Source: Syntrophales bacterium
GTDB taxonomy: Bacteria > Desulfobacterota > Syntrophia > Syntrophales > UBA5619
Length of the DNA: 64,000 nucleotides
Direction of reading: 5' to 3'
Assembly: GCA_023229765.1 (NCBI GenBank)
Contig: JALNYO010000020.1
Span: 1,525 to 65,524, forward strand
This document shows, one piece after another, positions 1-64,000 of this stretch. The first letter of the stretch is position 1; every line of letters begins with the position of its first letter. The notes beneath the pieces were generated by a model. That model worked only from the letters and a program-made list of their open reading frames with translations, ran no database searches and was not told the DNA's origin. The position numbers were made by a program, and so were the translations under genes.

Positions 1-636
1 ATTTATGAAATTTTCTGGAGTGACGGAAGGTACCAGGAGCGAAAGAGAATGAATATTCCCCAGGGGCTTTCCATATACGGGCTTACCATGGACAAACTGG
101 GCGCGAGCGGTGCGGAAAGGATAATCGCGTTAAACAGTGACGATTATCTCTGCATCTTTGAACAGACTACACAACCTCTGTCCAAGGTCTTGGTCTTTGG
201 CGGCAGTGAGGAATTTGTCTGGAAGAGCGAGGAGAACTTTGGCGGAAGCAACACCTCTATCGAGCCCGTAAACATAACGCATTCGGGAGAAGCGGACAAC
301 CGGACTTATTTCATAAATTCGCGAATCATTACCTACGATACCAACAGAGACGGCAAACGGGAGATCATTATCCCGAAAAACATCTCTTCCTCTTCGCGGA
401 TGTTTCAGAATCTGAAGTTGTTTACGAGCGCCGAGGTATATGACCTCGAATGGGATGGTCTGGGAATCGTGGAAAGCTGGAAAACCAAAAAAATCAACGG
501 TTATGTAGCCGACTTCCAGTTTAAGGATATTGATAATGACGGGGAAAACGACATCGTTCTCGCCCTTGTTCTGTCCACGGGCGGGGCAATACGAGAGCGC
601 AGCGTCATCGTTTCTTATTCCTTGCAGGGCGAATAA
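1..636 (+). CDS. FG-GAP/VCBS-like repeat protein, C-terminal part (5' end outside window)
   Basis: The frame of ORF 49..636 stays open back to base 1. Asp/Asn-rich Ca-binding-like repeat motifs are present (YDTNRDGKREIIIP, FKDIDNDGENDIVLAL). Confidence 0.55.
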   Translation: MYEIFWSDGRYQERKRMNIPQGLSIYGLTMDKLGASGAERIIALNSDDYLCIFEQTTQPLSKVLVFGGSEEFVWKSEENFGGSNTSIEPVNITHSGEADNRTYFINSRIITYDTNRDGKREIIIPKNISSSSRMFQNLKLFTSAEVYDLEWDGLGIVESWKTKKINGYVADFQFKDIDNDGENDIVLALVLSTGGAIRERSVIVSYSLQGE

Positions 637-731
637 ACAACGAAGGGTTGACATTTGGCGGGAACTGCTGTCGGGCCTTTTGAAGTAAAAAATGCAAAGA
701 TGCAAGAAGCACATTGTGACGCAGTCATAAC

Positions 732-748
732 AAATCGGAAACCGATTT
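732..748. promoter_or_regulatory. Perfect 17-bp palindrome AAATCGG-AAA-CCGATTT, candidate operator
   Basis: Read directly from the sequence. It lies 25 nt upstream of the ATG at 774 and just upstream of the AAGGAG RBS (765-770). Confidence 0.3.
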
Positions 749-773
749 CTGCTTAGGGGAGGCCAAGGAGCCC

Positions 774-1967
774 ATGAAATTCTTATCCATTAACCGCCGG
801 GTGTTGGCGCTCTTGGCAGTCGTCGTGCCGCTGCTGGCCCTGTTGATCTACGTGGCATTGCGCTCCGGGCCGCTTGCGCCCATCCCCGTGACCGTGACCA
901 CCGCGGAAAGCCGTTCCATCGCACCGGCCCTGTTCGGCATCGGCACGGTCGAGGCCCGCTTTACCTATCGCATCGGACCAACGGTTGCCGGTCGGATCAA
1001 ACGGGTGGAGGTGCAGGTGGGTGACAGGGTCCAGGCGGGGCAGTTGCTTGGTGAAATGGACCCTGTGGACCTCGACGACCGGGTCGCTGCACAGGATGCC
1101 GCGCTCAAGCGCGCCGAGTCGGGTGTGCTGGCCGCCGAAGCCCAGGTACGGGAGGCATCGGCGCGCAAGAGCTATGCCGAAAATCAGGCAAGCCGCTATG
1201 AACAATTGCTGCAGGCGCGATCCGTGAGCGAAGAGGCGGTTGAGGGCAAGCGTCAGGAACGCCAGGTGACCGAGGCGAGTTTCGCCGCCGCCCGAGCGAA
1301 CCTCGATGCCGCGCGCCAGGAGTCGGCGCGGATCCACGCCGACCGCGGGGGGCTGATCCAACAGCGCGCCAATCTGCGCTTGATTGCACCGGTCCGCGGC
1401 CTGGTTGCAGCGCGGAACGCCGATCCCGGCACCACTGTGGTCGCCGGTCAGTCGGTAGTGGAGGTGATCGATCCCGCGGGTCTGTGGATCAATGTGCGCT
1501 TCGATCAACTGCGCGTATCGGGTCTGCGCACTGGGCTGCCGGTTCAGATCGTGCTGCGCTCGCAAGAGGGGATTCGATTTGCAGGGCGCGTACTGCGCCT
1601 GGAGCCGATGGCCGATGCGGTCACTGAGGAAACCCTGGCCAAGGTGATTTTCGATGCATTGCCGAAAAGGCTGCCTCCCGTCGGTGAACTGGCCGAGGTC
1701 ACGGTTGCGATGTCCGTGTTGCCGGAGACGCCTGTGGTGCCCAATGCCAGTGTGCAGCGGGTCGCCGGCCGTCTTGGAGTCTGGCTGATCGAAGAGGACA
1801 AACTGCGCTTCGCGCCGATCAGAGTGGGCGCGACCGACCTCGACGGACGGGTGCAGATCCTCGAAGGGATCAAGGCGGGCGAGCGGGTGGTCGTTTACAG
1901 CCAGCGCGCCCTTGGACCCCGCAGCCGCGTCAAGGTTGTTGAGCGCCTGGAAGGGGTTTCGCCATGA
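774..1967 (+). CDS. Efflux periplasmic adaptor subunit (HlyD/MacA/DevB family)
   Basis: N-terminal TM segment, long Ala/Gln/Arg-rich coiled-coil region, then beta-barrel-like C-terminus. First gene of the adaptor-permease-ATPase-OMF order. Very GC-rich. Confidence 0.8.
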   Translation: MKFLSINRRVLALLAVVVPLLALLIYVALRSGPLAPIPVTVTTAESRSIAPALFGIGTVEARFTYRIGPTVAGRIKRVEVQVGDRVQAGQLLGEMDPVDLDDRVAAQDAALKRAESGVLAAEAQVREASARKSYAENQASRYEQLLQARSVSEEAVEGKRQERQVTEASFAAARANLDAARQESARIHADRGGLIQQRANLRLIAPVRGLVAARNADPGTTVVAGQSVVEVIDPAGLWINVRFDQLRVSGLRTGLPVQIVLRSQEGIRFAGRVLRLEPMADAVTEETLAKVIFDALPKRLPPVGELAEVTVAMSVLPETPVVPNASVQRVAGRLGVWLIEEDKLRFAPIRVGATDLDGRVQILEGIKAGERVVVYSQRALGPRSRVKVVERLEGVSP

Positions 1968-3166
1968 TCAGTCTTGCAGGCCGCGACATCCTGAATTCCT
2001 GGGGGAAGTTTGTCTTTACCGGCGTGGGGCTGGGGCTGTTGATCGGCGTGACGCTGACCATGGCCGGCGTGTACCGCGGCATGGTGGACGACGCCAAAGT
2101 GCTGCTCGATAACAGCGGCGCCGACCTCTGGGTGGTGCAGCAGGACACCCTCGGCCCCTATGCCGAGCCGTCCAGCCTCTACGACGACGTTTATCGCACC
2201 ATTCGCGGAATGCCCGGGGTTGACCGGGCGGCCAACGTCACCTATCTGACTATGCAGGTACGGCAGGGCGAGCGCGACGTACGCGCCATGGTGGTGGGCG
2301 TCGTGCCCGGCGGCCCCGGCGAACCCGGGCAGCCCGGCTATCTCATCGCTGGTCGGCAAATCACGCGCAGCCACTATGAGGCCGTCGCCGATGTCGCCAC
2401 CGGATTTAAACTTGGCGAGCGCATCCATATCCGCCGCAACCACTATGCGGTGGTCGGGCTGACCCGGCGCATGGTCTCCTCCGGCGGCGACCCGATGGTG
2501 TTCATCCCGCTCAAGGACGCGCAGGAGGCGCAGTTCCTCAAAGACAACGACGCCATTGCCCAGCAGCGCCGCCGAACTGCCGGGAACCCGGCCTTCAATC
2601 GTCCTGGGACGCCGGGTCTTCTCGATGCGGTGCTTGCCTCGCAAAGTGTCAACCCTTACATCAATGCGGTGCTGGTGCAGGTCAAGCCCGGCTTCATCCC
2701 CGAGGAGGTGGCTGAACCGATTAGGCGCTGGAAGCGCTTGCAGGTTTATACCCGCGTACAGATGGAAGAGATCCTGATCGGCAAGCTGATTGCCACCGCG
2801 GCCAAACAGATCGGCATGTTCCTGGTGATTCTCGCCATCGTCAGTGCCGCCATCGTTGCCTTCATCATCTATACCTTGACTCTCGGCAAGATCCGCGAGA
2901 TCGCGGTGCTCAAACTAATCGGCACCCGAAACCGCACCATCGCCTGGATGATCATGCAGCAGGCGCTGGGCTTGGGTTTGATCGGCTTCGTCGTGGGAAA
3001 GATTGCCGCCACCTTCTGGGCGCCGATTTTTCCAAAATACGTGCTGCTCGAACCGGGCGATGCGCTGCTCGGCTTCGCCGGCGTTTTTGTGATCTGTGCC
3101 CTGGCGAGCGTCCTGGCCATCCGCGCCGCCCTCAAAGTGGATCCGGCGGAGGCGATCGGTGGCTGA
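1964..3166 (+). CDS. ABC transporter permease, FtsX/MacB (DevC)-type
   Basis: 400 aa. N-terminal TM, large periplasmic domain, C-terminal 3-TM FtsX-like block (IREIAVLKLIGTRNRTI). ATGA overlap with the upstream gene. Confidence 0.8.
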   Translation: MISLAGRDILNSWGKFVFTGVGLGLLIGVTLTMAGVYRGMVDDAKVLLDNSGADLWVVQQDTLGPYAEPSSLYDDVYRTIRGMPGVDRAANVTYLTMQVRQGERDVRAMVVGVVPGGPGEPGQPGYLIAGRQITRSHYEAVADVATGFKLGERIHIRRNHYAVVGLTRRMVSSGGDPMVFIPLKDAQEAQFLKDNDAIAQQRRRTAGNPAFNRPGTPGLLDAVLASQSVNPYINAVLVQVKPGFIPEEVAEPIRRWKRLQVYTRVQMEEILIGKLIATAAKQIGMFLVILAIVSAAIVAFIIYTLTLGKIREIAVLKLIGTRNRTIAWMIMQQALGLGLIGFVVGKIAATFWAPIFPKYVLLEPGDALLGFAGVFVICALASVLAIRAALKVDPAEAIGG

Positions 3167-3167
3167 C

Positions 3168-3878
3168 GTGCTCGAAAAAGGGATCCGCATTGAGGGATTG
3201 CGCAAACGCTACGGAAAGGGCGACACCGCTGTCGATGCGCTCAAGGGGGTGGATATGCAGGTCGCCCCCGGCGAGGTGGTCGGGCTGATCGGTCCGTCGG
3301 GCTCCGGCAAGAGCACCCTGCTCAAATGCCTGGGCGCCGTGATCGAGCCGACCGCCGGGCGGATGACGCTGGGGGAAGAGGTGATCTATGACGACGGCTG
3401 GAAGATTCCCGATCTGCGCGCCCTGCGTCGCGACAAAATCGGATTCGTCTTTCAGGCGCCCTACCTGATCCCGTTCCTCGACGTCACCGACAACGTGGCT
3501 TTGCTGCCCATGCTGGCCGGACACCCCAATGCCGAATCCCGGAAGCGCGCGCTGGAATTGCTTGAAGCGCTGGACGTGGCGCATCGCGCCAAAGCCATGC
3601 CGTCGCAACTCTCCGGCGGCGAACAGCAGCGTGTCTCCATCGCCCGGGCGCTGGTCAACCGGCCACCGGTGATCCTCGCCGACGAGCCGACAGCGCCGCT
3701 GGACAGCGAACGGGCCTTGGCCGTGATTCGCATTCTCAATCAGATGGCCCGCCAATACGAGACCGCCATCATCGTCGTGACGCACGACGAGAAGATCATC
3801 CCGACCTTCAAGCGCATCTACCACATCCGGGATGGCAAGACCCAGGAGGAAGCCGGCGAGGGGCGGGCGTTCGAATGA
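3168..3878 (+). CDS. ABC transporter ATP-binding protein (MacB/LolD/DevA-like)
   Basis: Walker [10 protein letters not shown], signature LSGGEQQR, Walker B ILADEPT. I moved the start to the GTG at 3168, 1 nt after the permease stop. The ORF-track N-terminus overlaps the permease. Confidence 0.9.
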
Positions 3879-3910
3879 GAACCATGCATTTTTTAGAAAC
3901 GGAGTCGTCC

Positions 3911-5437
3911 ATGAAAACACCTAGCCGCACACGCCCCATGGGCGCATTGCTTCGACCGGCCTGCTTGGTCCTGTGCGCGGGAATACTGGCCGGATGCGTC
4001 GTCGGTCCCGACTTCCAGCGACCCGAGCCGCCGCCGGTTTCCGGCTACACAGCCACGGCCCTGCCTGTGCAAACCGCTTCGGCCCCCGGCAGCCTGGGCG
4101 ACGCCCAGCGCTTTGTCGCCGGCGGGGCAATCCCCGCCGCCTGGTGGCAGGAATTGGGTTCGGAAAAACTGAATGAGCTGGTACAACAGGCGCTGCAGTC
4201 CAGTCCCACACTGGAAGCGGCCAAGGCCACGCTTCGGCAGGCGCAGCGAACCTACGAGGCGCAGGCCGGATCATCGCTGTACCCTCAAGCGACCGGCAAA
4301 CTGGGTGGACAGCGCCAGAACATCAACAACGCTCCCTCCGGCCAGGAGGGTGGGGAACGTACGTTCGATCTGTACAACACCAGCGTGGGTGTGAGCTACA
4401 ACCTGGACCTGTTTGGCGGCAACCGCCGCGCCCTTGAAGCTCTTGCCGCTCAGGCGGACTACCAGCGCTACCAGCTCGAAGGTGCGCGCCTTACACTGGC
4501 GGCTAATGTGGTGACGACAGTCATCCTTCAAGCGCAACTGGCCGTGCAAATCCAGGCCAGCGAGACCATTCTTACAACGCAGGAAGCACAACTCGCCCTG
4601 ACGCGCCGGCGTCTCGCACTCGGCGCCGCTTCTCAAAACGACGTCTTGCCGCTGCAAATCCAGTTGGAGCAGATCCGTGCCGGCATACCACCGCTACGCA
4701 ACCGGCTGGAGCAGACAAATCATCTGCTGGCGATGCTCATCGGCCGGCCGCCGGGGAGCACCGCCATGCCGCAATTCGCCTTGGCCGATTTCATCCTGCC
4801 GACCGAATTGCCGCTTCGCGTGCCCTCCGAACTGGCGCGGCGGCGTCCGGACATTCAAGCTTCTGAAGCATTGCTGCACGCCGCCAACGCCCAATACGGC
4901 GTGGCCGTGTCCAAACAGTACCCGCGGATTACACTCAGCGCCGATCTTGGATTTCAAGCCCTCACTGCCGCCAGTCTGTTCGGCAGCGGCTCACTGGTCT
5001 GGGGGCTTGCGGGACAACTGGCGCAACCCCTCTTCAACGGAGGACTTCGAGCCGAAGTGCGTGCCGCCGAATCGGGATTCGACGCCGTCGCGGCCAACTA
5101 TCGCCAGACCGTTCTGCAGGCGCTGCGCAACGTGGCCGATGTGCTGCGCGCACTCGACAACGACGCTCAGACCCTGGCGGCGCAAGCCGCCGCTGATGCA
5201 TCAGCGCAGGAATCACTGCAACTGATGCGAAAACAGTATGCCCTGGGCGCAGTCAGCTATTTACAACTTCTCATCGCGCAGCAGCAAGCGCAGCAAACAG
5301 CCATTGCCCTGATCGCGGCAAGGGCTCAGCGCCTGGCCGACACCGTCGCATTGTACCAAAGCATGGGTGGCGGATGGTCGCACGACGAAGCGATTGCCAG
5401 ACCAGGCGAGCTACCTGGCGCATCGTTGACAGATTGA
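3911..5437 (+). CDS. Outer-membrane efflux lipoprotein (NodT/OprM family OMF)
   Basis: Lipobox LAGC after a signal peptide from the ATG at 3911. Two OEP-type repeats. C-terminal ALYQSMGGGW motif typical of NodT-family factors. Confidence 0.85.
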   Translation: MKTPSRTRPMGALLRPACLVLCAGILAGCVVGPDFQRPEPPPVSGYTATALPVQTASAPGSLGDAQRFVAGGAIPAAWWQELGSEKLNELVQQALQSSPTLEAAKATLRQAQRTYEAQAGSSLYPQATGKLGGQRQNINNAPSGQEGGERTFDLYNTSVGVSYNLDLFGGNRRALEALAAQADYQRYQLEGARLTLAANVVTTVILQAQLAVQIQASETILTTQEAQLALTRRRLALGAASQNDVLPLQIQLEQIRAGIPPLRNRLEQTNHLLAMLIGRPPGSTAMPQFALADFILPTELPLRVPSELARRRPDIQASEALLHAANAQYGVAVSKQYPRITLSADLGFQALTAASLFGSGSLVWGLAGQLAQPLFNGGLRAEVRAAESGFDAVAANYRQTVLQALRNVADVLRALDNDAQTLAAQAAADASAQESLQLMRKQYALGAVSYLQLLIAQQQAQQTAIALIAARAQRLADTVALYQSMGGGWSHDEAIARPGELPGASLTD

Positions 5438-5477
5438 TTCAAAATCTCCAAACGGCGAAGGATAAGCAGGCTTAATA

Positions 5478-6962
5478 ATGAAAAAATCAGGCGCTAAATG
5501 GCGGCATTACGGTACTGGGGGAGGGATGATCCTTCTTTTTATGGTACTGTTGTTTTTTCGCCTGGATATTCCGGATAAAATTTTAAAAGGGTTAGAGAAA
5601 CAGACGCTTGTCACTAATATATCCTTCTCAAGCGGCGAGGTCTGGATGGAGATAACCCAAAACCAGAGAAAAATAGGTTATGCCTTGCGGCGGCAGGTGC
5701 AAACGGAGAAGGGGAGTGAATTTTCCGAGGATATCTTCATGAAAGTCAATACCATGGGAGTCATCCAGCCGGTAACTATTCACACCCAGGCGAATCTCAA
5801 GCCGGGAGGCGAGCTGTCCAGTTTTCAGTTCGCCCTTGGCTCGAACCTGTTTAAATTTGCCGCTGTGGGAACGATTGAAAATGGCAAAATGTCGGTTCGT
5901 ATGGGCGATGACAACAAACAGAAGGTTTTTCCGATCCCGGCCCCCGTCTATTTAGGAGGCTCTGTAATCGCGGCCGCCGGGCGTGGAGAGCTGAAACAGG
6001 GTGAGCAGAGAAGCTTTCCGTTGTTTGATCCCGCCTCTTTGTCCAGCCGGGAGGTTAAGATAACGTCCCTCGGGGAAGATAAACTGACGGTCAGGGGAAA
6101 GGCAGTTTCGGCAAGAAAGCTGGCTCTTGATTTCATGGGGATGAAACAGGTTGCCTGGGTTTCTCCTGATGGGGTTGTCCTGCGCGAAGAGGGGATACTG
6201 GGGATCGTATTGCAGGAGGTTTCAAAAAAGGAGGCGCTATCCGGTCTTGATGACGCGGCCGGTTCCGATTTCACCACTGCCGCCGCAATCCCTGTGTCCC
6301 CGCCGATTGATGATGCCCCCGGCTTAAAGATATTAACCGTTCGTCTTCATAATCTTTCCGCCGGACATTTTCTGCTTGAGGGCGGGCGCCAGACATACCG
6401 TGATGGACTTCTGACCGTCCATCACGAGAAACAGCTCAAGCAGATGTACCCATTTCCAAGTGTGTCAGAAAATCCTGATCTTTATCTGAAAGAGGCGCCG
6501 TTTATTGAGGCGGATAATCCGAAAATACGGCGTAAGGTTTCCGAAATTGTCGCTGCCTCCGATGACGAGATGACGAAAGCTGAGAAACTGGTAAGATGGC
6601 TGCATAAAAACATTGCCAAGCGGCCGGTTCTTTCTGTGCCGGACGCTTTGCAAACACTGGAAAACATGGTCGGAGACTGCAACGAGCATGCAGTTTTACT
6701 GGCGGCGATGGGAAGGGCGGCCGGACTGCCGACGGAAATCGAAACAGGTCTTGTTTACATGCGCGGCAGCTTCTTCTTTCATGCCTGGAATGCCTTCTAT
6801 ATAAAAAAACTGGGCGGCTGGGTCACCGCGGATGCCACTCTCGGCCAGATGCCTGCGGATGTGACGCATTTGCGTTTTGCCCGTGGTTCTCTTGAGAAGC
6901 AAATGGACATGACTGGTCTGATCGGGAGATTGAAATTGGAGATCGTGAGAATGGGAAGATGA
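5478..6962 (+). CDS. Transglutaminase-like domain membrane-anchored protein
   Basis: N-terminal TM. C-terminal transglutaminase core (GDCNEHAVLLAAMGRAAGLP ... FFFHAWN ... D). Confidence 0.75.
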   Translation: MKKSGAKWRHYGTGGGMILLFMVLLFFRLDIPDKILKGLEKQTLVTNISFSSGEVWMEITQNQRKIGYALRRQVQTEKGSEFSEDIFMKVNTMGVIQPVTIHTQANLKPGGELSSFQFALGSNLFKFAAVGTIENGKMSVRMGDDNKQKVFPIPAPVYLGGSVIAAAGRGELKQGEQRSFPLFDPASLSSREVKITSLGEDKLTVRGKAVSARKLALDFMGMKQVAWVSPDGVVLREEGILGIVLQEVSKKEALSGLDDAAGSDFTTAAAIPVSPPIDDAPGLKILTVRLHNLSAGHFLLEGGRQTYRDGLLTVHHEKQLKQMYPFPSVSENPDLYLKEAPFIEADNPKIRRKVSEIVAASDDEMTKAEKLVRWLHKNIAKRPVLSVPDALQTLENMVGDCNEHAVLLAAMGRAAGLPTEIETGLVYMRGSFFFHAWNAFYIKKLGGWVTADATLGQMPADVTHLRFARGSLEKQMDMTGLIGRLKLEIVRMGR

Positions 6963-7702
6963 TCGAACTGACAAATCTGACAAAAAGATATGGGCGCAAC
7001 CTGGCCGTTGACCATTTGAACCTGACCGTAGAGAAGGGGGAGCTCTTTGGCTTTATCGGGCCCAACGGCGCCGGCAAGACGACCACCCTGCGCATGATGG
7101 CGGGAATCCTCGGCGCAACAGAAGGAACCATAGCAATTGCCGGGATCGATGTTGCGCAATATCCTGAAAAAGCAAAGAAAATCATAGGATTTATTCCGGA
7201 CAGGCCCTTTCTCTACGAGAAGCTGACCGGGAGGGAGTTCATGGGTTTTATCGGCGATCTCTATGGAGTTGCCGAAGAGGACTTCCCTGAAAGAGTTAAT
7301 GAGCTCCTGCAGAATTTTTCCCTCTACGATTGGGGCGATCATCTCATCGAGGCATATTCGCATGGGATGAAGCAGCGGCTTATCATCGCCTCGGCGCTTT
7401 TGCACAAACCGGAAATAATTATCGTTGATGAACCGATGGTAGGTCTGGATCCGGCCGGGATCAGAGTGGTCAAGAACATCTTCCGGGGCTTGGCCGCAAA
7501 CGGCGTTACCATTTTTATGTCCACCCATACGCTGGAGATAGCAGAGGATCTCTGTGACCGGATCGGAATTATCCACCAGGGCCGGATGATCGCCCTCGGA
7601 ACCACCGGTGATTTAAGGGGAACCGCCCGCCTGAACGAGGGGGATCTGGAGGAGGTATTTCTCCGGCTTACCCAAAAAAGCGAAGGGGAGGGGGCTTCAT
7701 GA
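6959..7702 (+). CDS. ABC transporter ATP-binding protein (ABC-2/DrrA-like)
   Basis: Walker A GPNGAGKTT, signature YSHGMKQRL, Walker B IIIVDEP. ATGA overlap with the upstream gene. Confidence 0.9.
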   Translation: MIELTNLTKRYGRNLAVDHLNLTVEKGELFGFIGPNGAGKTTTLRMMAGILGATEGTIAIAGIDVAQYPEKAKKIIGFIPDRPFLYEKLTGREFMGFIGDLYGVAEEDFPERVNELLQNFSLYDWGDHLIEAYSHGMKQRLIIASALLHKPEIIIVDEPMVGLDPAGIRVVKNIFRGLAANGVTIFMSTHTLEIAEDLCDRIGIIHQGRMIALGTTGDLRGTARLNEGDLEEVFLRLTQKSEGEGAS

Positions 7703-9390
7703 AAGAGATATGGCTGTTGCTTCTGCCGCGCTGCCTCTCTTTCAAAAACGCGGGCATTTCCCAGAACGGGGGAAACCGTCGCCGGCGGATGCTGATTTTT
7801 ACCTTTATTGGCATCCTCTTCTGGACAGGCGTGTTCATTGCTTTTTATCGAGTGCTGACATATTTTCGAGGCATCGAGGAATTCGGCGATATACTTGCCC
7901 AGAAGCTGCTTTCGATGGTGATCATGACCATCTTCTCGCTGCTTGTCTTCAGCGGCATAGTCGTCTCCCTCTCCAAACTCTACCTGAGTCGCGACCTTAT
8001 TCTTGTGCATTCTCTGCCGGTAAAACGCGAAAAGATCTTCCTCGCGCGCTGGATAGAAAGCGTCATCGACAGTTCCTGGATGGCGCTTTTCTTCAGCATG
8101 CCGGTTTTTCTTTCGTATGGCATTGTTTATAAGGCGCATGCATTTTATTATCTGACGGCAGGCATGACGATGATCTCACTTTGCATCACCGCCTCGGCGC
8201 TGGGAGTCTTTCTGGTATTGATGGCAGCTTATATTCTTCCCGCCGGGAGAATTCGCGCTCTTTTCGTTTTCCTGGGGCTGCTTTTTGTCGTCGCGCTGAT
8301 CGTGGCCTTTCGTCTGATGCGCCCGGAAAGGCTGGTTAATCCGGAGAGCTTCGCCAGTCTTATTTTGTATTTGAAGGAGATGCAAACAGCCGGCTCGCCG
8401 CTCCTGCCGACAACCTGGGCATTTGACAGCCTGACAATGGCACTGGAAAATCTAAAGGGGAAGGCCCTTTTTCATCTGGCTCTCTGCTGGAGCTGCGCGG
8501 GGGCGCTTTACTTTATCGTCAACTGGACGGCTGGGGTTGTTTATTTTAGCGGATATACAAAGGCGCAGACAGCGTCGGCAAGGCTTCTTATCCACAAAAC
8601 ACTTATCTCTCCCCGGCGTCAGCGACTCTCCGGAATGATTGCCAGACCCGTCAGGGCGATGGCAGTAAAGGAAGTCCGGACCTTTTTCCGCGACCAGACT
8701 CAGTGGACGCAGCTTTTTTTGATCGCTGCCCTGATTATTATCTATCTTTACAACTTTTCCGTTTTGCCGGTAAATCAGGCAAAAATCCGAACGGTGTATG
8801 TACAGAATATCTTCTCTTTTTTGAACATGGGACTGGCAGCCTTCGTTCTGACGGCAATAGCGGCCAGGTTTGTTTATCCGGCTGTGAGTTGCGAGGGAGA
8901 TGCCTTCTGGATCATCAGGGCGGCGCCCGTTGAACTGCGCAAGTTTCTCTGGGTAAAATTCCTAGTATATTATATTCCGCTGGCAGTTCTAAGCGAGTTT
9001 CTTATCGTTATTTCGAATATTCTTCTTCAAGTTGCGCCATTTATGATGGTTTTATCGGTTGTGACAATTTTTCTTGTGACACCGGGGATTATTGCTCTGG
9101 GAATAGGACTGGGCGCTGCATACAATGATTTTCATTCCGAAAATCCCGCTCAGTCGGTCACCAGTTTTGGCGGACTGCTGTTTATGCTGATTTCCGCTGG
9201 GTTTATCGCGGCGGTAATTATCCTTGAGGCAGGGCCCGTCTATCAGTTTTTTATGGCGGACATTCAGGGCAGAAGACTTGCCACTCTGCAATGGGTATGG
9301 CTGGCAGGCTCCTTCTTCATGGTCTCACTGATCTGCGTGCTGACGGTCATTCTGCCTATGCGTCTCGGCGAAAGGCGCCTGAATGGTTAA
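7699..9390 (+). CDS. Large polytopic membrane protein, putative ABC exporter permease partner
   Basis: 563 aa with many hydrophobic segments. ATGA overlap with the preceding ATPase gene. Function is inferred from context only. Confidence 0.55.
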   Translation: MKEIWLLLLPRCLSFKNAGISQNGGNRRRRMLIFTFIGILFWTGVFIAFYRVLTYFRGIEEFGDILAQKLLSMVIMTIFSLLVFSGIVVSLSKLYLSRDLILVHSLPVKREKIFLARWIESVIDSSWMALFFSMPVFLSYGIVYKAHAFYYLTAGMTMISLCITASALGVFLVLMAAYILPAGRIRALFVFLGLLFVVALIVAFRLMRPERLVNPESFASLILYLKEMQTAGSPLLPTTWAFDSLTMALENLKGKALFHLALCWSCAGALYFIVNWTAGVVYFSGYTKAQTASARLLIHKTLISPRRQRLSGMIARPVRAMAVKEVRTFFRDQTQWTQLFLIAALIIIYLYNFSVLPVNQAKIRTVYVQNIFSFLNMGLAAFVLTAIAARFVYPAVSCEGDAFWIIRAAPVELRKFLWVKFLVYYIPLAVLSEFLIVISNILLQVAPFMMVLSVVTIFLVTPGIIALGIGLGAAYNDFHSENPAQSVTSFGGLLFMLISAGFIAAVIILEAGPVYQFFMADIQGRRLATLQWVWLAGSFFMVSLICVLTVILPMRLGERRLNG

Positions 9391-9406
9391 TCAGGCGTGT
9401 TGCCGC

Positions 9407-10375
9407 TTAGGTGGCATTATCGCTTGCCTTCAGGCGAACGGCCCTTTTATAATGGTTTTTATAGTAAGAAGAATTGAGGCTGTCCACGCGGACTCCCTTG
9501 TTTTGCGAGGCAGCATGGACAAATTTATTTCCGCCGATGTAAATGCCGACATGACCAATCCTGTTATTGTTATTGAAGAAGATAAGATCCCCTTCCACCA
9601 GGTTGCTCTTGGCAACTTCGATGCCGACATGGGATTGTTCGGCAGCCGTTCGCGGAAGATCAATGCCGAACAACGAATATATTTTCTTGACAAAACCGGA
9701 GCAGTCTATCCCCTGGACAGAAGACCCGCCCAAACGATAGGGGGCGCCGAGGAAGGCAAGCGCTACCTTGACGAGCAGTTGCTGTTCATCAGGGGTGTTC
9801 CATTCGCCCAGCAGTTCCCTTTTTTCGTTATCGCCAATAACCGCTTCATTTTTTTCAGGTAGGTCGGAGAGAGCGGCAAGATTGATATCCTCTTTTTCGT
9901 TCTCTATGCTGGGTTGGGCATCTGTGAGGTTCCCGGCAGACGGCTCCGTTATTTTTTTCGTATTATTTTCTTTATCTAAAGCAATTTTTTGTCCGATCTC
10001 TATGCGGGTCGAGGAGAGATTATTGATTCTTCTCAGCTCCTCCGCGGAAACGCCGGTTTTTGCTGCTATCCGGGAGAGGGTATCCCCTTTTTTAACAGAG
10101 TAAAACTCAGCTTTTCTCTTTGGGGACAGATTTGCAGTTTCCAGTTCTGCTTTTGCAGAGGGTATAATCAAAGTCTGTTTTAGATTGAGTTTGCTGTTTT
10201 TCAGGTGATTGGTCTCTTTAAGGGCAGTTACTGTGACGGCGTTTTTCTCGGCGATTGACGATAGGGTGTCGCCGCGCTGGACCTTGTATTGCTGCTTGGC
10301 AAGGGCATTTCCGGATAACAAAATTAGCGCAAATAGAATGCCCAGTGCAATCCGTGGCAAATCAATCCATTTCAT
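9407..10375 (-). CDS. LysM-domain NlpC/P60 (C40) peptidoglycan endopeptidase
   Basis: Signal peptide. Two LysM repeats (YKVQRGDTLSSIA, YSVKKGDTLSRIA). NlpC/P60 core (GIDCSGFV ... GHVGIYIG ... FVHA). Confidence 0.85.
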   Translation of the reverse strand: MKWIDLPRIALGILFALILLSGNALAKQQYKVQRGDTLSSIAEKNAVTVTALKETNHLKNSKLNLKQTLIIPSAKAELETANLSPKRKAEFYSVKKGDTLSRIAAKTGVSAEELRRINNLSSTRIEIGQKIALDKENNTKKITEPSAGNLTDAQPSIENEKEDINLAALSDLPEKNEAVIGDNEKRELLGEWNTPDEQQLLVKVALAFLGAPYRLGGSSVQGIDCSGFVKKIYSLFGIDLPRTAAEQSHVGIEVAKSNLVEGDLIFFNNNNRIGHVGIYIGGNKFVHAASQNKGVRVDSLNSSYYKNHYKRAVRLKASDNAT

Positions 10376-10556
10376 AAATATCCCTCCCGGCCGATCCGAA
10401 ATCGCTACTTATTTGTTGATATTGCTGATATTTTCAACGCATTATCATAGATATGCTTAAATGTTTCGTTCGCTTCTATCGAAATTGTGAAATAAAGTCA
10501 AATTAATTTTATAAGGCATGTTGAAACATGGCCTGGCCGCCGCCGCTAAAAACTCC

Positions 10557-10585
10557 TTGACACCGAGTGCGGCTGAGGATAAATC
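10557..10585 (+). promoter_or_regulatory. Sigma70-like promoter candidate for feoAB (TTGACA-17-TAAATC)
   Basis: Hexamers read directly from the sequence. The -10 matches TATAAT at 4/6 positions. About 65 nt upstream of the feoAB start. Confidence 0.3.
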
Positions 10586-10650
10586 TCGCAAAGGAAAGAT
10601 AAGGTTAAGTTGCGACTATTGTACAAATTCATTTCAAAAGGGGCGGCATT

Positions 10651-12621
10651 ATGAATCCTGTGGATGTGGCTACGCTCCTTTCACTGCGTGAAAATGAAAC
10701 TGCCCAAATAATAGAGATCCAGGGCGGAGCGCTCCTGGAAACAAAACTCAAAGCCATGGGTCTTTACAAGGGCAGGAATATCGTGAAGCGTTCGCCGGCC
10801 GATTCTAAGGGACCTTCCATTGTTGAAGTAATGGGGACAAGTCTCGCCTTAGGTCAGGGCATGGCGGCCCAAATTATTGTAAAAATACAACCGCGCAAGT
10901 TGATGCTGGCGGGCAATCCCAATGTCGGCAAGAGCGTCGTTTTTGCCCGTCTGACTGGACTCGAGGTCATTTCTTCAAATTACCCAGGTACAACCGTTGA
11001 ATATACCTCCGGGCACACTGTTTTGGCAGGAGAGCGTTTCACCATTATCGATGTGCCGGGGGCTTACAGTCATCAGGCGACAAACAAGGCGGAGGAGGTC
11101 GCTTCCGGTTTGCTTGCCGGCGAAGACAAGTCCCTTATTCTAAACGTAGTCGATGCCACCAATCTGGAACGTAATCTTTTTTATACACTTGAGCTATCTT
11201 CACTGGGCGTCCCCATCATCATTCTGCTGAACAAGTGGGATATAGCCAATACTCACGGCGTGAACATCGACACAACCATTCTGCAAAAACATCTGGGGAT
11301 AAGGGTTATTCCTTTTGTGGCGACTACCGGAGAGGGGATTGCCGAACTGAGAGCCGCCATGGATGATTTTAAAAAGGGGCTATTGTCTCTGCCTGCCCAG
11401 CCTCCCGAAAACGCCGACGACCGCTGGAAATTGATTGGACGCATCACGGCGGAATGTCAGAAAATAACTCATCGTCATGCCACATTTCTCGAAAAAATGC
11501 AGGATGCGACCTCGCGTCCTGCTACCGGGCTGCCTTTCGCAGCCCTCGTCATGTTCGCCGTTTTTCTGATAATACGCTATGCTGGGGAAGGGCTTATCAA
11601 TTATCTCCTCGACCCTCTTTTTACAAAAGGGTGGATGCCGCTTCTGAATCTTTTGCTGGACGGCCTCGACGACGGGTTTATTAAGACAATACTTATGGGC
11701 GCTACTCCGGAACCGATGCAGTCCTTCGGGCTTTTGACGACCGGGCTCTACATACCGCTCGTAACGGTGCTCCCATATATAGTTTCCTTTTACTTTGTTC
11801 TCAGTCTGCTGGAGGATGTTGGTTATCTGCCGAGACTGGCGGTTCTGCTCGACAGTTACATGCACCATCTTGGTCTGCACGGTTACGGGACGATCCCGCT
11901 CATGCTTGGCCTTGGATGCAAGGTGCCGGCAATTCTGGCGACGCGAGTGCTGGAAACAACGCGCGAGAGGGTTATCGCGACGGCGCTTACCCTGTCTCTT
12001 GCCCCCTGCATGCCGCAGACAGCGATGATCTTCAGCCTGCTTTCCCCTTATCCAGTAAAATACACGCTTACCGCTTTTCTATCGATAGCTTTGGCCGGAA
12101 TTATCAGCTCGTTTATTCTCAGCCGGATGCTGAAAGGGGAAACGCCTGAACTTTTTATTGAGATTCCCCCGTATCAGATTCCTTCCGCTTCCATTCTGGG
12201 CAAGAAATTATATTTCCGCTTAAAGGATTTTATCGTCGAGGCGGTCCCGATGATCATTTTCGGAGTCCTGCTTGTCGGTCTGCTGGAGACTGCTGGTTTA
12301 CTGAAGGGGCTGTCGCAGTTTTTCAAGCCCGTGGTAACGGGCCTGCTCGGGTTGCCCCCGGAAACGGTATCCGTACTGACGCTGGGGTTTCTCCGCAAGG
12401 ATGTATCCATAGCCCTGCTTATCCCGTTTAATCTGGCCCCTGGCTCGATCGTGGTTGCAAGTGTCTTTCTCACTCTTTTTCTCCCCTGTGTGGCGAGCTT
12501 TATGATTACCTTAAGAGAACTGGGAGCTAAAAATGCGGCACTGGTGTTTTTTTTCAATTTGACGGCCGCCGTTGTTTTCGCGTCTCTGCTGAATTTGTTT
12601 TTTGGATTGATCAACTGGTAG
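10651..12621 (+). CDS. feoB: Ferrous iron transporter FeoB with fused N-terminal FeoA domain
   Basis: FeoA-like SH3 domain in the first ~75 aa. G-protein motifs GNPNVGKS, DVPG and NKWD. Large polytopic C-terminal domain. Confidence 0.9.
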   Translation: MNPVDVATLLSLRENETAQIIEIQGGALLETKLKAMGLYKGRNIVKRSPADSKGPSIVEVMGTSLALGQGMAAQIIVKIQPRKLMLAGNPNVGKSVVFARLTGLEVISSNYPGTTVEYTSGHTVLAGERFTIIDVPGAYSHQATNKAEEVASGLLAGEDKSLILNVVDATNLERNLFYTLELSSLGVPIIILLNKWDIANTHGVNIDTTILQKHLGIRVIPFVATTGEGIAELRAAMDDFKKGLLSLPAQPPENADDRWKLIGRITAECQKITHRHATFLEKMQDATSRPATGLPFAALVMFAVFLIIRYAGEGLINYLLDPLFTKGWMPLLNLLLDGLDDGFIKTILMGATPEPMQSFGLLTTGLYIPLVTVLPYIVSFYFVLSLLEDVGYLPRLAVLLDSYMHHLGLHGYGTIPLMLGLGCKVPAILATRVLETTRERVIATALTLSLAPCMPQTAMIFSLLSPYPVKYTLTAFLSIALAGIISSFILSRMLKGETPELFIEIPPYQIPSASILGKKLYFRLKDFIVEAVPMIIFGVLLVGLLETAGLLKGLSQFFKPVVTGLLGLPPETVSVLTLGFLRKDVSIALLIPFNLAPGSIVVASVFLTLFLPCVASFMITLRELGAKNAALVFFFNLTAAVVFASLLNLFFGLINW

Positions 12622-12654
12622 TTTTCCTGCGTCTTGTCGCCAATAGTCAACCGC

Positions 12655-13773
12655 CTATATCAGCGCCAGACTGTCGGCAATGGCCATACCGCGACGCGTC
12701 GGTTTCAGAAAACCCTCGCTGAGCTCAACAAAACCGCCCGCAACGAGCTGGTCGATCGCCGGTTTTTTTTCTTTTAGTAAATCCTGACCGTAGCGAACCC
12801 GGAACCCCTCGAGACATATTCCCCGCTGTGTCCTGAGTCCCAGAAAGAGGGCCTCCAGCCGGAGCTTTCCCGGAGTGAGCCTTTCTCGTTCCTCGACAGG
12901 CAATCGTCCTGCTTGCAGTTCTTCGATGTAGGAGGCGACGGAGGTGCGGTTCCAGCTCCGTTCGCAGCCGGAAAAAGAGTGGGCGGATGGTCCTAACCCG
13001 AGGTATGGTATGTGGTTCCAGTATTTTTGATTGTGACGCGACTCTCTGCCCGGAAGAGCGAAATTCGAAACCTCGTACTGGCGATACCCCTCCCTTTCAA
13101 GCAGTTCGGCTGTGCGGAAAAAGAATTCCGCCTGCAGTTGTTCGTCGGGAAGAACGACCCTGCCTTGGGAAACAGCTTGCGCAAAAGGCGTTCCTTCCTC
13201 AATGGTCAACTGGTAACAGGAGAGATGTTCGGGATGGAGGGAGATCGCTTGACGGAGCGTTTCCTCCCATTTCTGTATGCTTTGTCCGGGTATGCCATAG
13301 ATCAGGTCAAGGGAGATGTTCGCAAATCCGGACTTGCGGGCGGCTTTCACGGTTTCCATCGCCTGTCTGGCCCGATGGCGTCTGCCCAGAAAAGTCAGGA
13401 TGTCGTCGTTGAAGGATTGCACGCCGATGCTAAGCCGATTCACGCCGGCTCGATAAAGAAATAACAACGTTTCGCGTTTAGTGTCGGCGGGGTTTATTTC
13501 GACAGTAATCTCCGCCCCCGCCGCAATGGCAAAGGAGGCGCGGGCATTCGCGATCAGATTTTCGATTTGCTGGCGAGTAAGGACGGAGGGGGTGCCACCC
13601 CCGATATAGAAGGTGTCAAAGGTTTCTGTCCAGTTTTTGTAATAATCCATCTCCCGGCAAAGGGCGTCAAGGTAGCCGTCGATCAGGGAGCTGTCGGTAA
13701 TTGAGTAAAATCCGCAATAACGGCATTTGCTTAAGCAGAAGGGAACATGAATGTACAGTCCCGGCGAGAGCAC
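12655..13773 (-). CDS. hemW: Radical SAM heme chaperone HemW (HemN-like, coproporphyrinogen III oxidase family)
   Basis: CxxxCxxC motif (FCLSKCRYCGF) and GGGTPS motif. I set the start at the GTG 2 nt after the lepA stop. The longer ORF-track N-terminus overlaps lepA and is Arg/Pro-rich junk. Confidence 0.8.
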   Translation of the reverse strand: MLSPGLYIHVPFCLSKCRYCGFYSITDSSLIDGYLDALCREMDYYKNWTETFDTFYIGGGTPSVLTRQQIENLIANARASFAIAAGAEITVEINPADTKRETLLFLYRAGVNRLSIGVQSFNDDILTFLGRRHRARQAMETVKAARKSGFANISLDLIYGIPGQSIQKWEETLRQAISLHPEHLSCYQLTIEEGTPFAQAVSQGRVVLPDEQLQAEFFFRTAELLEREGYRQYEVSNFALPGRESRHNQKYWNHIPYLGLGPSAHSFSGCERSWNRTSVASYIEELQAGRLPVEERERLTPGKLRLEALFLGLRTQRGICLEGFRVRYGQDLLKEKKPAIDQLVAGGFVELSEGFLKPTRRGMAIADSLALI

Positions 13774-13775
13774 TT

Positions 13776-15572
13776 TTATTCCGTATCTGATTTTAAAACG
13801 GAGAGGAAGGCGCTTTGCGGGATGCTCACGTTGCCGATCATCTTCATCCGTTTTTTGCCCTTTTTCTGTTTTTCGAGCAGTTTCCTTTTGCGGGAGATGT
13901 CGCCGCCGTAGCACTTCGCGATTACGTCTTTTCGGAAGGCGGAAATGGTTGTGCGGGAGATTACCTCGCCGCCGATTGCCCCCTGGATCGCAATCTTGAA
14001 CATTTGGCGGGGGATCTCCTCCTTGAGCCTTTCGCATGCCTGAAGTCCGCGGGAACGGGCCCGCTCGCGGTGAACGATTTGCGACAGCGCATCCACCTTT
14101 TCCCCGTTTACCAGAATATCTAGCAAAACGAGGGTGCTTTCCCGATAATCGATGATGTCGTAGTCAAAAGAACCGTATCCCTGGGTAATGGATTTGAAGC
14201 GGTCATAGAAATCGAAGATCACCTCGGCGAGCGGCATCTCATAGGTAAGCTCGGCGCGCCCGGGGCTTGGGTAGTTCAACGTTGAGTTGACGCCCCTTTT
14301 TTCCATGCAGAGCTTCATGACGACGCCCAAATACCTCTCCGGCAGCATCATCGCTGCCCGTATGTACGGTTCCTCAGCTTTCATTATGGACAACTGATCC
14401 GGATAATGCGCTGGGTTGTCCACAAAAAATGTCGTGCCGTCCTTCAGCGTGAACCGGAAGCGGACGCTGGGGACGGAAATGATAATAGAGAGGTCGAATT
14501 CCCTCTCTAAACGTTCCTGGACGATATCGAGGTGGAGAAGACCGAGGAACCCACAGCGGAAACCTTGACCAAGCGCCGCGGAAGAATCCTTTTCATAGAT
14601 GAATGAGGCGTCATTGAGCTTGTATTTTTCCAGAGAATCAGACAGATCGGAGTAATCGTCAGCGGCGATCGGATAAATTGAGGCGAAAACAACCGGTTTT
14701 ACCTCCTTGAAGCCAGGGAGTGGTTTTTCGCAGGGACGATTTTCGAGCGTTATCGTGTCGCCGGTGCGCACATCCGAGACCGTCTTCACGCCGGCGATAA
14801 TGTAGCCAACATCCCCGGCGCGGAGGCTTTCCCTTTTTACCCGCTGGAGCAGAAAATGGCCGACCTCTTCAACCCTGTACGAAGAATTGTTATAAACAAA
14901 GCGGATAATGTCTCCGGCCTTTATGGTTCCATCAAATATCCGGCAATGGATAACCGTTCCCCGGAAGGAATCGTATTTTGCGTCAAAGATCAACGCGGCA
15001 AGCGGCGCATCCGGATTGCCCTGCGGCGGGGGAACACGAGCCACAACAGCTTCAAGTATCTCCTCTATGCCGATACCCATTTTTGCTGAACATTTCAGGT
15101 GGTCGGTCGCATCCAGCCCCAGTTCCGATTCGATCTGCTCGATTACCCTGTCCACATCCGCGGACGGCAGGTCTATCTTGTTGATGACGATGATTATCTC
15201 CAGATTGTGTTCCATGGCCAAATAGAGGTTGGCCAGGGTCTGGGCCTGCACCCCTTGCGCGGCGTCGATGAGCAGCAAGACCCCTTCGCAGGAGGCCAGC
15301 GAGCGCGACACTTCATAGCTGAAATCTACGTGACCAGGGGTATCGATCAGATTAAGCGTATAATCAATGCCGTTCTTGGCCCGGTAGGGTAAAGAAACTA
15401 CCTGGCTTTTGATCGTAATTCCCCGCTCGCGTTCTATGTCCATATTGTCGAGTATCTGATCCTGAAAATTGCGATCCTCGACAATGCCGGTAAACTGGAT
15501 AAGCCGGTCGGCAAGGGTTGACTTGCCGTGGTCGATATGAGCTATAATGCTAAAATTTCTTATGTTGTCCAT
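13776..15572 (-). CDS. lepA: Elongation factor 4
   Basis: IRNFSIIAHIDHGKSTLADR, DTPGHVDF, NKID and the characteristic LepA C-terminal domain. Confidence 0.97.
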   Translation of the reverse strand: MDNIRNFSIIAHIDHGKSTLADRLIQFTGIVEDRNFQDQILDNMDIERERGITIKSQVVSLPYRAKNGIDYTLNLIDTPGHVDFSYEVSRSLASCEGVLLLIDAAQGVQAQTLANLYLAMEHNLEIIIVINKIDLPSADVDRVIEQIESELGLDATDHLKCSAKMGIGIEEILEAVVARVPPPQGNPDAPLAALIFDAKYDSFRGTVIHCRIFDGTIKAGDIIRFVYNNSSYRVEEVGHFLLQRVKRESLRAGDVGYIIAGVKTVSDVRTGDTITLENRPCEKPLPGFKEVKPVVFASIYPIAADDYSDLSDSLEKYKLNDASFIYEKDSSAALGQGFRCGFLGLLHLDIVQERLEREFDLSIIISVPSVRFRFTLKDGTTFFVDNPAHYPDQLSIMKAEEPYIRAAMMLPERYLGVVMKLCMEKRGVNSTLNYPSPGRAELTYEMPLAEVIFDFYDRFKSITQGYGSFDYDIIDYRESTLVLLDILVNGEKVDALSQIVHRERARSRGLQACERLKEEIPRQMFKIAIQGAIGGEVISRTTISAFRKDVIAKCYGGDISRKRKLLEKQKKGKKRMKMIGNVSIPQSAFLSVLKSDTE

Positions 15573-15634
15573 TATATGTGTGTATAGTGTCTCTGTTTAT
15601 TTGCTTTGCCTCACGACTTTCATGAAACGCTCAA

Positions 15635-16309
15635 TCAGGCGAGCTTGGGGAGGAGTGACGCAGAGACTTCCTCTACGCCGGGCGCTCCGTCAACTTCTAT
15701 TAGAGTAGTGAGACTCCTGAAATAATTGATCGCGGCAAGTGTTCCCGATTTCTTGTCGTAGTAGATGTCGTGACGTCTGTCAATCGCCGCCTCGTCCTGA
15801 TCATCGGCCCGGACGCCCAATTGGTCGGAACCGCAGATACGGCAATGCAATTTTCCCTCTTTTTCGATGGGTTTTATCGCGTCAATGAAGATATTGTTGG
15901 GGTGATTGTTGTCAACCGCGCAAATACGTCGTCCCATGATCCGTTTCTTGGCGATCTCACGGGGAAGGACTATTTCGATAACATAATTGAGTTTTATTCT
16001 GGCTTCATTCAATGCATTTGCAAGGGCTTTGGCCTGGGTCAGATTGCGGGGAAAGCCGTCGAGCAGCCAACCGTTTTTGCAGTCGCTTTCCTGCAGACGA
16101 TTGAGGATCATTGGGACGGTTATCTCATCGGGCACCAGCTCTCCCCGCTCAATAAATTCTTTGGCCCTGTTCCCCAGATCTGTCTTTTTCTTGATATTCT
16201 CCCGAAAAATGACCCCTGTCTCTATGTGCAAAACGTTGAACTTTTTTTTAATGGAAGCACCCTGGGTACCCTTGCCGCTTCCATTAGGTCCAAAAATCAG
16301 CATGTTCAT
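15635..16309 (-). CDS. adk: Adenylate kinase with long Cys-X5-His...Cys-X2-Cys lid
   Basis: P-loop GPNGSGKGTQ, LLDGFPR and a lid region. I chose the ATG at 16309, which is preceded by a GGGGGTG RBS. The upstream ORF-track extension has no support. Confidence 0.9.
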   Translation of the reverse strand: MNMLIFGPNGSGKGTQGASIKKKFNVLHIETGVIFRENIKKKTDLGNRAKEFIERGELVPDEITVPMILNRLQESDCKNGWLLDGFPRNLTQAKALANALNEARIKLNYVIEIVLPREIAKKRIMGRRICAVDNNHPNNIFIDAIKPIEKEGKLHCRICGSDQLGVRADDQDEAAIDRRHDIYYDKKSGTLAAINYFRSLTTLIEVDGAPGVEEVSASLLPKLA

Positions 16310-16554
16310 AGTATCACACCCCCTGTTTGATAATATTTTGTTGCTTCTTGATACTTTTTGTAGATTCAAAAGGCACTCAATTTTGCCGACCCCAATACTG
16401 CGGAGTTGAGAAGATAGTCGCCACTCTTGCAGGGGCAGTTTTAGAGCAGAACACGGTAAGTTGCCTGAAAAACAGCGGGACATTAGTGCAAGAAGGAAAA
16501 AATGTCAAGTAAGAACAATTATAGGGGTGTGCGACAAATTTATGGGTAACAATT

Positions 16555-16938
16555 TCAAGCGGCGGCCCGATGCTCCCAAAAATCTTCCCAGCGGTTGCTA
16601 AGAATGCTGCAGCGCAGGGCTACGATACTGTCTGCACTCTTTACGGTCCAGTGCATTCCCGATTGTTTCAAACGCTGTGCTGCCAAGGTTCTACAGCCTG
16701 CTTCCATGACTCCAGAGCCTACAAAGAACCCACGTCTCCGAAAATCCGCATACCGCATCCGCTCCTTGTTTTTCTCAAAATAACCAGCTTCCCTTTCACC
16801 TGCGGCTTTATCGTATCCCGTCAGGGATGAACAACGACTGATGGCGGCAATAACATCTTCCGGCAGTCTCTTTTTACCCATATTTTTGTCGCAGACCCCA
16901 ATTATAACAACAATCGCAAATCGAAGATTAATGTTCAT
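16555..16938 (-). pseudogene. C-terminal remnant of an IS transposase (ISKra4/ISLre2-like)
   Basis: YFEKNKERMRYADFRRRGFFVGSGVMEAGCRTL..RLKQSGMHWTVKSADSIVALRCSILSNRWEDFW resembles the conserved C-terminus of that transposase group (from memory). Only ~115 aa are present. The apparent start codon belongs to a copy of the 21-bp repeat. Confidence 0.5.
16918..16938 (-). repeat. 21-bp repeat unit, locus A (1 copy)
   Basis: The plus strand reads AAATCGAAGATTAATGTTCAT, the reverse complement of ATGAACATTAATCTTCGATTT. Confidence 0.9.
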
Positions 16939-17030
16939 AATTTGTCAGGTTGACTTTTCAACGGACTGAACGTATTGAAAGAGAAAAAGAAACCTTTAAC
17001 CTGCGAAATATTTTACCACACAACGGGGAC

Positions 17031-18725
17031 ATGAACGATAAATATTTACAAAAAGATAATATAAAAGAGCGAATTCGTTTACTTATCCTCTCTCGGTTAT
17101 TTATCGTTACGTTTATTATGGGGATAGCCGTTTTCGCCAAGGTAAATGCGGGCGGTGAAATTTCTGATATCTACAGATCAGCTCTTTTTATTACGATAAT
17201 ATCCATATACATTACTTCCATTGGATTCTTTCTCGTTTTCTACTATCTCCGGAATGTTTTAATAAATATTTATATTCAAGGCATCGCTGATGTAATTGCC
17301 ATAACGGCAATGGTTTACGGTACCGGGGGAATTCACAGTTTATATTCGGTTTTCTATCCTCTTGTTATAATTTATACTGTTACATTTCTTGGCCGGGGGG
17401 GAGGGTTGCTTATCGCCTCCGCAGCTGCCATATTTTATGGTTTTCTTGCTGTTCTGGAGTATTACTCTTTGATTATCCCGGCTGTGCTTACACCTTTTGA
17501 TATTTATCAACCGAATGCCGGGTATGTCTTGGCAAGGGTTTTAACCCATATCATATCCTTCTATTTCACCGCCTTCCTGTCAATATTTGTTGTCGATCAG
17601 GAGAAAAAGACGAGGGCGCTGCTTGCCGAAAAACAGGATGCCTTCACCAAGCTCGACATCCTTCATAAAAGCATAATTGAGTCTATAGACGCGGGCATTA
17701 TGACTGTCAATCCGGAAGGGCGGATAAAGTCTTTCAATCGTGCTGCGTCGGAGATAACCGGCTTTAATTTAAGTGAAGTTGAAAACCAAAGACTTGCCGA
17801 TATATTCCCAGATTTTTTTGATTTTTCACAGAAGCAAAAGAAGGGCGCCAACAACCCCCCTTTTTTCACACGTTTTGAAGGGGTATTTAATACAAGCAAG
17901 GGGAAAAAGTTAAAGCTTGGCGCTTCACTCTCACAGCTTCGCGATCCGCAGGGCCGAATTATCGGAGAGATTATCATCTTTGAGGATGTTGCGGAGATTA
18001 TCGAGATGCGGGAATCTCTGGAAAAAAGCCGCCGTCAGGCCTTTACCGGAGAAATTGCCGCCAATCTTGCCCATGAGATACGCAATCCCCTTGCCGCTAT
18101 TGGTGGCTCAATACAGCTGCTGCGCGAGGATACCCCCCTTGACCATGTCAATCAGAGACTATTTGACATAATTATGAGGGGAAAGGAGCAATTGGAGAGT
18201 TTTCTAAAAGACTTTTTATTACTGGCAAGACCTGCTCCGGGTATTTGCGAGGAGGTTGAGCTGCGAAAAACAATCCTTGATGTTATTGATTCACTTCGTC
18301 TTGTTCCTGATTGGCGCCAAGCGTTAAAACTTAACCTCAGACTGCCGGAAGCCCCGTTATTGATCAATGTGAATAAAACAGAGATCAGGCAGGTTCTCTG
18401 GAATCTGACTCTGAACGCTCTTCAGGCGATGCCTGCAGGCGGAGTTTTGACCATTGAAGTTGCGTTGTGCCGGAAGAACGACGCCGATGCCGTCCAAATA
18501 AGGATCAGCGATGACGGTTGCGGCATTGATAAAATTGACCTACGGCGGATATTTGAACCTTTTTATACGACAAGGGAAGTGGGCACTGGTCTGGGATTGG
18601 CGGTAGTCAGTCGGATAATTGAAAACTGGCAGGGGACGATAGCGGTGGAAAGTGAATCAGGAAAGGGGACAACGTTTGCAATAACGTTTCCTCCTGCGCG
18701 TTCGTGCCCGGGAAAAGCGATGTGA
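17031..18725 (+). CDS. Sensor histidine kinase (multi-TM N-terminus, PAS, HisKA, HATPase_c)
   Basis: H-box LAHEIRNPL. N, G1 and G2 boxes (NLTLNALQA, DDGCGI, GTGLGLAV). The ORF opens at the TTG at 16950. The first ATG is at 17031, so the start is uncertain. Confidence 0.85.
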   Translation: MNDKYLQKDNIKERIRLLILSRLFIVTFIMGIAVFAKVNAGGEISDIYRSALFITIISIYITSIGFFLVFYYLRNVLINIYIQGIADVIAITAMVYGTGGIHSLYSVFYPLVIIYTVTFLGRGGGLLIASAAAIFYGFLAVLEYYSLIIPAVLTPFDIYQPNAGYVLARVLTHIISFYFTAFLSIFVVDQEKKTRALLAEKQDAFTKLDILHKSIIESIDAGIMTVNPEGRIKSFNRAASEITGFNLSEVENQRLADIFPDFFDFSQKQKKGANNPPFFTRFEGVFNTSKGKKLKLGASLSQLRDPQGRIIGEIIIFEDVAEIIEMRESLEKSRRQAFTGEIAANLAHEIRNPLAAIGGSIQLLREDTPLDHVNQRLFDIIMRGKEQLESFLKDFLLLARPAPGICEEVELRKTILDVIDSLRLVPDWRQALKLNLRLPEAPLLINVNKTEIRQVLWNLTLNALQAMPAGGVLTIEVALCRKNDADAVQIRISDDGCGIDKIDLRRIFEPFYTTREVGTGLGLAVVSRIIENWQGTIAVESESGKGTTFAITFPPARSCPGKAM

Positions 18726-18745
18726 TATTGGAAGGTAACAAGCTT

Positions 18746-20122
18746 ATGGCAATGGCAAAAATACTCGTTGTTGATGATGAGCAAGGCATGCGGGAACTGC
18801 TCGAGATCATGCTTGTCCGGGAGGGATACAGGGTTGTAACGGCGGCAGACGCAACCAAAGCGCTGCAGCGCTGCCGCAAAGAGGTCTTTGATCTGATCAT
18901 CACGGACCTCAAAATGCCTAAGGTTGACGGATTAACCTTTCTGCGGGAGGCAAAGAAAATTTCTCCCGGCGTCATGGTGATCCTGATCACTGCGTACGCC
19001 TCGGCGGAAACGGCGCTCGCGGCGATGAAGGAAGGCGTTTACGACTACCTCGAAAAGGATTTTGCGATTGATGATTTAAAAAGAATCATCCGCAATGCTC
19101 TGACTAACAAAGGGGAAAAACAGAAAGACCTCCTTTTTCTGAAGGAAGTCGGCCAGCAGGTGCGCTTTGGAGAAATGATCGGGAAAAGCAGCGAGATACT
19201 CAAAATATACGCAACCATAAGAAAGATTGCGCAAACCCTCACAAATATTCTGATTCTCGGAGAAAGCGGCACCGGAAAGGAGCTTGTGGCAAGGGCAATC
19301 CATGAGAACAGTCCCCGCAACGGAATGCCTTTTGTCGTGATTAATTGCGGAGGCATACCGGAAAATCTTCTGGAGAGTGAACTATTCGGTTATTGCAAAG
19401 GCGCTTTCACCGGAGCTTACACGGATAAGCAGGGGCTTTTTGAGTTTGCCAGGGGGGGGACAATTTTTCTTGATGAGGTAGCGGAACTCTCCACGTTTCT
19501 CCAGGTTAAACTGCTTAGGGTTGTTCAGGAAAAAACCTTTCGCCGGATCGGCGGTTCCGATGACATTAGCGTAGATGTGCGCATTATTTCCGCCACAAAC
19601 AAAAATCTTGCTGAAATGGTTAAAGCCGAGAAATTCCGAGAGGATTTGTACTACAGGCTAAATGTGATCCCGCTTTTTCTGCCTCCTCTCCGAGAGAGGA
19701 AGGAAGACATCCCCATTCTCACAAATTACTTTATCGAAAAATATTCAAAAGAGTTGGGAAAAGACGTAAAAACGATATCAACCTATGCAATGGAACTGCT
19801 TCTTGGGTATCAATTTCCCGGCAATATACGCGAGTTGAAGAATATCATAGAACGGAGCGTGGCTCTGGAGACATCTAACATCATATTGCCAGATAATTTG
19901 ATTCTTTCCGAAAGTATAGGGAGGATAAACAGCGGAACGTCTTCCCTCGGCATTGCCGATGGCGCGGTGAATCTCAATGAGGAACTGGCGATCTGGGAAA
20001 AAAATCTGATCGAAAAGGCACTCAAACAAGCGAATGGGGCAAAGAGCAAGGCAGCGGAGTTATTAGGAATAACCTATGATTCCCTTCATTATCGCTGTGA
20101 AAAACTGGGGATATCCTCATGA
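18746..20122 (+). CDS. Sigma54-dependent response regulator (NtrC family)
   Basis: Receiver domain (ILVVDDE ... DLKMP). AAA+ domain with GESGTGKE and GAFTGA. C-terminal Fis-type HTH. Start set at the ATG after the kinase stop. Confidence 0.9.
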   Translation: MAMAKILVVDDEQGMRELLEIMLVREGYRVVTAADATKALQRCRKEVFDLIITDLKMPKVDGLTFLREAKKISPGVMVILITAYASAETALAAMKEGVYDYLEKDFAIDDLKRIIRNALTNKGEKQKDLLFLKEVGQQVRFGEMIGKSSEILKIYATIRKIAQTLTNILILGESGTGKELVARAIHENSPRNGMPFVVINCGGIPENLLESELFGYCKGAFTGAYTDKQGLFEFARGGTIFLDEVAELSTFLQVKLLRVVQEKTFRRIGGSDDISVDVRIISATNKNLAEMVKAEKFREDLYYRLNVIPLFLPPLRERKEDIPILTNYFIEKYSKELGKDVKTISTYAMELLLGYQFPGNIRELKNIIERSVALETSNIILPDNLILSESIGRINSGTSSLGIADGAVNLNEELAIWEKNLIEKALKQANGAKSKAAELLGITYDSLHYRCEKLGISS

Positions 20123-20136
20123 ATGGTAAAATTTGC

Positions 20137-20165
20137 TTGACATCCGGTAGTTCATGCTTTATAAC
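20137..20165 (+). promoter_or_regulatory. Sigma70-like promoter TTGACA-17-TATAAC upstream of the liv-type operon
   Basis: Hexamers and the 17-nt spacer were read directly from the sequence. It would give a ~190-nt leader before the ATG at 20361. Confidence 0.45.
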
Positions 20166-20300
20166 GCCCGCACACAGACACGCAGACACGAGAAAAACAC
20201 TCCAGCGAAATGTAGTTTCAAACGAAAACGGTTGTATTGTTTTTTTAGTTTGGCAGAGCCATGGGCAAGGGTGGTTGGCTTCCCACGGACAGTTGGTTGT

Positions 20301-20337
20301 CCACGACGGCAATGGTTTGTCGTGGGCAAATTTTTTT
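20301..20337 (+). terminator. Terminator/attenuator-like hairpin in the liv leader
   Basis: CCACGAC (20301-20307) pairs with GTCGTGG (20319-20325) and is followed by GCAAATTTTTTT. An overlapping alternative stem is GGACA (20287-20291) with TGTCC (20298-20302). Confidence 0.35.
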
Positions 20338-20360
20338 GTGATTAAAAGGAGGGCTTGAAC

Positions 20361-21560
20361 ATGAAATTATTTAAAAGAGGGTTTCTGGTTGGCATCCTTG
20401 CCATTTCTTTTCTGTGGCCGGGGATGGCGTTTTCGGAGTCTATCAAGGTAGGCGCCGCTATCAATTTAACTGGTCCGGCATCAAGCTGGGGAAAATTTCA
20501 CGCTAAAGGACAGCAGGATTATTTCCGTTATGTAAATGAAGTAAAAGGCGGTGTTAACGGCAAAAAGATTGAAATGATCCTTGTGGATACAGCTTACAAG
20601 GTTCCCGAGGCGGTAGCCGCGGTTAGAAAGTTCGCCGTCCAGGACAAGGTTGACATGATCGCCACCTGGGGGACAGGGGAAGGACTCGCCGCCAAGCCGG
20701 TCATTCAGAATTACAAGATACCTACCATTAATTATTCAACTGGGTGGGAGATACTGGAAGCGCCGATAGAATATATGTACCTGCCTTTTGGCAGTTACCG
20801 CCTGGATTCCGAGGCCGTTCTTGATTACATCATGGCTGTCCACAAAGGCAAGGAACCGCCGAAGGTCGGGCTTCTCACCTACAACAATGCCTACGGACGC
20901 TCGATTCATAAACCCACCAAGGAATATGCCGCCAAAAAGAAGATAAATATTGTTGCAATTGAGGAATTTCCCGCGAAAACGGTTGATCTTTCAACGGAAC
21001 TGCTGCGGCTCCAAAAAGCCGGTGCTGAATATATCTTCATTCAGATGTTGCCGGCGGCTATCATAACGGCCCTGCGCAGCGCCGATCGAATCAACTACAA
21101 CCCACCATTTATCGGTACGTGGACCTCTACCGATCCGGATTTTTTCAAGATGGGACAGGGCCTGATCAGAAACCGGCTGAAAATGCAGTTCCCCGGCTGT
21201 CTGCCTGGCGATAATAATCAGGGAATAGCGCTTATGCAGGATTTGATCAAACGATACAAGACAGTCGATAAATTCGATAACGCCTATTGGGAAGGGGTTG
21301 TCGTTGGCAGCATCATGGAGCGGGCGATGGTGCGGGCTGACGAAAAATTCAAGGCCGTCAACAGCAAAACCATTAACAGTGCGATGGAATCCTTTAAAAA
21401 TGAGGATTTTGGCGGCTTGATTCCAGCCGTTTCATACTCGCCTTCCGATCACGAAGCATCCTTTAGCGGGCGCATGGTTTCCGTGAATGAAGATGGTTCG
21501 TTTACGCCTCTGACGAATTTCTACGTACCGGGCAAAGAAAATGTGAAATTCCTTAAATAG
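20361..21560 (+). CDS. ABC transporter substrate-binding protein (LivK/type-I periplasmic binding fold)
   Basis: Signal peptide. IKVGAAINLTGPAS start typical of the Leu/Ile/Val-binding family. ATG at 20361 follows an AAAGGAGGG RBS. Confidence 0.85.
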   Translation: MKLFKRGFLVGILAISFLWPGMAFSESIKVGAAINLTGPASSWGKFHAKGQQDYFRYVNEVKGGVNGKKIEMILVDTAYKVPEAVAAVRKFAVQDKVDMIATWGTGEGLAAKPVIQNYKIPTINYSTGWEILEAPIEYMYLPFGSYRLDSEAVLDYIMAVHKGKEPPKVGLLTYNNAYGRSIHKPTKEYAAKKKINIVAIEEFPAKTVDLSTELLRLQKAGAEYIFIQMLPAAIITALRSADRINYNPPFIGTWTSTDPDFFKMGQGLIRNRLKMQFPGCLPGDNNQGIALMQDLIKRYKTVDKFDNAYWEGVVVGSIMERAMVRADEKFKAVNSKTINSAMESFKNEDFGGLIPAVSYSPSDHEASFSGRMVSVNEDGSFTPLTNFYVPGKENVKFLK

Positions 21561-21632
21561 TAGATGAGTATAATCTATTAATCGCGTCGCGGATGATGAT
21601 TTCGATGCAGGCGAAACGGGGGAAACAGGCAG

Positions 21633-22460
21633 ATGAAGGCGTTCAGGGGACAGCCGTCCATTTACGAAAACACAAAAAACGCCAGAAGACCGGCGGAGAT
21701 TGAGATAAGGGGGCTGTCCCTTTCCTTTGGAGGCGTCAGGGCGCTGACAAATGTTGATTTGACGGTGAAGAGCGGCGAGCTCTTCGCCGTCATCGGCCCT
21801 AACGGCGCAGGAAAAACCAGCCTGATGAACTGCATCACCGGTTTCTATCATCCAGAAGCAGGCAAGATCATCTACAACGGAAAACAAATTGAAAATTTAC
21901 ATCCCCATCAGCTGGTAAAAATTGGCATTGGCAGAACCTTTCAGAATATTGAATTGTTTCCCGGAATGACCGTTATTTCCAATCTTTTCCTTGCCCGGCA
22001 CATCCACTACCGTTACGGTTTTTTACCGGCCTGCTTTTTTTTGAAATCGGTACGTCAGGAGGAGATTGCCCACCGTCGCATTCTGGAGGAGATCATTGAT
22101 TTTCTGGAAATCCAGTCCGTTCGCAACAAACCGGTCGGTTCGCTGCCTTACGGAATGATGAAGCGAATCGAGCTGGGAAGAGCGCTTGCCCTCCAGCCTG
22201 ATCTGCTTGTGCTTGACGAACCGTTCGCGGGAATGAATCTTGAGGAAAAAGAGGATATGGTGCGTTTTCTGCTCGAGCTTAACAGGGCTTGGGGGCAAAC
22301 CATGATTCTTGTTGAGCACGATATGGCAATTGTCATGAGCATTGCCAAAAGGATTGCCGTGCTCAATTTTGGAGAAAAGCTGGCAGAGGGAACTCCCGGT
22401 GAAATTGTCAAACACCCGGAGGTGATCAAGGCATACCTCGGTGATGATAAAATTCTCTGA
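21633..22460 (+). CDS. ABC transporter ATP-binding protein (LivG-like)
   Basis: Walker A GPNGAGKTS, Walker B LLVLDEP, and the LivG-type C-terminus (EVIKAYLG). Confidence 0.85.
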   Translation: MKAFRGQPSIYENTKNARRPAEIEIRGLSLSFGGVRALTNVDLTVKSGELFAVIGPNGAGKTSLMNCITGFYHPEAGKIIYNGKQIENLHPHQLVKIGIGRTFQNIELFPGMTVISNLFLARHIHYRYGFLPACFFLKSVRQEEIAHRRILEEIIDFLEIQSVRNKPVGSLPYGMMKRIELGRALALQPDLLVLDEPFAGMNLEEKEDMVRFLLELNRAWGQTMILVEHDMAIVMSIAKRIAVLNFGEKLAEGTPGEIVKHPEVIKAYLGDDKIL

Positions 22461-22501
22461 AATCGAAGATTAATGTTTATAAATCGAAGATTAATGTTCA
22501 T
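22460..22501 (-). repeat. 21-bp repeat, locus B (2 tandem copies)
   Basis: AAATCGAAGATTAATGTTTAT followed by AAATCGAAGATTAATGTTCAT. The first base is the last base of the livG-like stop codon. Confidence 0.95.
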
Positions 22502-22515
22502 AAAGGGGAAGATTT

Positions 22516-24444
22516 TTGAGCTTCGACAGCAACGAGCAAAATAAAGATTTTCGGGGAACTATCCCGCAGCTCCTGGCTTCACAGGCTGAAAGCATTATTG
22601 GAGACCAGGCCGCCATCAGGGAAAAAGCTTACGGCATCTGGGACGTTTACAGTTGGAAAGCTTACCTTGGCTACGTAAAGAAAATTGGGCTCGGCCTGAT
22701 CGCGATCGGATTTAAACGGGGCGATGTGGTGGGGCTCATCACTGACAATCATTCGGAATGGCTGTTTGCCGAAGTGGGGACACAGGCGGTGGGCGGCATC
22801 AGCTTGAATTTGTTCACATCGGCTGTCTCGGCGGAACTTGCTATTGCCTTGAACCGGGTCAGCGCCGCTTTTGTCTTTGCCGAAAATCAGGAACAGGTTG
22901 ACAAGCTCTTGGAGAGCCGCGATAAACTGAGCCATGTCAAAAATGTTATCTACATTGATCCTACGGGAATGCGCTCCTACGATGACAATCCCTGGATTAT
23001 TTCCTACCGTGATCTGCTTGCGCAAGGCGAAAAACTTGATAACGAGCGCGCGGAGCTTTTCCATGAAGAGCTGAAAAAAGGCAGGGGCGAAGAAACAGCC
23101 CTGATGATTCAGACGTCAGGGACAACAGGCGTGCCCAAGATGGCGATGCTGTCGCACCAGAACATCATCACAATCGGCAAAATGTGGACCACGGCGATAG
23201 ATATAAAACCAGGCGAAAACTGGCTTTCAATGTCGCCGCCGGCATGGATTGTCGATCAGATGTGGGCCTTTGGCGTAGCGCTTTACTCGGGAATGACGAT
23301 GAATTTCCCGGAAATGCCGGAGACAGTGGTGGAGGATTTTCGGGAGATCGGGCCATCCCGCATAATCACGGCATCGCGTTTCTGGGAGGACATGGCGTCG
23401 AAGATTCGCGTCAAGATGGGGGATGCAGGGTTCATCAAGCGCTATCTTTTCAACCAGGCAGAACGAGTGGGACGCTTGATGGAAAACACCCGCATGCAGA
23501 AAAAAACCCCCTCATTCCTTTTGAGTTTCCTTCACAAACTATCCTCCATAATAATTTATCGTCGTCTTCTCGATCGCGTGGGGTGTGCGAACTTTCTTGG
23601 CGCCTACACCGGCGGTCATCCGATCAGCCCGGATGTTATAATCTTTTTCCGTTCCTTCGGTCTTAATTTGAAGCAGTGCTATGGTTTGACCGAGTCCGGG
23701 GGAATCTTTCAGATTCAGCCGGATGACGAAGTGAAACCGGAAACGGTCGGCAAGCCGCTCCCCGGCGTCGAGATAAAAATTGATGAAAATCAGGAGGTGC
23801 TGATTCGCAGCGGTTCCTCCTTTCAAGGATATTATCAGAATGAGCAGGCGACCGCGGCTGCCTTCTTGGATGGCTGGCTGCGGACCGGAGACGCCGGTTA
23901 TCTCGATCAGGATGGTCATCTGTTGATTATCGGTCGTAAGGAAGAGGTTATCCGCAATAAGAGCGGTGAAGCCTTTTCCCCTGATTTCATTGAAACAAGG
24001 CTTAAGTTCAGCCCCTTTATCAAAGAGGCCGTTATCTTCGGCGAGGGGCGACCGTTTTTGACGGCGCTGATCAACATCGATCTCGGCAACACCGGGAGCT
24101 GGGCGGAAAAAAGAATGATCCCCTACACGACTTATATAGATCTTTCTCAGCAGCCGCCCGTGGAAGAGTTGATCCTATCGGAAGTGCGCACCGTCAATCA
24201 GCAATTGCCGGATGTTATGAAAATCAACAAATTCATCCTGCTTTATAAGCTGCTGGATGCCGATGATGAGGAATTGACCAGAACCGGCAAGGTGCGCCGC
24301 CACTTTGTCAGTGAATCGTATAACCTCTTGATAGAGGGCATGTACACAGGCAAAAGCGAGATTCCGATCAAGGGGAAAATACGCTATCGCGATGGGCAGG
24401 TAGGCGAGATAGATACAATCGTGCGGGTTATGACTGCATTATAA
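22516..24444 (+). CDS. AMP-dependent acyl-CoA synthetase/ligase
   Basis: AMP-binding motifs (MIQTSGTTGVPK, TGD, GKVRR). TTG start after an AAAGGGGA RBS. Confidence 0.85.
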   Translation: MSFDSNEQNKDFRGTIPQLLASQAESIIGDQAAIREKAYGIWDVYSWKAYLGYVKKIGLGLIAIGFKRGDVVGLITDNHSEWLFAEVGTQAVGGISLNLFTSAVSAELAIALNRVSAAFVFAENQEQVDKLLESRDKLSHVKNVIYIDPTGMRSYDDNPWIISYRDLLAQGEKLDNERAELFHEELKKGRGEETALMIQTSGTTGVPKMAMLSHQNIITIGKMWTTAIDIKPGENWLSMSPPAWIVDQMWAFGVALYSGMTMNFPEMPETVVEDFREIGPSRIITASRFWEDMASKIRVKMGDAGFIKRYLFNQAERVGRLMENTRMQKKTPSFLLSFLHKLSSIIIYRRLLDRVGCANFLGAYTGGHPISPDVIIFFRSFGLNLKQCYGLTESGGIFQIQPDDEVKPETVGKPLPGVEIKIDENQEVLIRSGSSFQGYYQNEQATAAAFLDGWLRTGDAGYLDQDGHLLIIGRKEEVIRNKSGEAFSPDFIETRLKFSPFIKEAVIFGEGRPFLTALINIDLGNTGSWAEKRMIPYTTYIDLSQQPPVEELILSEVRTVNQQLPDVMKINKFILLYKLLDADDEELTRTGKVRRHFVSESYNLLIEGMYTGKSEIPIKGKIRYRDGQVGEIDTIVRVMTAL

Positions 24445-24467
24445 GAAACAGGCACAGCCGTCCGTTT

Positions 24468-24509
24468 ATGAACATTAATCTTCGATTTATGAACATTAAT
24501 CTTCGATTT
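24468..24509 (+). repeat. 21-bp repeat, locus C (2 tandem copies, inverted relative to locus B)
   Basis: ATGAACATTAATCTTCGATTT occurs twice. The reverse complement of locus B differs at 1 of 42 positions. Confidence 0.95.
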
Positions 24510-24563
24510 GATGGTTTCAAAAAAAACGATTTTTAAGACACTGCAAGGTTAGGGAGGGTTAAG

Positions 24564-25442
24564 GTGGATTTTTTTTTGCAGCTGCTGATCGGAGGTCTTT
24601 CCGTCGGGTTCGTATATGGACTTTCCGCGATGGGTTTTGTAATGATCTTCAAATCGTCAAGCGTTTTGAACTTTGCGCATGGTGAATTGCTCGCACTGGG
24701 CGGTTATTTCTTTCTGATCTTTATCACGGTTGTCAAGCTGCCTGTTATTCTTGCGTTTATCTTTACGCTTGTTGCCTGTTTTATTACCGGAATCCTGATT
24801 GAAAGGGTTTTTCTCAGGCCCTTGATTGGAGAGAAACTGATCTTTGTCATAATGCTGACGGTTGGTCTGGCGGCAATGTTCAAAGGGATAATTCTGCTTA
24901 TCTGGGGGGGTAATCTCTACACATACCCCAATTTTCTTCCGGAATCGATGGGCTTTCGTTTAGGGGTGGTCAGCATCCCGCCTGTTTATGTGGCGACTTT
25001 TGGCATAGGCATCTTCTTTTTGATAATCTTCGGTCTTTTCTTTAAATTTTCCTCACAGGGGATTTACATGCGCTCTGTTGCCGACAACCAGCGGGCCGCC
25101 CTTTCTCTCGGCGTCAATGTAAGACGCGTTTTTGCCCTTTCCTGGGCGATAGCCGCCCTTGTAGCCGGGATGAGCGGCATAGTTCTGGGAATTATCAACG
25201 GCGTCAATGTTCACGATCTGTCCGCTTTGGGTTTAAAGGTGTTTCCGGTAATCATTCTTGGAGGGCTTGACAGCATCGGCGGCGCGATCGTCGGCGGTCT
25301 GATTATTGGTCTTTTGGAGACGTTTACCGGGGGATATATCTCCCCCTCGCTGCGCGATGTTGTGCCTTATATAATCCTGGTGCTTATTCTGCTGATCAAG
25401 CCATACGGTTTGTTCGGGTTAAAAGAAATCGAACGGGTTTAA
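24564..25442 (+). CDS. Branched-chain amino acid-type ABC permease (LivH-like)
   Basis: 292-aa polytopic protein. N-terminus LLIGGLSVGFVYGLSAMGF is typical of LivH. Confidence 0.85.
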   Translation: MDFFLQLLIGGLSVGFVYGLSAMGFVMIFKSSSVLNFAHGELLALGGYFFLIFITVVKLPVILAFIFTLVACFITGILIERVFLRPLIGEKLIFVIMLTVGLAAMFKGIILLIWGGNLYTYPNFLPESMGFRLGVVSIPPVYVATFGIGIFFLIIFGLFFKFSSQGIYMRSVADNQRAALSLGVNVRRVFALSWAIAALVAGMSGIVLGIINGVNVHDLSALGLKVFPVIILGGLDSIGGAIVGGLIIGLLETFTGGYISPSLRDVVPYIILVLILLIKPYGLFGLKEIERV

Positions 25443-25449
25443 AAAAAAG

Positions 25450-26520
25450 ATGAAAAAAATCCAATTACATCCCTGCGGCAACTTCAACGAGTCTTATGAC
25501 CGGGAGCTTACGGTCTTTTCTACCGACTTCGGCAGGATTTGGGCCATAGTCGGCATTATCTTACTTTTATCCGTGCCGCTGATGCCGCTCAGCCCTTATC
25601 TTATTTATGTGATGAATATCACCGGAATAGCGGCAATTTCAGTAATCGGGTTGAATCTGCTGACCGGTTTTACCGGGCAGATATCGCTCGGCCACGGGGC
25701 GTTCTTCGGGGTTGGCGCCTATGCAGGGGCAATTCTGGCGACCAGGCTTAATCTGCCGATATTTATCACTATCCCTGCTGCCGGATTGATCACCGCCGGG
25801 GTAGGCATGATTTTCGGCGTGCCCTCCGGACGACTCAAGGGACTGTATTTGACTATCGCCACCCTGGCCGGTCAGTTTATAATCGAATATGTACTGGTGC
25901 ATTGGGAATATATGACAAAGGGAACGATGGGAATCACGATGCCAATGCCCGTGTTCTTCGGATTCACCATCCAGGGGGATATTCCCTTTTATTATATAAT
26001 TTTCCCGCTGCTCGCTTTGATGCTGTGGATCGCCGTTAATCTGATCCGCACGCGTTTTGGGAGAGCATGGATTGCGATCAGGGATAACGACAGGGCGGCG
26101 GAAGGAATGGGAATTCCCATTTTCCCTTACAAGGTCTTTGCGTTTGCCGTCAGCTCTTTTTATGCCGGTTTTGCCGGCGCCCTTTGGGCGTATTATATGG
26201 GCAGCATCACAACGGAACCATTCAATCTCGCACTTTCGGTGGAGTATCTGGCGATGGTGATCATCGGCGGCTTGGGAAGCATTTCCGGTTCCATTTTTGG
26301 AGCCGTGTTCATTACAGTGCTCAACGAGCTACTGCGTTTTATGACCGATTTCCTGATGAACAGCGCAATCGTCACGCAACTGGGTCTGAGCCTGGCGCCT
26401 CTGCGGGAGTTTTTTTACGGGGTTGCCATCGTTCTCTTTATTCTGTTTGAACCGCGCGGATTAGCGGAGGTGTGGCGGATCGTTCGCTCCAACTTCCGCC
26501 TCTGGCCTTTCCCTTACTGA
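25450..26520 (+). CDS. Branched-chain amino acid-type ABC permease (LivM-like)
   Basis: 356-aa polytopic protein with the GQISLGHGAFFGVGAY motif. Confidence 0.85.
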   Translation: MKKIQLHPCGNFNESYDRELTVFSTDFGRIWAIVGIILLLSVPLMPLSPYLIYVMNITGIAAISVIGLNLLTGFTGQISLGHGAFFGVGAYAGAILATRLNLPIFITIPAAGLITAGVGMIFGVPSGRLKGLYLTIATLAGQFIIEYVLVHWEYMTKGTMGITMPMPVFFGFTIQGDIPFYYIIFPLLALMLWIAVNLIRTRFGRAWIAIRDNDRAAEGMGIPIFPYKVFAFAVSSFYAGFAGALWAYYMGSITTEPFNLALSVEYLAMVIIGGLGSISGSIFGAVFITVLNELLRFMTDFLMNSAIVTQLGLSLAPLREFFYGVAIVLFILFEPRGLAEVWRIVRSNFRLWPFPY

Positions 26521-26530
26521 AGGTTTTTAA

Positions 26531-27331
26531 ATGGCACAAAAATTATTGCAACTCAACAACATTTCGGTTGTTTACTCGGACGTAATTCAGGTTCTTAAGG
26601 GTGTTTCGCTGTCGGTTGAGCAGGGTCAGATTGTCTCCCTGCTGGGAAGCAACGGGGCAGGTAAAACGACAACCCTGAAGGCAATATCGGGACTTCTGAA
26701 GCCGGAAAACGGGATGGTAACGGAGGGGGCGATTCTTTATAAGGAGCGCCCGATGCATAACAAATCTCCGGAAGAAATCACCCGAAACGGCATTATCCAG
26801 GTATTGGAAGGGAGACAACCGTTCAAATATTTAACAATAGAGGAAAATCTCCGGGTGGGAACGGCGACAAGGTCAGGGAAACCCTATCAGGAAGACCTCG
26901 ACAAGGTTTATAATTATTTCCCCGCCTTAAGTACAATGCGCAAAAGACTCGCCGGTTACTGCAGCGGCGGAGAATTGCAGATGCTCGTTATTGGACGGGG
27001 GCTCATGGCCCATCCGGAATTGCTGCTTCTGGACGAGCCCTCCCTTGGTCTGGCGCCGATCCTTGTACGGGAAATCTTCGGCATAATTAAAAGGATAAAC
27101 GAAGACGAGGGAACCACTATCATCCTTGTCGAACAAAACGCCCAGATGGCCCTCCAGATTGCCCATTACGGCTATGTAATGGAAAACGGCAAGATTGTTA
27201 TGGAAGGCTCCGCGGAGGCCGTCCGTGAAAACCCGGATATTAAGGAATTCTATCTGGGAATGTCGGTAACAGGGGATGCCAAATCTTATGACGAGGTAAA
27301 ATCCTACCGGCGTAGAAAAAGATGGCTTTAG
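26531..27331 (+). CDS. ABC transporter ATP-binding protein (LivF-like)
   Basis: Walker A GSNGAGKTT, signature CSGGELQM, Walker B LLLLDEPS. Confidence 0.85.
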   Translation: MAQKLLQLNNISVVYSDVIQVLKGVSLSVEQGQIVSLLGSNGAGKTTTLKAISGLLKPENGMVTEGAILYKERPMHNKSPEEITRNGIIQVLEGRQPFKYLTIEENLRVGTATRSGKPYQEDLDKVYNYFPALSTMRKRLAGYCSGGELQMLVIGRGLMAHPELLLLDEPSLGLAPILVREIFGIIKRINEDEGTTIILVEQNAQMALQIAHYGYVMENGKIVMEGSAEAVRENPDIKEFYLGMSVTGDAKSYDEVKSYRRRKRWL

Positions 27332-29064
27332 TTTTTTTTGACTATCGCGTCCCTCATTATCAATTGGATGTTTTCCGCTCCGTTCCAGTCATTAATTTTT
27401 GGGGTAAAGACAATATCGAGCACAGCTTGGCTGATTATGGGCAGGTATTGACCCTTGTTGAACCAGATAGAGTCCCGGGAGATGCCGTTATTACTGACGC
27501 GCATTTTTAAATGGTTGTTTCCGACAATTGCCGGAGATGAAACGCTAACATTTCTGGCGCAGAGGATCGGTTCCTGATTGCCGCTGCCAAAAGGGGCCAG
27601 CATCTGAATTTGTGTAAGCAGTTCATGGTTTATGTCGGCCAGCAGGCACTGGGCGTCAATTGCGGTGCATGAGGCAAATTCCTGTTCCGGACAGCTGTCG
27701 TTGATAATTTCACTTAACTGCTTTGTGAACGGGGCTATATTTTCTTCCTCGATCAGGATGCCGGCCGCATAGCGATGGCCGCCGTAGGCCAGCAGATGCG
27801 ATTCACAACGCTTGATCCCCTCGAAGAGATTAAAATCTGCGGCGCTGCGTCCTGAGCCCTTGCCCAATCCATCTTTGATGCTGATAAGTATCGCCGGTCG
27901 GCCAAAACGGTCCGCTAGTTTTGAGGCGACAATCCCTATCACGCCTGGATGCCAGTCCGGAGAGGAGAAAACCATTGGTTCATTATCACCGGAAGTTGTG
28001 GCCTTTGACACTGTTTCCAGCAGTTGAGCGAAAATCGCTCTTTCCAGTAACTGTCTTTTTTTGTTAAAACCTTCAAGTTTTTGCGCGAGAATGAAAGCCT
28101 CTTCTGAATTTTCGGAAAGGAGCAGTTCGACGGCATTTGCCGCCGACGAAATCCTGCCCGCCGCATTTATCCGGGGGATGAGGGTAAAGGATGCCCTGCT
28201 TGCTTCTATCGGCTTTCCTTCCAGGCCGCAAACCATTTTCAGCGCGCGTATCCCAATTCTTGTGTCCTGCGATATAAGTTCCATACCTATTTTAGCGAAT
28301 ATCCTGTTTTCATCGACCAGCGGGACAACATCGCCAATGGTACCCAACGCAACGAGATCAAGATAGCCCCGCAGATTAGGGCAGTTGCTGTTACTCCAGA
28401 ACCCCTCGGTACGCAGGGCGCCGCGCAGGGCGATCAGGAAATTAAAAACAATGCCGACGGCAGCCAGTTGTTTGAAGGGAAAGCTGCAATCGGAGCGCTT
28501 CGGATTGACGATTGCGTCTGCCGGCGGCAGGGATTCCGAGGGTTCATGGTGATCGAGGATAATAACGTCGATGCCCAGCTCTTTGGCGAGCGCTATTTCC
28601 TCATGATTTGCCATGCCGCAATCAACGGTAACAATAAGCCCCACCCCTTCGGAGTGGAATCTTTTAACGGAGGCAATGTTAAGACCATATCCCTCCGACA
28701 TCCTGTCCGGTATGTAGAAACTTGCATTGCCATGTATTTCGCAAATAAAACGCAAAAGCACTACGACCGAGGTTATTCCGTCTGCGTCGTAATCGCCAAA
28801 AACAACGATTTTTTTCTTTTGATGGAAAGCGGTGATAAACCGCTCAACGGCCTTTTTCATGTCCCGCATTAAAAAAGGATTATGAAGATCGTGAAGGGAA
28901 GGGGACAGGTAATGTCTGATTTCTTCAGTAGTGCCGATGTCACGATTGATAATGATTCCGGAAACGATAGGGCTTATTCCCAGATCCCGAACGAGCAGAT
29001 ACTGAGCTTCCCTGTTTTCTTCCCGCAAATGCCAGCGGGTTGTCGGGAGATCATGAACGGACAT
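27328..29064 (-). CDS. recJ: Single-stranded-DNA-specific exonuclease RecJ
   Basis: DHH family motifs (VFGDYDADGITS, TVDCG, ILDHHE) and a DHHA1 region. Start set at the ATG at 29064 (MSVHDLPTTRW). Confidence 0.9.
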   Translation of the reverse strand: MSVHDLPTTRWHLREENREAQYLLVRDLGISPIVSGIIINRDIGTTEEIRHYLSPSLHDLHNPFLMRDMKKAVERFITAFHQKKKIVVFGDYDADGITSVVVLLRFICEIHGNASFYIPDRMSEGYGLNIASVKRFHSEGVGLIVTVDCGMANHEEIALAKELGIDVIILDHHEPSESLPPADAIVNPKRSDCSFPFKQLAAVGIVFNFLIALRGALRTEGFWSNSNCPNLRGYLDLVALGTIGDVVPLVDENRIFAKIGMELISQDTRIGIRALKMVCGLEGKPIEASRASFTLIPRINAAGRISSAANAVELLLSENSEEAFILAQKLEGFNKKRQLLERAIFAQLLETVSKATTSGDNEPMVFSSPDWHPGVIGIVASKLADRFGRPAILISIKDGLGKGSGRSAADFNLFEGIKRCESHLLAYGGHRYAAGILIEEENIAPFTKQLSEIINDSCPEQEFASCTAIDAQCLLADINHELLTQIQMLAPFGSGNQEPILCARNVSVSSPAIVGNNHLKMRVSNNGISRDSIWFNKGQYLPIISQAVLDIVFTPKINDWNGAENIQLIMRDAIVKKN

Positions 29065-29173
29065 TTCACTCCGCTTGAAAAAGCATGATAAACATATCGG
29101 TAAAATAACCGAGAAAGGCCGGGGCAACTATAATCAAGTTCCCCCGGCCTTTTGTGGTTCTTGAATGATATTC

Positions 29174-29371
29174 TTAAACAATTTTTTTGACAAAACCGGA
29201 CCGGATGCAGCGGGTACAAACCTTAACCTGCTTGACCCCTCCTGATTTATCGTCAACGCAACGGATCTTCTGGAGATTTGGTTGCCAGACCTTGGAATGC
29301 TTGTTATTGGCATGGCTTACCTTATGGCCCTTCAACGACTTCTTCCCACATACTTCACAAACTCTTGACAT
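29174..29371 (-). CDS. rpmB: 50S ribosomal protein L28
   Basis: [11 protein letters not shown]...[10 protein letters not shown]...W.PNLQ is a canonical L28. Confidence 0.95.
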
Positions 29372-29436
29372 AGCCGAACTCCTTATTGAAATGTTGGGTG
29401 CACTTAAATCATATTGGTCAGAAATGCAAGCATTTT

Positions 29437-30885
29437 TTAATCATTAGTAAGGGAAGGGGGCTGGCCGGTAGCTTCCAGAACCCTCATCCAGATATTTCCA
29501 AGGGGATCGAGCTGCGTGCCGGAACCAATCATCTTGAGGGGAATATGGACGTATTCATCCTTCACCATGCCTACAATTATCCCTGTTTTCCCTGCCATTC
29601 CAGCATGAACGGCATATTGTCCGAGGGCACCGCAGTAGCGGCTGTCACTGGCGTTTGCCGGAACGCTGCGGATCATGTAGCTGGGGTCGATATACTTAAT
29701 GTTAACTTCAATGCCTGTTTTTTCAAAGTGATCAGCAATTTCTTTTTTCAGGAAGGCGCCGATGTCATGCAGCCGGGGGTTGCCCGAGGCGTCTGTCTCA
29801 ATAGTCAACTGTCGCCGGTTGGCCGGATATGGACAAGTTGCCCCCTGCAAAGGGCTGCAGAGGGCAGGGTCCCCCCTTTTCCAGTCCTGAGACATGATGT
29901 CCTGTCCTGCGCCTTCGGCGACAAGAAGAACACAATGGGCGCTTTCTTTCAGCCTTTTTTCGATTTGCCTGAGCAGCCCCTTTTCACCATCCAAATCAAA
30001 GGGAACCTCCGGGATAAGAACAAAATTTACATCATTTTGTGCCAAAGCGGCGCTTGCCGCAATATGGCCGGCTTCCCGTCCCATGATCTTGACAAGGCCA
30101 ATTCCATTGGGCGCTCCCTTAGCCTCTACATGGGCGCACTGGATTGCCTTGACCGATTCGGAAACGGCTGTATCGAAGCCGAATGACTGCTGTATCAGGT
30201 TCAGGTCGTTGTCAATAGTCTTAGGTATCCCGACAACCCCAATATTCAGACCGCGGCGCGCAATCTCTTCGCAGATGCCCTCCGTTCCCCGTATGGTACC
30301 GTCTCCGCCTATTGTGAAAAGCAGGTCAATGTTCATTCTTTTCAGGGCGTTCACCATCTCGTCTATATCCTGACGTCCCCGGGAGGAGGAGAGAATTGAT
30401 CCCCCCAGGTTATTGATGTCTTTTACGACATCGGGCGTGAGCTGAATTACCGGATGGCCGTATTTATGAATAAATCCCTGAAATCCATACTTGATGCCAA
30501 TAACATTTTGAACGCCATAGCGATAATAAAGTTCCATAACCAACGAGCGGATAACATCATTTATGCCGGGGCAAAGCCCGCCGCAGGTAACAATGGCGGC
30601 TTTTGTTTTGGAGGGATCGAAGAATATTTTCTCACGCGGTCCGGCCATCTCAAAGGAAAGCGGCAAGCCCTCCGGCGATTTCAGGGAATCAAACTCGTTC
30701 AGATAGGTATTGAAAAGCAATCTCCTTTCTTCGGGAACAAAATAGCTGACGTTTACAGGAGACGGGATGGTGCATTCGCCGAGAGCATGTATCGTAAAAT
30801 CATAAACGATGTCTGTTTTATGAACATTAAGCTTAGCATTGTAAACATTAAACTCCGTTTTGCGAACATTAAACTCCGTTTTCAT
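29437..30885 (-). CDS. pfk: 6-phosphofructokinase (long ATP/PPi-type), N-terminus built from the 21-bp repeat
   Basis: [19 protein letters not shown] and PKTIDND motifs. The ATG at 30885 is preceded by an AGGGAGA RBS. No other start codon precedes the conserved core. Confidence 0.85.
30820..30882 (+). repeat. 21-bp repeat, locus D (3 degenerate tandem copies, inside the pfk 5' coding region)
   Basis: Units are ATGAACATTAAGCTTAGCATT, GTAAACATTAAACTCCGTTTT and GCGAACATTAAACTCCGTTTT. Hand counts give 16-17 of 21 matches to the canonical unit. Confidence 0.7.
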
Positions 30886-30899
30886 GCTATGAGTCTCCC

Positions 30900-31610
30900 T
30901 TAAGTTATTGTCAAAGGCGGGTTGATAAGGGCTGTATCCTCACGCCGGGTGGAGTTAAGAATGCACACCTTGCGGCCATTTATCTCTATTCTGCCTTCAG
31001 CGTAGTACTGGATGGCCTGGGGATAGATACGATGCTCCTCTGCCAAAATGCGTTTTGAGAGGCTGCTTGCATCATCATCGTCATAAACCGGAACTACAGC
31101 TTGGATAATTACGGGACCGGAATCTACTCCTTCATCGGCAAAATGAACGGTGCATCCGGAAAATTTCACCCCATAATCGATAGCCTTCTGCTGGACATGG
31201 AGTCCTGAAAAAGCGGGAAGGAGAGCCGGGTGGATATTAATTATTTTCATCGGGAAGGCGCGAAAAAAGAGGGGAGTCAGTATTCGCATGAACCCTGCCA
31301 TCACAACAAGTTCGACTCCCGAGGCTTTGAGGATTTCAATCACGCGTCTGTCAAAATCCTCTCTCGCCGCAAAGCGACGATGATCGACTACCGCCGTGGG
31401 AATATTATGTTTTCGACACCTCTCCAAGGCGTAGGCGCATGGATTGTTGCTGATCACTACGCTAATCTGGCCGTCGAGTTTTTTGTTTTCTATATTTTCT
31501 ATAAGGGACTGGAGATTTGAACCGTTTCCCGAAACAAGAACGCCAAGGACAGTCTTGCGCCGTGCCTCTCTTACCCCTTGAGTTTCAGATGAAGTAAACT
31601 GATCGGTCAT
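30900..31610 (-). CDS. purN: Phosphoribosylglycinamide formyltransferase
   Basis: VLVSGNGSNLQ and INIHPALLP motifs. It overlaps the purM 3' end by 26 nt if the ATG at 31610 is used. Confidence 0.9.
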   Translation of the reverse strand: MTDQFTSSETQGVREARRKTVLGVLVSGNGSNLQSLIENIENKKLDGQISVVISNNPCAYALERCRKHNIPTAVVDHRRFAAREDFDRRVIEILKASGVELVVMAGFMRILTPLFFRAFPMKIINIHPALLPAFSGLHVQQKAIDYGVKFSGCTVHFADEGVDSGPVIIQAVVPVYDDDDASSLSKRILAEEHRIYPQAIQYYAEGRIEINGRKVCILNSTRREDTALINPPLTIT

Positions 31611-32628
31611 CTTTCCCTCTCATTTCAATTTCTCCTAAGGCATAGCCGTGCTCACCCATTTTATCCAGCCGGTCGATAATCTCTGCTTCATCATTTTTTG
31701 CGACAATCAGGACCATTCCGATCCCCATGTTGAACACCCGAAACATCTCTTCATCATCGATCTTGCCGATGTCGCGGAGTAAATCAAAAATCGGCAGGGT
31801 GGGCCAGCTTCCTCTGCGAATTACGCTGCAGCACTGAGCAGGGATAATGCGGGGGATGTTTTCGGTAAAGCCCCCTCCGGTAATATGCACAATTCCGTGG
31901 ATTTGGAAATTTTTGATCAGATTGAGAATAGGTTTTACGTAAATTTTGGTTGGGGTGAGGAGCTCGAGCCCCAATGACTGGTCAAAACCGGCTATTTTGG
32001 CGGATGGTTTCAGTTTCCCTTCGTCAAAGAGGATGCGCCGCACCAGTGAAAAGCCATTGCTGTGCAACCCGGAGGATGCTATTCCGATAATCCGGTCGCC
32101 GACGCGGATTTCGGATCCGTCGATCAGCTTATCAGCTTCGACAACGCCGACGCAAAAACCGGCAAGATCATACTCGCCGTTTGGATAGAAACCCGGCATC
32201 TCCGCCGTTTCCCCGCCGAGCAGCGAGCAGCCGGCATCCTGACAACCCGTGACGATTCCTTCAACAATTTGAACGCTTTTATCTACATCCAGCTTGCCGC
32301 ATGCTATGTAGTCGAGAAAAAAGAGCGGCTCCGCTCCCTGAACAATGATGTCGTTTACCGACATCGCAACAAGGTCGATTCCGACCGTATCATGCTTGTC
32401 CATCAATTGCGCGATTTTGAGTTTGGTGCCTACGCCGTCCGTGGAAGAGACAAGCAGAGGGTCTTTTATTTTCCCCGTATCGAGGTGGAAAAGGCCGCCG
32501 AAACCGCCAATTCCACTCATCATTTCCCTGCGGGTGGTGTTTTTTATCAGAGGTTTTATTCTCTCGACAAAGGAATTGCCCGCATCAATGTCAACTCCAG
32601 ATTTTCTGTAAGTAAGTTTGTCTGTCAT
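31585..32628 (-). CDS. purM: Phosphoribosylformylglycinamidine cyclo-ligase (AIR synthetase)
   Basis: LTYRKSGVDIDAGN, GGFGGLF and DGVGTK motifs. Confidence 0.95.
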   Translation of the reverse strand: MTDKLTYRKSGVDIDAGNSFVERIKPLIKNTTRREMMSGIGGFGGLFHLDTGKIKDPLLVSSTDGVGTKLKIAQLMDKHDTVGIDLVAMSVNDIIVQGAEPLFFLDYIACGKLDVDKSVQIVEGIVTGCQDAGCSLLGGETAEMPGFYPNGEYDLAGFCVGVVEADKLIDGSEIRVGDRIIGIASSGLHSNGFSLVRRILFDEGKLKPSAKIAGFDQSLGLELLTPTKIYVKPILNLIKNFQIHGIVHITGGGFTENIPRIIPAQCCSVIRRGSWPTLPIFDLLRDIGKIDDEEMFRVFNMGIGMVLIVAKNDEAEIIDRLDKMGEHGYALGEIEMRGKDDRSVYFI

Positions 32629-32665
32629 TCAGCTTCTCTCCCCAAACGATAATTTAAAAATCCTT

Positions 32666-32692
32666 AAATCGCAGATTAATGTTCATAAATCG
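32666..32692 (-). repeat. 21-bp repeat, locus E (1 copy with one mismatch plus a 6-nt partial)
   Basis: AAATCGCAGATTAATGTTCAT followed by AAATCG, 38 nt upstream of the purM start. Confidence 0.85.
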
Positions 32693-32803
32693 CCGGCCGT
32701 TTATTATCTTAGCTTTATCATAAAGTCAATTATTTACTTGTCTCTAAATGTATAATATGCTAAAAAGACTAACGTTTGTTAAGTTATCTCTATAAATTTC
32801 CTC

Positions 32804-35275
32804 ATGTCCGCGGCCAGGGTAAAGATGGAGCCATTATTAAAAATCATCGAAAAAATGGAGGCGCCGCTTTTTTTTGCAGCATGGAACTCTTACAGCCGCC
32901 TGTCGCTTGTCGAAAATCTCGGCGAGGCGATGACGTCTCTTCTGAAGCAGCTCCGAGGAGCTGTCAATCCCAAGGGCAATAAACTTACCCGGATTAAGGA
33001 TAGGGATGCCATCATCAATGAACTTTCAAGGCTGTTTCTCGATTATGATGGGTCAGGCGCCGAAGAGAAGAAAGTACGGATAGATAATGCAGTCAAAGCG
33101 CTTGCTGATTTGAAAGGCATTCTGCAAAGAGATTCTGATAGTGAAAATGGAAAAGGTGGGGAGGGGGCGTTACGTGTGCAAACTGCCCTTTCCCTTCCTA
33201 TTACTTCTATCTCCGGGGTGGGACCGAGGATGGCCGCTCTTTTCACCCGTAAAGATATAAAAACGATAGAGGAGCTTCTCTACTTTCTCCCTCGCCGCTA
33301 CGAAGACCGCCGGAATATTTCCCTGATCGCGGAAACTGTTCCTGGAGTAAAGCAGATTGTCGTAGGCAGAGTCGTGCATGCTGAGCTGCGTTTCTATGGC
33401 AGGAAAAAGGTGTTCGAAGCTCTAATCGAGGACTCTTCCGGGGTTATAAAGGCCAAATGGTTTAAAGGACAGGAACTGTTTTTTCGTAATGCCTTTAAGC
33501 CAAACGCCCGCGTCATCCTTGCCGGCGTGATTGTCGGGTTTCCTTTTGAACGGGAAATAATCCATCCTGATTTCGAGATTCTCAGCGAAGGTGAGGATCA
33601 GCTCCTCCACTTCAAGAGGATTGTGCCGATCTATTCCGAAACAGCCGGGCTTCCCCAAAAAACTATTCGGCGGATAACGTGGCGAGCTATGCGCGACTTT
33701 GCGCCCCTCATGATGAGCCCGATCCCTGAAAATATAATCAAAAGCCGCTCCCTGATGGATTTTCGCAATGCTTTTCGTATGGTCCATTTCCCCGATAACG
33801 ACCACAATATCGATGACTATCAACAGATGCATTCGGCGGCCCATCGGCGGCTCATCTATGATGAGTTTTTCTTTTTTCAACTGGGAATGGCCTTGAGAAA
33901 AAAGGGACAGCTTCTCGAAAAGGGCATTTCTTTCAACGTCAATCCGGAGATGCTGCGCAATCTCTACAATATCCTCCCTTTTTCTCTAACCGGCGCCCAA
34001 AGTCGCACTATCGCGGAAATCGGGAAAGACATGGCCTCTCCGTTGCCTATGAACAGGCTTTTACAGGGGGATGTGGGCTCCGGAAAGACAATTGTTGCGA
34101 CTGTCGCTGCCGTGGTTGCCTGTGCGAATGGATATCAGACGGCAATTATGGCCCCGACCGAAATTCTTGCCGAACAGCACTACCGCAATATATCTGAATT
34201 GTTGGATAAGCTGGGAATCAAATGCGAGCTGCTGACCGGCAATCTGTCGGCGCCCCAAAAGGCGGAGGTTCTGGAGAAAATAGAAAACGGACGGAGTGGG
34301 TTTGTAGTAGGCACACATGCCCTGATTCAGGGCAAGGTTGTTTTTAAAAAGTTGGGGCTCGTTGTGATCGATGAACAGCACCGCTTCGGCGTCGTTCAGA
34401 GGGCAGCCCTCCGCAAAAAAGGGCAAATTCCCGATGTCCTGGTCATGACCGCAACCCCCATCCCCCGCACCCTGGCAATGACGGTTTATGGCGATCTGGA
34501 CGTCTCGATTATCGATGAAATGCCCCCCGGAAAACAGCCAACGCGGACGAAGGTTTTTTCGGAAGCGCAACGGTCGCGCGTTTATGAAATTATCCGCCGT
34601 GAGGTTAAAAAAGGCAATCAGGTGTTCATTGTCTATCCCCTGGTAGAAGCTTCAGAAAATCTTGACCTTAAGGATGCCGTTTGTATGGCGGAACACCTCC
34701 ACAAGAATGTTTTTCCGGAGCTGAACGTCGGCCTTGTCCATGGCCGGATGAAAGGTAAGGAAAAAGAGCAGGTTATGAGTGATTTTGTCGGGATGAAAAT
34801 AAACATTCTCGTCGCGACAACGGTCATTGAAGTTGGGATTGACATTCCCGCCGCGTCGCTGATGGTAATCGAACACGCGGAGCGGTTCGGGCTATCCCAG
34901 CTTCACCAGCTGAGGGGGCGTGTGGGCCGGGGCGGTGCTCCGTCTTACTGCATCCTGCTTGTTCAGAAGCCTTCCTCTGAAGACGCCCGCAAAAGATTGC
35001 GCATTATGGAGGAGACTAACGACGGCTTCCGCATTGCCGAAGAGGATCTGGCTATACGGGGGCCGGGTGAATTCATGGGAACCAGACAATCCGGCCTTCC
35101 CGATTTCAGGATAGCCAACATCGCACGGGATGGCAGGATTCTCTCTGAGGCGAAGGAAGATGCCTTTTCGGTTGTGGATAATGATCCGTATCTGACAGAC
35201 CCGAATCACTCTGAACTCCGGGATGTCCTGCTGCGCAGATGGGAAGGCAGACTGTCCCTGGCGAAAACCGGATAG
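32804..35275 (+). CDS. recG: ATP-dependent DNA helicase RecG
   Basis: Wedge/OB region, helicase motifs GDVGSGKT and DEQHRFG, C-terminal QLRGRVGRG. The start could instead be the ATG at 32825. Confidence 0.9.
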   Translation: MSAARVKMEPLLKIIEKMEAPLFFAAWNSYSRLSLVENLGEAMTSLLKQLRGAVNPKGNKLTRIKDRDAIINELSRLFLDYDGSGAEEKKVRIDNAVKALADLKGILQRDSDSENGKGGEGALRVQTALSLPITSISGVGPRMAALFTRKDIKTIEELLYFLPRRYEDRRNISLIAETVPGVKQIVVGRVVHAELRFYGRKKVFEALIEDSSGVIKAKWFKGQELFFRNAFKPNARVILAGVIVGFPFEREIIHPDFEILSEGEDQLLHFKRIVPIYSETAGLPQKTIRRITWRAMRDFAPLMMSPIPENIIKSRSLMDFRNAFRMVHFPDNDHNIDDYQQMHSAAHRRLIYDEFFFFQLGMALRKKGQLLEKGISFNVNPEMLRNLYNILPFSLTGAQSRTIAEIGKDMASPLPMNRLLQGDVGSGKTIVATVAAVVACANGYQTAIMAPTEILAEQHYRNISELLDKLGIKCELLTGNLSAPQKAEVLEKIENGRSGFVVGTHALIQGKVVFKKLGLVVIDEQHRFGVVQRAALRKKGQIPDVLVMTATPIPRTLAMTVYGDLDVSIIDEMPPGKQPTRTKVFSEAQRSRVYEIIRREVKKGNQVFIVYPLVEASENLDLKDAVCMAEHLHKNVFPELNVGLVHGRMKGKEKEQVMSDFVGMKINILVATTVIEVGIDIPAASLMVIEHAERFGLSQLHQLRGRVGRGGAPSYCILLVQKPSSEDARKRLRIMEETNDGFRIAEEDLAIRGPGEFMGTRQSGLPDFRIANIARDGRILSEAKEDAFSVVDNDPYLTDPNHSELRDVLLRRWEGRLSLAKTG

Positions 35276-35326
35276 CTCTGGGTCTTAGGCACGGGGCGCA
35301 TTTCTGATTTCCTCTATTGCGAATGT

Positions 35327-35350
35327 AAACTGCGCTTGACAGGGCAGTTT
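35327..35350. promoter_or_regulatory. 7-bp inverted repeat (AAACTGC/GCAGTTT) bracketing a TTGACA hexamer upstream of the hdr cluster
   Basis: Read directly from the sequence. No convincing -10 hexamer was found. Confidence 0.2.
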
Positions 35351-35441
35351 AATTATGGTTAAAAATTCAAATTAGGTCTGCCATTTTATCAGATATTTTT
35401 TGCCATGGCGTTTATTAAAAAAATCAACGAGGCTTAGATCA

Positions 35442-38400
35442 GTGCTGAAAGATAACGAAAAAGTAGGCGCGGTAATGGTGGTCGGTTCGGGGATCGCGGG
35501 CATTCAGGCTTCCCTCGATTTAGCGAATTCGGGAATAAAAGTTTACCTGGTGGAAAACGGGATCAGTGTCGGCGGCGTAATGGCGCAGCTCGATAAAACT
35601 TTTCCGACAAATGACTGTTCCGCCTGCATATTGTCGCCCAAGCTGGTGGAAGTAGGCCGCCATCCCAATGTCGATATAATGACGCGGCGCACGGTGGAAA
35701 CAGTCGAGGGCGAACCGGGGCACTTTAAAATAAAAATGACTCGCGCCCCGCGCTTTGTTAATCTCGATAAATGCACCGGTTGCGGTGATTGCGCCAATGT
35801 CTGCCCGGTTTCCGTTTTGTCCGGGTTTAACGGTGATTTAAGTGAACGAAAGGCGATTTACCGCCATTTCCCCCAGGCGATTCCCAGCGCCTTTGCCATT
35901 GACAAGCTTGGAACTTCTCCCTGTAAAGCCGCTTGCCCCGCACATATCAGCGTGCAGGGCTATATAGCTCTCATTGCCGCCGGCAAATACCGCGAAGCGC
36001 TGAAACTCATTAAAAATGATAATCCGTTCCCCTCGGTTTGCGGCCGCGTCTGTAACCATCCCTGTGAAACAGCCTGTAAAAGGGGCGAGGTCGAGCAACC
36101 TGTTGATATTATGCACTTGAAGCGGTTTGTTGCCGATCTGGATTTGAACGATGCCTCCAAATTTATTCCCGAAATAGCGGAAAAGAAAAACAAGAAGGTG
36201 GCGATTGTCGGCGCCGGCCCGGCCGGTCTTACCGCCGCCTATTACCTGGCCATCGAAGGTTATGACATTGAAGTCTTTGAAGCGCTTCCGGTAGCGGGAG
36301 GCTGGCTGGCAGTCGGCATCCCTGAATATCGTCTCCCGAAAAATATCTTCAACGCCGAAATCAGAATCATAGAGGATCTGGGCGTTAAAATAAAATTGAA
36401 TACCCGTGTCGGCATAGATGTCACGCTTGCCGAACTTAAAAATAACCATGATGCCGTATTCATCGGCTGCGGTTCGCATATCAGCTCCAAACTCGACATT
36501 CCCGGCGAGGATTTGGAAGGCGTTATTCACGGCATTGATTACCTGAAGAGGGTTAATCTCGGCGACAAAATATTCCTGGGTAACCGTGTTGCGGTAGTCG
36601 GAGGCGGAAATGTCGCAATGGATGCTGTCCGCACGGCAATTCGCACCGGCTCCAGGGAAGTCTTCATTCTTTACCGCCGGACGAGGGACGAAATGCCCGC
36701 GGCGCCGGATGAAATTGAAGAGGCGCTGGAAGAGGGAATAAGGATGGAATTTCTGGCGGCGCCGGTTAGGATTATCGGCAATAACGGCCGTGTCACCGCC
36801 GTTGAGTGTCTCCGCATGGAATTGGGCGAACCCGATGCCAGCGGAAGACGCCGTCCCGTGCCCATCAAAGGTTCGGAGTTTACCATAGAAGTTGATGCTG
36901 TTGTCCCGGCAATCGGCCAGGCCAACGAACTATCCTTCATCAGCAAGGAGAGCGGCATAACCATTAATAAATGGAATAACATTGACGCGGATGCCGTAAC
37001 CTTCGCAACCAGTGTGCCGGGAATTTTCGCGGGCGGCGACGTTACAACCGGGCCTGCAACGGCTGTCAAAGCTATTAATGCCGGAAAACAGGCGGCGATT
37101 TCCATTAGTCGTTATCTGAATGGCGGGGACCTCGGGGCGGGACGCGCCCATGACTGGACAAAAGGCCTGGCGGATCATGGCGACAACAGCAAGGTCAAAA
37201 AAGTCAAACGCGTTGAGTATCCACTGATGGAGGTCAAGAAAAGGAAATCAAATTTTGATGAGGTAGGCCTTGGTTTCACCGAAGAGCAGGCCAAAGCCGA
37301 AGCGGCGCGGTGTCTTTCCTGCGGCATCTGTTCGGAATGTTATCAATGCGTTGATGCCTGTCTTGCCAAGGCAATCGACCACGATATGATTTTTGAAGAA
37401 GAAACAATTGATGTCGGCGCTGTCATTGCCTCCCCAGGTTTTGAGATTTTTGACGCCCGGCTGCGTGGTGAATACGGCTACGGCATTTATAAAAATGTTG
37501 TCTCCAGCATTCAGTTTGAACGGATTCTTTCCGCTTCCGGCCCTTTCTTCGGGCATGTGCAGAGAATTTCCGACGGCAAAGAGCCCAGGAAGATCGCCTT
37601 CATTCAGTGCGTCGGTTCCCGCGACACCTCCTGCAACAACAGTTGGTGCTCTTCTGTATGTTGCATGTACGCGACGAAGGAAGCGATTATCGGCAAGGAG
37701 CACGCCAATGGGCTGGATGCTACCATTTTCTACATGGATATTCGCGCCCACGGCAAGGATTTTGATCGCTTTGTCAATCGTGCCAAAGAAGAATACGGCA
37801 TCCGTTACATCCGTTCGCTGCCTTCGGTTATTAAAGAATTACAGCAGACGAACAATTTGCTGATCACTTACGTAAAACCCGACGGCACACTGGTGGAAGA
37901 AGAATTTGACATGGTCGTTCTTTCCGTCGGACTCACGCCGCCCAAAGAAGCCAATAAACTCTCCGCCAGTCTTGGCATCGAACTGGAAAAGCACGGTTTC
38001 TGCAAAACCACCATGGAAAACCCGGTGCAGACGTCGCGCCCAGGCGTCTTTGTCTGCGGCGCTTTCGGTGGGCCTAAGGACATTCCCGAGACGGTCATGG
38101 AAGCGAGCGCTGCTGCTGCCTGTGCGGAAGGCCTGCTGGCCGCCAAACGCGGCACGCTGACGATCGCCGAGGAGATGCCCGAGGAAAAGGATTTGCGCGG
38201 CCAGGCAGTCCGCACCGGTGTTTTTGTCTGCCATTGCGGCATCAATATCGGCGGTGTTGTCGATGTTCCATCCGTCAGGGATTATGCGTCAACCCTGCCG
38301 TCGGTTGTTTATGCTGCGGACAATCTCTTCACCTGTTCCCAGGATACGGCGGTCAAGATGGCGGAAGTCATCAAGGAACATAATTTGACGAGGGTAGTCG

Positions 38401-39869
38401 TGGCTTCCTGCTCTCCGCGTACCCATGAAGGCCTGTTTCAGGAGAATTGCGAAAAGGCCGGCCTGAACAGATACCTGTTTGAGATGGCTAACATCCGCGA
38501 TCAGGATTCCTGGGTTCACGTGCATGAACCGGAAGCGGCAACGCAAAAAGCCAAGGATTTGGTCAGAATGTCTGTAGCCAAGGCGCACTATTTAAAACCC
38601 CTGAAGCCCGGTCAGCTTCCCGTCAATCACGCGGCCTTGATTATTGGCGGTGGTCTGGCCGGGATGACGGCAGCACTGACGCTGGCTGATCTGAATTTCC
38701 CGTCCTTCATTGTGGAGAAGGAAGATCAGTTGGGTGGCAATTACCGTCGTTTGTATAAAACTCTCGAAGGGCTCGATACCCGCGACCACCTTAAAAACCT
38801 TTTGGGAAAGGTAGATGATAATCCGTTAATCACCGTCGTTCAAAACGCGCAAATCAAGAAAATTGAAGGCTTTATCGGCAATTACAAAACAACCGTACTG
38901 GCCAGGGATGTTGAAAAAGTTTTTGAACACGGCGTTGTGATTGTCGCGAGTGGAGCCTATGAACATAAACCGCAGGAATATCTCTACGGTCAAAACGCCA
39001 AAATTAAAACACAAAGAGAGCTGGAGAGTCTGATTTGCGAAGAAGCCCCTGAACTTGCCGCTGCTAAAAACATCGTCATGATTCAATGCGTCGGTTCCCG
39101 CGATAAGGAGCGGCCTTACTGCAGCCGATTCTGTTGCAGCGAGGCCATAAAGAATGCACTGATATTGAAGGCTAACGATCCGTCCCGGGACATTACAATA
39201 ATTTACCGTGATATCCGTACATACGGCTTTAAGGAAGATTATTACAAAGAGGCGCGTGAGGCGAATATAAAGTTTATCTCCTATGAAGAGGCGATAAAGC
39301 CGGAAATTGTTGCCGCCGGCGATAAAGTGACGGTAAATATTCTGGATCCTATTCTTGATGAAGCAGTCAGTCTGCCTGCCGATATTGTGGTCTTGAGTGT
39401 CGGCGTTGTGCCCAATCCGGAAAATGTGATGATCGGCAATATGTTGAAAGTGCCGACCAATCAGGACGGGTTTTTCCTCGAGGCGCATGTGAAATTGCGC
39501 CCGGTGGATTTTGCGACCGATGGTGTCTTTATGTGCGGTATGGCGCATTCGCCGAAGTTCAGCGACGAATCCGTTACCCAGGCAAATGCCGCTGTTTCTC
39601 GCGCCTGTATGATTTTGACACAGGATTACATTGAGGCGGAAGGAAAGACGGCTTTTGTCAACAAAGAGCTCTGCTCGGCGTGCGGGCTTTGCGAAATCAA
39701 CTGTCCGTTCGGCGCTATTGCGGTCAACGTCATTGAAGGCTGCGCTGAAGTCAATGCCGTCCTTTGCAAGGGCTGCGGCGTCTGCACGGCATCCTGCCGC
39801 ATGAACGCCGCTGATTTGAACGGCTTTAACAATGAGGAAATACTCTCCCAAATTGGGGCATTTTATTAA
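35442..39869 (+). CDS. Giant HdrA-like flavo-iron-sulfur protein with an inserted GltD/NfnB-like NAD(P)H oxidoreductase module (HdrL-type)
   Basis: HdrA N-terminus (VVGSGIAGIQASLDLA, DKCTGCGDCANVCP). GltD-like insert at ~35910-37124 (CPAH..CGRVCNHPCE; VAIVGAGPAGLTAAYYL; VVGGGNVAMD; FAGGD). HdrA core resumes (FIQCVGSRD, CSSVCCMYA). A second HdrA-like module starts at ~38625 (IIGGGLAGMTAAL, IQCVGSRD, CSRFCCSEA) and ends in two ferredoxin CxxCxxCxxxC motifs. The ORF opens at the TTG at 35400. I prefer the GTG at 35442, which follows a GAGG. Confidence 0.85.
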   Translation: MLKDNEKVGAVMVVGSGIAGIQASLDLANSGIKVYLVENGISVGGVMAQLDKTFPTNDCSACILSPKLVEVGRHPNVDIMTRRTVETVEGEPGHFKIKMTRAPRFVNLDKCTGCGDCANVCPVSVLSGFNGDLSERKAIYRHFPQAIPSAFAIDKLGTSPCKAACPAHISVQGYIALIAAGKYREALKLIKNDNPFPSVCGRVCNHPCETACKRGEVEQPVDIMHLKRFVADLDLNDASKFIPEIAEKKNKKVAIVGAGPAGLTAAYYLAIEGYDIEVFEALPVAGGWLAVGIPEYRLPKNIFNAEIRIIEDLGVKIKLNTRVGIDVTLAELKNNHDAVFIGCGSHISSKLDIPGEDLEGVIHGIDYLKRVNLGDKIFLGNRVAVVGGGNVAMDAVRTAIRTGSREVFILYRRTRDEMPAAPDEIEEALEEGIRMEFLAAPVRIIGNNGRVTAVECLRMELGEPDASGRRRPVPIKGSEFTIEVDAVVPAIGQANELSFISKESGITINKWNNIDADAVTFATSVPGIFAGGDVTTGPATAVKAINAGKQAAISISRYLNGGDLGAGRAHDWTKGLADHGDNSKVKKVKRVEYPLMEVKKRKSNFDEVGLGFTEEQAKAEAARCLSCGICSECYQCVDACLAKAIDHDMIFEEETIDVGAVIASPGFEIFDARLRGEYGYGIYKNVVSSIQFERILSASGPFFGHVQRISDGKEPRKIAFIQCVGSRDTSCNNSWCSSVCCMYATKEAIIGKEHANGLDATIFYMDIRAHGKDFDRFVNRAKEEYGIRYIRSLPSVIKELQQTNNLLITYVKPDGTLVEEEFDMVVLSVGLTPPKEANKLSASLGIELEKHGFCKTTMENPVQTSRPGVFVCGAFGGPKDIPETVMEASAAAACAEGLLAAKRGTLTIAEEMPEEKDLRGQAVRTGVFVCHCGINIGGVVDVPSVRDYASTLPSVVYAADNLFTCSQDTAVKMAEVIKEHNLTRVVVASCSPRTHEGLFQENCEKAGLNRYLFEMANIRDQDSWVHVHEPEAATQKAKDLVRMSVAKAHYLKPLKPGQLPVNHAALIIGGGLAGMTAALTLADLNFPSFIVEKEDQLGGNYRRLYKTLEGLDTRDHLKNLLGKVDDNPLITVVQNAQIKKIEGFIGNYKTTVLARDVEKVFEHGVVIVASGAYEHKPQEYLYGQNAKIKTQRELESLICEEAPELAAAKNIVMIQCVGSRDKERPYCSRFCCSEAIKNALILKANDPSRDITIIYRDIRTYGFKEDYYKEAREANIKFISYEEAIKPEIVAAGDKVTVNILDPILDEAVSLPADIVVLSVGVVPNPENVMIGNMLKVPTNQDGFFLEAHVKLRPVDFATDGVFMCGMAHSPKFSDESVTQANAAVSRACMILTQDYIEAEGKTAFVNKELCSACGLCEINCPFGAIAVNVIEGCAEVNAVLCKGCGVCTASCRMNAADLNGFNNEEILSQIGAFY

Positions 39870-39909
39870 CGATAAGCATCGCGGCAAAAACGCCGTGCAG
39901 GGAGTATAT

Positions 39910-40350
39910 ATGGCTGAAAATTTGGAAAAAGAAAAATGGGAACCCAAAATTGTCGCAATTGTCTGCAACTGGTGCACCTATGCCGGTGCCGATCTGGCGG
40001 GCATCAGCAGAATTCAGTATCCGCCCAATGTGAGAATTATCCGGGTTCCCTGCACCGGCAGGATTAATCCTTTTTATATAGTGAAAGCACTTCAGGAAGG
40101 GGCAGACGGGGTTCTGGTTTCCGGTTGTCATCCCGGCGAGTGCCACTATATATCGGGAAATTTGGTTGCCCGCCGCAAGTTTGCCGCGTTAAAAAGTTTC
40201 CTGAATTACATCGGCATCGAAGGCGACAGGACGATATTTACCTGGGTCTCCGCCTCCGAAGGCGACCGTTTTGCGCAAGTCATCAGGGGTGTGACCGCCA
40301 AGGTCAAGGCCCTCGGACCTGCTGAAAAAATGATCAAGCAAATTGGTTAA
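39910..40350 (+). CDS. MvhD/FlxD-like (methyl-viologen-reducing hydrogenase delta subunit family) protein
   Basis: KIVAIVCNWCTYAGADLAG ... IRVPCTGR ... GADGVLVSGCHPGECHY is the family signature. The ATG at 39910 follows a GCAGGGAG RBS. Confidence 0.85.
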   Translation: MAENLEKEKWEPKIVAIVCNWCTYAGADLAGISRIQYPPNVRIIRVPCTGRINPFYIVKALQEGADGVLVSGCHPGECHYISGNLVARRKFAALKSFLNYIGIEGDRTIFTWVSASEGDRFAQVIRGVTAKVKALGPAEKMIKQIG

Positions 40351-40378
40351 TTGGAAAATAGATTATTGATGGAGCCCA

Positions 40379-41389
40379 ATGGTGGAAAACATCGAAATAA
40401 AATTACGGGACGAAGCAAAAAGGCTGCTTTTGGAAAAAAGTGTTGATGTCATTATCGGCTATGAAACGGGAACATTGCCTTTGACTGCGACCCCATGCTT
40501 TATAAACTCTCCGGAAGAAGCCGAGAAACTGGTCTTCAACGAGCTCTGCACGCAAAATATTGCTAAATATGTCCATGATTTTATCACTAATCACAAGAAT
40601 TCCCAGAAGCGCGTCAAACCGGAAGACCGCAAAAAGAAGGTTATCGGCGTTGTCGCCCGCGGCTGCACAACCAGGTCACTTGTTCTCCATCTCCAGGAGA
40701 GACAGTACGACCGCGATGAAGTGCATATCATCGGCGTCCCCTGCGAAGGGTATCTGGACAGAAAAAAACTGGAGAAAACGTTGCAGGGTGAAGAAATTCT
40801 GGATGGGAATGTTGAAAACGGACAGATTAAAGTCAAGACCGCCGCCGGGGATAAAACTCTTTCCCGGGCCGATCTTCTTGCCGACAACTGCCGCGCCTGC
40901 CGGTTTAATAATCCGATTATTTCCGACATCATTATCGGGTCTCCGGCCCCGGCCATGAACCCGGATAATGAATACGAAAAAATTAATGAATTTGAGAAAA
41001 AATCCCTTGCAGAGCGCTGGGCTCACTTCACAAAGGAAATGGGGAAATGCCTCCGCTGTTACGCCTGCCGTCAGGCCTGTCCTTCCTGTTACTGTCCGAC
41101 GTGCTTTGCCGAACAGAGCCAGCCGCAGTGGGTGGGCATCGGTGATGACGAGAGCGATACGCAGGTATTTCAATGTATGCGCTTATTTCACATGGTCGGC
41201 CGTTGTGTTGATTGCGGCTCCTGTGTTTCCGTTTGCACGACGGGTGTTGACCTGCGCAACTATTTGAAAAAGGAAGAAAAGGATTGTTGGGAACTTTTCG
41301 GCAGCAGGGCGGGCTCTTCGCTGGAAGAGATGCCGCCCTTGGGCAAATACGGCGAGCATGACAAGCAGGATTTTATCTACAACCCATAA
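40379..41389 (+). CDS. Iron-sulfur protein, sulfhydrogenase-beta/AsrA-like (FlxC-like)
   Basis: C-terminal CLRCYACRQACPSCYCPTC ... CVDCGSCVSVC pattern, shared with the 42886 gene. The N-terminal half was not recognised. Confidence 0.55.
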   Translation: MVENIEIKLRDEAKRLLLEKSVDVIIGYETGTLPLTATPCFINSPEEAEKLVFNELCTQNIAKYVHDFITNHKNSQKRVKPEDRKKKVIGVVARGCTTRSLVLHLQERQYDRDEVHIIGVPCEGYLDRKKLEKTLQGEEILDGNVENGQIKVKTAAGDKTLSRADLLADNCRACRFNNPIISDIIIGSPAPAMNPDNEYEKINEFEKKSLAERWAHFTKEMGKCLRCYACRQACPSCYCPTCFAEQSQPQWVGIGDDESDTQVFQCMRLFHMVGRCVDCGSCVSVCTTGVDLRNYLKKEEKDCWELFGSRAGSSLEEMPPLGKYGEHDKQDFIYNP

Positions 41390-41407
41390 TAAGTTCGGGT
41401 AAAAAAG

Positions 41408-41956
41408 GTGAATATGAAAACTTTCCTGAATGAAGTTAATGAGCGGATTGACGGAGTGGTCCTGCAGAGATGCTATCACTGCCGCAGGTGCACTGCCGGC
41501 TGTCCCGTCGCTGCCTACATGGAATATAACCCGAACAAGGTTATAAGGATGATTCAAAACGGCAAACGCGCTGAAGTACTCAACAGCTCGACCATCTGGC
41601 TTTGTCTTTCCTGCGAAACCTGCGTAACCCGCTGTCCCAATGAGGTGGATATAGCGCGGATGATGGATGTTTTAAGGCAGATGGCAATTGAGTCCGGCGT
41701 TGTCGCTCACGAGAAAAACATCCTGAAATTCCACGAGGCCTTCCTTTCCAATATCAAAATGTTGGGCAGAATCAATGAGCCCCTGCTGATGGTGCAGTAT
41801 AAATTAAAATCCGGTGATTTGTTTTCGGACATGCTTCTGGGTGCAGATATGCTTGCCAAAGGCAAATTGTCCCTGTTGTCGCCACGGACTAAGGATTTGA
41901 AATCCGTGAAAGACATCTTTGAAAAAAATCAGGCCCAGGGGGATAAATTTCTTTAG
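41408..41956 (+). CDS. hdrC: Heterodisulfide reductase subunit C-like (2x[4Fe-4S])
   Basis: CYHCRRCTAGCP and CLSCETCVTRCP motifs in a ~180-aa protein. The start is either the GTG at 41408 or the ATG at 41414. Confidence 0.8.
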   Translation: MNMKTFLNEVNERIDGVVLQRCYHCRRCTAGCPVAAYMEYNPNKVIRMIQNGKRAEVLNSSTIWLCLSCETCVTRCPNEVDIARMMDVLRQMAIESGVVAHEKNILKFHEAFLSNIKMLGRINEPLLMVQYKLKSGDLFSDMLLGADMLAKGKLSLLSPRTKDLKSVKDIFEKNQAQGDKFL

Positions 41957-41982
41957 AAACAAAGTGTTGGTAAATAAGGAGG

Positions 41983-42837
41983 TTGGTGTTGAAGGTTTCC
42001 TACTATCCCGGCTGCTCTCTGCATGCGACGGGAAAAGAATATGACCAGTCAATGAGGACTGTCAGCAGCGCACTGGGGATTGAACTCAGGGAAGTTGAAG
42101 ACTGGTCCTGCTGTGGGGCTTCGTCCGCGCACAGCACAAATTTCGACCTCTCCATTGCCCTGTCGGCGCGCAACATGATTATCGCTCAGAGGGACGACAG
42201 GGATGTCATGGTTCCCTGCGCCGCCTGTTTCAATCGTTTCAAAACGGCTGAACATCATCTGAAAACCGACGAGAAACTGAAAACAAGGATTGAAGGCATC
42301 GTCGGCGCCAAATACGAGGGTGGAAACGCAATCCGCAATCCGATAGATATTATTTACAATGAAATCGGTTTGGATACGCTGGCAGCAAAAGTGACTAAAC
42401 AATTGTCCGGGTTAAGGCCGGTTGCCTATTACGGCTGTCTGCTTTTACGGCCCCCGGAGGTCTGTGCCTTCGATAATTACGAAAACCCTCACCTGCTTGG
42501 CGACATATTGGATGCGCTCGGCGCTGATGTACACAACTGGTCCTATAAAACCTGTTGCTGCGGTGGCAGTTTGGCCATCAGTAAAACAAACATTGTTGTA
42601 AACATGGTTGACAGACTGATGCGAGCGGCTCGGGAAGCGGGAGCTAACTGTGTGGTTACCGCCTGTCCTTTGTGCATGAATAATCTCGACATGCGTCCCT
42701 CTCCGGAATTGAAAATGCCTGTATTTTATTTTACCGAACTAATGGCGCTGGCCATGGAATTATCTGGAGCAGAGGAGACTTTCAAATCACACATCTTTGA
42801 TCCGCGGCCATTACTCCGCGGGTTGAAGCTTATTTAA
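41983..42837 (+). CDS. hdrB: Heterodisulfide reductase subunit B-like (two CCG domains)
   Basis: YYPGCS...CCGA...PCAACF and YYGCLL...CCGG...ACPLC motifs. The start is ambiguous among the TTG/GTG/TTG codons at 41983-41989, after an AAGGAGG RBS. Confidence 0.85.
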   Translation: MVLKVSYYPGCSLHATGKEYDQSMRTVSSALGIELREVEDWSCCGASSAHSTNFDLSIALSARNMIIAQRDDRDVMVPCAACFNRFKTAEHHLKTDEKLKTRIEGIVGAKYEGGNAIRNPIDIIYNEIGLDTLAAKVTKQLSGLRPVAYYGCLLLRPPEVCAFDNYENPHLLGDILDALGADVHNWSYKTCCCGGSLAISKTNIVVNMVDRLMRAAREAGANCVVTACPLCMNNLDMRPSPELKMPVFYFTELMALAMELSGAEETFKSHIFDPRPLLRGLKLI

Positions 42838-42885
42838 CGGTGCGGCAGATTTGCTGAAACGAAGGCACATAAGTTAGAGGAAATT

Positions 42886-43908
42886 ATGGAAAAGCGGTTA
42901 ATCAACAAAGATTCGCTTGCAGGTATAGCCAGAAAGATGGCGATGGAATTGACGGTTTGGGTTCCGGTAAGAGAGGAGGATAACGTGCTTTTCGCGCCCC
43001 TGTCTCAAGATACGGAGCCATTTTTCGCCTATCTCAATTCCCGAAACGCGCCCAAGCAGGTATTCTTCCCGCATACGGAAAAGCTGATGAAATACACCCG
43101 CACTCCGAAAGGAATGGTCTTTTCTGAGGAAGAAAGTAAGGCAGATAAAGCGGTCCTTTTCGGCGTTCGTCCCTGTGACGCCCAGAGCTTTGCGCTACTG
43201 GACATGCTTTTTGATCAGGAAAAGTACAGGGATCCATACTATGTCGCCAAAAGAAACAATACCACGGTCATTACTCTGACCTGTGTGCAGCCGCCGTACG
43301 CTACCTGCTTCTGTACCTCTGTGGATGGTGAACCGCTTTCCGGCGGGGGCGCGGATATTCTGCTGACGGAGCTTGACGCAAATTATCTGGCGGAATTCAT
43401 CACGGCCAAAGGAGAAAAACTGCTGAAATATTTCGGCGATCTCAAAACCGATGAAGCTGACGACAGCAGGAAGATGGAGGTCAGCGAAAAGGCAAAGCAG
43501 GCCATCAAATCCAAAATACCGGCTCATGAAATAAAACCGCTTCTGGATAGCAATTTTGAGCATCCCTTCTGGGCGACAATCCACAGCAAGTGCCTCGCCT
43601 GCGGAACCTGCACCTATCTGTGCCCCACCTGCCATTGCTTCGACATCAGCGATGAGGCTACGGGAAGCGACGGGGTGCGGATTCGTTCGTGGGATTCTTG
43701 CATGTTTCCTCTTTTCACGAAAGAAACGTCCGGACACAATCCGCGAACCTCGCAGAAAGAGAGATGGCGCCAGCGCATCATGCACAAATTCAAGTATTAT
43801 GTGGATAATTTTAACGCCATCGCCTGCGTGGGTTGCGGCCGTTGTGTGAGATCCTGTCCCGTTAATCTGGACATCAGAAAAGTCGTGGAAGATATTTCCA
43901 AGTTATAG
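42886..43908 (+). CDS. Iron-sulfur protein, sulfhydrogenase-beta/AsrA-like (FlxB-like)
   Basis: CLACGTCTYLCPTCHCFD ... ACVGCGRCVRSCP in a 340-aa protein. Confidence 0.65.
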   Translation: MEKRLINKDSLAGIARKMAMELTVWVPVREEDNVLFAPLSQDTEPFFAYLNSRNAPKQVFFPHTEKLMKYTRTPKGMVFSEEESKADKAVLFGVRPCDAQSFALLDMLFDQEKYRDPYYVAKRNNTTVITLTCVQPPYATCFCTSVDGEPLSGGGADILLTELDANYLAEFITAKGEKLLKYFGDLKTDEADDSRKMEVSEKAKQAIKSKIPAHEIKPLLDSNFEHPFWATIHSKCLACGTCTYLCPTCHCFDISDEATGSDGVRIRSWDSCMFPLFTKETSGHNPRTSQKERWRQRIMHKFKYYVDNFNAIACVGCGRCVRSCPVNLDIRKVVEDISKL

Positions 43909-43910
43909 TC

Positions 43911-44762
43911 ATGGAGCAAGTAATGCAAAATCCTTATATCCCGTATCCTGTTGAGATCGCCAAAATTATCACGGAAGTGGACACGAAAGACATCAAGACT
44001 TTCCGTTTGAAATTCGTGAATAAGGAAGACGAAGAGGCATTCCAATATATTCCCGGCCAGTTCGGCGAGCTTTCCGTTTACGGCAAAGGGGAATCTCCCA
44101 TAGGGATTGCCTCCTCGCCCACGCAGAAGGGCTATATAGAATTTACCGTGCAGAAAGCGGGAGTCGTTACCAGCGCCCTCCATGAAATGGAAGAAGGAAC
44201 CATGATGGGTGTGCGCGGCCCGATGGGCAATTCCTGGCCGATCGAGTATCTGGAAGGGAAAAACCTGGTGATTGTCGGTGGTGGTTTTGCCTTTACAACT
44301 TTGCGATCCCTGATTAATTACATGATTTATGAAGACAACCGCAAACGTTTCGGTAAAATTACCATTATTTACGGTTCCAGAAATCCTGGTTTGCTGCTTT
44401 ATAAAGACGAACTTGCCGCCTGGGAAAAAAGGGACGACCTGAACGTAAATATCACGGTTGATAAGGGAGATGCGACGTGGAAGGGCAGGGAAGGATTTGT
44501 CCCCACAGTGTGCAAAGAGGTGGCGCCCAGTTCCGAAAACGCAGTGACCGTTATCTGCGGCCCGCCCATCATGATCCGCTTTACGCTGCCGGTCTTTTTC
44601 GATTTGGGATTCTCGAAGGAAAATATCATCACATCGCTGGAAATGCGGATGAAATGTGGTATAGGCAAGTGCGGTCGCTGCAATGTCGGCAATAAGTACG
44701 TCTGCAAAGACGGCCCGGTATTTTCCCTGGCGGAGTTGGACAAACTGACTAAAGAATATTAA
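43911..44762 (+). CDS. FAD/NAD(P)H-binding oxidoreductase with C-terminal [2Fe-2S] (sulfhydrogenase-gamma/AsrB/PyrK-like; FlxA-like)
   Basis: FNR-like fold motifs (PGQF, IGIASSP, LVIVGGGFAF). C-terminal CGIGKCGRCNVG cluster motif. Confidence 0.8.
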   Translation: MEQVMQNPYIPYPVEIAKIITEVDTKDIKTFRLKFVNKEDEEAFQYIPGQFGELSVYGKGESPIGIASSPTQKGYIEFTVQKAGVVTSALHEMEEGTMMGVRGPMGNSWPIEYLEGKNLVIVGGGFAFTTLRSLINYMIYEDNRKRFGKITIIYGSRNPGLLLYKDELAAWEKRDDLNVNITVDKGDATWKGREGFVPTVCKEVAPSSENAVTVICGPPIMIRFTLPVFFDLGFSKENIITSLEMRMKCGIGKCGRCNVGNKYVCKDGPVFSLAELDKLTKEY

Positions 44763-44806
44763 TAAGCTCAATACGTTATAACAATAAACCGGCAGGATTA
44801 TAAAAA

Positions 44807-46123
44807 ATGAAAAGGGTTATTAATTTAGGACTTATCGGTTTTGGCACAATAGGTACAGGTGTAATCAAGCTGCTCCAGAAAAACGGCGAACTGATCGCCG
44901 GACGACTTGGCGCGGAGATTCGACTGAAGAGAATAGCGGATCTCGACATCACCACCCCCCGGGGGGTCGATATCCCGGAGGGTATTCTGACAACAAAAGC
45001 AGACGACATCCTCAATGACCCGGAAATCGACATTGTCATCGAGCTGATGGGTGGATACGAGCCGGCCCGCACCTTTATCCTGAAGGCGATGGACAACAAA
45101 AAACACATTTGCACAGCAAATAAGGCGCTTTTGGCGACTTATGGGGACGATATTTTCCGGAGTGCGCATAGAAACGGTGTCAATATCGGCTTTGAGCCCA
45201 GCGTGGGCGGCACGATCCCGGTCATCAAAACGATCAAGGAGAGTCTGATCGGCAACCGGATCGAATCGATCATGGCGATTGTCAACGGAACGTCAAACTT
45301 TATCCTCAGCAAAATGACCGATGAGGGCGGTTCCTTTGAGACTGTCCTTAAAGAAGCGCAGACACTTGGCTTTGCAGAAGCCAATCCGACCTTTGACATC
45401 GAAGGAGTGGATGCCGCGCACAAGCTTGCCATTCTTCTTTCCCTTTCCTATGGGAAGAGGGTGTGCCTTGAAGATCTGCACAGGGAAGGGATAGCGAGTA
45501 TTGGCGAACAGGATATCGCTTTTGCCAGGGAGCTCGGCTATCGGATAAAATTGCTTGCTATCGCCATCCGGAGGGGTGAATTAATCGAGGCGAGACTACA
45601 CCCGACGATGGTTCCGTTTGGTCACCTTCTTGCCAATGTCAACAGCAATTTCAACGCCTTTCATATCATAGGCGATGCAGCTGATTCCGTGTTTCTCTAT
45701 GGCCAGGGGGCGGGTATGATGCCGACGGCGAGCGCCGTTATCAGCGACGTGGTCGATATCGCCCGGGATATCATCAAGGGGAGCGCGGGACGGGTTCCGC
45801 CCCGGGTCTTTGACGAAGAAAAAATAAGCGATATCAATCTTTTGCCCTTTGAAGAGATTATCACCAATTATTATTTTCGTTTTTCAGTTGCCGACCGACC
45901 GGGTGTCCTTTCCCGCATCTCCGGCATCCTCGGACAGAACAACATCAGCATTGCTGTGGTGATCCAAAAGGGACGAAGGCAGAATGGCGCCGTTCCAATT
46001 GTAATGACTACCTACAAAGCCAAGGAGCGTCATGTCCAAAAGGCTCTTGCGGAGATTGATACGCTTGATGTCGTGATGGGAAAAACCATGCTGATTAGAA
46101 TTGAGGATGATAAACTTTCATGA
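44807..46123 (+). CDS. hom: Homoserine dehydrogenase
   Basis: N-terminal Rossmann motif GLIGFGTIGTG. Catalytic-domain motifs (TANKAL, VGGTIP, NGTSN). C-terminal ACT domain. Confidence 0.92.
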   Translation: MKRVINLGLIGFGTIGTGVIKLLQKNGELIAGRLGAEIRLKRIADLDITTPRGVDIPEGILTTKADDILNDPEIDIVIELMGGYEPARTFILKAMDNKKHICTANKALLATYGDDIFRSAHRNGVNIGFEPSVGGTIPVIKTIKESLIGNRIESIMAIVNGTSNFILSKMTDEGGSFETVLKEAQTLGFAEANPTFDIEGVDAAHKLAILLSLSYGKRVCLEDLHREGIASIGEQDIAFARELGYRIKLLAIAIRRGELIEARLHPTMVPFGHLLANVNSNFNAFHIIGDAADSVFLYGQGAGMMPTASAVISDVVDIARDIIKGSAGRVPPRVFDEEKISDINLLPFEEIITNYYFRFSVADRPGVLSRISGILGQNNISIAVVIQKGRRQNGAVPIVMTTYKAKERHVQKALAEIDTLDVVMGKTMLIRIEDDKLS

Positions 46124-47337
46124 AATACATAGTGTTACTGGGAGACGGGATGGCAGATTACCCCATTGACTCCCTGCAAGGGAAAACCCCGCTCGAATAC
46201 GCCTACACCCCCAATATGGACAGGATCGCAGCGGAGGGAACGTTGAGCCTGATCGACACAATTCCCTTGGGGCTTGCCCCCGGAAGCGATGTGGCGAATC
46301 TTGCCGTCCTCGGTTATGATTCCCGTGTCTTTTATTCGGGAAGGGCGCCGCTCGAGGCGGCCAATATGGGGGTCCAGCTTGCGTCGGAGGATGTCGCCTT
46401 TCGTTGCAATCTTGTGACATTAAGCGACTCTGCGGAGCCGGTTATGGAGGATTTTACTGCCGGCCATATCTCCTCTGCGGAGGCGGCACCCATTATAAAT
46501 GATTTGAACGCTGCGCTGGGCTCGGAACAGTTCCGGTTTCATCCCGGCGTCGGGTATCGGCACCTGTTGGTGTGGCACGGAGGAGAGCCTGGCATGAAGA
46601 CGACTCCGCCTCACGACATCACCGGCCAAAAGGTTGCGCCGTATCTGCCCAGCGGGGAGGGCGCTCTGGAGATATCCCGTCTGATGAAGCTATCCCAGGA
46701 GTTTCTTGCCGATTACCCGCTTAACCGGGAACGACTAGCGAAGGGGCTGAAACCAGTAACGTCTATCTGGCTTTGGGGGCAGGGGAGGGCGCCCCTGATT
46801 CAAAAAATGACGGAGAGATTTCAAATTACAGGCGGGATGATATCCGCCGTTGATCTGCTGAACGGAATCGGGGTTTATGCCGGGCTCGAGGTCCTCAAAG
46901 TCAAGGGGGCAACCGGCTACACCGATACCAATTATGTCGGCAAGGCCGAAATGGCATTGTCTGCGCTCCAGAATCTCGATTTTGTCTTTCTCCACGTCGA
47001 ATCCCCTGACGAGATGGGGCACGAAGGAAATCTCAGTGGGAAGATAATGGCGATTGAGGATTTCGATAAGAAGGTTGTTGGTACAATCCTTGACGGGATT
47101 CCCCTGCTTGGTGAATACCGGGTTGCCGTTTTAAGCGACCATCGGACTCCGATTGCGCTAAAAACCCATATTGCCGATCCGAGCCCACTGGCGTTTCTCT
47201 CTTCCCGACCCGGTGAAAATCAGGGCCGGGGAGTTTCGTTTGGGGAAACCAGCGCTCATAATTCCGGCAACATGGTATCGCCCGGATATAGATTCATGGA
47301 ACATTTTATCGGTGGTTTGGAGAGGCTCTTTGAATAG
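46120..47337 (+). CDS. Cofactor-independent phosphoglycerate mutase-like protein (archaeal ApgM family)
   Basis: MKYIVLLGDGMADYP N-terminus and a metal-site HVESPDEMGH motif of the alkaline-phosphatase superfamily. ATGA overlap with hom. Confidence 0.8.
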   Translation: MKYIVLLGDGMADYPIDSLQGKTPLEYAYTPNMDRIAAEGTLSLIDTIPLGLAPGSDVANLAVLGYDSRVFYSGRAPLEAANMGVQLASEDVAFRCNLVTLSDSAEPVMEDFTAGHISSAEAAPIINDLNAALGSEQFRFHPGVGYRHLLVWHGGEPGMKTTPPHDITGQKVAPYLPSGEGALEISRLMKLSQEFLADYPLNRERLAKGLKPVTSIWLWGQGRAPLIQKMTERFQITGGMISAVDLLNGIGVYAGLEVLKVKGATGYTDTNYVGKAEMALSALQNLDFVFLHVESPDEMGHEGNLSGKIMAIEDFDKKVVGTILDGIPLLGEYRVAVLSDHRTPIALKTHIADPSPLAFLSSRPGENQGRGVSFGETSAHNSGNMVSPGYRFMEHFIGGLERLFE

Positions 47338-47746
47338 AAGCCCGCTGAAAATTAGAGTCATTTACGCGGACACCGATGCGATGGGTATTGTCTATCACAC
47401 CAATTACATCCGCTGGTTCGAAATAGGAAGAACCGAGCTTTTTCGCGATCTTGGGATTGTTTATAAGGACCTTGAAGCATCAGGATGCAATCTGCCCGTA
47501 ACCCAGGCCTACTGTCATTACCACCTGCCTGCCCGCTATGATGATCTGGTTCTTTTGGAAACCGAGATAGACTTTATTAAGCGGGCCAGTATTAAATTTA
47601 CCCACAAGATATGGGACGAAGCGCATATCAATTTGCTGACCGAGGGCTATACTGTGCATGCCTGCACCGACCGCACCGGAAAAATTATCCGCATGCCGGC
47701 CATAATAACCGACAAACTCAGAACATTTGTTAATAATCCGCATTAA
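47330..47746 (+). CDS. Acyl-CoA thioesterase, 4HBT/YbgC family
   Basis: VIYADTDAMGIVYHTNYIRWFE hotdog-fold motif. The start is uncertain. The TTG at 47330 overlaps the upstream gene by 8 nt, and the ORF-track N-terminus lies inside the apgM-like gene. Confidence 0.7.
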   Translation: MNRSPLKIRVIYADTDAMGIVYHTNYIRWFEIGRTELFRDLGIVYKDLEASGCNLPVTQAYCHYHLPARYDDLVLLETEIDFIKRASIKFTHKIWDEAHINLLTEGYTVHACTDRTGKIIRMPAIITDKLRTFVNNPH

Positions 47747-47790
47747 CACGGATATCTTTTAAACGATTAATCACGCCGTAAAGGAGAGAA

Positions 47791-48477
47791 TTGAAAATAA
47801 TGACAAATAAGTTAGAAAAAAAAGAACTCGAAGAACCTGACAAGCTCACTATTTTATTCACTAAAATAAGATCATTTGTCGAAACCCACCGGAGTAAAAT
47901 ATATCTTGGAGCAGGGATAGCGGTCGTCATCTTTCTCATTGCCGGCGGCTTTTATCTCTATCAGGCAAATTACGAAAACAGAGCAGCCGGATTTTACAAT
48001 GGGATATTGACGGCCCAAATGAAAGCGGGTTCCCCCGCCGGCGACGAAGCATTGACGAAAGGATTGAAGGAACTACTCTCCAAATATCCGCGGAGCAATG
48101 CCGCTTCTCTCGGTCACTATCGCCTGGGGAATTTATATTACAACCGTCGCGCTTATGATGAGGCGGAGGCCTCCTATCATGCGTTTATCAAAAGCGCTTC
48201 TTCCGATAACGATTTAATCGCCCTTGCCTATAATGGTTTGGGCGCATGCGCAGAACAAAAAAAAGACCTTAAAAAGGCCCTGGAATTTTATGATCTGGCG
48301 ATGAAAACGAAGGCCGGTTCATCGTTTGAAAGTATAAATTACTCAAATATTGCGAGAATTTACGAGGAATTGAAGGATAACAAGAAGGCCGTTGAGTTCT
48401 ATCAGAAGGCGCTTTTGAAAACAACTGATCCGGCGAGGAGCATCTTGATAAAAAGAAAGCTGTCGCTATTGAGTTGA
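47791..48477 (+). CDS. Membrane-anchored TPR-repeat protein (YfgM-like architecture)
   Basis: One N-terminal TM followed by TPR-like repeats (LGNLYYNRRAYDEAEASY, AYNGLGACAEQKKDLKKALEFY). The start is either the TTG at 47791 or the ATG at 47800. Confidence 0.65.
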   Translation: MKIMTNKLEKKELEEPDKLTILFTKIRSFVETHRSKIYLGAGIAVVIFLIAGGFYLYQANYENRAAGFYNGILTAQMKAGSPAGDEALTKGLKELLSKYPRSNAASLGHYRLGNLYYNRRAYDEAEASYHAFIKSASSDNDLIALAYNGLGACAEQKKDLKKALEFYDLAMKTKAGSSFESINYSNIARIYEELKDNKKAVEFYQKALLKTTDPARSILIKRKLSLLS

Positions 48478-48509
48478 TTTTGACGTCTTCTTTTTAAAAG
48501 GTGAAATTT

Positions 48510-49448
48510 ATGACGGAAGATTACTATAAGACGCTGGGTATAGAAAAAGGGGTTGATCAGGAAGAGGTAAAGAAGGCCTACCGGAAACTGGCGATGAAGT
48601 ATCATCCCGACAAAAACCCCAATAACCGCGAGGCGGAAGAAAAATTTAAGAAAATCAGCGAGGCGTACGCCGTGTTAAGCGACGCTGAAAAGCGCAAGCA
48701 GTACGATACCTATGGCTCTGATCAGTTCAGTCAGCGCTACAGTCAGGAAGACATCTTCCGCAATGTGGATCTCAATGAGATCTTGAAGGGTTTTGGATTT
48801 GGCGGTATGGGCGGCGGGTTTCGCAGTACCGGCAGGCGGGGCGGCTTCAGTTTTCAAACGGGAGGAGGAGCCTACGATGATCGCTTCAGAGGGGGACAAT
48901 CCGCTTACTCTGTGCCGCAAAAAGGGGAGGACTTGCATTACAATCTTTCCATTACGCTCGAAGAGGCTGTTGCGGGTGCGGAAAAACAGATTTCCCTCCG
49001 CAGTGAAAACGGGATCAATGAAATAACGGTAAAAATTCCCGCCGGCATCAATACCGGCAAGAAGCTGCGGCTCTCCGGAAAAGGCTACCCGGGAACAAAC
49101 AACGGTTCCAATGGCGATTTATACCTGAACATTAATGTACTTCCTCATCCGCTGTTCGCCCGGGATGGAAATGACATATACATTGAAAAAACGATATCAT
49201 TCACCCAGGCTGCTTTGGGAGGCAGCATCGAAGTCCCGACGATCGATGGTTCTGTTAAAAGGCTTAAAGTTCCGTCAGGGACGCAGTGCGGCGCCAAGAT
49301 CCGTCTGAAGGGTTTGGGAATTCCCCCCCTCAAAGGATCTGGCACAGCGCATGGAGACCAGTTTGTAAAGATCAACATTGAGGTTCCCAGAAAGCTTTCC
49401 GCAAGCCAGACGAGTTTGATCAAAAAACTGGCTGAGGAAGGGATTTGA
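48510..49448 (+). CDS. cbpA: DnaJ-family co-chaperone without zinc finger (CbpA-like)
   Basis: J-domain (DYYKTLGI ... YHPDKN), G/F-rich linker, and C-terminal substrate-binding domains. No CxxCxGxG repeats are present. Confidence 0.8.
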
Positions 49449-49613
49449 TTAATTGCCTATAAGATATGTTATGTAAACTTAAGCCGATACATTTTAAAAT
49501 CAGACCCCTTTTGACGTTTTACGCGGTTGGGAATGTAGCTACTCCGGTTGATTAGACAGACTAGCCCCTGAGTAGTTACAAATAAAGTGCAATAAGACTG
49601 ATAATCGGAAGGA

Positions 49614-50354
49614 TTATGTTTCCAGCATAGTGATATCGCCGATCGCCCCGAGATGTTCCCCGACAATTATCACTATCCCCAGCACGCCGCCTATTTTCAT
49701 TCCTTGCTCAAGAACCGCCTTGATATCCCTTACAGATTTCACCATATTGCCGACTGCGGTTGCTGCTGCGTCGGCAAGGGCTGCCGATTTGGCCTTCACA
49801 CAACAGACGTCCGCTTTGCCAAAGCTTAGCGAGTGTCCCACCGTTCCCGACGAGGTGCAGATGCCAATGGGCATCTCTTCTTGTTTTATATGAATTGCCA
49901 CACGCTCGCTTAGTGGAGATTCTCCTGCGAAAATTCCGATTTGTATGTCACTTGCTGTATCAGCGTAGATGTCTCCGCCGTTTTCTATTATTACATTGCG
50001 CGAGTATTTTCTAAGCTCTCTTCCCACATATTCCGCTATTGTGCCGGCGACTGCCGCCATCGGGCCTACCCCTGCCTCCCTTGAGGCTTGCAGCATTTCG
50101 CTTACCGGCGATGGAGGCATTATCTCAAAATTAATCGGTTTCAGAGAGGTTAGAAAATCAGGATGGTCTTTTATGCATGCCTCAATTATCTGGCGGGCTT
50201 TGTATAATGAAGTCAGGGATTCTTGTGCAAGGTCGTAGTCAGCACTGACAAATATATCAGACTCTTCAATACTTACATTAAATACTTTAAGGTTGTTCTT
50301 TACTATGTTGTTACGATAAGCGCGAATAAGATAATCTGCCGGTTTTTTCTCCAT
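49614..50354 (-). CDS. UPF0280/ApbE-like family protein
   Basis: GVGPMAAVAGTIAEYVG ... ENGGDIY motif resembles the ApbE-related UPF0280 family (from memory). Confidence 0.5.
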   Translation of the reverse strand: MEKKPADYLIRAYRNNIVKNNLKVFNVSIEESDIFVSADYDLAQESLTSLYKARQIIEACIKDHPDFLTSLKPINFEIMPPSPVSEMLQASREAGVGPMAAVAGTIAEYVGRELRKYSRNVIIENGGDIYADTASDIQIGIFAGESPLSERVAIHIKQEEMPIGICTSSGTVGHSLSFGKADVCCVKAKSAALADAAATAVGNMVKSVRDIKAVLEQGMKIGGVLGIVIIVGEHLGAIGDITMLET

Positions 50355-50450
50355 GGCATCAAACCCTCATCCCCGGCGACAACTGATAGTTATTTCCCGC
50401 TATCCGCCTAAACACATACAGACTATCCACCTGTGCAGTTACCAAATTCG

Positions 50451-53400
50451 CTATACAAACTGCAGTGAACCGGCGCCCAGTATCCGTTCCGCTTCCGATC
50501 TCAGCGGTACGGAAAGATCGAGCTTCATATCCTCGCCCAAGTATATCAAGGTTTCGCACCTTGGCTCGACCAGCTTGATATATCCATCCAGCTTTCCCGA
50601 GTAGCGTTGGAGGCAGTGAAAGAGGGTTTCGATATCATCGGGAACGGTCTGTCTCATGTCAACCGTGAAATAGGCCGCGCTGTAGGATTTTTCCGCGGCT
50701 TCAGTCAGCAGTGTTACCTCGGAGGCGATCACCTTCACATTCTCTTCCCCGGCGTCAATGACTCCCTTGATCAGCAGCGGCGCGTCGCCGTGCAGAAGTT
50801 GATAGCTGTTTTTATATGTTTCCGGGAAAACAATTATGTCAACCGAACCTTTCAAATCCTCCAAGAGGATGTAAGCCATCGTCTCTTTGCGCTTTGTCTG
50901 AACGTCGCGGATGCTGCTGACGATTCCGGCTATCATCACCGCCTCGCGATCCGTTTTGGATCTCAGATTCGCTGAATCAGCCGTTACGATCATCCCGAGC
51001 CGTTCCTTGTAAGGTGAAAGGGGGTGGCCGCTGATATAGAAACCGATCGTCTCCTTTTCATAGGCGAGCAGATCCTTATGTTCCCATTCTGCCATTTCAG
51101 GAAGCGAGTTTTCTTTTTTTAAATTTATATTACCTGTAGTTGACGCTCTTTCTTCAAGTTGATCAAGAAGGTTTGTCTGATTGCTGTTTTTCTCCTTATG
51201 GCGCTTCTGCGCCTTCTCCATAATCTCTTCATAGAAGGTCATTAACTGGTTCCGGTTATTTCCAGTTGAATCAAACGCCCCGCACTTGATCAGGCTTTCG
51301 ATAACCCTTTTATTGATCTTGCGGGGATCGATGCGATCGCAAAAATCAAAAAACGACGTAAACGGGCCGCTCTCATCTCTTGACTCGATTACCGAATCGA
51401 CAGCGCCGGCCCCAACATTTTTCACCGCCGCAAGGCCAAACCGAACGTGGTCTCCGGCGACGCTGAAGTCTCTCATTGACTCATTTATGTCCGGCGGGAG
51501 GACATTTATCCCCATCTCCCGGCAACTGCTGATATGACTTATGATCTTGTCGCGGTTATCCTTTTCGCTGGTTAAAAGCGCCGCGACAAATTCCGCCGGA
51601 TAATGGGCCTTGACGTAGGCGGTTTGATAGGTGACTATCGCGTACGCTGTACTGTGCGATTTATTGAATCCATATTTCCCGAAGGTCTCCATCTGCTCCC
51701 ATATTTTGAGGGCCTTTGCTTCGGGAATATTTTTACTCTTTGCTCCCGCGATGAACTTTGGCTTTTCCCGGTTTTCCATCTCATCGGTCTTCTTTTTGCT
51801 CATGACCTTGCGAAGCGTGTCGGCCTCAGAGAGTTTGTAGTTTCCGATGGCTACGGCGATCTGCATCACCTGTTCCTGATAGACGATAATGCCGTAAGTT
51901 TCTTTGAGAATTGCCTCCAGTTCGGGGGTTTCGTAAACGATTCTGGTTCGGCCCTGCTTCCTGGCGATAAACTCCGGAATATTTTCCATTGGGCCGGGAC
52001 GATAAAGGGCGATCAACGCGATTACGTCTTCAATGCAGTCCGGCTTCATCCGGATCAGCATATCCTTCATGCCGGAGCTTTCTAACTGAAAAACGCCATC
52101 GGTGTCCCCGCGCATCAGAAGCTCATACGTTGGGCGGTCATCAAGAGGAAGGTTGTCGATATCGATCGCCACTCCCCTTCCCTCTTTCGCGAAACGAACG
52201 GCGTCACTGATAACGGTAAGTGTTTTCAGGCCCAGAAAATCGAATTTCGTAAGCCCCACATCCGCCACTTCATTCATCGCAAACTGGGTAAAAACAATGT
52301 CTTCTTTCAGGCTTTTGGCAAGCGGGATTCTTTCTACAAGGGGGATGTCGGAGACTACCACCCCTGCCGCATGGATCGATGCATGGCGGTTCAGTCCCTC
52401 TAAAGTTTTTGAAAAATCCAGTAGCTTTTTAACCTGCGGATTGTTTTTCTCTTCATCCTGAAGGCGTTTTTCGGATTTAATTGCATCCGCAAGTTTGATA
52501 TTGAGAACGTTGGGGATTAATTTGGCAATCTTGTCAACCTCGCCATAAGGCATGCCCATCGCCCTGCCAACATCCCGGATAACGGCTCTGGCCTGCATTT
52601 TCCCAAAGGTAATGATTTTCGAAACCTTGTCCGCACCGTATTTATCCGTCACATAATTGAATATCTGTTCCCTGCCTTCCGGGGCGAAATCGGTGTCGAT
52701 ATCGGGCATGGTGACCCTGTCCGGGTTGAGAAACCTCTCGAAAAAAAGGTTGTAACGGATTGGATCGACCTTAGTAATTCCGGTAGCTAAGGCAACCAGG
52801 CTGCCGGCGGCGGAGCCTCTTCCCGGTCCCACCGGAATGTTTTTTTCTCGCGCCTTTTCGATAAAATCGGCAACGATCAGAAAGTATCCCGGGAAACCCA
52901 TTGTCCGGATCATCTCCAGCTCCTGTTCGAGCCTTTTTTCGTATGTTTCCCGGAGATTTTCCCTGCCGTCGCGAAGCAGATTCGGGAGAAGAGCCGCGAG
53001 TCCTGCACGCGCCTTTTGCTCCAGCCTGCCGTCTAACGTTTCGTCTGTGCCCACCTCCAGCGTCGGGAGATAAAACTTCCCGAATTCGAAGGAAATATTG
53101 CATCTGTCTGCTATTTTTCCTGTATTTTCAATGGCATCTGGGCAATAATTAAAGAGCCGCTTCATCTCTTCCGGGGAGCGGAAGTAGAACTGATCAGTGG
53201 AAAAACGCATCCGCTCAACATCTCGCAGTGTTTTGCCGGTTTGTATGCACAGGAGCACTTCTTGCGCCTCGGCGTCCTCCCGGTTGAGGTAATGGCAGTC
53301 GCAGGTGGCGACAAGCGGGATAGAATACTTGCGGCTCAGCTCAATCAAACCCTCGTTTGCCTGCTTCTGTTCGGGAATGCCGTTTTCCATGATTTCGAGA

Positions 53401-53924
53401 AAGAAATTCCCTTCGCCGAAAATGTCACGGTACTCCAGAGCCTGCCTGCCTGCCTCGTCCATATTTCCGTTAAGGATGGCTGAAGCGATTTCCCCATGAA
53501 GACAGGCGCTCATGCCGATGAGCCCTTCGTGATACTCGCGGAGAATCTCCTTATCTATCCGCGGCTTGTAGTAAAAACCCTCAAGAAACGCCAATGTAGA
53601 TAATTTCATCAGGTTCTTGTATCCCTGCAGATTGGAGGCAAGAACGATCAGATGGTAGGCGTTTTCCCCCGGTCCAGAGCCGGCCCGATCGGTGCGTTTG
53701 TGCGGCGCCACGTACAGTTCGCAGCCGATGATCGGCTTTACCCCATGTTTAGTGGCCTGTTTATAGAAATCGATCGTACCGTAGATATTACCGTGATCGG
53801 TCATTGCCACGGCCGGCATTCCGTACTCTTTTGCCTTCTGGAAAAGGTCGTCGAGACGGATCATCCCATCGAGCAGGCTGTAATGCGTGTGGACGTGCAG
53901 ATGCACAAAATCGGAGAATCCCAT
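50451..53924 (-). CDS. dnaE: DNA polymerase III alpha subunit
   Basis: PHP domain (FVHLHVHTHYSLLDG), polymerase core (GPGRGSAAGS, PDIDTDF), OB-fold C-terminus. 1157 aa. Confidence 0.97.
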   Translation of the reverse strand: MGFSDFVHLHVHTHYSLLDGMIRLDDLFQKAKEYGMPAVAMTDHGNIYGTIDFYKQATKHGVKPIIGCELYVAPHKRTDRAGSGPGENAYHLIVLASNLQGYKNLMKLSTLAFLEGFYYKPRIDKEILREYHEGLIGMSACLHGEIASAILNGNMDEAGRQALEYRDIFGEGNFFLEIMENGIPEQKQANEGLIELSRKYSIPLVATCDCHYLNREDAEAQEVLLCIQTGKTLRDVERMRFSTDQFYFRSPEEMKRLFNYCPDAIENTGKIADRCNISFEFGKFYLPTLEVGTDETLDGRLEQKARAGLAALLPNLLRDGRENLRETYEKRLEQELEMIRTMGFPGYFLIVADFIEKAREKNIPVGPGRGSAAGSLVALATGITKVDPIRYNLFFERFLNPDRVTMPDIDTDFAPEGREQIFNYVTDKYGADKVSKIITFGKMQARAVIRDVGRAMGMPYGEVDKIAKLIPNVLNIKLADAIKSEKRLQDEEKNNPQVKKLLDFSKTLEGLNRHASIHAAGVVVSDIPLVERIPLAKSLKEDIVFTQFAMNEVADVGLTKFDFLGLKTLTVISDAVRFAKEGRGVAIDIDNLPLDDRPTYELLMRGDTDGVFQLESSGMKDMLIRMKPDCIEDVIALIALYRPGPMENIPEFIARKQGRTRIVYETPELEAILKETYGIIVYQEQVMQIAVAIGNYKLSEADTLRKVMSKKKTDEMENREKPKFIAGAKSKNIPEAKALKIWEQMETFGKYGFNKSHSTAYAIVTYQTAYVKAHYPAEFVAALLTSEKDNRDKIISHISSCREMGINVLPPDINESMRDFSVAGDHVRFGLAAVKNVGAGAVDSVIESRDESGPFTSFFDFCDRIDPRKINKRVIESLIKCGAFDSTGNNRNQLMTFYEEIMEKAQKRHKEKNSNQTNLLDQLEERASTTGNINLKKENSLPEMAEWEHKDLLAYEKETIGFYISGHPLSPYKERLGMIVTADSANLRSKTDREAVMIAGIVSSIRDVQTKRKETMAYILLEDLKGSVDIIVFPETYKNSYQLLHGDAPLLIKGVIDAGEENVKVIASEVTLLTEAAEKSYSAAYFTVDMRQTVPDDIETLFHCLQRYSGKLDGYIKLVEPRCETLIYLGEDMKLDLSVPLRSEAERILGAGSLQFV

Positions 53925-53927
53925 TGC

Positions 53928-55391
53928 TCAATCCAGCCAGTAGTTGGGCGCTTCTTTGGTTATGATGACGTCGTGCACATGACTTTCCCGAAGCCCCGCC
54001 GTGGTAATTTTCACAAATCTGGCCTTCTGGTGCAATTCGCTTATCGTGCGGCAGCCGACATAGCCCATGCCCGCCTTTATCCCTCCGAGCAACTGGTGGA
54101 TGCCGGCAGAGATGGAACCGCGATAGGGTACCCGTCCTTCTATTCCCTCCGGCACAAGCTTCGAGTTGCTCTCCAGATCATCCTGATAGTAGCGATCCTT
54201 GCTTCCCATTTTCATGGCCTCCAAGGAGCCCATCCCGCGATATACCTTATAACTGCGCCCCTGAAAAAGCACTGTCTCGCCAGGGCTTTCCTCGGTTCCC
54301 GCAAAAAAGCTCCCAATCATTACCGTTTGTGCGCCTGCCGCAAGCGCCTTGACGATATCGCCGGAATACTTGATCCCTCCATCGGCAATAATCGGAATAT
54401 TGTGCTCCTTGCCAATCTTGTAGGCGTCGCGAATCGCGCTCATCTGGGGAACGCCCACCCCGGCTATTATTCTTGTGGTGCAGATGGACCCGGGGCCGAC
54501 CCCGACCTTGACGGCGTCAACCCCGGCTTTTATCAGAGCCAGGGCGCCCTCGGAGGTGGCGATGTTTCCGGCAATAAGTTCGCATTGGGGGAAATTTCTC
54601 TTCGTATCCCGAACGGCATCCAGAACACCGGAAGAGTGGCCATGCGAGGTATCTATTACGATTACGTCTGCCCCGGCTGCCAGGAGCGCGGCAATCCGCT
54701 CTTCGCGATCAACGATGCCGACCGCAGCCCCGACCCGCAGTCTTCCCAGCGGATCCTTGCAGGCAAGCGGATATTTTTTTATCTTTTCGATATCCTTGAT
54801 CGTAATCAGACCTTTGAGATTGTAGTTTTCATCAACGACAAGGAGTTTTTCAATGCGGTGTTTATGGAGGAGTTTTTTCGAATCCTCCAGGGAAATATTG
54901 GTGGAGGGAACCGTTACCAGATTCTCCTTCGTCATGACATCGGCAACGGATTGGTCAAGATCGGTTTCAAAGCGTAAATCGCGGTTCGTCAAAATACCGA
55001 CCAGCACCTTGTTTTTAACAACTGGAACGCCGGATATCCGGTATTGATTCATCAGCGCCAAGGCATCCCTGACCTTACGCCCCGGTTCAATGGTAATCGG
55101 ATCGACAATCATTCCGCTTTCCGACTTCTTAACCTTGTCAACCTCGATAACCTGTCTTTCGATGCTCATGTTTCTGTGGATGATTCCGATTCCCCCCTCC
55201 TGGGCCAGACTGATCGCCGTTCTGGATTCGGTGACGGTATCCATCGCCGCGCTGATTATCGGGATATTAAGCCTGATATTATTTGTTAAAAATGTTGCGC
55301 CATCAATATCCCGCGGCAGAACGTTCGATTCCGCCGGAATCAGCAACAGATCATCAAACGTATATGCATCAAGTACGGTATCATCTAACAT
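53928..55391 (-). CDS. guaB: IMP dehydrogenase
   Basis: Tandem CBS pair. Catalytic loop [19 protein letters not shown] motif. Confidence 0.97.
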
Positions 55392-55406
55392 AAGACCTCC
55401 AGTTTA

Positions 55407-55856
55407 TTAAAAAAATCGTTTGCTGTCCAAAAGCATTGTGACCGGTCCGTCATTGGCTATTACGACCGTCATCATGGCCTGAAATTCTCCCTCGGCGACA
55501 AACCGCACTTGTTTTTTTGCCTGAGACACCAGGTGGTCATACAGGGGGCGCGCCTGCTCCGGTCGTTCGGCATTTGTGAAGGAGGGTCTTCTGCCCTTCC
55601 GACAATCGCCAAGCAGCGTAAACTGGGAAACAACGAGCAGCTCGGCATCCATGTCGAGCAGCGAAAGGTTCATTTTCCCCGTTTCGTCCTCAAAGATGCG
55701 GAGGTTAATGATTTTTTCCAGAAGATAATCCGCGTCAGCTTCGCTGTCGCCCAGCTCAATGCCGAGAAATACTAATATTCCCTTCCCTATTTCCGATATT
55801 AATCGATTACTTACAGTTACACTTGCCGATTCAACTCTTTGCAATACCGCCCGCAT
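55407..55856 (-). CDS. dtd: D-aminoacyl-tRNA deacylase
   Basis: MRAVLQRV start and SQFTL and GRRPSF motifs. The ATG at 55856 follows an AAGGTGG RBS. The ORF-track start is a GTG inside that RBS. Confidence 0.9.
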   Translation of the reverse strand: MRAVLQRVESASVTVSNRLISEIGKGILVFLGIELGDSEADADYLLEKIINLRIFEDETGKMNLSLLDMDAELLVVSQFTLLGDCRKGRRPSFTNAERPEQARPLYDHLVSQAKKQVRFVAEGEFQAMMTVVIANDGPVTMLLDSKRFF

Positions 55857-56064
55857 AGCATCCACCTTTTCAGCACGCTGATGCTATCAATAATCAGTTC
55901 GCTCTTCAAGCTATTTTTCTGAACTTGGATGTGAAAGAGGTGTCAAACCTACACTATTGACAAAATAGCAGCTTTAAGATGCGGGACTAACGGAATTTTT
56001 CAAAGCGGAGGCGAAAGATGAAGCCGTAATCGGCAGAAATATAAAAAGTGTAGGTTTGGCACCT

Positions 56065-56099
56065 ATACAAGACGGCGCCTTTGGGGGCGCCGTCTTGTA
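56065..56099. terminator. Perfect 15-bp stem hairpin (ATACAAGACGGCGCC / GGCGCCGTCTTGTAT, 5-nt loop)
   Basis: Read directly from the sequence. It lies 21 nt downstream of the stop of the 56120 gene (minus strand). There is no clear U-tract on either strand. Confidence 0.5.
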
Positions 56100-56119
56100 T
56101 GCCAAAACCAGGATGTTTA

Positions 56120-57985
56120 TCAGTCCTTGAATTCCAGCCGGCTGGCAACCAGCTTCCCCCCGATGAGGGCGCCGCTCACCGACACCATCCGGCCCCTGCC
56201 CATGTCTGCGGCACTGCCGTTTACAAACTTTACGTCGCTGCCGCTGGCATCGACCATCTGGCCGGCCACCATGAAGTTCGCACTCGAAGTAAAGCCATTC
56301 ATTGAACCCAACGCCCCAACCATCTCTGCATTGCTGTGTTGAATCTCGATCCGGCTCGCCACCATTATGCCGCCAAGTAAACGTGCCGTGACATGGACCC
56401 GGACCCCATTAGCCATGTCGTGCTGCAGGCCATTCTCGAATGCGGTGTCGTCTCCATAGAAGATTGTCGCGCCATTCATCTTGAAACTCGACTCGGTCAT
56501 ATTCAATCCATAAAGCGCACCCTCGACATGCGCCGAAATAAGGCCGCCTGCGGGGATGATGCGGACTTCACTCGCCGCCAGAACTCCATTCACGAAGCTA
56601 CCGCGCACCAAAACTCTTTTGCCAACGGCAAAGTTCTCCTTCGGTGCGTCGCTGCCGTCGGCATTGGTGATTTTTGTCGCGGCATTGATCTGCATTGCCA
56701 GATTGATGTTTGCCAATGTGAAGGCGCCACTTTCGGCGTCATAGCTCGAAACCGTGCCGGGAAAGGTGCGGTTCTCATTATCCCTGCCGTTCGTCATCAC
56801 GGTGACAAACTCGACCGAACTCGCATTCACCACGCCGCCATTGATAGTGCCTTCGATTCTGACCATGACGCCATCCGCCAGATTGTCTGCGTCGCCGCCT
56901 GTAAATGCAATGTCCACCGCAGAAGCATCAACAGTAACGCCGCGCAGCTTGAAACTGGAGAGTGAGAGAAAATCGGTGACCGCGCCCGTCAGTCTGACCG
57001 TGGCATCAGTCCTCTCCTTAACGAAGTATATCTGATTCGCCGCAACCTGTCCCGCTTCCCATGCGCCTGTTACCCGAACCAGGCTCCCGTTTGCCAGATC
57101 AGCGGCAGAGCCGTTAGCAAAAACAGCCTTGCTCGCATCCACGGTTACATCGCCCAGACTGAATGTGAGCGGCGTCAGCACGATTCCGCTGATGCGGCCG
57201 CCGAGACTCACGCTGCTGCCGTCAACAAGCTGTGTGGTTTTGATACGAACCGCCTTGGCGACCAGTGTGTTGTCGGAGACTGCCGTATCGGACCAGACGG
57301 CAACGCGTTGTCCCACCGCCAGCGTCGAACCAACGGGAAGCAGCGTTGCGCTACCATAGTTGACTGTGAGCGCCGCGATCGTGAAGGTCTTGGCCGTCAA
57401 ATCGAGATTGGAGAGCGTGCCTGCAACCCGAACGCCCACGGTGCTATTTGGATCCCTACGTTCGACGCGTGTCGCAATGATGTTGCCTGAGGCATCCCGG
57501 CTGCCATGCACTTCGACTAAATCCCCAATTATCAAATCCGCAAGACTGTTCGCGCCTTCGAACACTGTCGGCGCCGCCACGTCACCTGATACCTTGACGG
57601 TTTGCCCCGCTACCGTGAAACCATCGCTTGCAATGGCGATGATCGTGCCAAGGACTTCTGATTGTATGCTCAGTCTGGTGATGCGGCCCTGGCCGTCGAG
57701 CATGGTTTCGACATTCATACCCAGTCTGACCGAGGTAGTGGTAGCTGCCGCCAGCATATTTGGATTGATCTCCTGATTTACTTGAGCAATCGAGTCGTCA
57801 TGGCTGACACCGTCGATAATAATGCTGCCAAAACCGGTTACCGTACCCGCAGAGTAGGCGGAGACAGAGCTGCCGGCACCGGTTGCGCTACTCCCTCCAC
57901 CGCCACACCCGGCAAGCAAAAAAACGATTAACGACAAATAAATTAGCGTTATAGCGACAACTGTCCGTTTCCTGAAATCTTTCAT
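56120..57985 (-). CDS. Lipoprotein built of ~8 tandem DUF5666-like beta-modules
   Basis: Lipobox LLAGC followed by a Gly/Ser linker. Eight ~65-75-aa repeats share the pattern G.V...F.v.G..V......F..G...DL..G..V.V.G....G...A..V. The ATG at 57985 follows an AAGGAGG RBS. Confidence 0.7.
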   Translation of the reverse strand: MKDFRKRTVVAITLIYLSLIVFLLAGCGGGGSSATGAGSSVSAYSAGTVTGFGSIIIDGVSHDDSIAQVNQEINPNMLAAATTTSVRLGMNVETMLDGQGRITRLSIQSEVLGTIIAIASDGFTVAGQTVKVSGDVAAPTVFEGANSLADLIIGDLVEVHGSRDASGNIIATRVERRDPNSTVGVRVAGTLSNLDLTAKTFTIAALTVNYGSATLLPVGSTLAVGQRVAVWSDTAVSDNTLVAKAVRIKTTQLVDGSSVSLGGRISGIVLTPLTFSLGDVTVDASKAVFANGSAADLANGSLVRVTGAWEAGQVAANQIYFVKERTDATVRLTGAVTDFLSLSSFKLRGVTVDASAVDIAFTGGDADNLADGVMVRIEGTINGGVVNASSVEFVTVMTNGRDNENRTFPGTVSSYDAESGAFTLANINLAMQINAATKITNADGSDAPKENFAVGKRVLVRGSFVNGVLAASEVRIIPAGGLISAHVEGALYGLNMTESSFKMNGATIFYGDDTAFENGLQHDMANGVRVHVTARLLGGIMVASRIEIQHSNAEMVGALGSMNGFTSSANFMVAGQMVDASGSDVKFVNGSAADMGRGRMVSVSGALIGGKLVASRLEFKD

Positions 57986-58067
57986 ACATTCCTCCTTCAT
58001 AATTTTCTCGTTTTTCACTGCACGCAGCAGTGTAATTTAATCGCCGCTCTCAATGAGACCCAATAGA

Positions 58068-59132
58068 TCAGAGACCATTCAAGGAAGACCCCATACCGAC
58101 AGCGGCGCCGCCTTTCATTTTCATGCTTTCCAGCAAATCCACCTTCCCGGCCTGGATAATATTGTTTTTGATGGTTCCGTCCACCTTGACTCTAACTCCC
58201 GCCTTAATTAGCTGCCCGTCTGTAAATATGGTTGCGCCATCCAACCCAACCCTCTGCAGACCAAACTGGGTAATAATTGTAAAACCGCTGATCGCCTGGT
58301 CTGCGTAATAGAGAGTGTCGATGAAACCTTCACAAGAAATAGTGCTGTTCTCGCTGAGTTCGGGACTCTTTTTTTCAATGACATCAGCCAGCAGAACGGT
58401 GGATGATGCAAGATGGCCCTTTACATCAACAATATCACCTGCCTGGATTCCTCCATGTCCGAATTTGACGAGCATAGCCATGCTGTAGTCAACAGTGAGG
58501 GCATTAATCTTGAAAGTGGCGGCGGTAGGGGCGCTGATCCGCCCGCTGACTTCAAACTGGCGCCCAATGGGCTTCAGGCTAATTCTCGTAGCGATGATCT
58601 TGCCATCGGCATCGGCCAAACCACTGATTTCTACCATATCGTTAGCGGCAAGATCGGCCAACTCCAGGTTATTGCCCGGTAAACCAGCAATAATGGTTTG
58701 CGCATCGACCAAAACGGTCTGGCCCATAATTTCCAGGACGCTCCTGTTAAGGTCAATACTGCTGATCGGTCCCGCAGCGTTGTTGCTAAAGATGACCCTG
58801 TCGGCTTTGCCGGTTTTGCCGTCGGCATTTACCGTACCTTCAACTTGCACAACCATGCCTACATACAGTTCCTTTTCATTACTGTTAACGCCATTGATGG
58901 TGACGGCTGCGTCGGTCGTTTGAAACTCGACGCCGTTTACAAAAATGCTGCCCAGTGCGGTAATCGGGCCGACGCTGGTATTCCCGGTGCCGCCGATTCC
59001 GCCACCCGCCAGAAGGTCTCCCCCGCCGCCACAGGAGACGATGCCCGAAAGTAAAAAAAACAGAGGCAGGAACAGCCGTGATTTTTTTAATAACAATGTT
59101 ATTTTATCTTTAAGAGATTGTTCGCCCTGCAT
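58068..59132 (-). CDS. Lipoprotein built of ~4 DUF5666-like beta-modules
   Basis: Lipobox IVSC followed by a Gly-rich linker. Four repeats of the same module as the downstream gene. Confidence 0.7.
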   Translation of the reverse strand: MQGEQSLKDKITLLLKKSRLFLPLFFLLSGIVSCGGGGDLLAGGGIGGTGNTSVGPITALGSIFVNGVEFQTTDAAVTINGVNSNEKELYVGMVVQVEGTVNADGKTGKADRVIFSNNAAGPISSIDLNRSVLEIMGQTVLVDAQTIIAGLPGNNLELADLAANDMVEISGLADADGKIIATRISLKPIGRQFEVSGRISAPTAATFKINALTVDYSMAMLVKFGHGGIQAGDIVDVKGHLASSTVLLADVIEKKSPELSENSTISCEGFIDTLYYADQAISGFTIITQFGLQRVGLDGATIFTDGQLIKAGVRVKVDGTIKNNIIQAGKVDLLESMKMKGGAAVGMGSSLNGL

Positions 59133-59995
59133 CTATTTTCTCCTTTTTCTTGAGTGGGAATGTTTTCAATATCTTCTTCAAAATAGTAAATCCCCAATCC
59201 AACACGTTTGCGGCCGCTACCCTGCACGTCGGGGCTGACATCCCGGTCCCGGGCCGCCAGCCATTTATCCAAATTTTCAAGAAGAGCTTGAGATTCTTCA
59301 GAACTAACAATTTTGAACTGCTCCAGAAACTCCGCCGGGATGTTGTCATACGATACCTTGCGCTGGAAAAATGGGGAGCTGTTTTTTGAGTTCAGATTGT
59401 GGTTAATTGTTGTAATCAGATCGGCCACATCCGCCCCGAGGATGTCCAGTTTTGCCTTTTTATCGTCACCCGGCAGATATGCGCGGGTCATTAGTTTGAC
59501 TGAGCCGTCTTCCTGCAGCGCAACAGCTCCAATGTTGAGCAGCTCATCCAGAACTGCCCGGACCGGCATGTCGCCGCTGTATTTTTTTACCAGGACACTG
59601 AAAGAAACATCGCCTTCCAAAGCCAGATTCAATGGATTATTGTCATTGTCTGAAAACAGGGGATCGCGAATCCAGCCACTGATTACCCGGGTGGCGCGAT
59701 TGTATCTCCCATGCGCCTCTTCATCTGCCGGAATATCAAGCTCACGCAATTTCTGCACTTCCTTACGCGACAATCCGGTAATAACTGAAACCCGAGATGA
59801 TGTTTGCTTGCGGCGGGGAATGCCAAACTCCTTAAAGGCGATATCCACATATACCCACCGGGCCAGGTCGGAAAAGACGTGGTATGAAATGCCATTGGAC
59901 AGCATTATATGGACCAGCGGCCGAAGCAGCTTCAGAATGGCATTGTTTAAGTTTTTAGCAATCGTCGAGTTCATGGTTTGGGAATATATTCCCAA
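59099..59995 (-). CDS. Hypothetical protein with possible HTH segment (DUF6502-like?)
   Basis: 298-aa ORF that overlaps the next gene by 34 nt. The segment SRVSVITGLSRKEVQKLRE looks helix-turn-helix-like. The family assignment is from memory and weak. Confidence 0.5.
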   Translation of the reverse strand: MGIYSQTMNSTIAKNLNNAILKLLRPLVHIMLSNGISYHVFSDLARWVYVDIAFKEFGIPRRKQTSSRVSVITGLSRKEVQKLRELDIPADEEAHGRYNRATRVISGWIRDPLFSDNDNNPLNLALEGDVSFSVLVKKYSGDMPVRAVLDELLNIGAVALQEDGSVKLMTRAYLPGDDKKAKLDILGADVADLITTINHNLNSKNSSPFFQRKVSYDNIPAEFLEQFKIVSSEESQALLENLDKWLAARDRDVSPDVQGSGRKRVGLGIYYFEEDIENIPTQEKGENRCRANNLLKIK

Positions 59996-60144
59996 ATATT
60001 GACGATGTCAAGAATTATTTTGCAGGGAGTTATGACTGCTCTGAGGATATCGCAAGCAAAACGGTTTCATTTTTGTTGCGTTTAACGGATAGTTATGCTA
60101 TCAGCGCCGGTCTTAAATTAATAAATGCTGGTGGGTTTTGCTTT

Positions 60145-61398
60145 ATGGAGAAGATAAATTCCGTAAGAGGGTTCAGAGACATACTTCCTCCGGAAACGGA
60201 AAAATGGCGGAGGGTTGAAGAAACGGCGCACGAGGTTTTCCGCACGTTCGGCTTCCGGGAGATTCGGGTTCCGCTGCTCGAAAAAACGGAACTATTCCGC
60301 CGCGGCATCGGGGAGTCAACCGATATCGTGGAAAAAGAGATGTACACCTTTACCGACCGCGGCGAGGAATCCCTCACGCTGCGTCCGGAGGCGACCGCTT
60401 CCGTTATTCGCGCCTATCTCGAGCACTCCCTCCATGCCGCGGAAAGCGTGACAAAGCTCTACACGATCGGCCCCATGTTCCGACGGGAAAGGCCACAAAA
60501 GGGGCGGTACCGCCAGTTTCACCAGATTGATACGGAAATTCTCGGCCCGGACGACCCGCGCACCGATGCGGAACTCATTTTGATGCTTACGCATTTTCTT
60601 GACAAACTGGGTCTTCAGAATATTTCTCTGGAGATCAATTCCCTCGGCTGCCCCAATTGCCGCCCGACTTTTCAGCAGGCGATCGTCTCTTTTCTTCAGG
60701 GGCGGGAAAAGGAACTCTGCCCCGACTGCCAGCGCCGCCTGACCACCAACCCCCTGCGGGTCTTTGACTGTAAAGTGGAAAGCTGCGCCAAAATCATCGC
60801 CGAAGCCCCGACGCTGCCCGATTTTCTCTGCGCCGATTGCCGGGATCATTTTGCAACGCTTCAGGAAGCGCTCTCCCTTTTCGCATTGCCGTTCAAGCTG
60901 AATCCGAAGATGGTGCGGGGCCTTGATTATTACACCAGGACAACGTTTGAAATCACTACGGAATTTCTTGGGGCACAGAACGCCGTTGTCGGCGGCGGCC
61001 GCTATGACCACCTTGTCCGGGATCTCGGCGGGCCCGATATCCCCGGGATCGGTTTCGCGATCGGTTTTGAACGGCTGGTCGCGATGATTCCGGAAAAGGA
61101 AGAGGCAAATGCGCCCCTCCTTTTTATAGCGGCTGTCGGCGAAGATGCATTAAAGAAGGCCTTTTTCATCTGCAACCGTCTCCGGATGGAGGGACTGCAG
61201 ATCGAGATGGACTATTCCGGCCGAAGTCTGAAGAGCCAGATGAAGAAGGCCGACAAGCTCAAATGCCGCTACGCGCTGATTCTCGGCGAACGGGAAATCG
61301 CAGAGAAGAAGGCCTCTGTGCGCAATATGCAAACGGGCGTACAACAGGAAGCGAGCCTGGATATTTTGGAAGAAACAATCATTAAATTAGAGAGGTAG
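60145..61398 (+). CDS. hisS: Histidyl-tRNA synthetase
   Basis: VRGFRDILP, class II motif 2 ([17 protein letters not shown]), motif 3 (GGGRYD). Start set at the ATG at 60145. Confidence 0.95.
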
Positions 61399-61403
61399 AT
61401 ACT

Positions 61404-63182
61404 TTGTCGGATTTTTTGATGCGATATAAACGGACGCATTACTGCGGCGATTTGAACGAGACGCATGCCGGGGCGGAGGTTGTCCTGATGGGCTGGGCCC
61501 ATCGGCGGCGCGATCACGGGGGCGTCATCTTTATTGACCTGCGAGACCGTGAAGGGCTGACTCAGGTTGTCTTCAACCCGGAAACCAACGAGGCCTGTCA
61601 CCAGGAGGCGGGACGAATCCGCAGTGAATTTGTCCTGGCAATCCATGGAAAAGTTCGCCGGCGCCCGGAGGGAATGGAGAATCCCGATCTGAAAACAGGA
61701 AAGATTGAGGTGATCGCCGACGAACTCGAAATCCTCAACGAGTCGAGAACGCCCCCCTTCGTCCTGGATCAGACGTCAGAGATTTCGGAGAACGTTCGTC
61801 TCAAGTACCGTTATATCGACCTCCGCCGTCCGGAGATGCAGAAAAACCTTATCCTGCGCAGTCGCGTCGCGATGGCAACGCGGGAATATTTCAGTCGCGA
61901 TGGATTTATTGAAATCGAAACCCCGTTTCTGACCAAGAGCACGCCAGAGGGGGCGCGGGACTACCTTGTTCCCAGCCGGGTCAATCAGGGGATGTTTTAC
62001 GCCCTGCCCCAGTCGCCCCAACTCTTCAAGCAGTTGTTGATGGTTTCTGGATTTGACAAGTATTTCCAGATCGTTAAGTGCTTCCGAGATGAGGACCTCC
62101 GGGCTGATCGTCAGCCGGAATTCACCCAGATCGACGTGGAGATGTCCTTTATCACGGAGGAACAAATCATCAGTTTGATCGAGGGGTTGATTGTTCACCT
62201 CTTCAGCTCCTGCCTGGGACGAACTCTCCCCCTCCCCTTCCCCCGCATTTCCTATCAGGACGCGATGAGCCGCTTCGGCAAGGATAATCCCGATCTGCGC
62301 TTCGGCATGGAGATGAGGGACTTGACCGATATCCTCAGGAATTCGGGGCTGAAGCTCTTTTCCGATATAGCCGCCGGCGGGGGTGTAATCAAGGCGATCA
62401 TGGTTGACGACGGGAAGGGCCTCTCCCGCAAGGATCTCGATGAGTTGAAGGAGTTTGTAGGCAGATATGGGGCAGGAGGACTGGCCTGGGCGCGGGTGAC
62501 TGCGGAGGGCTGGACCTCGCCGATCTTCAAATTCCTGACAGCCCAGGAGGTAGCGTCCATAAACACAAGAATGGAAGCCGCAGAGGGCGCCGTCATCCTC
62601 TTTGTCGCCGACTCGCCGGGCGTTGTCCGCGACTCGCTCGGCAACCTGCGCGTCCATCTGGCTAAGAAGCTCGGCTTGATCGATCCCGATGCCCTCGCCT
62701 TTACCTGGGTTACCGACTTTCCCCTTTTTGAATACAGCGACACCGAAAAAAGATTCATGGCCACGCACCATCCCTTTACCGCTCCGGTTGCCGAGGATAT
62801 GCAGTACATCGAGACGGACCCGGGCAAGGTTCGTGCCCGCGCCTATGATCTGGTGCTGAATGGCTCCGAGATCGGCGGGGGAAGCATCCGAATTCACCAG
62901 AAAGATGTCCAATCCGTAATCTTCAAGGCGCTGGGACTGAGCGAGGAAAACGCCCGTTCCAAATTCGGATTTCTCCTTGATGCGCTCGAGTTCGGAGCCC
63001 CTCCCCACGGCGGGATCGCCTTCGGGCTTGACCGTCTGGTGATGCTGATGACCGGCGCGGAATCGATCCGGGATGTTATCGCCTTTCCCAAAACGCAAAA
63101 GGCAACCTGTCTCTTGACAGAAGCTCCGTCTCATGTCAGTATAGAACAACTTATGGAACTCTCCTTAAAGATTGTTTCGTGA
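61404..63182 (+). CDS. aspS: Aspartyl-tRNA synthetase
   Basis: OB anticodon domain ([19 protein letters not shown]), motif 2 ([18 protein letters not shown]), motif 3 (GIAFGLDR). The start is either the TTG at 61404 or the ATG at 61419. Confidence 0.95.
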
Positions 63183-63284
63183 TCTTATTTAACGGTTCTT
63201 CGGCACTGCGGGTTTTTTTATGAATTGCAAATATTTTATTATTGCAGTGAACACTGACGGAAAACAGCGTCTTGAACAAAACGT

Positions 63285-63315
63285 TGCCGGCAGGATGATG
63301 CCGGCGCTCTTTTTT
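63285..63315 (+). terminator. Hairpin TGCCGGCA...TGCCGGCG followed by a T6 run
   Basis: Read directly from the sequence. It lies ~100 nt downstream of the aspS stop. Confidence 0.4.
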
Positions 63316-63350
63316 CCCGCCTCCAGTTAACGACAAAGGAGAAGGGGAGC

Positions 63351-63381
63351 AGAGGGCGCCTTAAGAAAGGGCGCCTTTTTT
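63351..63381 (+). terminator. Hairpin GGCGCC-9 nt-GGCGCC followed by a T6 run
   Basis: Read directly from the sequence. It lies 50 nt upstream of the ATG at 63432. Confidence 0.4.
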
Positions 63382-63431
63382 ATTTGGCGCCGTGGTGCTG
63401 GATCAACTTTACAGAGAAAAAGGGGTGAAAA

Positions 63432-64000
63432 ATGGCTAAATGGAATAAAGACAGAAGGGTTTTGGAGCACGAGCATACCAATTTCTGGAAATTCGACCTG
63501 AAGGATGTTGCAGAGCCGAATCTGCAGAAGGATGTTTTTCCCTACAGCGAGGTATGTCGGATAGATTTTGACAACAAGATATTGCCGATCAACCCCGCAG
63601 AGGATATCTTCATAACCGACACCACGTTTCGCGACGGCCAGCAGGCGCGCCCCCCCTATACGGTAAAGCAGATCGTCGATCTCTATTCTTTGATGAGCAA
63701 ACTGGGAGGGCCAAACGGAGTTATCCGCCAGTCTGAGTTTTTCCTCTACAGCGCGAAAGACCGCGAGGCTGTAGATAAATGCCGCGATCTCGGTTTGCAA
63801 TTTCCGGAAATCACCGGCTGGATTCGGGCCGCCGCGGATGACGTTCAACTTGTCAAGGATATGGGGCTGAAGGAAACCGGCATCCTGGCCTCGGTTTCTG
63901 ACTATCACATCTTTCTCAAGCTGAACAAAAACAGACGGCAGGCCCTGGACGACTATCTGGCCGTAGTCAGGTCCATTCTCGATGCGGGAATAATCCCACG
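63432..64000 (+). CDS. HMGL-family synthase, Re-citrate synthase/homocitrate synthase-like (3' end outside window)
   Basis: My own translation gives MAKWNKDRRVLEHEHTNFWKFDL...IFITDTTFRDGQQARPPYTV...GWIRAAADD, open to the window end. An AAAAGGGGTG RBS lies upstream. The ORF is absent from the supplied track because no stop codon is reached. Confidence 0.8.
   Translation, partial: MAKWNKDRRVLEHEHTNFWKFDLKDVAEPNLQKDVFPYSEVCRIDFDNKILPINPAEDIFITDTTFRDGQQARPPYTVKQIVDLYSLMSKLGGPNGVIRQSEFFLYSAKDREAVDKCRDLGLQFPEITGWIRAAADDVQLVKDMGLKETGILASVSDYHIFLKLNKNRRQALDDYLAVVRSILDAGIIP

Follow-up and report, generated by a model that had tools for sequence, protein, structure and literature searches.

A 21-bp tandem unit dispersed in Syntrophales bacteria, probably an insertional selfish repeat rather than a regulatory site

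The window, a stretch of 64 kb from a Syntrophales bacterium, contains nine copies of a 21-bp unit at five loci, where none is expected by chance (exact and near-exact matching, 0 expected, 100 shuffles). The first-pass annotation had reported the unit at these five loci, and the repeat proved to be real, with exactly nine units by three matching approaches. The same nine, and no further copies in the 64 kb, were recovered by exact or near-exact matching, by a degenerate pattern and by a PWM scan, in which the units scored 23.6 to 36.8 bits against a shuffle maximum of 6.7 bits. The two clean arrays have a period of 21 by TRF. The units, and the gene that hosts one of the arrays, are as follows.

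16918-16938, minus strand: single unit with the perfect consensus of variant v1, ATGAACATTAATCTTCGATTT, in the adk / histidine-kinase divergent region
22460-22501, minus strand: two tandem units, ATG... then ATA... in unit orientation (one G3>A), between the livG-like stop and the AMP-ligase start, a 42-bp precise insertion into ...CCCCTTT^CAGAG... (unit orientation)
24468-24509, plus strand: two perfect tandem units, between the AMP-ligase stop and the livH-like start
29437-30885, minus strand: phosphofructokinase gene (Pfam PFK, E = 8e-60), host of an in-frame array at its 5' end
30820-30882, plus strand: three older, diverged units with 4-5 mismatches each, v3/v2-like
32666-32686, minus strand: single unit, its sole change being T15>G at the free middle position of the loop
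32687-32692, minus strand: CGATTT, a 6-nt remnant of a preceding unit, read directly, which precedes the 32666-32686 unit in unit orientation

The 16918-16938 unit lies 12 bp beyond the right inverted repeat of an ISKra4-family remnant, and synteny with the relative strain L027 ends at the edge of this unit. The 24468-24509 array is inverted with respect to that at 22460-22501, so that the AMP-ligase gene is flanked by 42-bp inverted repeats. The 32666-32686 unit is situated in the purM/recG divergent region, approximately 35 nt upstream of purM, and a two-component sigma-54 system adjoins two of the five loci. All loci had been described as lying at gene boundaries, which holds for four of them; the 30820-30882 array abuts a start codon yet lies inside the phosphofructokinase open reading frame (ORF). 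The repeat is not CRISPR, as had been noted, since the units abut directly with zero spacers, and no cas genes were found among the annotated ORFs (positions 13.8-39.9 kb of the window, and ORFs beside arrays elsewhere).

Syntenic loci of relatives (L027 and L033 to L036) were compared with the window. The livG/ligase site is empty in L034, L035 and L036, holds three decayed units in L033 and contains exactly 42 bp of inserted DNA in the window; the 24468-24509 array and the 32666-32686 unit are both missing from L033 to L036. In 14 further comparisons of filled and empty sites the joined flanks equal the empty site, and the difference is exactly n x 21 bp, placed between WTT and C. Across 53 non-redundant contexts this target has W at -3 (48), T at -2 (45), T at -1 (45) and C at +1 (40). 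On the other strand it reads G^AAW and therefore fits the ATG^AAA of gene starts as well as purine-rich Shine-Dalgarno regions. Because the left flank and the 3' end of the unit itself both read TT(T), target duplication is ambiguous, and a target-site duplication of up to 2-3 nt (TT/TTT) may be conceived. Array presence and copy number vary among close relatives, with three units versus two between strains at one orthologous site and one to three at another locus, and decay is seen in the older arrays. The empty sites might in principle be precise deletions, but phylogenetic parsimony favours insertion. Within the window, the phosphofructokinase array is the oldest and the livG/ligase site the next, and the three v1 sites (16918, 24468 and 32666) are recent, lineage-specific gains.

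Precise insertion also bears on whether the units are leftover IS ends, as had been proposed, in the sense of terminal repeats, transposase-binding sites or excision scars of one IS family. The position of the 16918 copy beside an ISKra4-family remnant with terminal inverted repeats (TIRs), and the resemblance of the inverted arrays around the AMP-ligase gene to a composite element, would suit such an origin. This TIR-bounded fragment is the only IS remnant nearby, however, and it stops 12 bp short of the unit, which is external to the inverted repeat and unrelated to it in sequence. Whole units are the sole difference between filled and empty sites, no transposase enrichment was seen at the other four loci or in the 149 ORFs beside arrays elsewhere, and the ligase gene is a conserved, syntenic operon member in relatives that have only one or neither of the arrays. 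An origin as IS debris is thus largely refuted and is regarded as extremely improbable.

The family is large and belongs to Syntrophales bacteria, and it apparently consists of hitherto undescribed miniature DNA modules. An exact 19-mer of the unit was found at 16 loci in about seven Syntrophales/Syntrophus metagenome-assembled genomes (MAGs), and approximately ten exact 19-mer matches in unrelated taxa agree with the chance expectation and have the first two bases missing. A metagenome scan yielded at least 135 unique arrays with at least 211 units; among the matches listed, the arrays are direct, head-to-tail, spacer-less tandems of 1-6 units. The dominant variants differ between lineages.

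Each unit comprises a nearly invariant 9-nt head, ATGAACATT, followed by a mini-hairpin and T21. The mini-hairpin, A10-A11-N12-C13 / T14-N15-C16 / G17-N'18-T19-T20, has a 4-bp stem and a 3-nt loop, in which the closing C:G pair is invariant and N12:N'18 is T:A, A:T or G:C. Among the matches listed, a Watson-Crick pair is present at 12:18 in 197 of the 211 units (G:C 106, T:A 46, A:T 45), which had been collected with a search pattern that placed no constraint on positions 12 and 18, and, apart from these two, internal variation is confined to loop position 15 (T 187, C 16, G 7). Over 53 distinct unit types, 92.9% of cells pair at 12:18, the covariation score is 0.265 versus 0.096 in shuffles (0 of 500 reach 0.265), and the signal collapses in slid controls, although two compensatory events, multiplied by copying, could be enough to have produced the three 12:18 variants. 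The head shows no conserved pairing, and the hairpin at positions 10-20 is single. Nearest-neighbour folding gave only -0.1 to -1.7 kcal/mol, no better than shuffles, so that it is covariation and published mini-hairpin chemistry, and not predicted energy, that argue for the hairpin. The complementary strand reads AA-N-C-(G-N-A)-G-N'-TT across the hairpin, that is C-GNA-G of the GCGNAGC type, and the commonest variant contains GCGAAGC exactly; the natural loop variants on this strand are GAA, GGA and GCA, all GNA. GCGNAGC has been shown experimentally to be an extraordinarily stable DNA mini-hairpin, which forms for any N with a Tm of 70-76 °C (PMC13037366). It is a structural motif, whereas the 21-bp unit is a genetic element, and variants v1 and v2 have T:A or A:T in place of the outer G:C pair; in the units, folding is deduced from covariation.

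The first-pass annotation had instead singled out a 14-bp palindrome with six of seven positions paired, as expected of a dimeric protein site, and had suggested a regulator or recombinase binding array. The palindrome is present in the consensus but is not conserved across the 211 related units (among the matches listed), and its A7:T12 pair occurs in only 13 of 53 distinct unit types, with covariation no better than in shuffles, which speaks against a dimeric site. More broadly, a transcription factor or nucleoid protein, such as the adjacent sigma-54 activator, could use the units as operators or enhancers, with arrays for cooperative binding and the neighbouring genes as a regulon. Strong conservation of the unit sequence across species, a mainly intergenic location, a 21-bp tandem period that corresponds to about two turns of the helix and the sigma-54 two-component system beside two loci all agree with this. 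However, orthologous intergenic regions of relatives are without the sites, which are exact n x 21-bp insertions rather than operators at fixed positions upstream of related genes in orthologous loci, and it is the intrastrand pairing that is conserved. The sites fall in co-directional, convergent and divergent intergenic regions and inside ORFs, and no positional or orientation rule relative to promoters was found: 20 are sense and 16 antisense to transcription, with 11 convergent and 10 divergent sites in addition. The 149 neighbouring ORFs fall into 130 Pfam families, mostly housekeeping, with no family enriched, so the neighbours do not form a regulon. No sigma-54 -24/-12 match was found beside the units, and the window as a whole has fewer such matches than its shuffles do. 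A role as operators is accordingly considered improbable. IHF and gyrase bind REP/BIME elements, and a host protein may likewise bind the units, but such binding would be secondary.

The unit is exactly seven codons long and is open in three of the six frames, owing to which units survive both at gene boundaries and in frame inside ORFs. That the unit length creates pseudo-ORFs had been pointed out correctly; arrays are also tolerated in frame in real genes. The 30820-30882 array forms codons 2-22 of the minus-strand phosphofructokinase gene (M|KTEFNVR|KTEFNVY|NAKLNVH|...), whose ATG at 30885 is preceded at 8 nt by the Shine-Dalgarno sequence AAGGGAGA and is the same start used in the public gene calls for L027, L033 and L034. 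Orthologues carry no heptads after Met1 (L035 and L036), one (L033), two (L027) or three (L034). DUF1015 orthologues contain 4, 3+2 or 2+2 heptads at two sites within the conserved domain, with no heptads in 17 other orthologues, and further in-frame insertions were found in a sigma-54 activator, an oxoacid oxidoreductase beta subunit and a group II intron protein. It could be supposed from this that the coding sequence is what is selected, as a heptapeptide module (MNI[N/K]LRF / K[A/S/T]K[L/I/F]NVH on opposite strands) or a small leader peptide, and that the DNA repeat is a by-product. The unit begins with ATG, the positions that vary (12, 15 and 18) fall on third codon positions of the MNINLRF frame, the phosphofructokinase and DUF1015 arrays lie in translated frames and, judged from the translation, an apparent lipoprotein signal peptide at one further locus seems to take its initial Met and basic residues from the unit. 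Against this, base-pair covariation at 12:18 and a free loop nucleotide account fully for the variation, the majority of arrays are non-coding or are directly followed by stops, the frame of either strand is used depending on the host gene, and the units have no preferred orientation relative to genes. When 5.8 billion proteins were searched with the heptad array, only two short ORFs were returned. Selection as coding sequence is therefore judged very unlikely.

Several known systems share features with the unit. REP/REPIN sequences and their RAYT enzymes (PMC3116915, PMC3337134) offer a likeness in that the units are very short, highly repeated, non-autonomous, hairpin-forming and mostly extragenic, form lineage-specific sequence families and are presumed to be mobilised in trans by a single-copy enzyme. 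REPs are about 25-40 bp with a long stem, whereas the 21-bp unit has, as indicated by covariation, a far smaller stem of 4 bp with a 3-nt loop; REPINs move as inverted doublets, whereas the arrays are direct spacer-less tandems. The REPs of Pseudomonas and E. coli have a GTAG-type tetranucleotide 5' of the hairpin, and GTAG is absent in all 211 units (among the matches listed). Unlike REPs, the unit has a defined WTT^C insertion point and clean empty sites, and it frequently lies in frame within ORFs. In related MAGs a REP-like hairpin repeat (CTGGATT^CCCGC...GCGGGAATGAC) is often the place where the unit has inserted. In the contig fragments examined, a single RAYT-like Y1 gene was seen nearby, at L134:3666-4349 (Y1_Tnp, PF01797, E = 1.6e-12) and at a distance of 0.8 kb from an array; the 25-nt inverted repeats on either side of it are its own and differ from the unit.

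Elements of the IS200/IS605 group such as IS608 (PMC3201880, PMC5027513) insert directly 3' of a short specific sequence, as the unit does at WTT^C; they likewise lack terminal inverted repeats and have a hairpin near the end, and their 3' end resembles the target, so that head-to-tail reinsertion would be possible. They are hundreds to thousands of bp long, compared with 21 bp, and IS608 needs hairpins at both ends together with 4-nt guide/cleavage pairing, whereas the unit has a single hairpin. Their insertions are strand-biased with respect to replication (PMC5027513); both orientations of the unit occur within 16 kb of the window, which is a weak argument against such a bias given that MAG contigs are fragments. 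DDE-type MITEs have terminal inverted repeats, a fixed-length target-site duplication and a length of about 50-500 bp, in contrast to a 21-mer without terminal inverted repeats and with at most an ambiguous TT(T) at its junctions. Rickettsia palindromic elements are selfish repeats that lie in frame in unrelated protein-coding genes, as in phosphofructokinase and DUF1015 here, and their translation adds stretches of peptide that are compatible with folding (reviewed in PMC10969869). They are palindromes of about 100-150 bp, non-tandem, restricted to Rickettsia and without a known defined 4-nt target, whereas the unit is 21 bp and found in Syntrophales. The unit also resembles MIRU and pneumococcal BOX in being dispersed and modular, with a variable tandem copy number and, as for MIRU, a frame-compatible length. 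Both of these are dispersed units of variable tandem copy number between operon genes; MIRU are 40-100 bp, of lengths compatible with reading frames, oriented with transcription and overlapping stop and start codons, and BOX elements are modular composites of 45-59 bp modules with a variable middle module, boxB. A 21-bp unit, a GNA mini-hairpin or a defined WTT^C target is not known from either.

An insertional selfish repeat, and not a regulatory site, is thus what the unit very probably is, and the same conclusion taken together with the anatomy and behaviour described above is held with somewhat less confidence, as likely. The best reading is a REP/MITE-like but much smaller mobile module, an option that the first-pass annotation had listed and, of its three, the only one borne out. 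It probably moves as single-stranded DNA by means of a putative hairpin-recognising enzyme. In the proposed scheme the unit would be mobilised in trans as single-stranded DNA, a hypothetical enzyme would recognise the head and hairpin and cut after TT, and the unit's own 3' TTT would recreate the target, so that reinsertion, helped by slippage, could build spacer-less arrays. The logic would be akin to that of HUH/Y1 enzymes (IS200/IS605 TnpA, RAYT), and the assignment to an HUH-type route is tentative; the single 4-bp hairpin, the direct tandems and the occurrence of both orientations count against it, known HUH-mobilised elements having hairpins at both ends (IS200/IS605) or moving as inverted doublets (REPINs).

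Spread may alternatively have needed no dedicated enzyme, by polymerase template switching, slippage or gene conversion at TT(T) microhomologies, or through host-domesticated DNA-hairpin signals (primase/ssDNA-initiation sites, hairpin promoters) copied by recombination. The TT(T) common to both junctions and the minisatellite-like changes in copy number are in keeping with this, and GCGNAGC-type hairpins are found at phage G4-type and RSF1010 ssi priming sites and in phage N4 hairpin promoters (PMC13037366). Furthermore, no transposase or other gene is consistently linked to the arrays among the 149 neighbouring ORFs, and no IS608-TnpA-like ORF was found in approximately 1 Mb of unit-bearing DNA. 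A microhomology of 2-3 nt, however, cannot account for one 21-nt sequence, to the exclusion of others, at 53 unrelated sites with a specific C at +1, slippage gives array growth and not dispersal, and a replication-linked signal predicts a strand consistency that was not seen. Spread of this kind is considered unlikely.

For the mobile module, a further possibility is put forward with reserve, namely that a putative, possibly new, hairpin-guided nuclease/ligase excises the 21-nt head and mini-hairpin as single-stranded DNA and, in that form, inserts them at WTT^C, and that the 7-codon length was selected for colonising coding sequence. If this is true, no smaller self-contained transposable DNA unit has yet been seen in bacteria.

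Nine copies of the 21-bp unit, ATGAACATTAATCTTCGATTT, were found at five sites in the window, and the genes beside them, as laid out from Pfam annotation, have no common function.

Genes and unit sites in the window
Minus strand: lepA, adk
Plus strand: histidine kinase, sigma-54 response regulator, LIV-type binding protein, livG-like, AMP-dependent ligase, livH/M/F-like
Minus strand: recJ, rpmB, pfk, purN, purM
Plus strand: recG
16918, minus: site 1, upstream of the histidine kinase
22460-22501 (units at 22460 and 22481), minus: site 2, livG/AMP-ligase junction
24468-24509 (units at 24468 and 24489), plus: site 3, AMP-ligase/livH junction
30820-30882, plus: site 4, three units, purN/pfk junction
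32666, minus: site 5, upstream of purM

Sites 1, 2, 3 and 5 were recovered with three or fewer mismatches, for which the shuffle expectation was nil (none in 100 shuffles), and the three diverged copies of site 4 were recovered by a degenerate pattern. A PWM built from 211 family members returned exactly the nine units at 23.6-36.8 bits, with nothing else above 8 bits and a shuffle maximum of 6.7 bits, and TRF gave a period of 21 for the two clean arrays. The 32666 unit is preceded by a 6-nt remnant, CGATTT. The mismatch search, degenerate pattern, PWM and TRF bear out the coordinates, copy numbers and orientations of the first-pass annotation, and its placement of every locus at a gene boundary stands for four loci, whereas the 30820-30882 array abuts a start codon from inside the gene. 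The sole start codon of pfk is the ATG at 30885, preceded at a distance of 8 nt by the Shine-Dalgarno sequence AAGGGAGA, and codons 2-22 are the three units, so this array is not intergenic. All five loci are confined to 15.8 kb of the 64-kb window, a clustering that is statistically not strong and suggests local spread. Elsewhere in the window, positions 1-6000 have a G+C content of 58-63 %, compared with approximately 48-52 % across most of the remainder (single 2-kb bins reach 55.5 %), and the cumulative GC skew turns at approximately 50 kb.

The AMP-ligase gene, part of a LIV-type ABC operon, lies between the 42-bp arrays at 22460-22501 and 24468-24509, which are inverted and complementary at 41 of 42 positions. 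In a polycistronic mRNA these arrays could form a 42-bp duplex around the ligase ORF that RNase III might process, and in DNA they could permit inversion of the ligase segment. The gene was also considered as a mobile cassette between the arrays, and this was rejected because it is syntenic in relatives that have no arrays.

Scanning one genome per prokaryotic species for an exact 19-mer gave 16 loci, spread over about seven Syntrophales/Syntrophus MAGs, and about 10 matches in unrelated taxa, which lack the first bases of the unit and, being as many as chance predicts, fit with chance. A metagenome scan with unit positions 12 and 18 left free gave at least 120 loci, and together the loci hold at least 135 unique arrays and at least 211 units. 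Among the arrays listed there are 1 to 6 units per array, and in some arrays ATG and GTG units alternate to form 42-bp higher-order repeats. No viral contig scanned carried the unit, and in the open-access literature neither a match to the unit sequences nor an earlier description of the element was found. REP-like hairpin repeats of the form GTCATTCC-CGC..GCG-GGAATCCAG abound in related Syntrophales MAGs (L001, L005, L010, L038, L089 and many more of the loci fetched from related genomes and metagenomes; for example L010:1277-1360), as do further mosaic short repeats (GGGGATG...CATCCCC; CCTCCCCTTGAAGGGGAGG; GACGGCnnnnGCCGTC), into which the 21-bp unit is often inserted. The window holds no intact copy of the REP-like repeats, and their characteristic ends are absent beside the units and in the intergenic regions.

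Syntenic loci were obtained via AMP-ligase orthologues, comprising L027, from another strain of the same species, and L033, L034, L035 and L036, whose ligase proteins are 91 %, 89 %, 81 % and 77 % identical, respectively, to that of the window.

Units at two sites in the window and its syntenic loci
livG/ligase junction: window 2 (42 bp inserted); L027 2; L033 3, decayed; L034, L035 and L036 empty
purN/pfk: window 3; L027 2; L033 1; L034 3; L035 0; L036 0

Empty livG/ligase sites have the sequence ...tctga|aaggggaag..., which in the window becomes ...tctga[42 bp]aaggggaag.... The ligase/livH and purM sites contain no unit in L033-L036; L027 has the two ligase/livH units and stops short of the purM site. 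The unit upstream of the kinase is missing in L033 and L035, and L034 and L036 have other genes at its place upstream of the operon. Between the two strains, TetR and antiporter genes (L027:4653-5405) replace adk, an IS remnant and the unit (window 16300-17040), and the synteny break coincides with the edge of the 16918 unit, from which the left flank of L027 differs. In 14 further metagenomic comparisons the joined array flanks matched an uninterrupted related locus at 85-99 % identity, with zero bases extra or missing. When one representative per context was counted, the insertion point was W(-3) T(-2) T(-1) ^ C(+1) in 48, 45, 45 and 40, respectively, of 53 contexts. These filled and empty junctions show the unit to be a discrete 21-bp module, precisely inserted at WTT^C. 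The unit ends in TTT, so a target duplication of up to 2-3 nt is possible, and with each insertion a new WTT arises at the 3' end of the unit. Of the arrays listed in related MAGs, about half lie at GGATT^CC within the REP-like hairpin repeat CTGGATT^CCCGC...GCGGGAATGAC, some copies of which hold units at two ATT^C positions, and for other arrays the position is ATG^AAA, within the loop of another mosaic repeat.

Read on the complementary strand, the target is G^AAW, a pattern that takes in ATG^AAA, the common Met-Lys gene start; CAT, the reverse complement of ATG, follows 25 of the 134 arrays listed. Units are tolerated within ORFs because their length is a multiple of three, and they contain stops in just three of the six frames. 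Orthologues of pfk carry 0, 1, 2 or 3 heptads right after Met1 and align perfectly beyond them. A DUF1015 protein has four heptads (KAELNVH x4) in mid-domain; two NCBI-annotated Syntrophales-type orthologues have 3+2 and 2+2 heptads at the same two sites, and the heptads are absent from 17 other orthologues. Further host genes encode a sigma-54 activator, a 2-oxoacid oxidoreductase beta subunit and a group II intron protein. Five copies of this reverse transcriptase/maturase (L049, L093, L107, L129 and L146) have an in-frame unit, …YYKPIP[KAKLNVH]NRPL…, and L146 alone carries another unit, at a position left unoccupied in the remaining four. The start and basic residues of a putative lipoprotein signal peptide in a Metallophos-domain protein seem to come from the forward frame, MNIKLRF. 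A protein-database search with the heptad array returned two short ORFs only and was uninformative.

Across the 211 units, positions 4-11, 13, 14, 16, 17 and 19-21 are almost invariant, and positions 12, 18, 15, 1 and 3 vary. The 12:18 pair, by which the variants v1 to v3 are named, is G:C in 106 units, T:A (v1) in 46, A:T (v2) in 45 and another combination in 14, and together with A10:T20, A11:T19 and C13:G17 it forms a 4-bp stem with a 3-nt loop. Over the 53 distinct types of unit, 12:18 is paired in 92.9 % of cells, with a covariation of 0.265 compared with 0.096 in shuffles, none of 500 of which reached 0.265, and the signal was lost in a control in which the 12:18 partner was slid. The middle base of the loop, position 15, is the sole other free internal position (TTC 185, TCC 16, TGC 7). 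The complementary strand reads AA-N-C-(G-N-A)-G-N'-TT, which in the commonest variant includes GCGAAGC, and the GCGNAGC DNA mini-hairpin has been called extraordinarily stable, with a Tm of 70-76 °C for any N (PMC13037366). Nearest-neighbour folding predicted the same stem at only -0.1 to -1.7 kcal/mol; the hairpin claim therefore rests on the covariation and the published chemistry, and the covariation shows selection on what would be an intrastrand hairpin. The 14-bp palindrome proposed in the first-pass annotation has no covariation, and its A7:T12 pair forms in 13 of the 53 types. A coding-peptide explanation, in which the variation falls at third codon positions of the MNINLRF frame, was dropped because in the 211 units base pairing accounts for the covariation of positions 12 and 18, and position 15 belongs to the loop.

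The units constitute no regulon, have no RNA orientation and are no IS debris. Between co-directional genes, units among the arrays listed are sense in 20 cases and antisense in 16, and they also occupy 11 convergent and 10 divergent regions. The 149 ORFs nearest the arrays belong to 130 Pfam families, those listed being mostly housekeeping and the largest group, PIN, having three members. Scans for promoters, terminators and sigma-54 sites had a single match coinciding with the units, a weak sigma-70-like one in the pfk array; Rfam had no family in the window, and the IHF consensus WATCAR-N4-TTR differs from the unit at two positions in a comparison by eye. The sole nearby IS remnant comprises the following features:

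16555-16938, minus: ORF starting with the unit; C-terminal ~90 residues of an ISKra4-family transposase (NCBIfam NF033572, E = 9e-31)
16520-16906: ~390-bp element with imperfect inverted repeats GGGGTGTGCGACAAATTTATGGGTAA / TTACCCATATTTTTGTCGCAGACCCC at both ends

With only the C-terminal ~90 transposase residues left, the element is an internally deleted IS, and L033 and L035 lack it in their adk/kinase spacer. That the unit is an IS end was rejected, the unit lying 12 bp outside this remnant (16520-16906).

We infer that a nuclease/ligase that recognises the hairpin may mobilise the unit in trans, in single-stranded form. The analogy is with TnpA of IS200/IS605, which places its insertions 3' of a short target (PMC3201880, PMC5027513), and with the presumed movement of REP/REPINs by RAYTs (PMC3116915). 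This route is preferred because the unit has no terminal inverted repeats and its conserved structure is intrastrand, and duplex circularisation is impossible at 21 bp, which argues against DDE, tyrosine and serine recombinase routes. Against an HUH-like single-strand route, however, the unit has one hairpin only, both orientations occur inside 16 kb, and no enzyme was found in the unit-bearing DNA searched. Among the top 25 Pfam families listed for the 149 array-neighbouring ORFs there was no transposase enrichment, a listing in which single matches could be hidden, and phmmer with an IS608 TnpA query found no match in approximately 1 Mb of unit-bearing DNA. An E. coli RayT query matched one Y1 gene, located near an array, whose flanking repeats are unrelated to the unit:

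L134:3643-4387: Y1_Tnp gene (IS200-like / RAYT-like), 227 aa; 25-nt inverted repeats AATTAGGGACAGAGCCCTATTATTT, 96 % complementary

This locus looks like a REPtron-like unit of another repeat family. Slippage or unequal exchange probably adds to array size.

The pfk array, common to the window, L033 and L034, has diverged furthest, with v2/v3-like units of 4-5 mismatches each, and the livG/ligase array is also in L033, decayed there. The 16918, 24468-24509 and 32666 copies are perfect or near-perfect v1 and are limited to the lineage of the window. Within one species the number of pfk heptads is 3 in the window versus 2 in L027, and the copies together show tandem growth and subfamily turnover.

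The element is alike in its working to REP/REPINs and to an IS200/IS605-derived mini-element, and in ORF colonisation to the Rickettsia palindromic elements, which colonise ORFs (PMC10969869), but it fails the defining features of each. We rate it as belonging with the short interspersed bacterial repeats, a known kind, and there is a real chance that its mobilising machinery is new. The arrays are usable as strain-variable markers of Syntrophales MAGs, and they cause spurious small ORFs (MNINLRF...) and mis-called gene starts. The reading implies a putative enzyme with a short, defined insertion specificity, which would be relevant to HUH/Y1 transposase research and to the building of insertion tools. 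If it is true, the lower size limit of mobile DNA falls, 21 nt with a 4-bp hairpin and a 4-nt target being sufficient, and 21 nt would be enough for insertion that is both precise and repeated. The long-known GCGNAGC mini-hairpin gains a natural genomic setting, with covariation as evidence of a selected fold, and Syntrophales become, besides Rickettsia, a second bacterial lineage where housekeeping enzymes routinely acquire peptide segments from selfish repeats, among them the N-terminus of phosphofructokinase.

Follow-up and report, generated by a model that had tools for sequence, protein, structure and literature searches.

The gene cluster discussed here lies within a 64-kb stretch of DNA from a Syntrophales bacterium (64,000 nucleotides, further called the window), in which positions 35442 to 44762 of the plus strand, which carries all features described below, are filled by seven closely packed open reading frames according to ORF and domain calls. 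Domain content was assigned with Pfam and NCBIfam profiles, and the genes are arranged in the order hdrL, mvhD/flxD, a gene for an FdhB/ElpB-like Fe-S protein, hdrC, hdrB, a gene for a HydB/AsrA-like Fe-S protein, and a gene for a HydG/AsrB-like FAD/NAD(P)H/[2Fe-2S] protein, with intergenic gaps of 2–48 nt. The original prediction of such a cluster, made from the sequence of the window, thus holds for both position and content, and the domain searches agree with its statement that all Flx- and Hdr-type parts are present, FlxB and FlxC being recognized by likeness and position.

The first gene, hdrL (35442–39869), encodes a protein of 1475 aa for which the Pfam and NCBIfam profiles detect HdrA plus a GltD/NfnB-like part. 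Its GTG start at 35442 is backed by a database protein (P0001) that is identical over 1475 aa, and this start and the GAGGTG ribosome-binding site are kept in nearly all of 76 related loci. Full-length orthologues with 72–97% identity were found in 80 species-level genomes, and an alignment of 81 sequences shows conservation of at least 99% for 44 of its 49 cysteines. As judged from alignments, HdrL is composed of two complementary HdrA units in one chain. The first part of unit 1 (residues 1–157; 35442–35912), which aligns to 5ODC_A from residue 146 on, carries the GxGxxG motif for FAD, the cysteines C59 and C62 that are equivalent to Cys194 and Cys197, and, at C111–C121, the inserted ferredoxin domain's first [4Fe-4S] motif; the NDCSAC stretch of this part is kept in 78 of the 81 sequences. 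The second part (residues 613–899; 37278–38138) holds the second [4Fe-4S] motif of that domain (C630–C640) and the remaining thioredoxin-reductase-like FAD domain, with a CVGSRD...CSSVCC cluster and GGPKDIPE. Without the insert between these parts, unit 1 aligns contiguously to 5ODC_A 146–563 (E = 2e-119), and it has neither an N-terminal domain nor a C-terminal ferredoxin domain. Unit 2 (residues 913–1475; 38178–39869) consists of an N-terminal Fe-S domain, an FAD domain and a C-terminal 2x[4Fe-4S] ferredoxin domain; it aligns to 8RVU_a 4–242 and 326–651, skipping 243–325, so that the inserted ferredoxin domain is missing, as are the Cys194/197 equivalents, with the stretch corresponding to NDCSxC reading LDTRDH and varying among orthologues.

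The insert itself is an NfnB/GltD-like module (residues 158–612; 35913–37277) for which homology predicts a pair of [4Fe-4S] clusters, FAD and NADPH binding; by sequence it is nested between both cluster motifs of unit 1's inserted ferredoxin domain. It matches 9BOV_A (E = 2e-148), 8OH5_C (6e-133) and Thermotoga maritima NfnB (4YLF_B, 7e-115). The order within the module is permuted as in StnC and NfnABC-type proteins, the N-terminal RRNFEEV...RCLQC segment of NfnB aligning to HdrL residues ~598–627. All orthologues share GGGNVAMD without change, LYRR(T/S)RxEMPA occurs in 81 of 81, and the GGGNVAMD...LYRRTRDEMPA of HdrL is the same as in the NfnB proteins of T. maritima and P. furiosus. The originally proposed NfnB-like site within HdrA is thereby confirmed, but the protein that carries it is not a single HdrA.

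Downstream of hdrL, a MvhD/FlxD-like [2Fe-2S] connector of 146 aa (39910–40350; PF02662 FlpD, E = 3e-52) has five cysteines that are invariant in its orthologues. From the sequence its start is most likely at 39910; an alternative ORF start at 39832 would overlap hdrL, and a 146-aa gene call in a related locus (L001) agrees with the former. The third gene (40379–41389) encodes an Fe-S protein of the FdhB/ElpB/FrhB family at the position of FlxC, with 16 invariant cysteines that leave room for up to four [4Fe-4S] clusters; the profiles detect two [4Fe-4S] motifs and a weak FrhB_FdhB_C match. Sequence matches are to FdhB of Fdh-Hdr (7BKB_E, 1e-16), 9T1S_M and ElpB (8RVU_E), and an AF2 model matches 7BKB_E (E = 2e-14, TM 0.58) and 8RVU_E, next FrhB, HCAR and Fsr. 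HdrC (41408–41956; NCBIfam HdrC models, E = 1e-20 to 5e-21) has two CX2CX2CX3C [4Fe-4S] motifs, whose eight cysteines are invariant in 61 sequences. HdrB (41983–42837, the true start probably being the TTG at 41989) has two CCG domains (PF02754 twice) and aligns over its full length to 8RVV_B and 5ODC_B. A degenerate CCG motif, which the original prediction had named as a point that would count against it, was looked for, and the ten cluster cysteines (C11, 43, 44, 79, 82, 152, 192, 193, 228 and 231) are all invariant in 56 sequences (the window and 55 orthologues), with the CCG cysteines in register with those of solved methanogen HdrB.

The sixth gene (42886–43908) encodes a FlxB-like Fe-S protein of the sulfhydrogenase-beta/AsrA type (PF17179 Fer4_22, E = 3e-35; ShyB, HydB and AsrA models, E = 1e-51 to 5e-42) with 15 invariant cysteines; it matches 9NEZ_B (E = 1e-42) and is a distant paralogue of the third gene product over the full length. 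The FlxA-like product of the seventh gene (43911–44762; true start likely the ATG at 43923), related to sulfhydrogenase gamma and AsrB, has predicted FAD, NAD(P)H and [2Fe-2S] sites in its FAD_binding_6 (PF00970), NAD_binding_1 (PF00175) and DHODB_Fe-S_bind (PF10418) domains. GESPIGIASSP is invariant, and VGGGFAFTTLRS and CGIGKCGRCNVG are present in 50 and 53 of 54 sequences, respectively. It matches 9NEZ_C over the full length (E = 4e-57) and, more distantly, NfnA (4YLF_A, 2e-15; 5JCA_S, 3e-13), so that both proteins resemble the beta and gamma subunits with which sulfhydrogenase I of P. furiosus oxidises NAD(P)H (9NEZ_B/C). Their scores are below the AsrA (144 vs 323 bits) and AsrB (197 vs 289 bits) cut-offs, and they are not followed by an AsrC-like gene for the sirohaem subunit of AsrABC. 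The third and sixth gene products occupy the FlxC and FlxB places, and since a homologue search returned close orthologues only, these two names are given by position and likeness. With the motifs of this protein and of the module in HdrL intact, the cluster has two separate NAD(P)H-binding modules, as had been predicted.

A length-based greedy gene call gave 48 ORFs of 90 aa or more for the window, and among these there is no catalytic subunit of a hydrogenase or molybdopterin formate dehydrogenase, and no DsrC-like gene. A thiol/disulfide carrier gene is linked to the cluster neither in the window nor recurrently in the loci of relatives, and the absence of a nearby hydrogenase or carrier gene, part of the original prediction, stands at this scope. 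To our knowledge, sulfate reduction is not known from the host lineage.

Regulatory signals are less distinct. A candidate sigma-70-type promoter (TTGACA, ~18 nt, TAAAAA; 35336–35365), 106 nt 5' of hdrL, was recognized by eye and is weak; its TTGACA hexamer is also found ~100–130 nt upstream of hdrL in 13 other related loci. A consensus promoter scan did not call it, and promoter and terminator scans of the region gave sites at chance level, none above expectation. At the 3' end of hdrB, a 13-bp hairpin followed by a U-rich tract (42795–42838) has a z of -1.44, which is below significance; it is a possible weak internal attenuator. Among relatives, the spacer between hdrB and flxB exceeds the others in length and variability (22–338 nt), and the flxB-like and flxA-like genes downstream of it are on the same strand as hdrB and only 2 nt apart.

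The original prediction had proposed a comparison of gene order among relatives, which were all found to be metagenome-assembled genomes with generic annotations. In species-level genomes of Syntrophales/Smithellaceae, the seven genes follow from hdrL in identical order in 53 of 53 loci where the contig reaches far enough, the other 27 loci stopping at a contig edge; two of the 53 (L023 and L041) have one gene under the tblastn cut-off, yet with a gene-sized gap present. Since the flanking genes vary from locus to locus, this constancy is more than chance. All Fe-S cysteines and nucleotide-binding motifs are conserved across 54–81 aligned sequences with 57–98% identity to the window. Directly downstream of the cluster, a canonical nfnAB is found in ~19–22 related loci, and an HdrD-like gene occurs downstream in 15. 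The order had been described as scrambled, which is misleading because it is constant in the lineage; it equals the Sfum_0824–0819 arrangement of Syntrophobacter fumaroxidans, HdrL-MvhD-FdhB-like-HdrCB(A) (PMC5947623), with flxBA appended. The window cluster is a variant of known Flx-Hdr and HdrL systems and not a new kind of system.

The FlxABCD-HdrABC system of Desulfovibrio vulgaris Hildenborough (DVU2399–2404), which Ramos et al. are said to have described in 2015, reportedly has the order hdrCBA-flxDCBA. Common to it and the window cluster are an FNR-like subunit with FAD, NAD(P)H and [2Fe-2S] sites, a pair of Fe-S subunits (here FlxB- and FlxC-like), an MvhD-like protein, HdrA, HdrB and HdrC, and the absence of a hydrogenase; it has been proposed to bifurcate electrons from NADH to ferredoxin and a disulfide (DsrC). 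Here, too, FlxA (FNR fold for FAD and NAD(P)H with a C-terminal [2Fe-2S]), FlxD and HdrABC (an FAD-containing HdrA, a dicluster HdrC and a two-CCG HdrB) are present, but in the non-canonical order hdrL-flxD-flxC-hdrC-hdrB-flxB-flxA, with a fused double HdrA that carries an NfnB-like NADPH module, in a syntrophic host lineage, and with no linked DsrC. The large HdrA with an inserted GltD/NfnB-like region, followed by mvhD and an FdhB-like gene, corresponds to HdrL (Strittmatter 2009), after which mvhD and frequently an FdhB-like gene are found. The clusters of S. fumaroxidans (Sfum_0819–0824), Desulfotomaculum reducens (Dred_1325–30) and Desulfobacterium autotrophicum (HdrL1-3) share HdrL, MvhD, the FdhB-like protein and HdrA/B/C, are likewise without a hydrogenase or Fdh catalytic subunit, and have been proposed to be NAD(P)H-linked bifurcating or confurcating complexes. 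In these clusters HdrA is a separate gene, whereas here it is fused to HdrL; HdrL1 and HdrL3 of D. autotrophicum (2/3) hold selenocysteine where the window HdrL has cysteine. Those clusters lack FlxA, which according to the D. reducens authors is replaced by HdrL, whereas the window cluster adds FlxB-like and FlxA-like genes to the HdrL type, bringing two pyridine-nucleotide modules together.

The unusual HdrA also has precedents. In ANME-1 HdrA9-11, a ~500-aa NfnB-like insertion breaks the inserted ferredoxin domain, and for fused or tandem HdrA-HdrA proteins of ANME a complementary distribution of the N-terminal domain and Cys197 was described, and it was suggested that there are two bifurcation sites and that NADPH is a carrier (Chadwick 2022; PMC9012536). 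The HdrL of the window follows this pattern, with C59/C62 and no N-terminal domain in unit 1 and the reverse in unit 2. The ANME systems differ in being archaeal, in their CoM/CoB context and in their FdhAB partner genes; the unit with the N-terminal domain comes first in ANME fusions and second in the window, where NfnB insertion and HdrA fusion occur in one polypeptide and are combined with a Flx module. The HdrABC complexes of methanogens (Mvh-, Fdh- and Elp-type; 5ODC, 7BKB, 8RVU) share HdrA, HdrB, HdrC, MvhD and FdhB/ElpB homologues with conserved cofactor ligands, as well as a donor arm running from the FdhB-like subunit via the HdrA N-terminal clusters and MvhD to FAD. They differ in that H2, formate or F420H2 takes the place of the NAD(P)H donor module predicted here, that their HdrA dimer is symmetric instead of an asymmetric fused pair, and that a ferredoxin or polyferredoxin exit is found where HdrL has its NfnB-like module; CoM-S-S-CoB is an unlikely substrate for the window complex. 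With NfnAB and StnABC/NfnABC (4YLF, 5JCA, 8OH5, 9BOV, 9N5U), the cluster shares the [4Fe-4S], FAD and NADPH motifs of NfnB, the StnC-like permutation and an NfnA-related FNR-like [2Fe-2S] flavoprotein in the same operon, but it encodes no separate NfnB, its NfnA-related protein belongs to the HydG type and has a HydB-type partner, and all is embedded in an HdrABC system.

Our main explanation, to which we give a probability of about 0.55 jointly with transcription of the seven genes as a single operon, is that the cluster encodes a soluble, hydrogenase-free multi-flavin complex of the Flx-Hdr/HdrL type, which would couple NAD(P)H to the disulfide-reducing site of HdrBC by bifurcation or confurcation. 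The short gaps and the order kept in 53 of 53 informative loci with differing flanks speak for one unit, and the conserved cofactor ligands and motifs, the matches of genes 3, 6 and 7, the complementary HdrA units, the position of the nested module and the complete set of HdrB cysteines favour this explanation. We infer the wiring from homologous complexes of solved structure (Mvh-, Fdh- and Elp-Hdr, sulfhydrogenase), and likewise infer the joint complex of the seven products, the direction of electron flow, the specificity for NADH or NADPH and the HdrB substrate. NAD(P)H would reduce the FAD of the HydG/FlxA-like subunit, from which electrons would pass to its own [2Fe-2S], through the [4Fe-4S] chain of the HydB/FlxB-like subunit, to the FdhB/ElpB-like subunit at the FlxC position, and on to MvhD with its [2Fe-2S] and the Fe-S domain at the N-terminus of HdrA unit 2. 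In solved complexes, FdhB/ElpB connects the donor to the HdrA N-terminal clusters and MvhD (PMC12350162). The electrons would then reach the FAD at which the fused HdrA pseudo-heterodimer bifurcates, probably that of unit 1, where the canonical GPKDIP site and an equivalent of Cys197 are retained. The high-potential branch would lead via HdrC and the two non-cubane clusters of HdrB to a disulfide, in the form of a DsrC/TusE-like protein or a small thiol. The low-potential branch would run via the single inserted ferredoxin domain into the pair of [4Fe-4S] clusters and the FAD of the NfnB-like module nested there; this module may reduce NADP+ and/or hand electrons to ferredoxin.

The inserted ferredoxin domain of HdrA is the anticipated low-potential electron exit in solved methanogen Hdr complexes (PMC12350162), and since the NfnB-like module lies inside this domain, the second pyridine-nucleotide site may be an exit for NADP+ reduction. 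Of the two entry points originally proposed, both modules were found, but one of them may thus work in the opposite direction. Related HdrL clusters yield abundant proteins in S. fumaroxidans and D. reducens under sulfate-reducing conditions, which speaks for the main explanation, but in these species the NAD(P)H site of HdrL has been proposed as input and not output. Disulfide reduction, too, is open to dispute, as HdrB-like domains may be pure electron-transfer modules, for example in EMO of S. aciditrophicus. Other observations that go against the main explanation are the lack of a linked thiol carrier, a host lineage that is not known to reduce sulfate, the chance-level promoter and terminator scans, and the possible hairpin between hdrB and flxB.

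An arrangement with two inputs, somewhat unlikely in our view, would let NADPH enter via the NfnB-like module and NADH via FlxA at the same HdrA flavin, with free ferredoxin as low-potential and the HdrB disulfide as high-potential acceptor, following the classical Flx-Hdr scheme (2 NAD(P)H + Fd_ox + RSSR -> Fd_red + 2 RSH). This would fit published proposals in which the GltD/NfnB-like part of HdrL (D. autotrophicum, S. fumaroxidans, D. reducens) is an NAD(P)H dehydrogenase replacing FlxA, the way in which GltD-type modules of glutamate synthase (PDB matches) simply feed in NADPH, and the need for a source of reduced ferredoxin in Smithella, which is said to be without Rnf. However, the only inserted ferredoxin domain, the docking site of ferredoxin-like acceptors in solved complexes, is taken by the NfnB-like module, leaving no other obvious ferredoxin exit, and two inputs of similar potential bring no clear benefit that would explain the strict co-conservation of both.

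A transhydrogenase or confurcating function, as originally suggested, is a plausible conjecture. We consider improbable a Nfn-like transhydrogenase core, with FlxA, as a relative of NfnA, and the NfnB-like module working together as an extended Nfn on NADPH, NAD+ and a low-potential carrier, while HdrBC reduces no disulfide and serves only as a wire or docking module to another partner, such as a membrane or ETF-linked system. The kinship of gene 7 to NfnA is outweighed by its much closer match to HydG and its HydB-like partner, as in sulfhydrogenase; the nearest relatives of the NfnB-like module are indeed bifurcating transhydrogenase subunits (StnC, NfnABC-type; 8OH5_C, 9BOV_A, 9N5U_A), but a second Nfn would be superfluous in the loci where canonical NfnAB adjoins, although this neighbour and the HdrD-like gene could also be taken to favour an Nfn context. 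HdrBC-like domains are reused for electron transfer in EMO, whose proteins have lost ligands, whereas all ten catalytic-HdrB ligands are present here. Still less credible is that two separate enzymes lie side by side, a HdrL-MvhD-FdhB-like-HdrCB complex of the S. fumaroxidans type and an independent HydBG/AsrAB-like NAD(P)H:acceptor oxidoreductase. The long, variable hdrB-flxB spacer with its hairpin in the window and the existence of FlxA-free HdrL clusters (Sfum_0819–0824, Dred_1325–30) would be in line with this, but adjacency and order are kept in all 53 genomes despite shuffled flanks, flxB and flxA closely follow hdrB on the same strand, and no catalytic partner (AsrC, hydrogenase) is encoded here. 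We know of no HydBG/AsrAB-type pair that functions without such a partner, which also counts against two enzymes.

A Smithella cluster of this type has already been named Hdr/Flox (PMC5606693), and together with the NfnB-inserted and fused HdrA proteins of ANME (PMC9012536) this makes the novelty lower than the original prediction implied. What is added here is the recognition of HdrL as a fused complementary HdrA pair with a nested NfnB-like module, both traits having already been described for ANME-1 HdrA. The best reading of the cluster in this lineage is an NAD(P)H-fed, HdrBC-coupled complex in which the NfnB-like module would substitute for or supplement ferredoxin.

The seven genes at 35442-44762 lie on the forward strand with spacers of 2-48 nt, and the gene assignments of the original prediction, which was made from the sequence alone, agree with the results of Pfam and NCBIfam searches. 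The first gene, hdrL, encodes a HdrA/GltD-like protein of 1475 amino acids and is followed by genes for an MvhD (FlpD) protein (likely start 39910), an Fe-S protein of 336 amino acids with a weak match to FrhB_FdhB_C, HdrC, HdrB with two CCG domains, a Fer4_22 protein resembling sulfhydrogenase beta and AsrA, and an FNR-fold FAD/NAD(P)H protein with a PyrK-type [2Fe-2S] motif that resembles sulfhydrogenase gamma and AsrB. These are the parts which we take to make up FlxABCD-HdrABC of D. vulgaris. The GTG start of hdrL at 35442 is confirmed by a database protein that is identical over 1475 amino acids, and is further supported by the retention of this codon and of a GAGGTG ribosome-binding site in nearly all related loci. 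Exact-sequence database look-ups with the HdrB and FlxA-like proteins of the window (genes 5 and 7) gave no match, likely because the true starts are at 41989 and 43923. The absence of a hydrogenase and of a nearby DsrC, already remarked on originally, was borne out: no hydrogenase, formate dehydrogenase catalytic subunit or DsrC-like gene is found among the 48 window ORFs of at least 90 amino acids obtained by a length-based greedy gene call.

The cluster is flanked by housekeeping genes, with recG, purM/purN, pfk and recJ upstream and homoserine dehydrogenase, apgM, a TPR protein, dnaJ and dnaE downstream. Since its GC content (0.48-0.52) is in line with that of the adjoining window stretch at 28-50 kb (0.475-0.52) and the flanks are of this type, the idea of a horizontal-transfer island was rejected. 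Elsewhere in the window, GC is 0.58-0.63 in the first 6 kb as compared to about 0.48-0.52 in the remainder, and the stretch 49-9390 may have another origin; it codes for a transglutaminase-like protein, an ABC_tran_2 ATPase and a MacAB/TolC-like efflux set (HlyD, FtsX/MacB_PCD, OEP). Other observations outside the cluster are a FeoA-FeoB fusion in a single 656-aa ORF (10651-12621, forward strand; domains FeoA, FeoB_N, Gate and FeoB_C), adjoined upstream on the opposite strand by an NlpC/P60-LysM peptidase, and, at 56120-59995 on the reverse strand, a three-gene set in which a DUF6502 protein (298 aa) comes after two neighbouring DUF5666 repeat proteins (632 and 354 aa).

A scan with one genome per species detected 282 stretches encoding HdrL relatives. 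The best 80 of these are full-length, with 72-97% identity, and come from species-level genomes that by name are nearly all Syntrophus, Smithella, Smithellaceae, Syntrophaceae, Syntrophales or generic Deltaproteobacteria; all named carriers are metagenome-assembled genomes. Contig edges make 27 of the 80 loci uninformative for gene order. The order had originally been called scrambled, which is misleading: in each of the 53 loci with sufficient contig the same six genes follow hdrL unchanged, although in two of them one gene falls under the coverage cut-off and a gene-sized gap is present at that place. The genes flanking the cluster are shared only with locus L002, from an 'uncultured Syntrophus sp.' genome with 97% identity to the window. 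The seven-gene arrangement is more than chance, and few redox modules in this lineage are conserved as strictly as the operon, which was found in 80 species-level genomes. In alignments of 47-81 sequences (window plus orthologues), the cofactor cysteines are all invariant or nearly so, including eight in HdrC, five in MvhD and those of all cluster motifs in HdrL, and the nucleotide-binding motifs are conserved to the same extent.

Comparison with solved structures resolves HdrL into two HdrA units and one nested module. With residues 158-612 removed, unit 1 (residues 11-157 and 613-899) aligns contiguously with residues 146-563 of M. thermolithotrophicus HdrA (5ODC_A, E = 2e-119), which form the thioredoxin-reductase-like FAD domain including the inserted ferredoxin domain. 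The excised residues 158-612 are the NfnB-like NAD(P)H site that had been proposed to lie within HdrA; they match T. maritima NfnB (4YLF_B, E = 7e-115), 9BOV_A (E = 2e-148) and StnC (8OH5_C, E = 6e-133), and retain both the FAD motif and an NADPH motif, GGGNVAMD...LYRRTRDEMPA, that is near-identical to that of NfnB. As in StnC the order is permuted: the 'RRNFEEV...RCLQC' segment, which is N-terminal in NfnB, is found here at the C-terminus of the module. The module's place is exactly between the [4Fe-4S] motifs C111-C121 and C630-C640 of the inserted ferredoxin domain. Unit 2 (residues 913-1475) matches residues 4-242 and 326-651 of M. marburgensis HdrA (8RVU_a), and lacks the inserted ferredoxin domain as well as equivalents of Cys194/197, where unit 1 has C59 and C62. 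Judged from their sequences, the two units are complementary, with one copy of each accessory HdrA domain between them. The motif GGPKDIPE of unit 1 is kept in 78 of 81 sequences, whereas unit 2 has HSPKFSDE at the GPKDIP position (residues 1369-1376, window 39546-39569), which varies among orthologues; the difference points to a classical bifurcating flavin site in just one HdrA unit of the two. The structure comparisons revealed no member of the HdrL class among solved structures, and we found no measured activity of any member in the literature.

The AlphaFold2 model of gene 3 has a mean pLDDT of 69, with mostly 74-96 in the N-terminal domain (residues 1-170), and matches 7BKB_E (E = 2e-14, TM 0.58) and 8RVU_E, followed by FrhB, HCAR and Fsr. 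The 16 invariant cysteines of gene 3 would suffice for four clusters, as in FdhB and ElpB. Among the matches listed in a homologue search with this gene only close orthologues with at least 64% identity appeared, and the search gave no link to FlxC of D. vulgaris. Genes 3 and 6 are distant paralogues over their full length (22% identity), in agreement with the two AsrA-like proteins of the original prediction. Gene 6 is related to P. furiosus sulfhydrogenase I beta (9NEZ_B, 1e-42) and gene 7 to the gamma subunit (9NEZ_C, 4e-57), with further kinship of gene 7 to NfnA and PyrK (2e-15). An identity of genes 6 and 7 as part of an AsrABC sulfite reductase was dropped because AsrC is absent and the scores are under the family cut-offs.

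In Elp-Hdr and Fdh-Hdr, two complexes with solved structures, electrons pass from the FdhB/ElpB flavin through the clusters of that subunit to the N-terminal clusters of HdrA, from which they reach the [2Fe-2S] cluster of MvhD and then the partner HdrA's bifurcating FAD; HdrC-HdrB forms the high-potential branch, and the inserted ferredoxin domain the exit to ferredoxin-like acceptors (PMC12350162). Mapped on this frame, the seven products would form a single complex with one asymmetric electron path, in a predicted direction that starts with NAD(P)H at the FAD and [2Fe-2S] cluster of the FlxA-like protein. Electrons would continue through the FlxB-like and FdhB-like clusters to the N-terminal domain of unit 2 and MvhD, and from there to an FAD, probably that of unit 1. 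One branch would then lead through HdrC and HdrB to a putative disulfide substrate, the other by way of the inserted ferredoxin domain directly to the clusters and FAD of the NfnB-like module, so that the mapping would have the second pyridine-nucleotide site wired to the low-potential exit.

On this analysis, the most probable role of the NfnB-like site would be NADP+ reduction or, with the flow reversed, the injection of electrons from NADPH for confurcation, and it may pass electrons to ferredoxin as well. The original interpretation is supported in part: the composition and the notion of two NAD(P)H modules hold, with conserved nucleotide motifs in the NfnB-like part of HdrL and in gene 7, and it is possible, if doubtful, that both are inputs, with free ferredoxin as the acceptor. 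In a further reading the complex would do without free ferredoxin: the NfnB-like module would be hard-wired to the low-potential exit of HdrA in a disulfide-coupled NADH:NADP+ transhydrogenase (2 NADH + NADP+ + RSSR -> 2 NAD+ + NADPH + 2 RSH), which in reverse, the direction of physiological interest, would be a confurcating enzyme with NADPH lifting electrons from a high-potential thiol pool to NADH. We regard this version as unlikely. Slightly less probable still is an extended Nfn in which HdrBC is only a wire; HdrB can be aligned along its whole length to the solved HdrB of methanogens, where the CCG cysteines match up, and since all ten are conserved across the aligned orthologues its CCG motif is intact rather than degenerate. 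That two independent enzymes are merely encoded side by side appears very improbable, next to the fixed order of the seven genes.

Several elements of this arrangement have been described. The cluster of Smithella was named 'Hdr/Flox' in its genome paper (PMC5606693), and Nobu et al. refer to Flox-Hdr as an 'uncharacterized syntroph-associated redox complex' (PMC7382037). HdrL was defined in D. autotrophicum as a HdrA/glutamate-synthase-like fusion, with mvhD and, in many cases, an FdhB-like gene after it (PMC2702500). The genes Sfum_0819-0824 of S. fumaroxidans are those for HdrABC, an Fe-S protein, MvhD and HdrL, and their products are abundant only with sulfate (PMC5947623), and for the similar Dred_1325-30 of D. 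reducens it was proposed that HdrL stands in for the absent FlxA (PMC4759654). Both the insertion of NfnB within the inserted ferredoxin domain of HdrA and a fusion of HdrA units that have complementary domains and act as a heterodimer by themselves are known from ANME archaea (PMC9012536). Searching 1.8 billion cluster representatives with HdrL residues 1-912 gave 7226 proteins at E <= 1e-30; the best 150 of these include about 20 of the fused type (1400-1530 aa), about 11 stand-alone HdrL proteins (900-1080 aa) and about 11 with an N-terminal extension, and the architecture is therefore widespread. What appears to be undescribed is the combination of a fused HdrL-HdrA, MvhD, an FdhB-like protein, HdrCB and a HydBG/FlxBA arm, where a single strictly conserved operon, from syntrophs not known to reduce sulfate, has two modules for pyridine nucleotides. 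The cluster is unsurprising to a specialist in anaerobic bioenergetics, but it is still a well-defined, lineage-wide module.

Upstream of hdrL, the relatives recurrently carry an EngB/YihA GTPase (51 loci), a sigma-54-dependent response regulator (35 loci) and a PAS sensor kinase (29 loci), the latter two as a pair in about 30-37 loci; examples are L045:7553-8938, L011:5017-7587 and L016:9034-9633. Sigma-54 control of hdrL, prompted by this pair, was dropped because the sequence upstream of hdrL has no TGGCAC-N5-TTGC site with up to 2 mismatches, either in the window or in 73 of 76 loci. A similar kinase/regulator pair is present in the window at 16950-20122, 15 kb from hdrL, adjoining a Liv-type ABC transporter and an AMP-binding ligase (20355-27331). 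Scans for consensus promoters and terminators over 35.1-45.1 kb gave results at chance level. At 42795-42838, a 13-bp GC-rich hairpin (CCGCGG...CCGCGG pair) with UUAUUUAA after it extends over the end of hdrB and could be a partial terminator or processing site; it is not significant (z = -1.44), and the hdrB-flxB spacer is the most variable one in relatives (22-338 nt). Directly downstream of the cluster, about 19-22 related loci carry canonical nfnA (278 aa, DHODB_Fe-S_bind) and nfnB (474 aa, Fer4_20/Pyr_redox_2, non-permuted order), such as L067:19377-20213 with the next gene, and L001/L061:19565-21740. These genes are absent from the window itself; their position in the relatives hints at a functional tie of the cluster to NADH/NADPH/ferredoxin balancing. 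In 15 Smithella-type loci, the gene directly after the cluster encodes a soluble HdrD-like protein of 391 aa (e.g. L023:18982-20157); this protein contains two [4Fe-4S] motifs as well as two CCG domains and could be a second thiol/disulfide or electron-transfer module.

Relatives of Syntrophus and Smithella carry out the most energetically marginal steps of the methanogenic degradation of fatty acids, aromatics and alkanes. How syntrophs, some of them reported to lack Rnf, supply low-potential reductant or push electrons uphill is a long-standing question, and the usual labels of the operon go no further than 'FAD-dependent oxidoreductase' or 'Hdr/Flox, uncharacterised'. From the anatomy described here comes a concrete predicted wiring diagram, a single asymmetric path on which a HydBG-type NAD(P)H arm serves the donor side and the NfnB-like module occupies the exit for ferredoxin, together with a candidate role for NADPH. 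Since the HdrA dimer is fused and asymmetric, it would be favourable for cryo-EM of Hdr branch gating. If the transhydrogenase/confurcation reading is true, two bifurcation-competent flavins would act in series in one polypeptide, and syntrophs would gain a soluble route of reverse electron transport. The cluster bears on how these organisms balance NADH, NADPH, ferredoxin and thiols.
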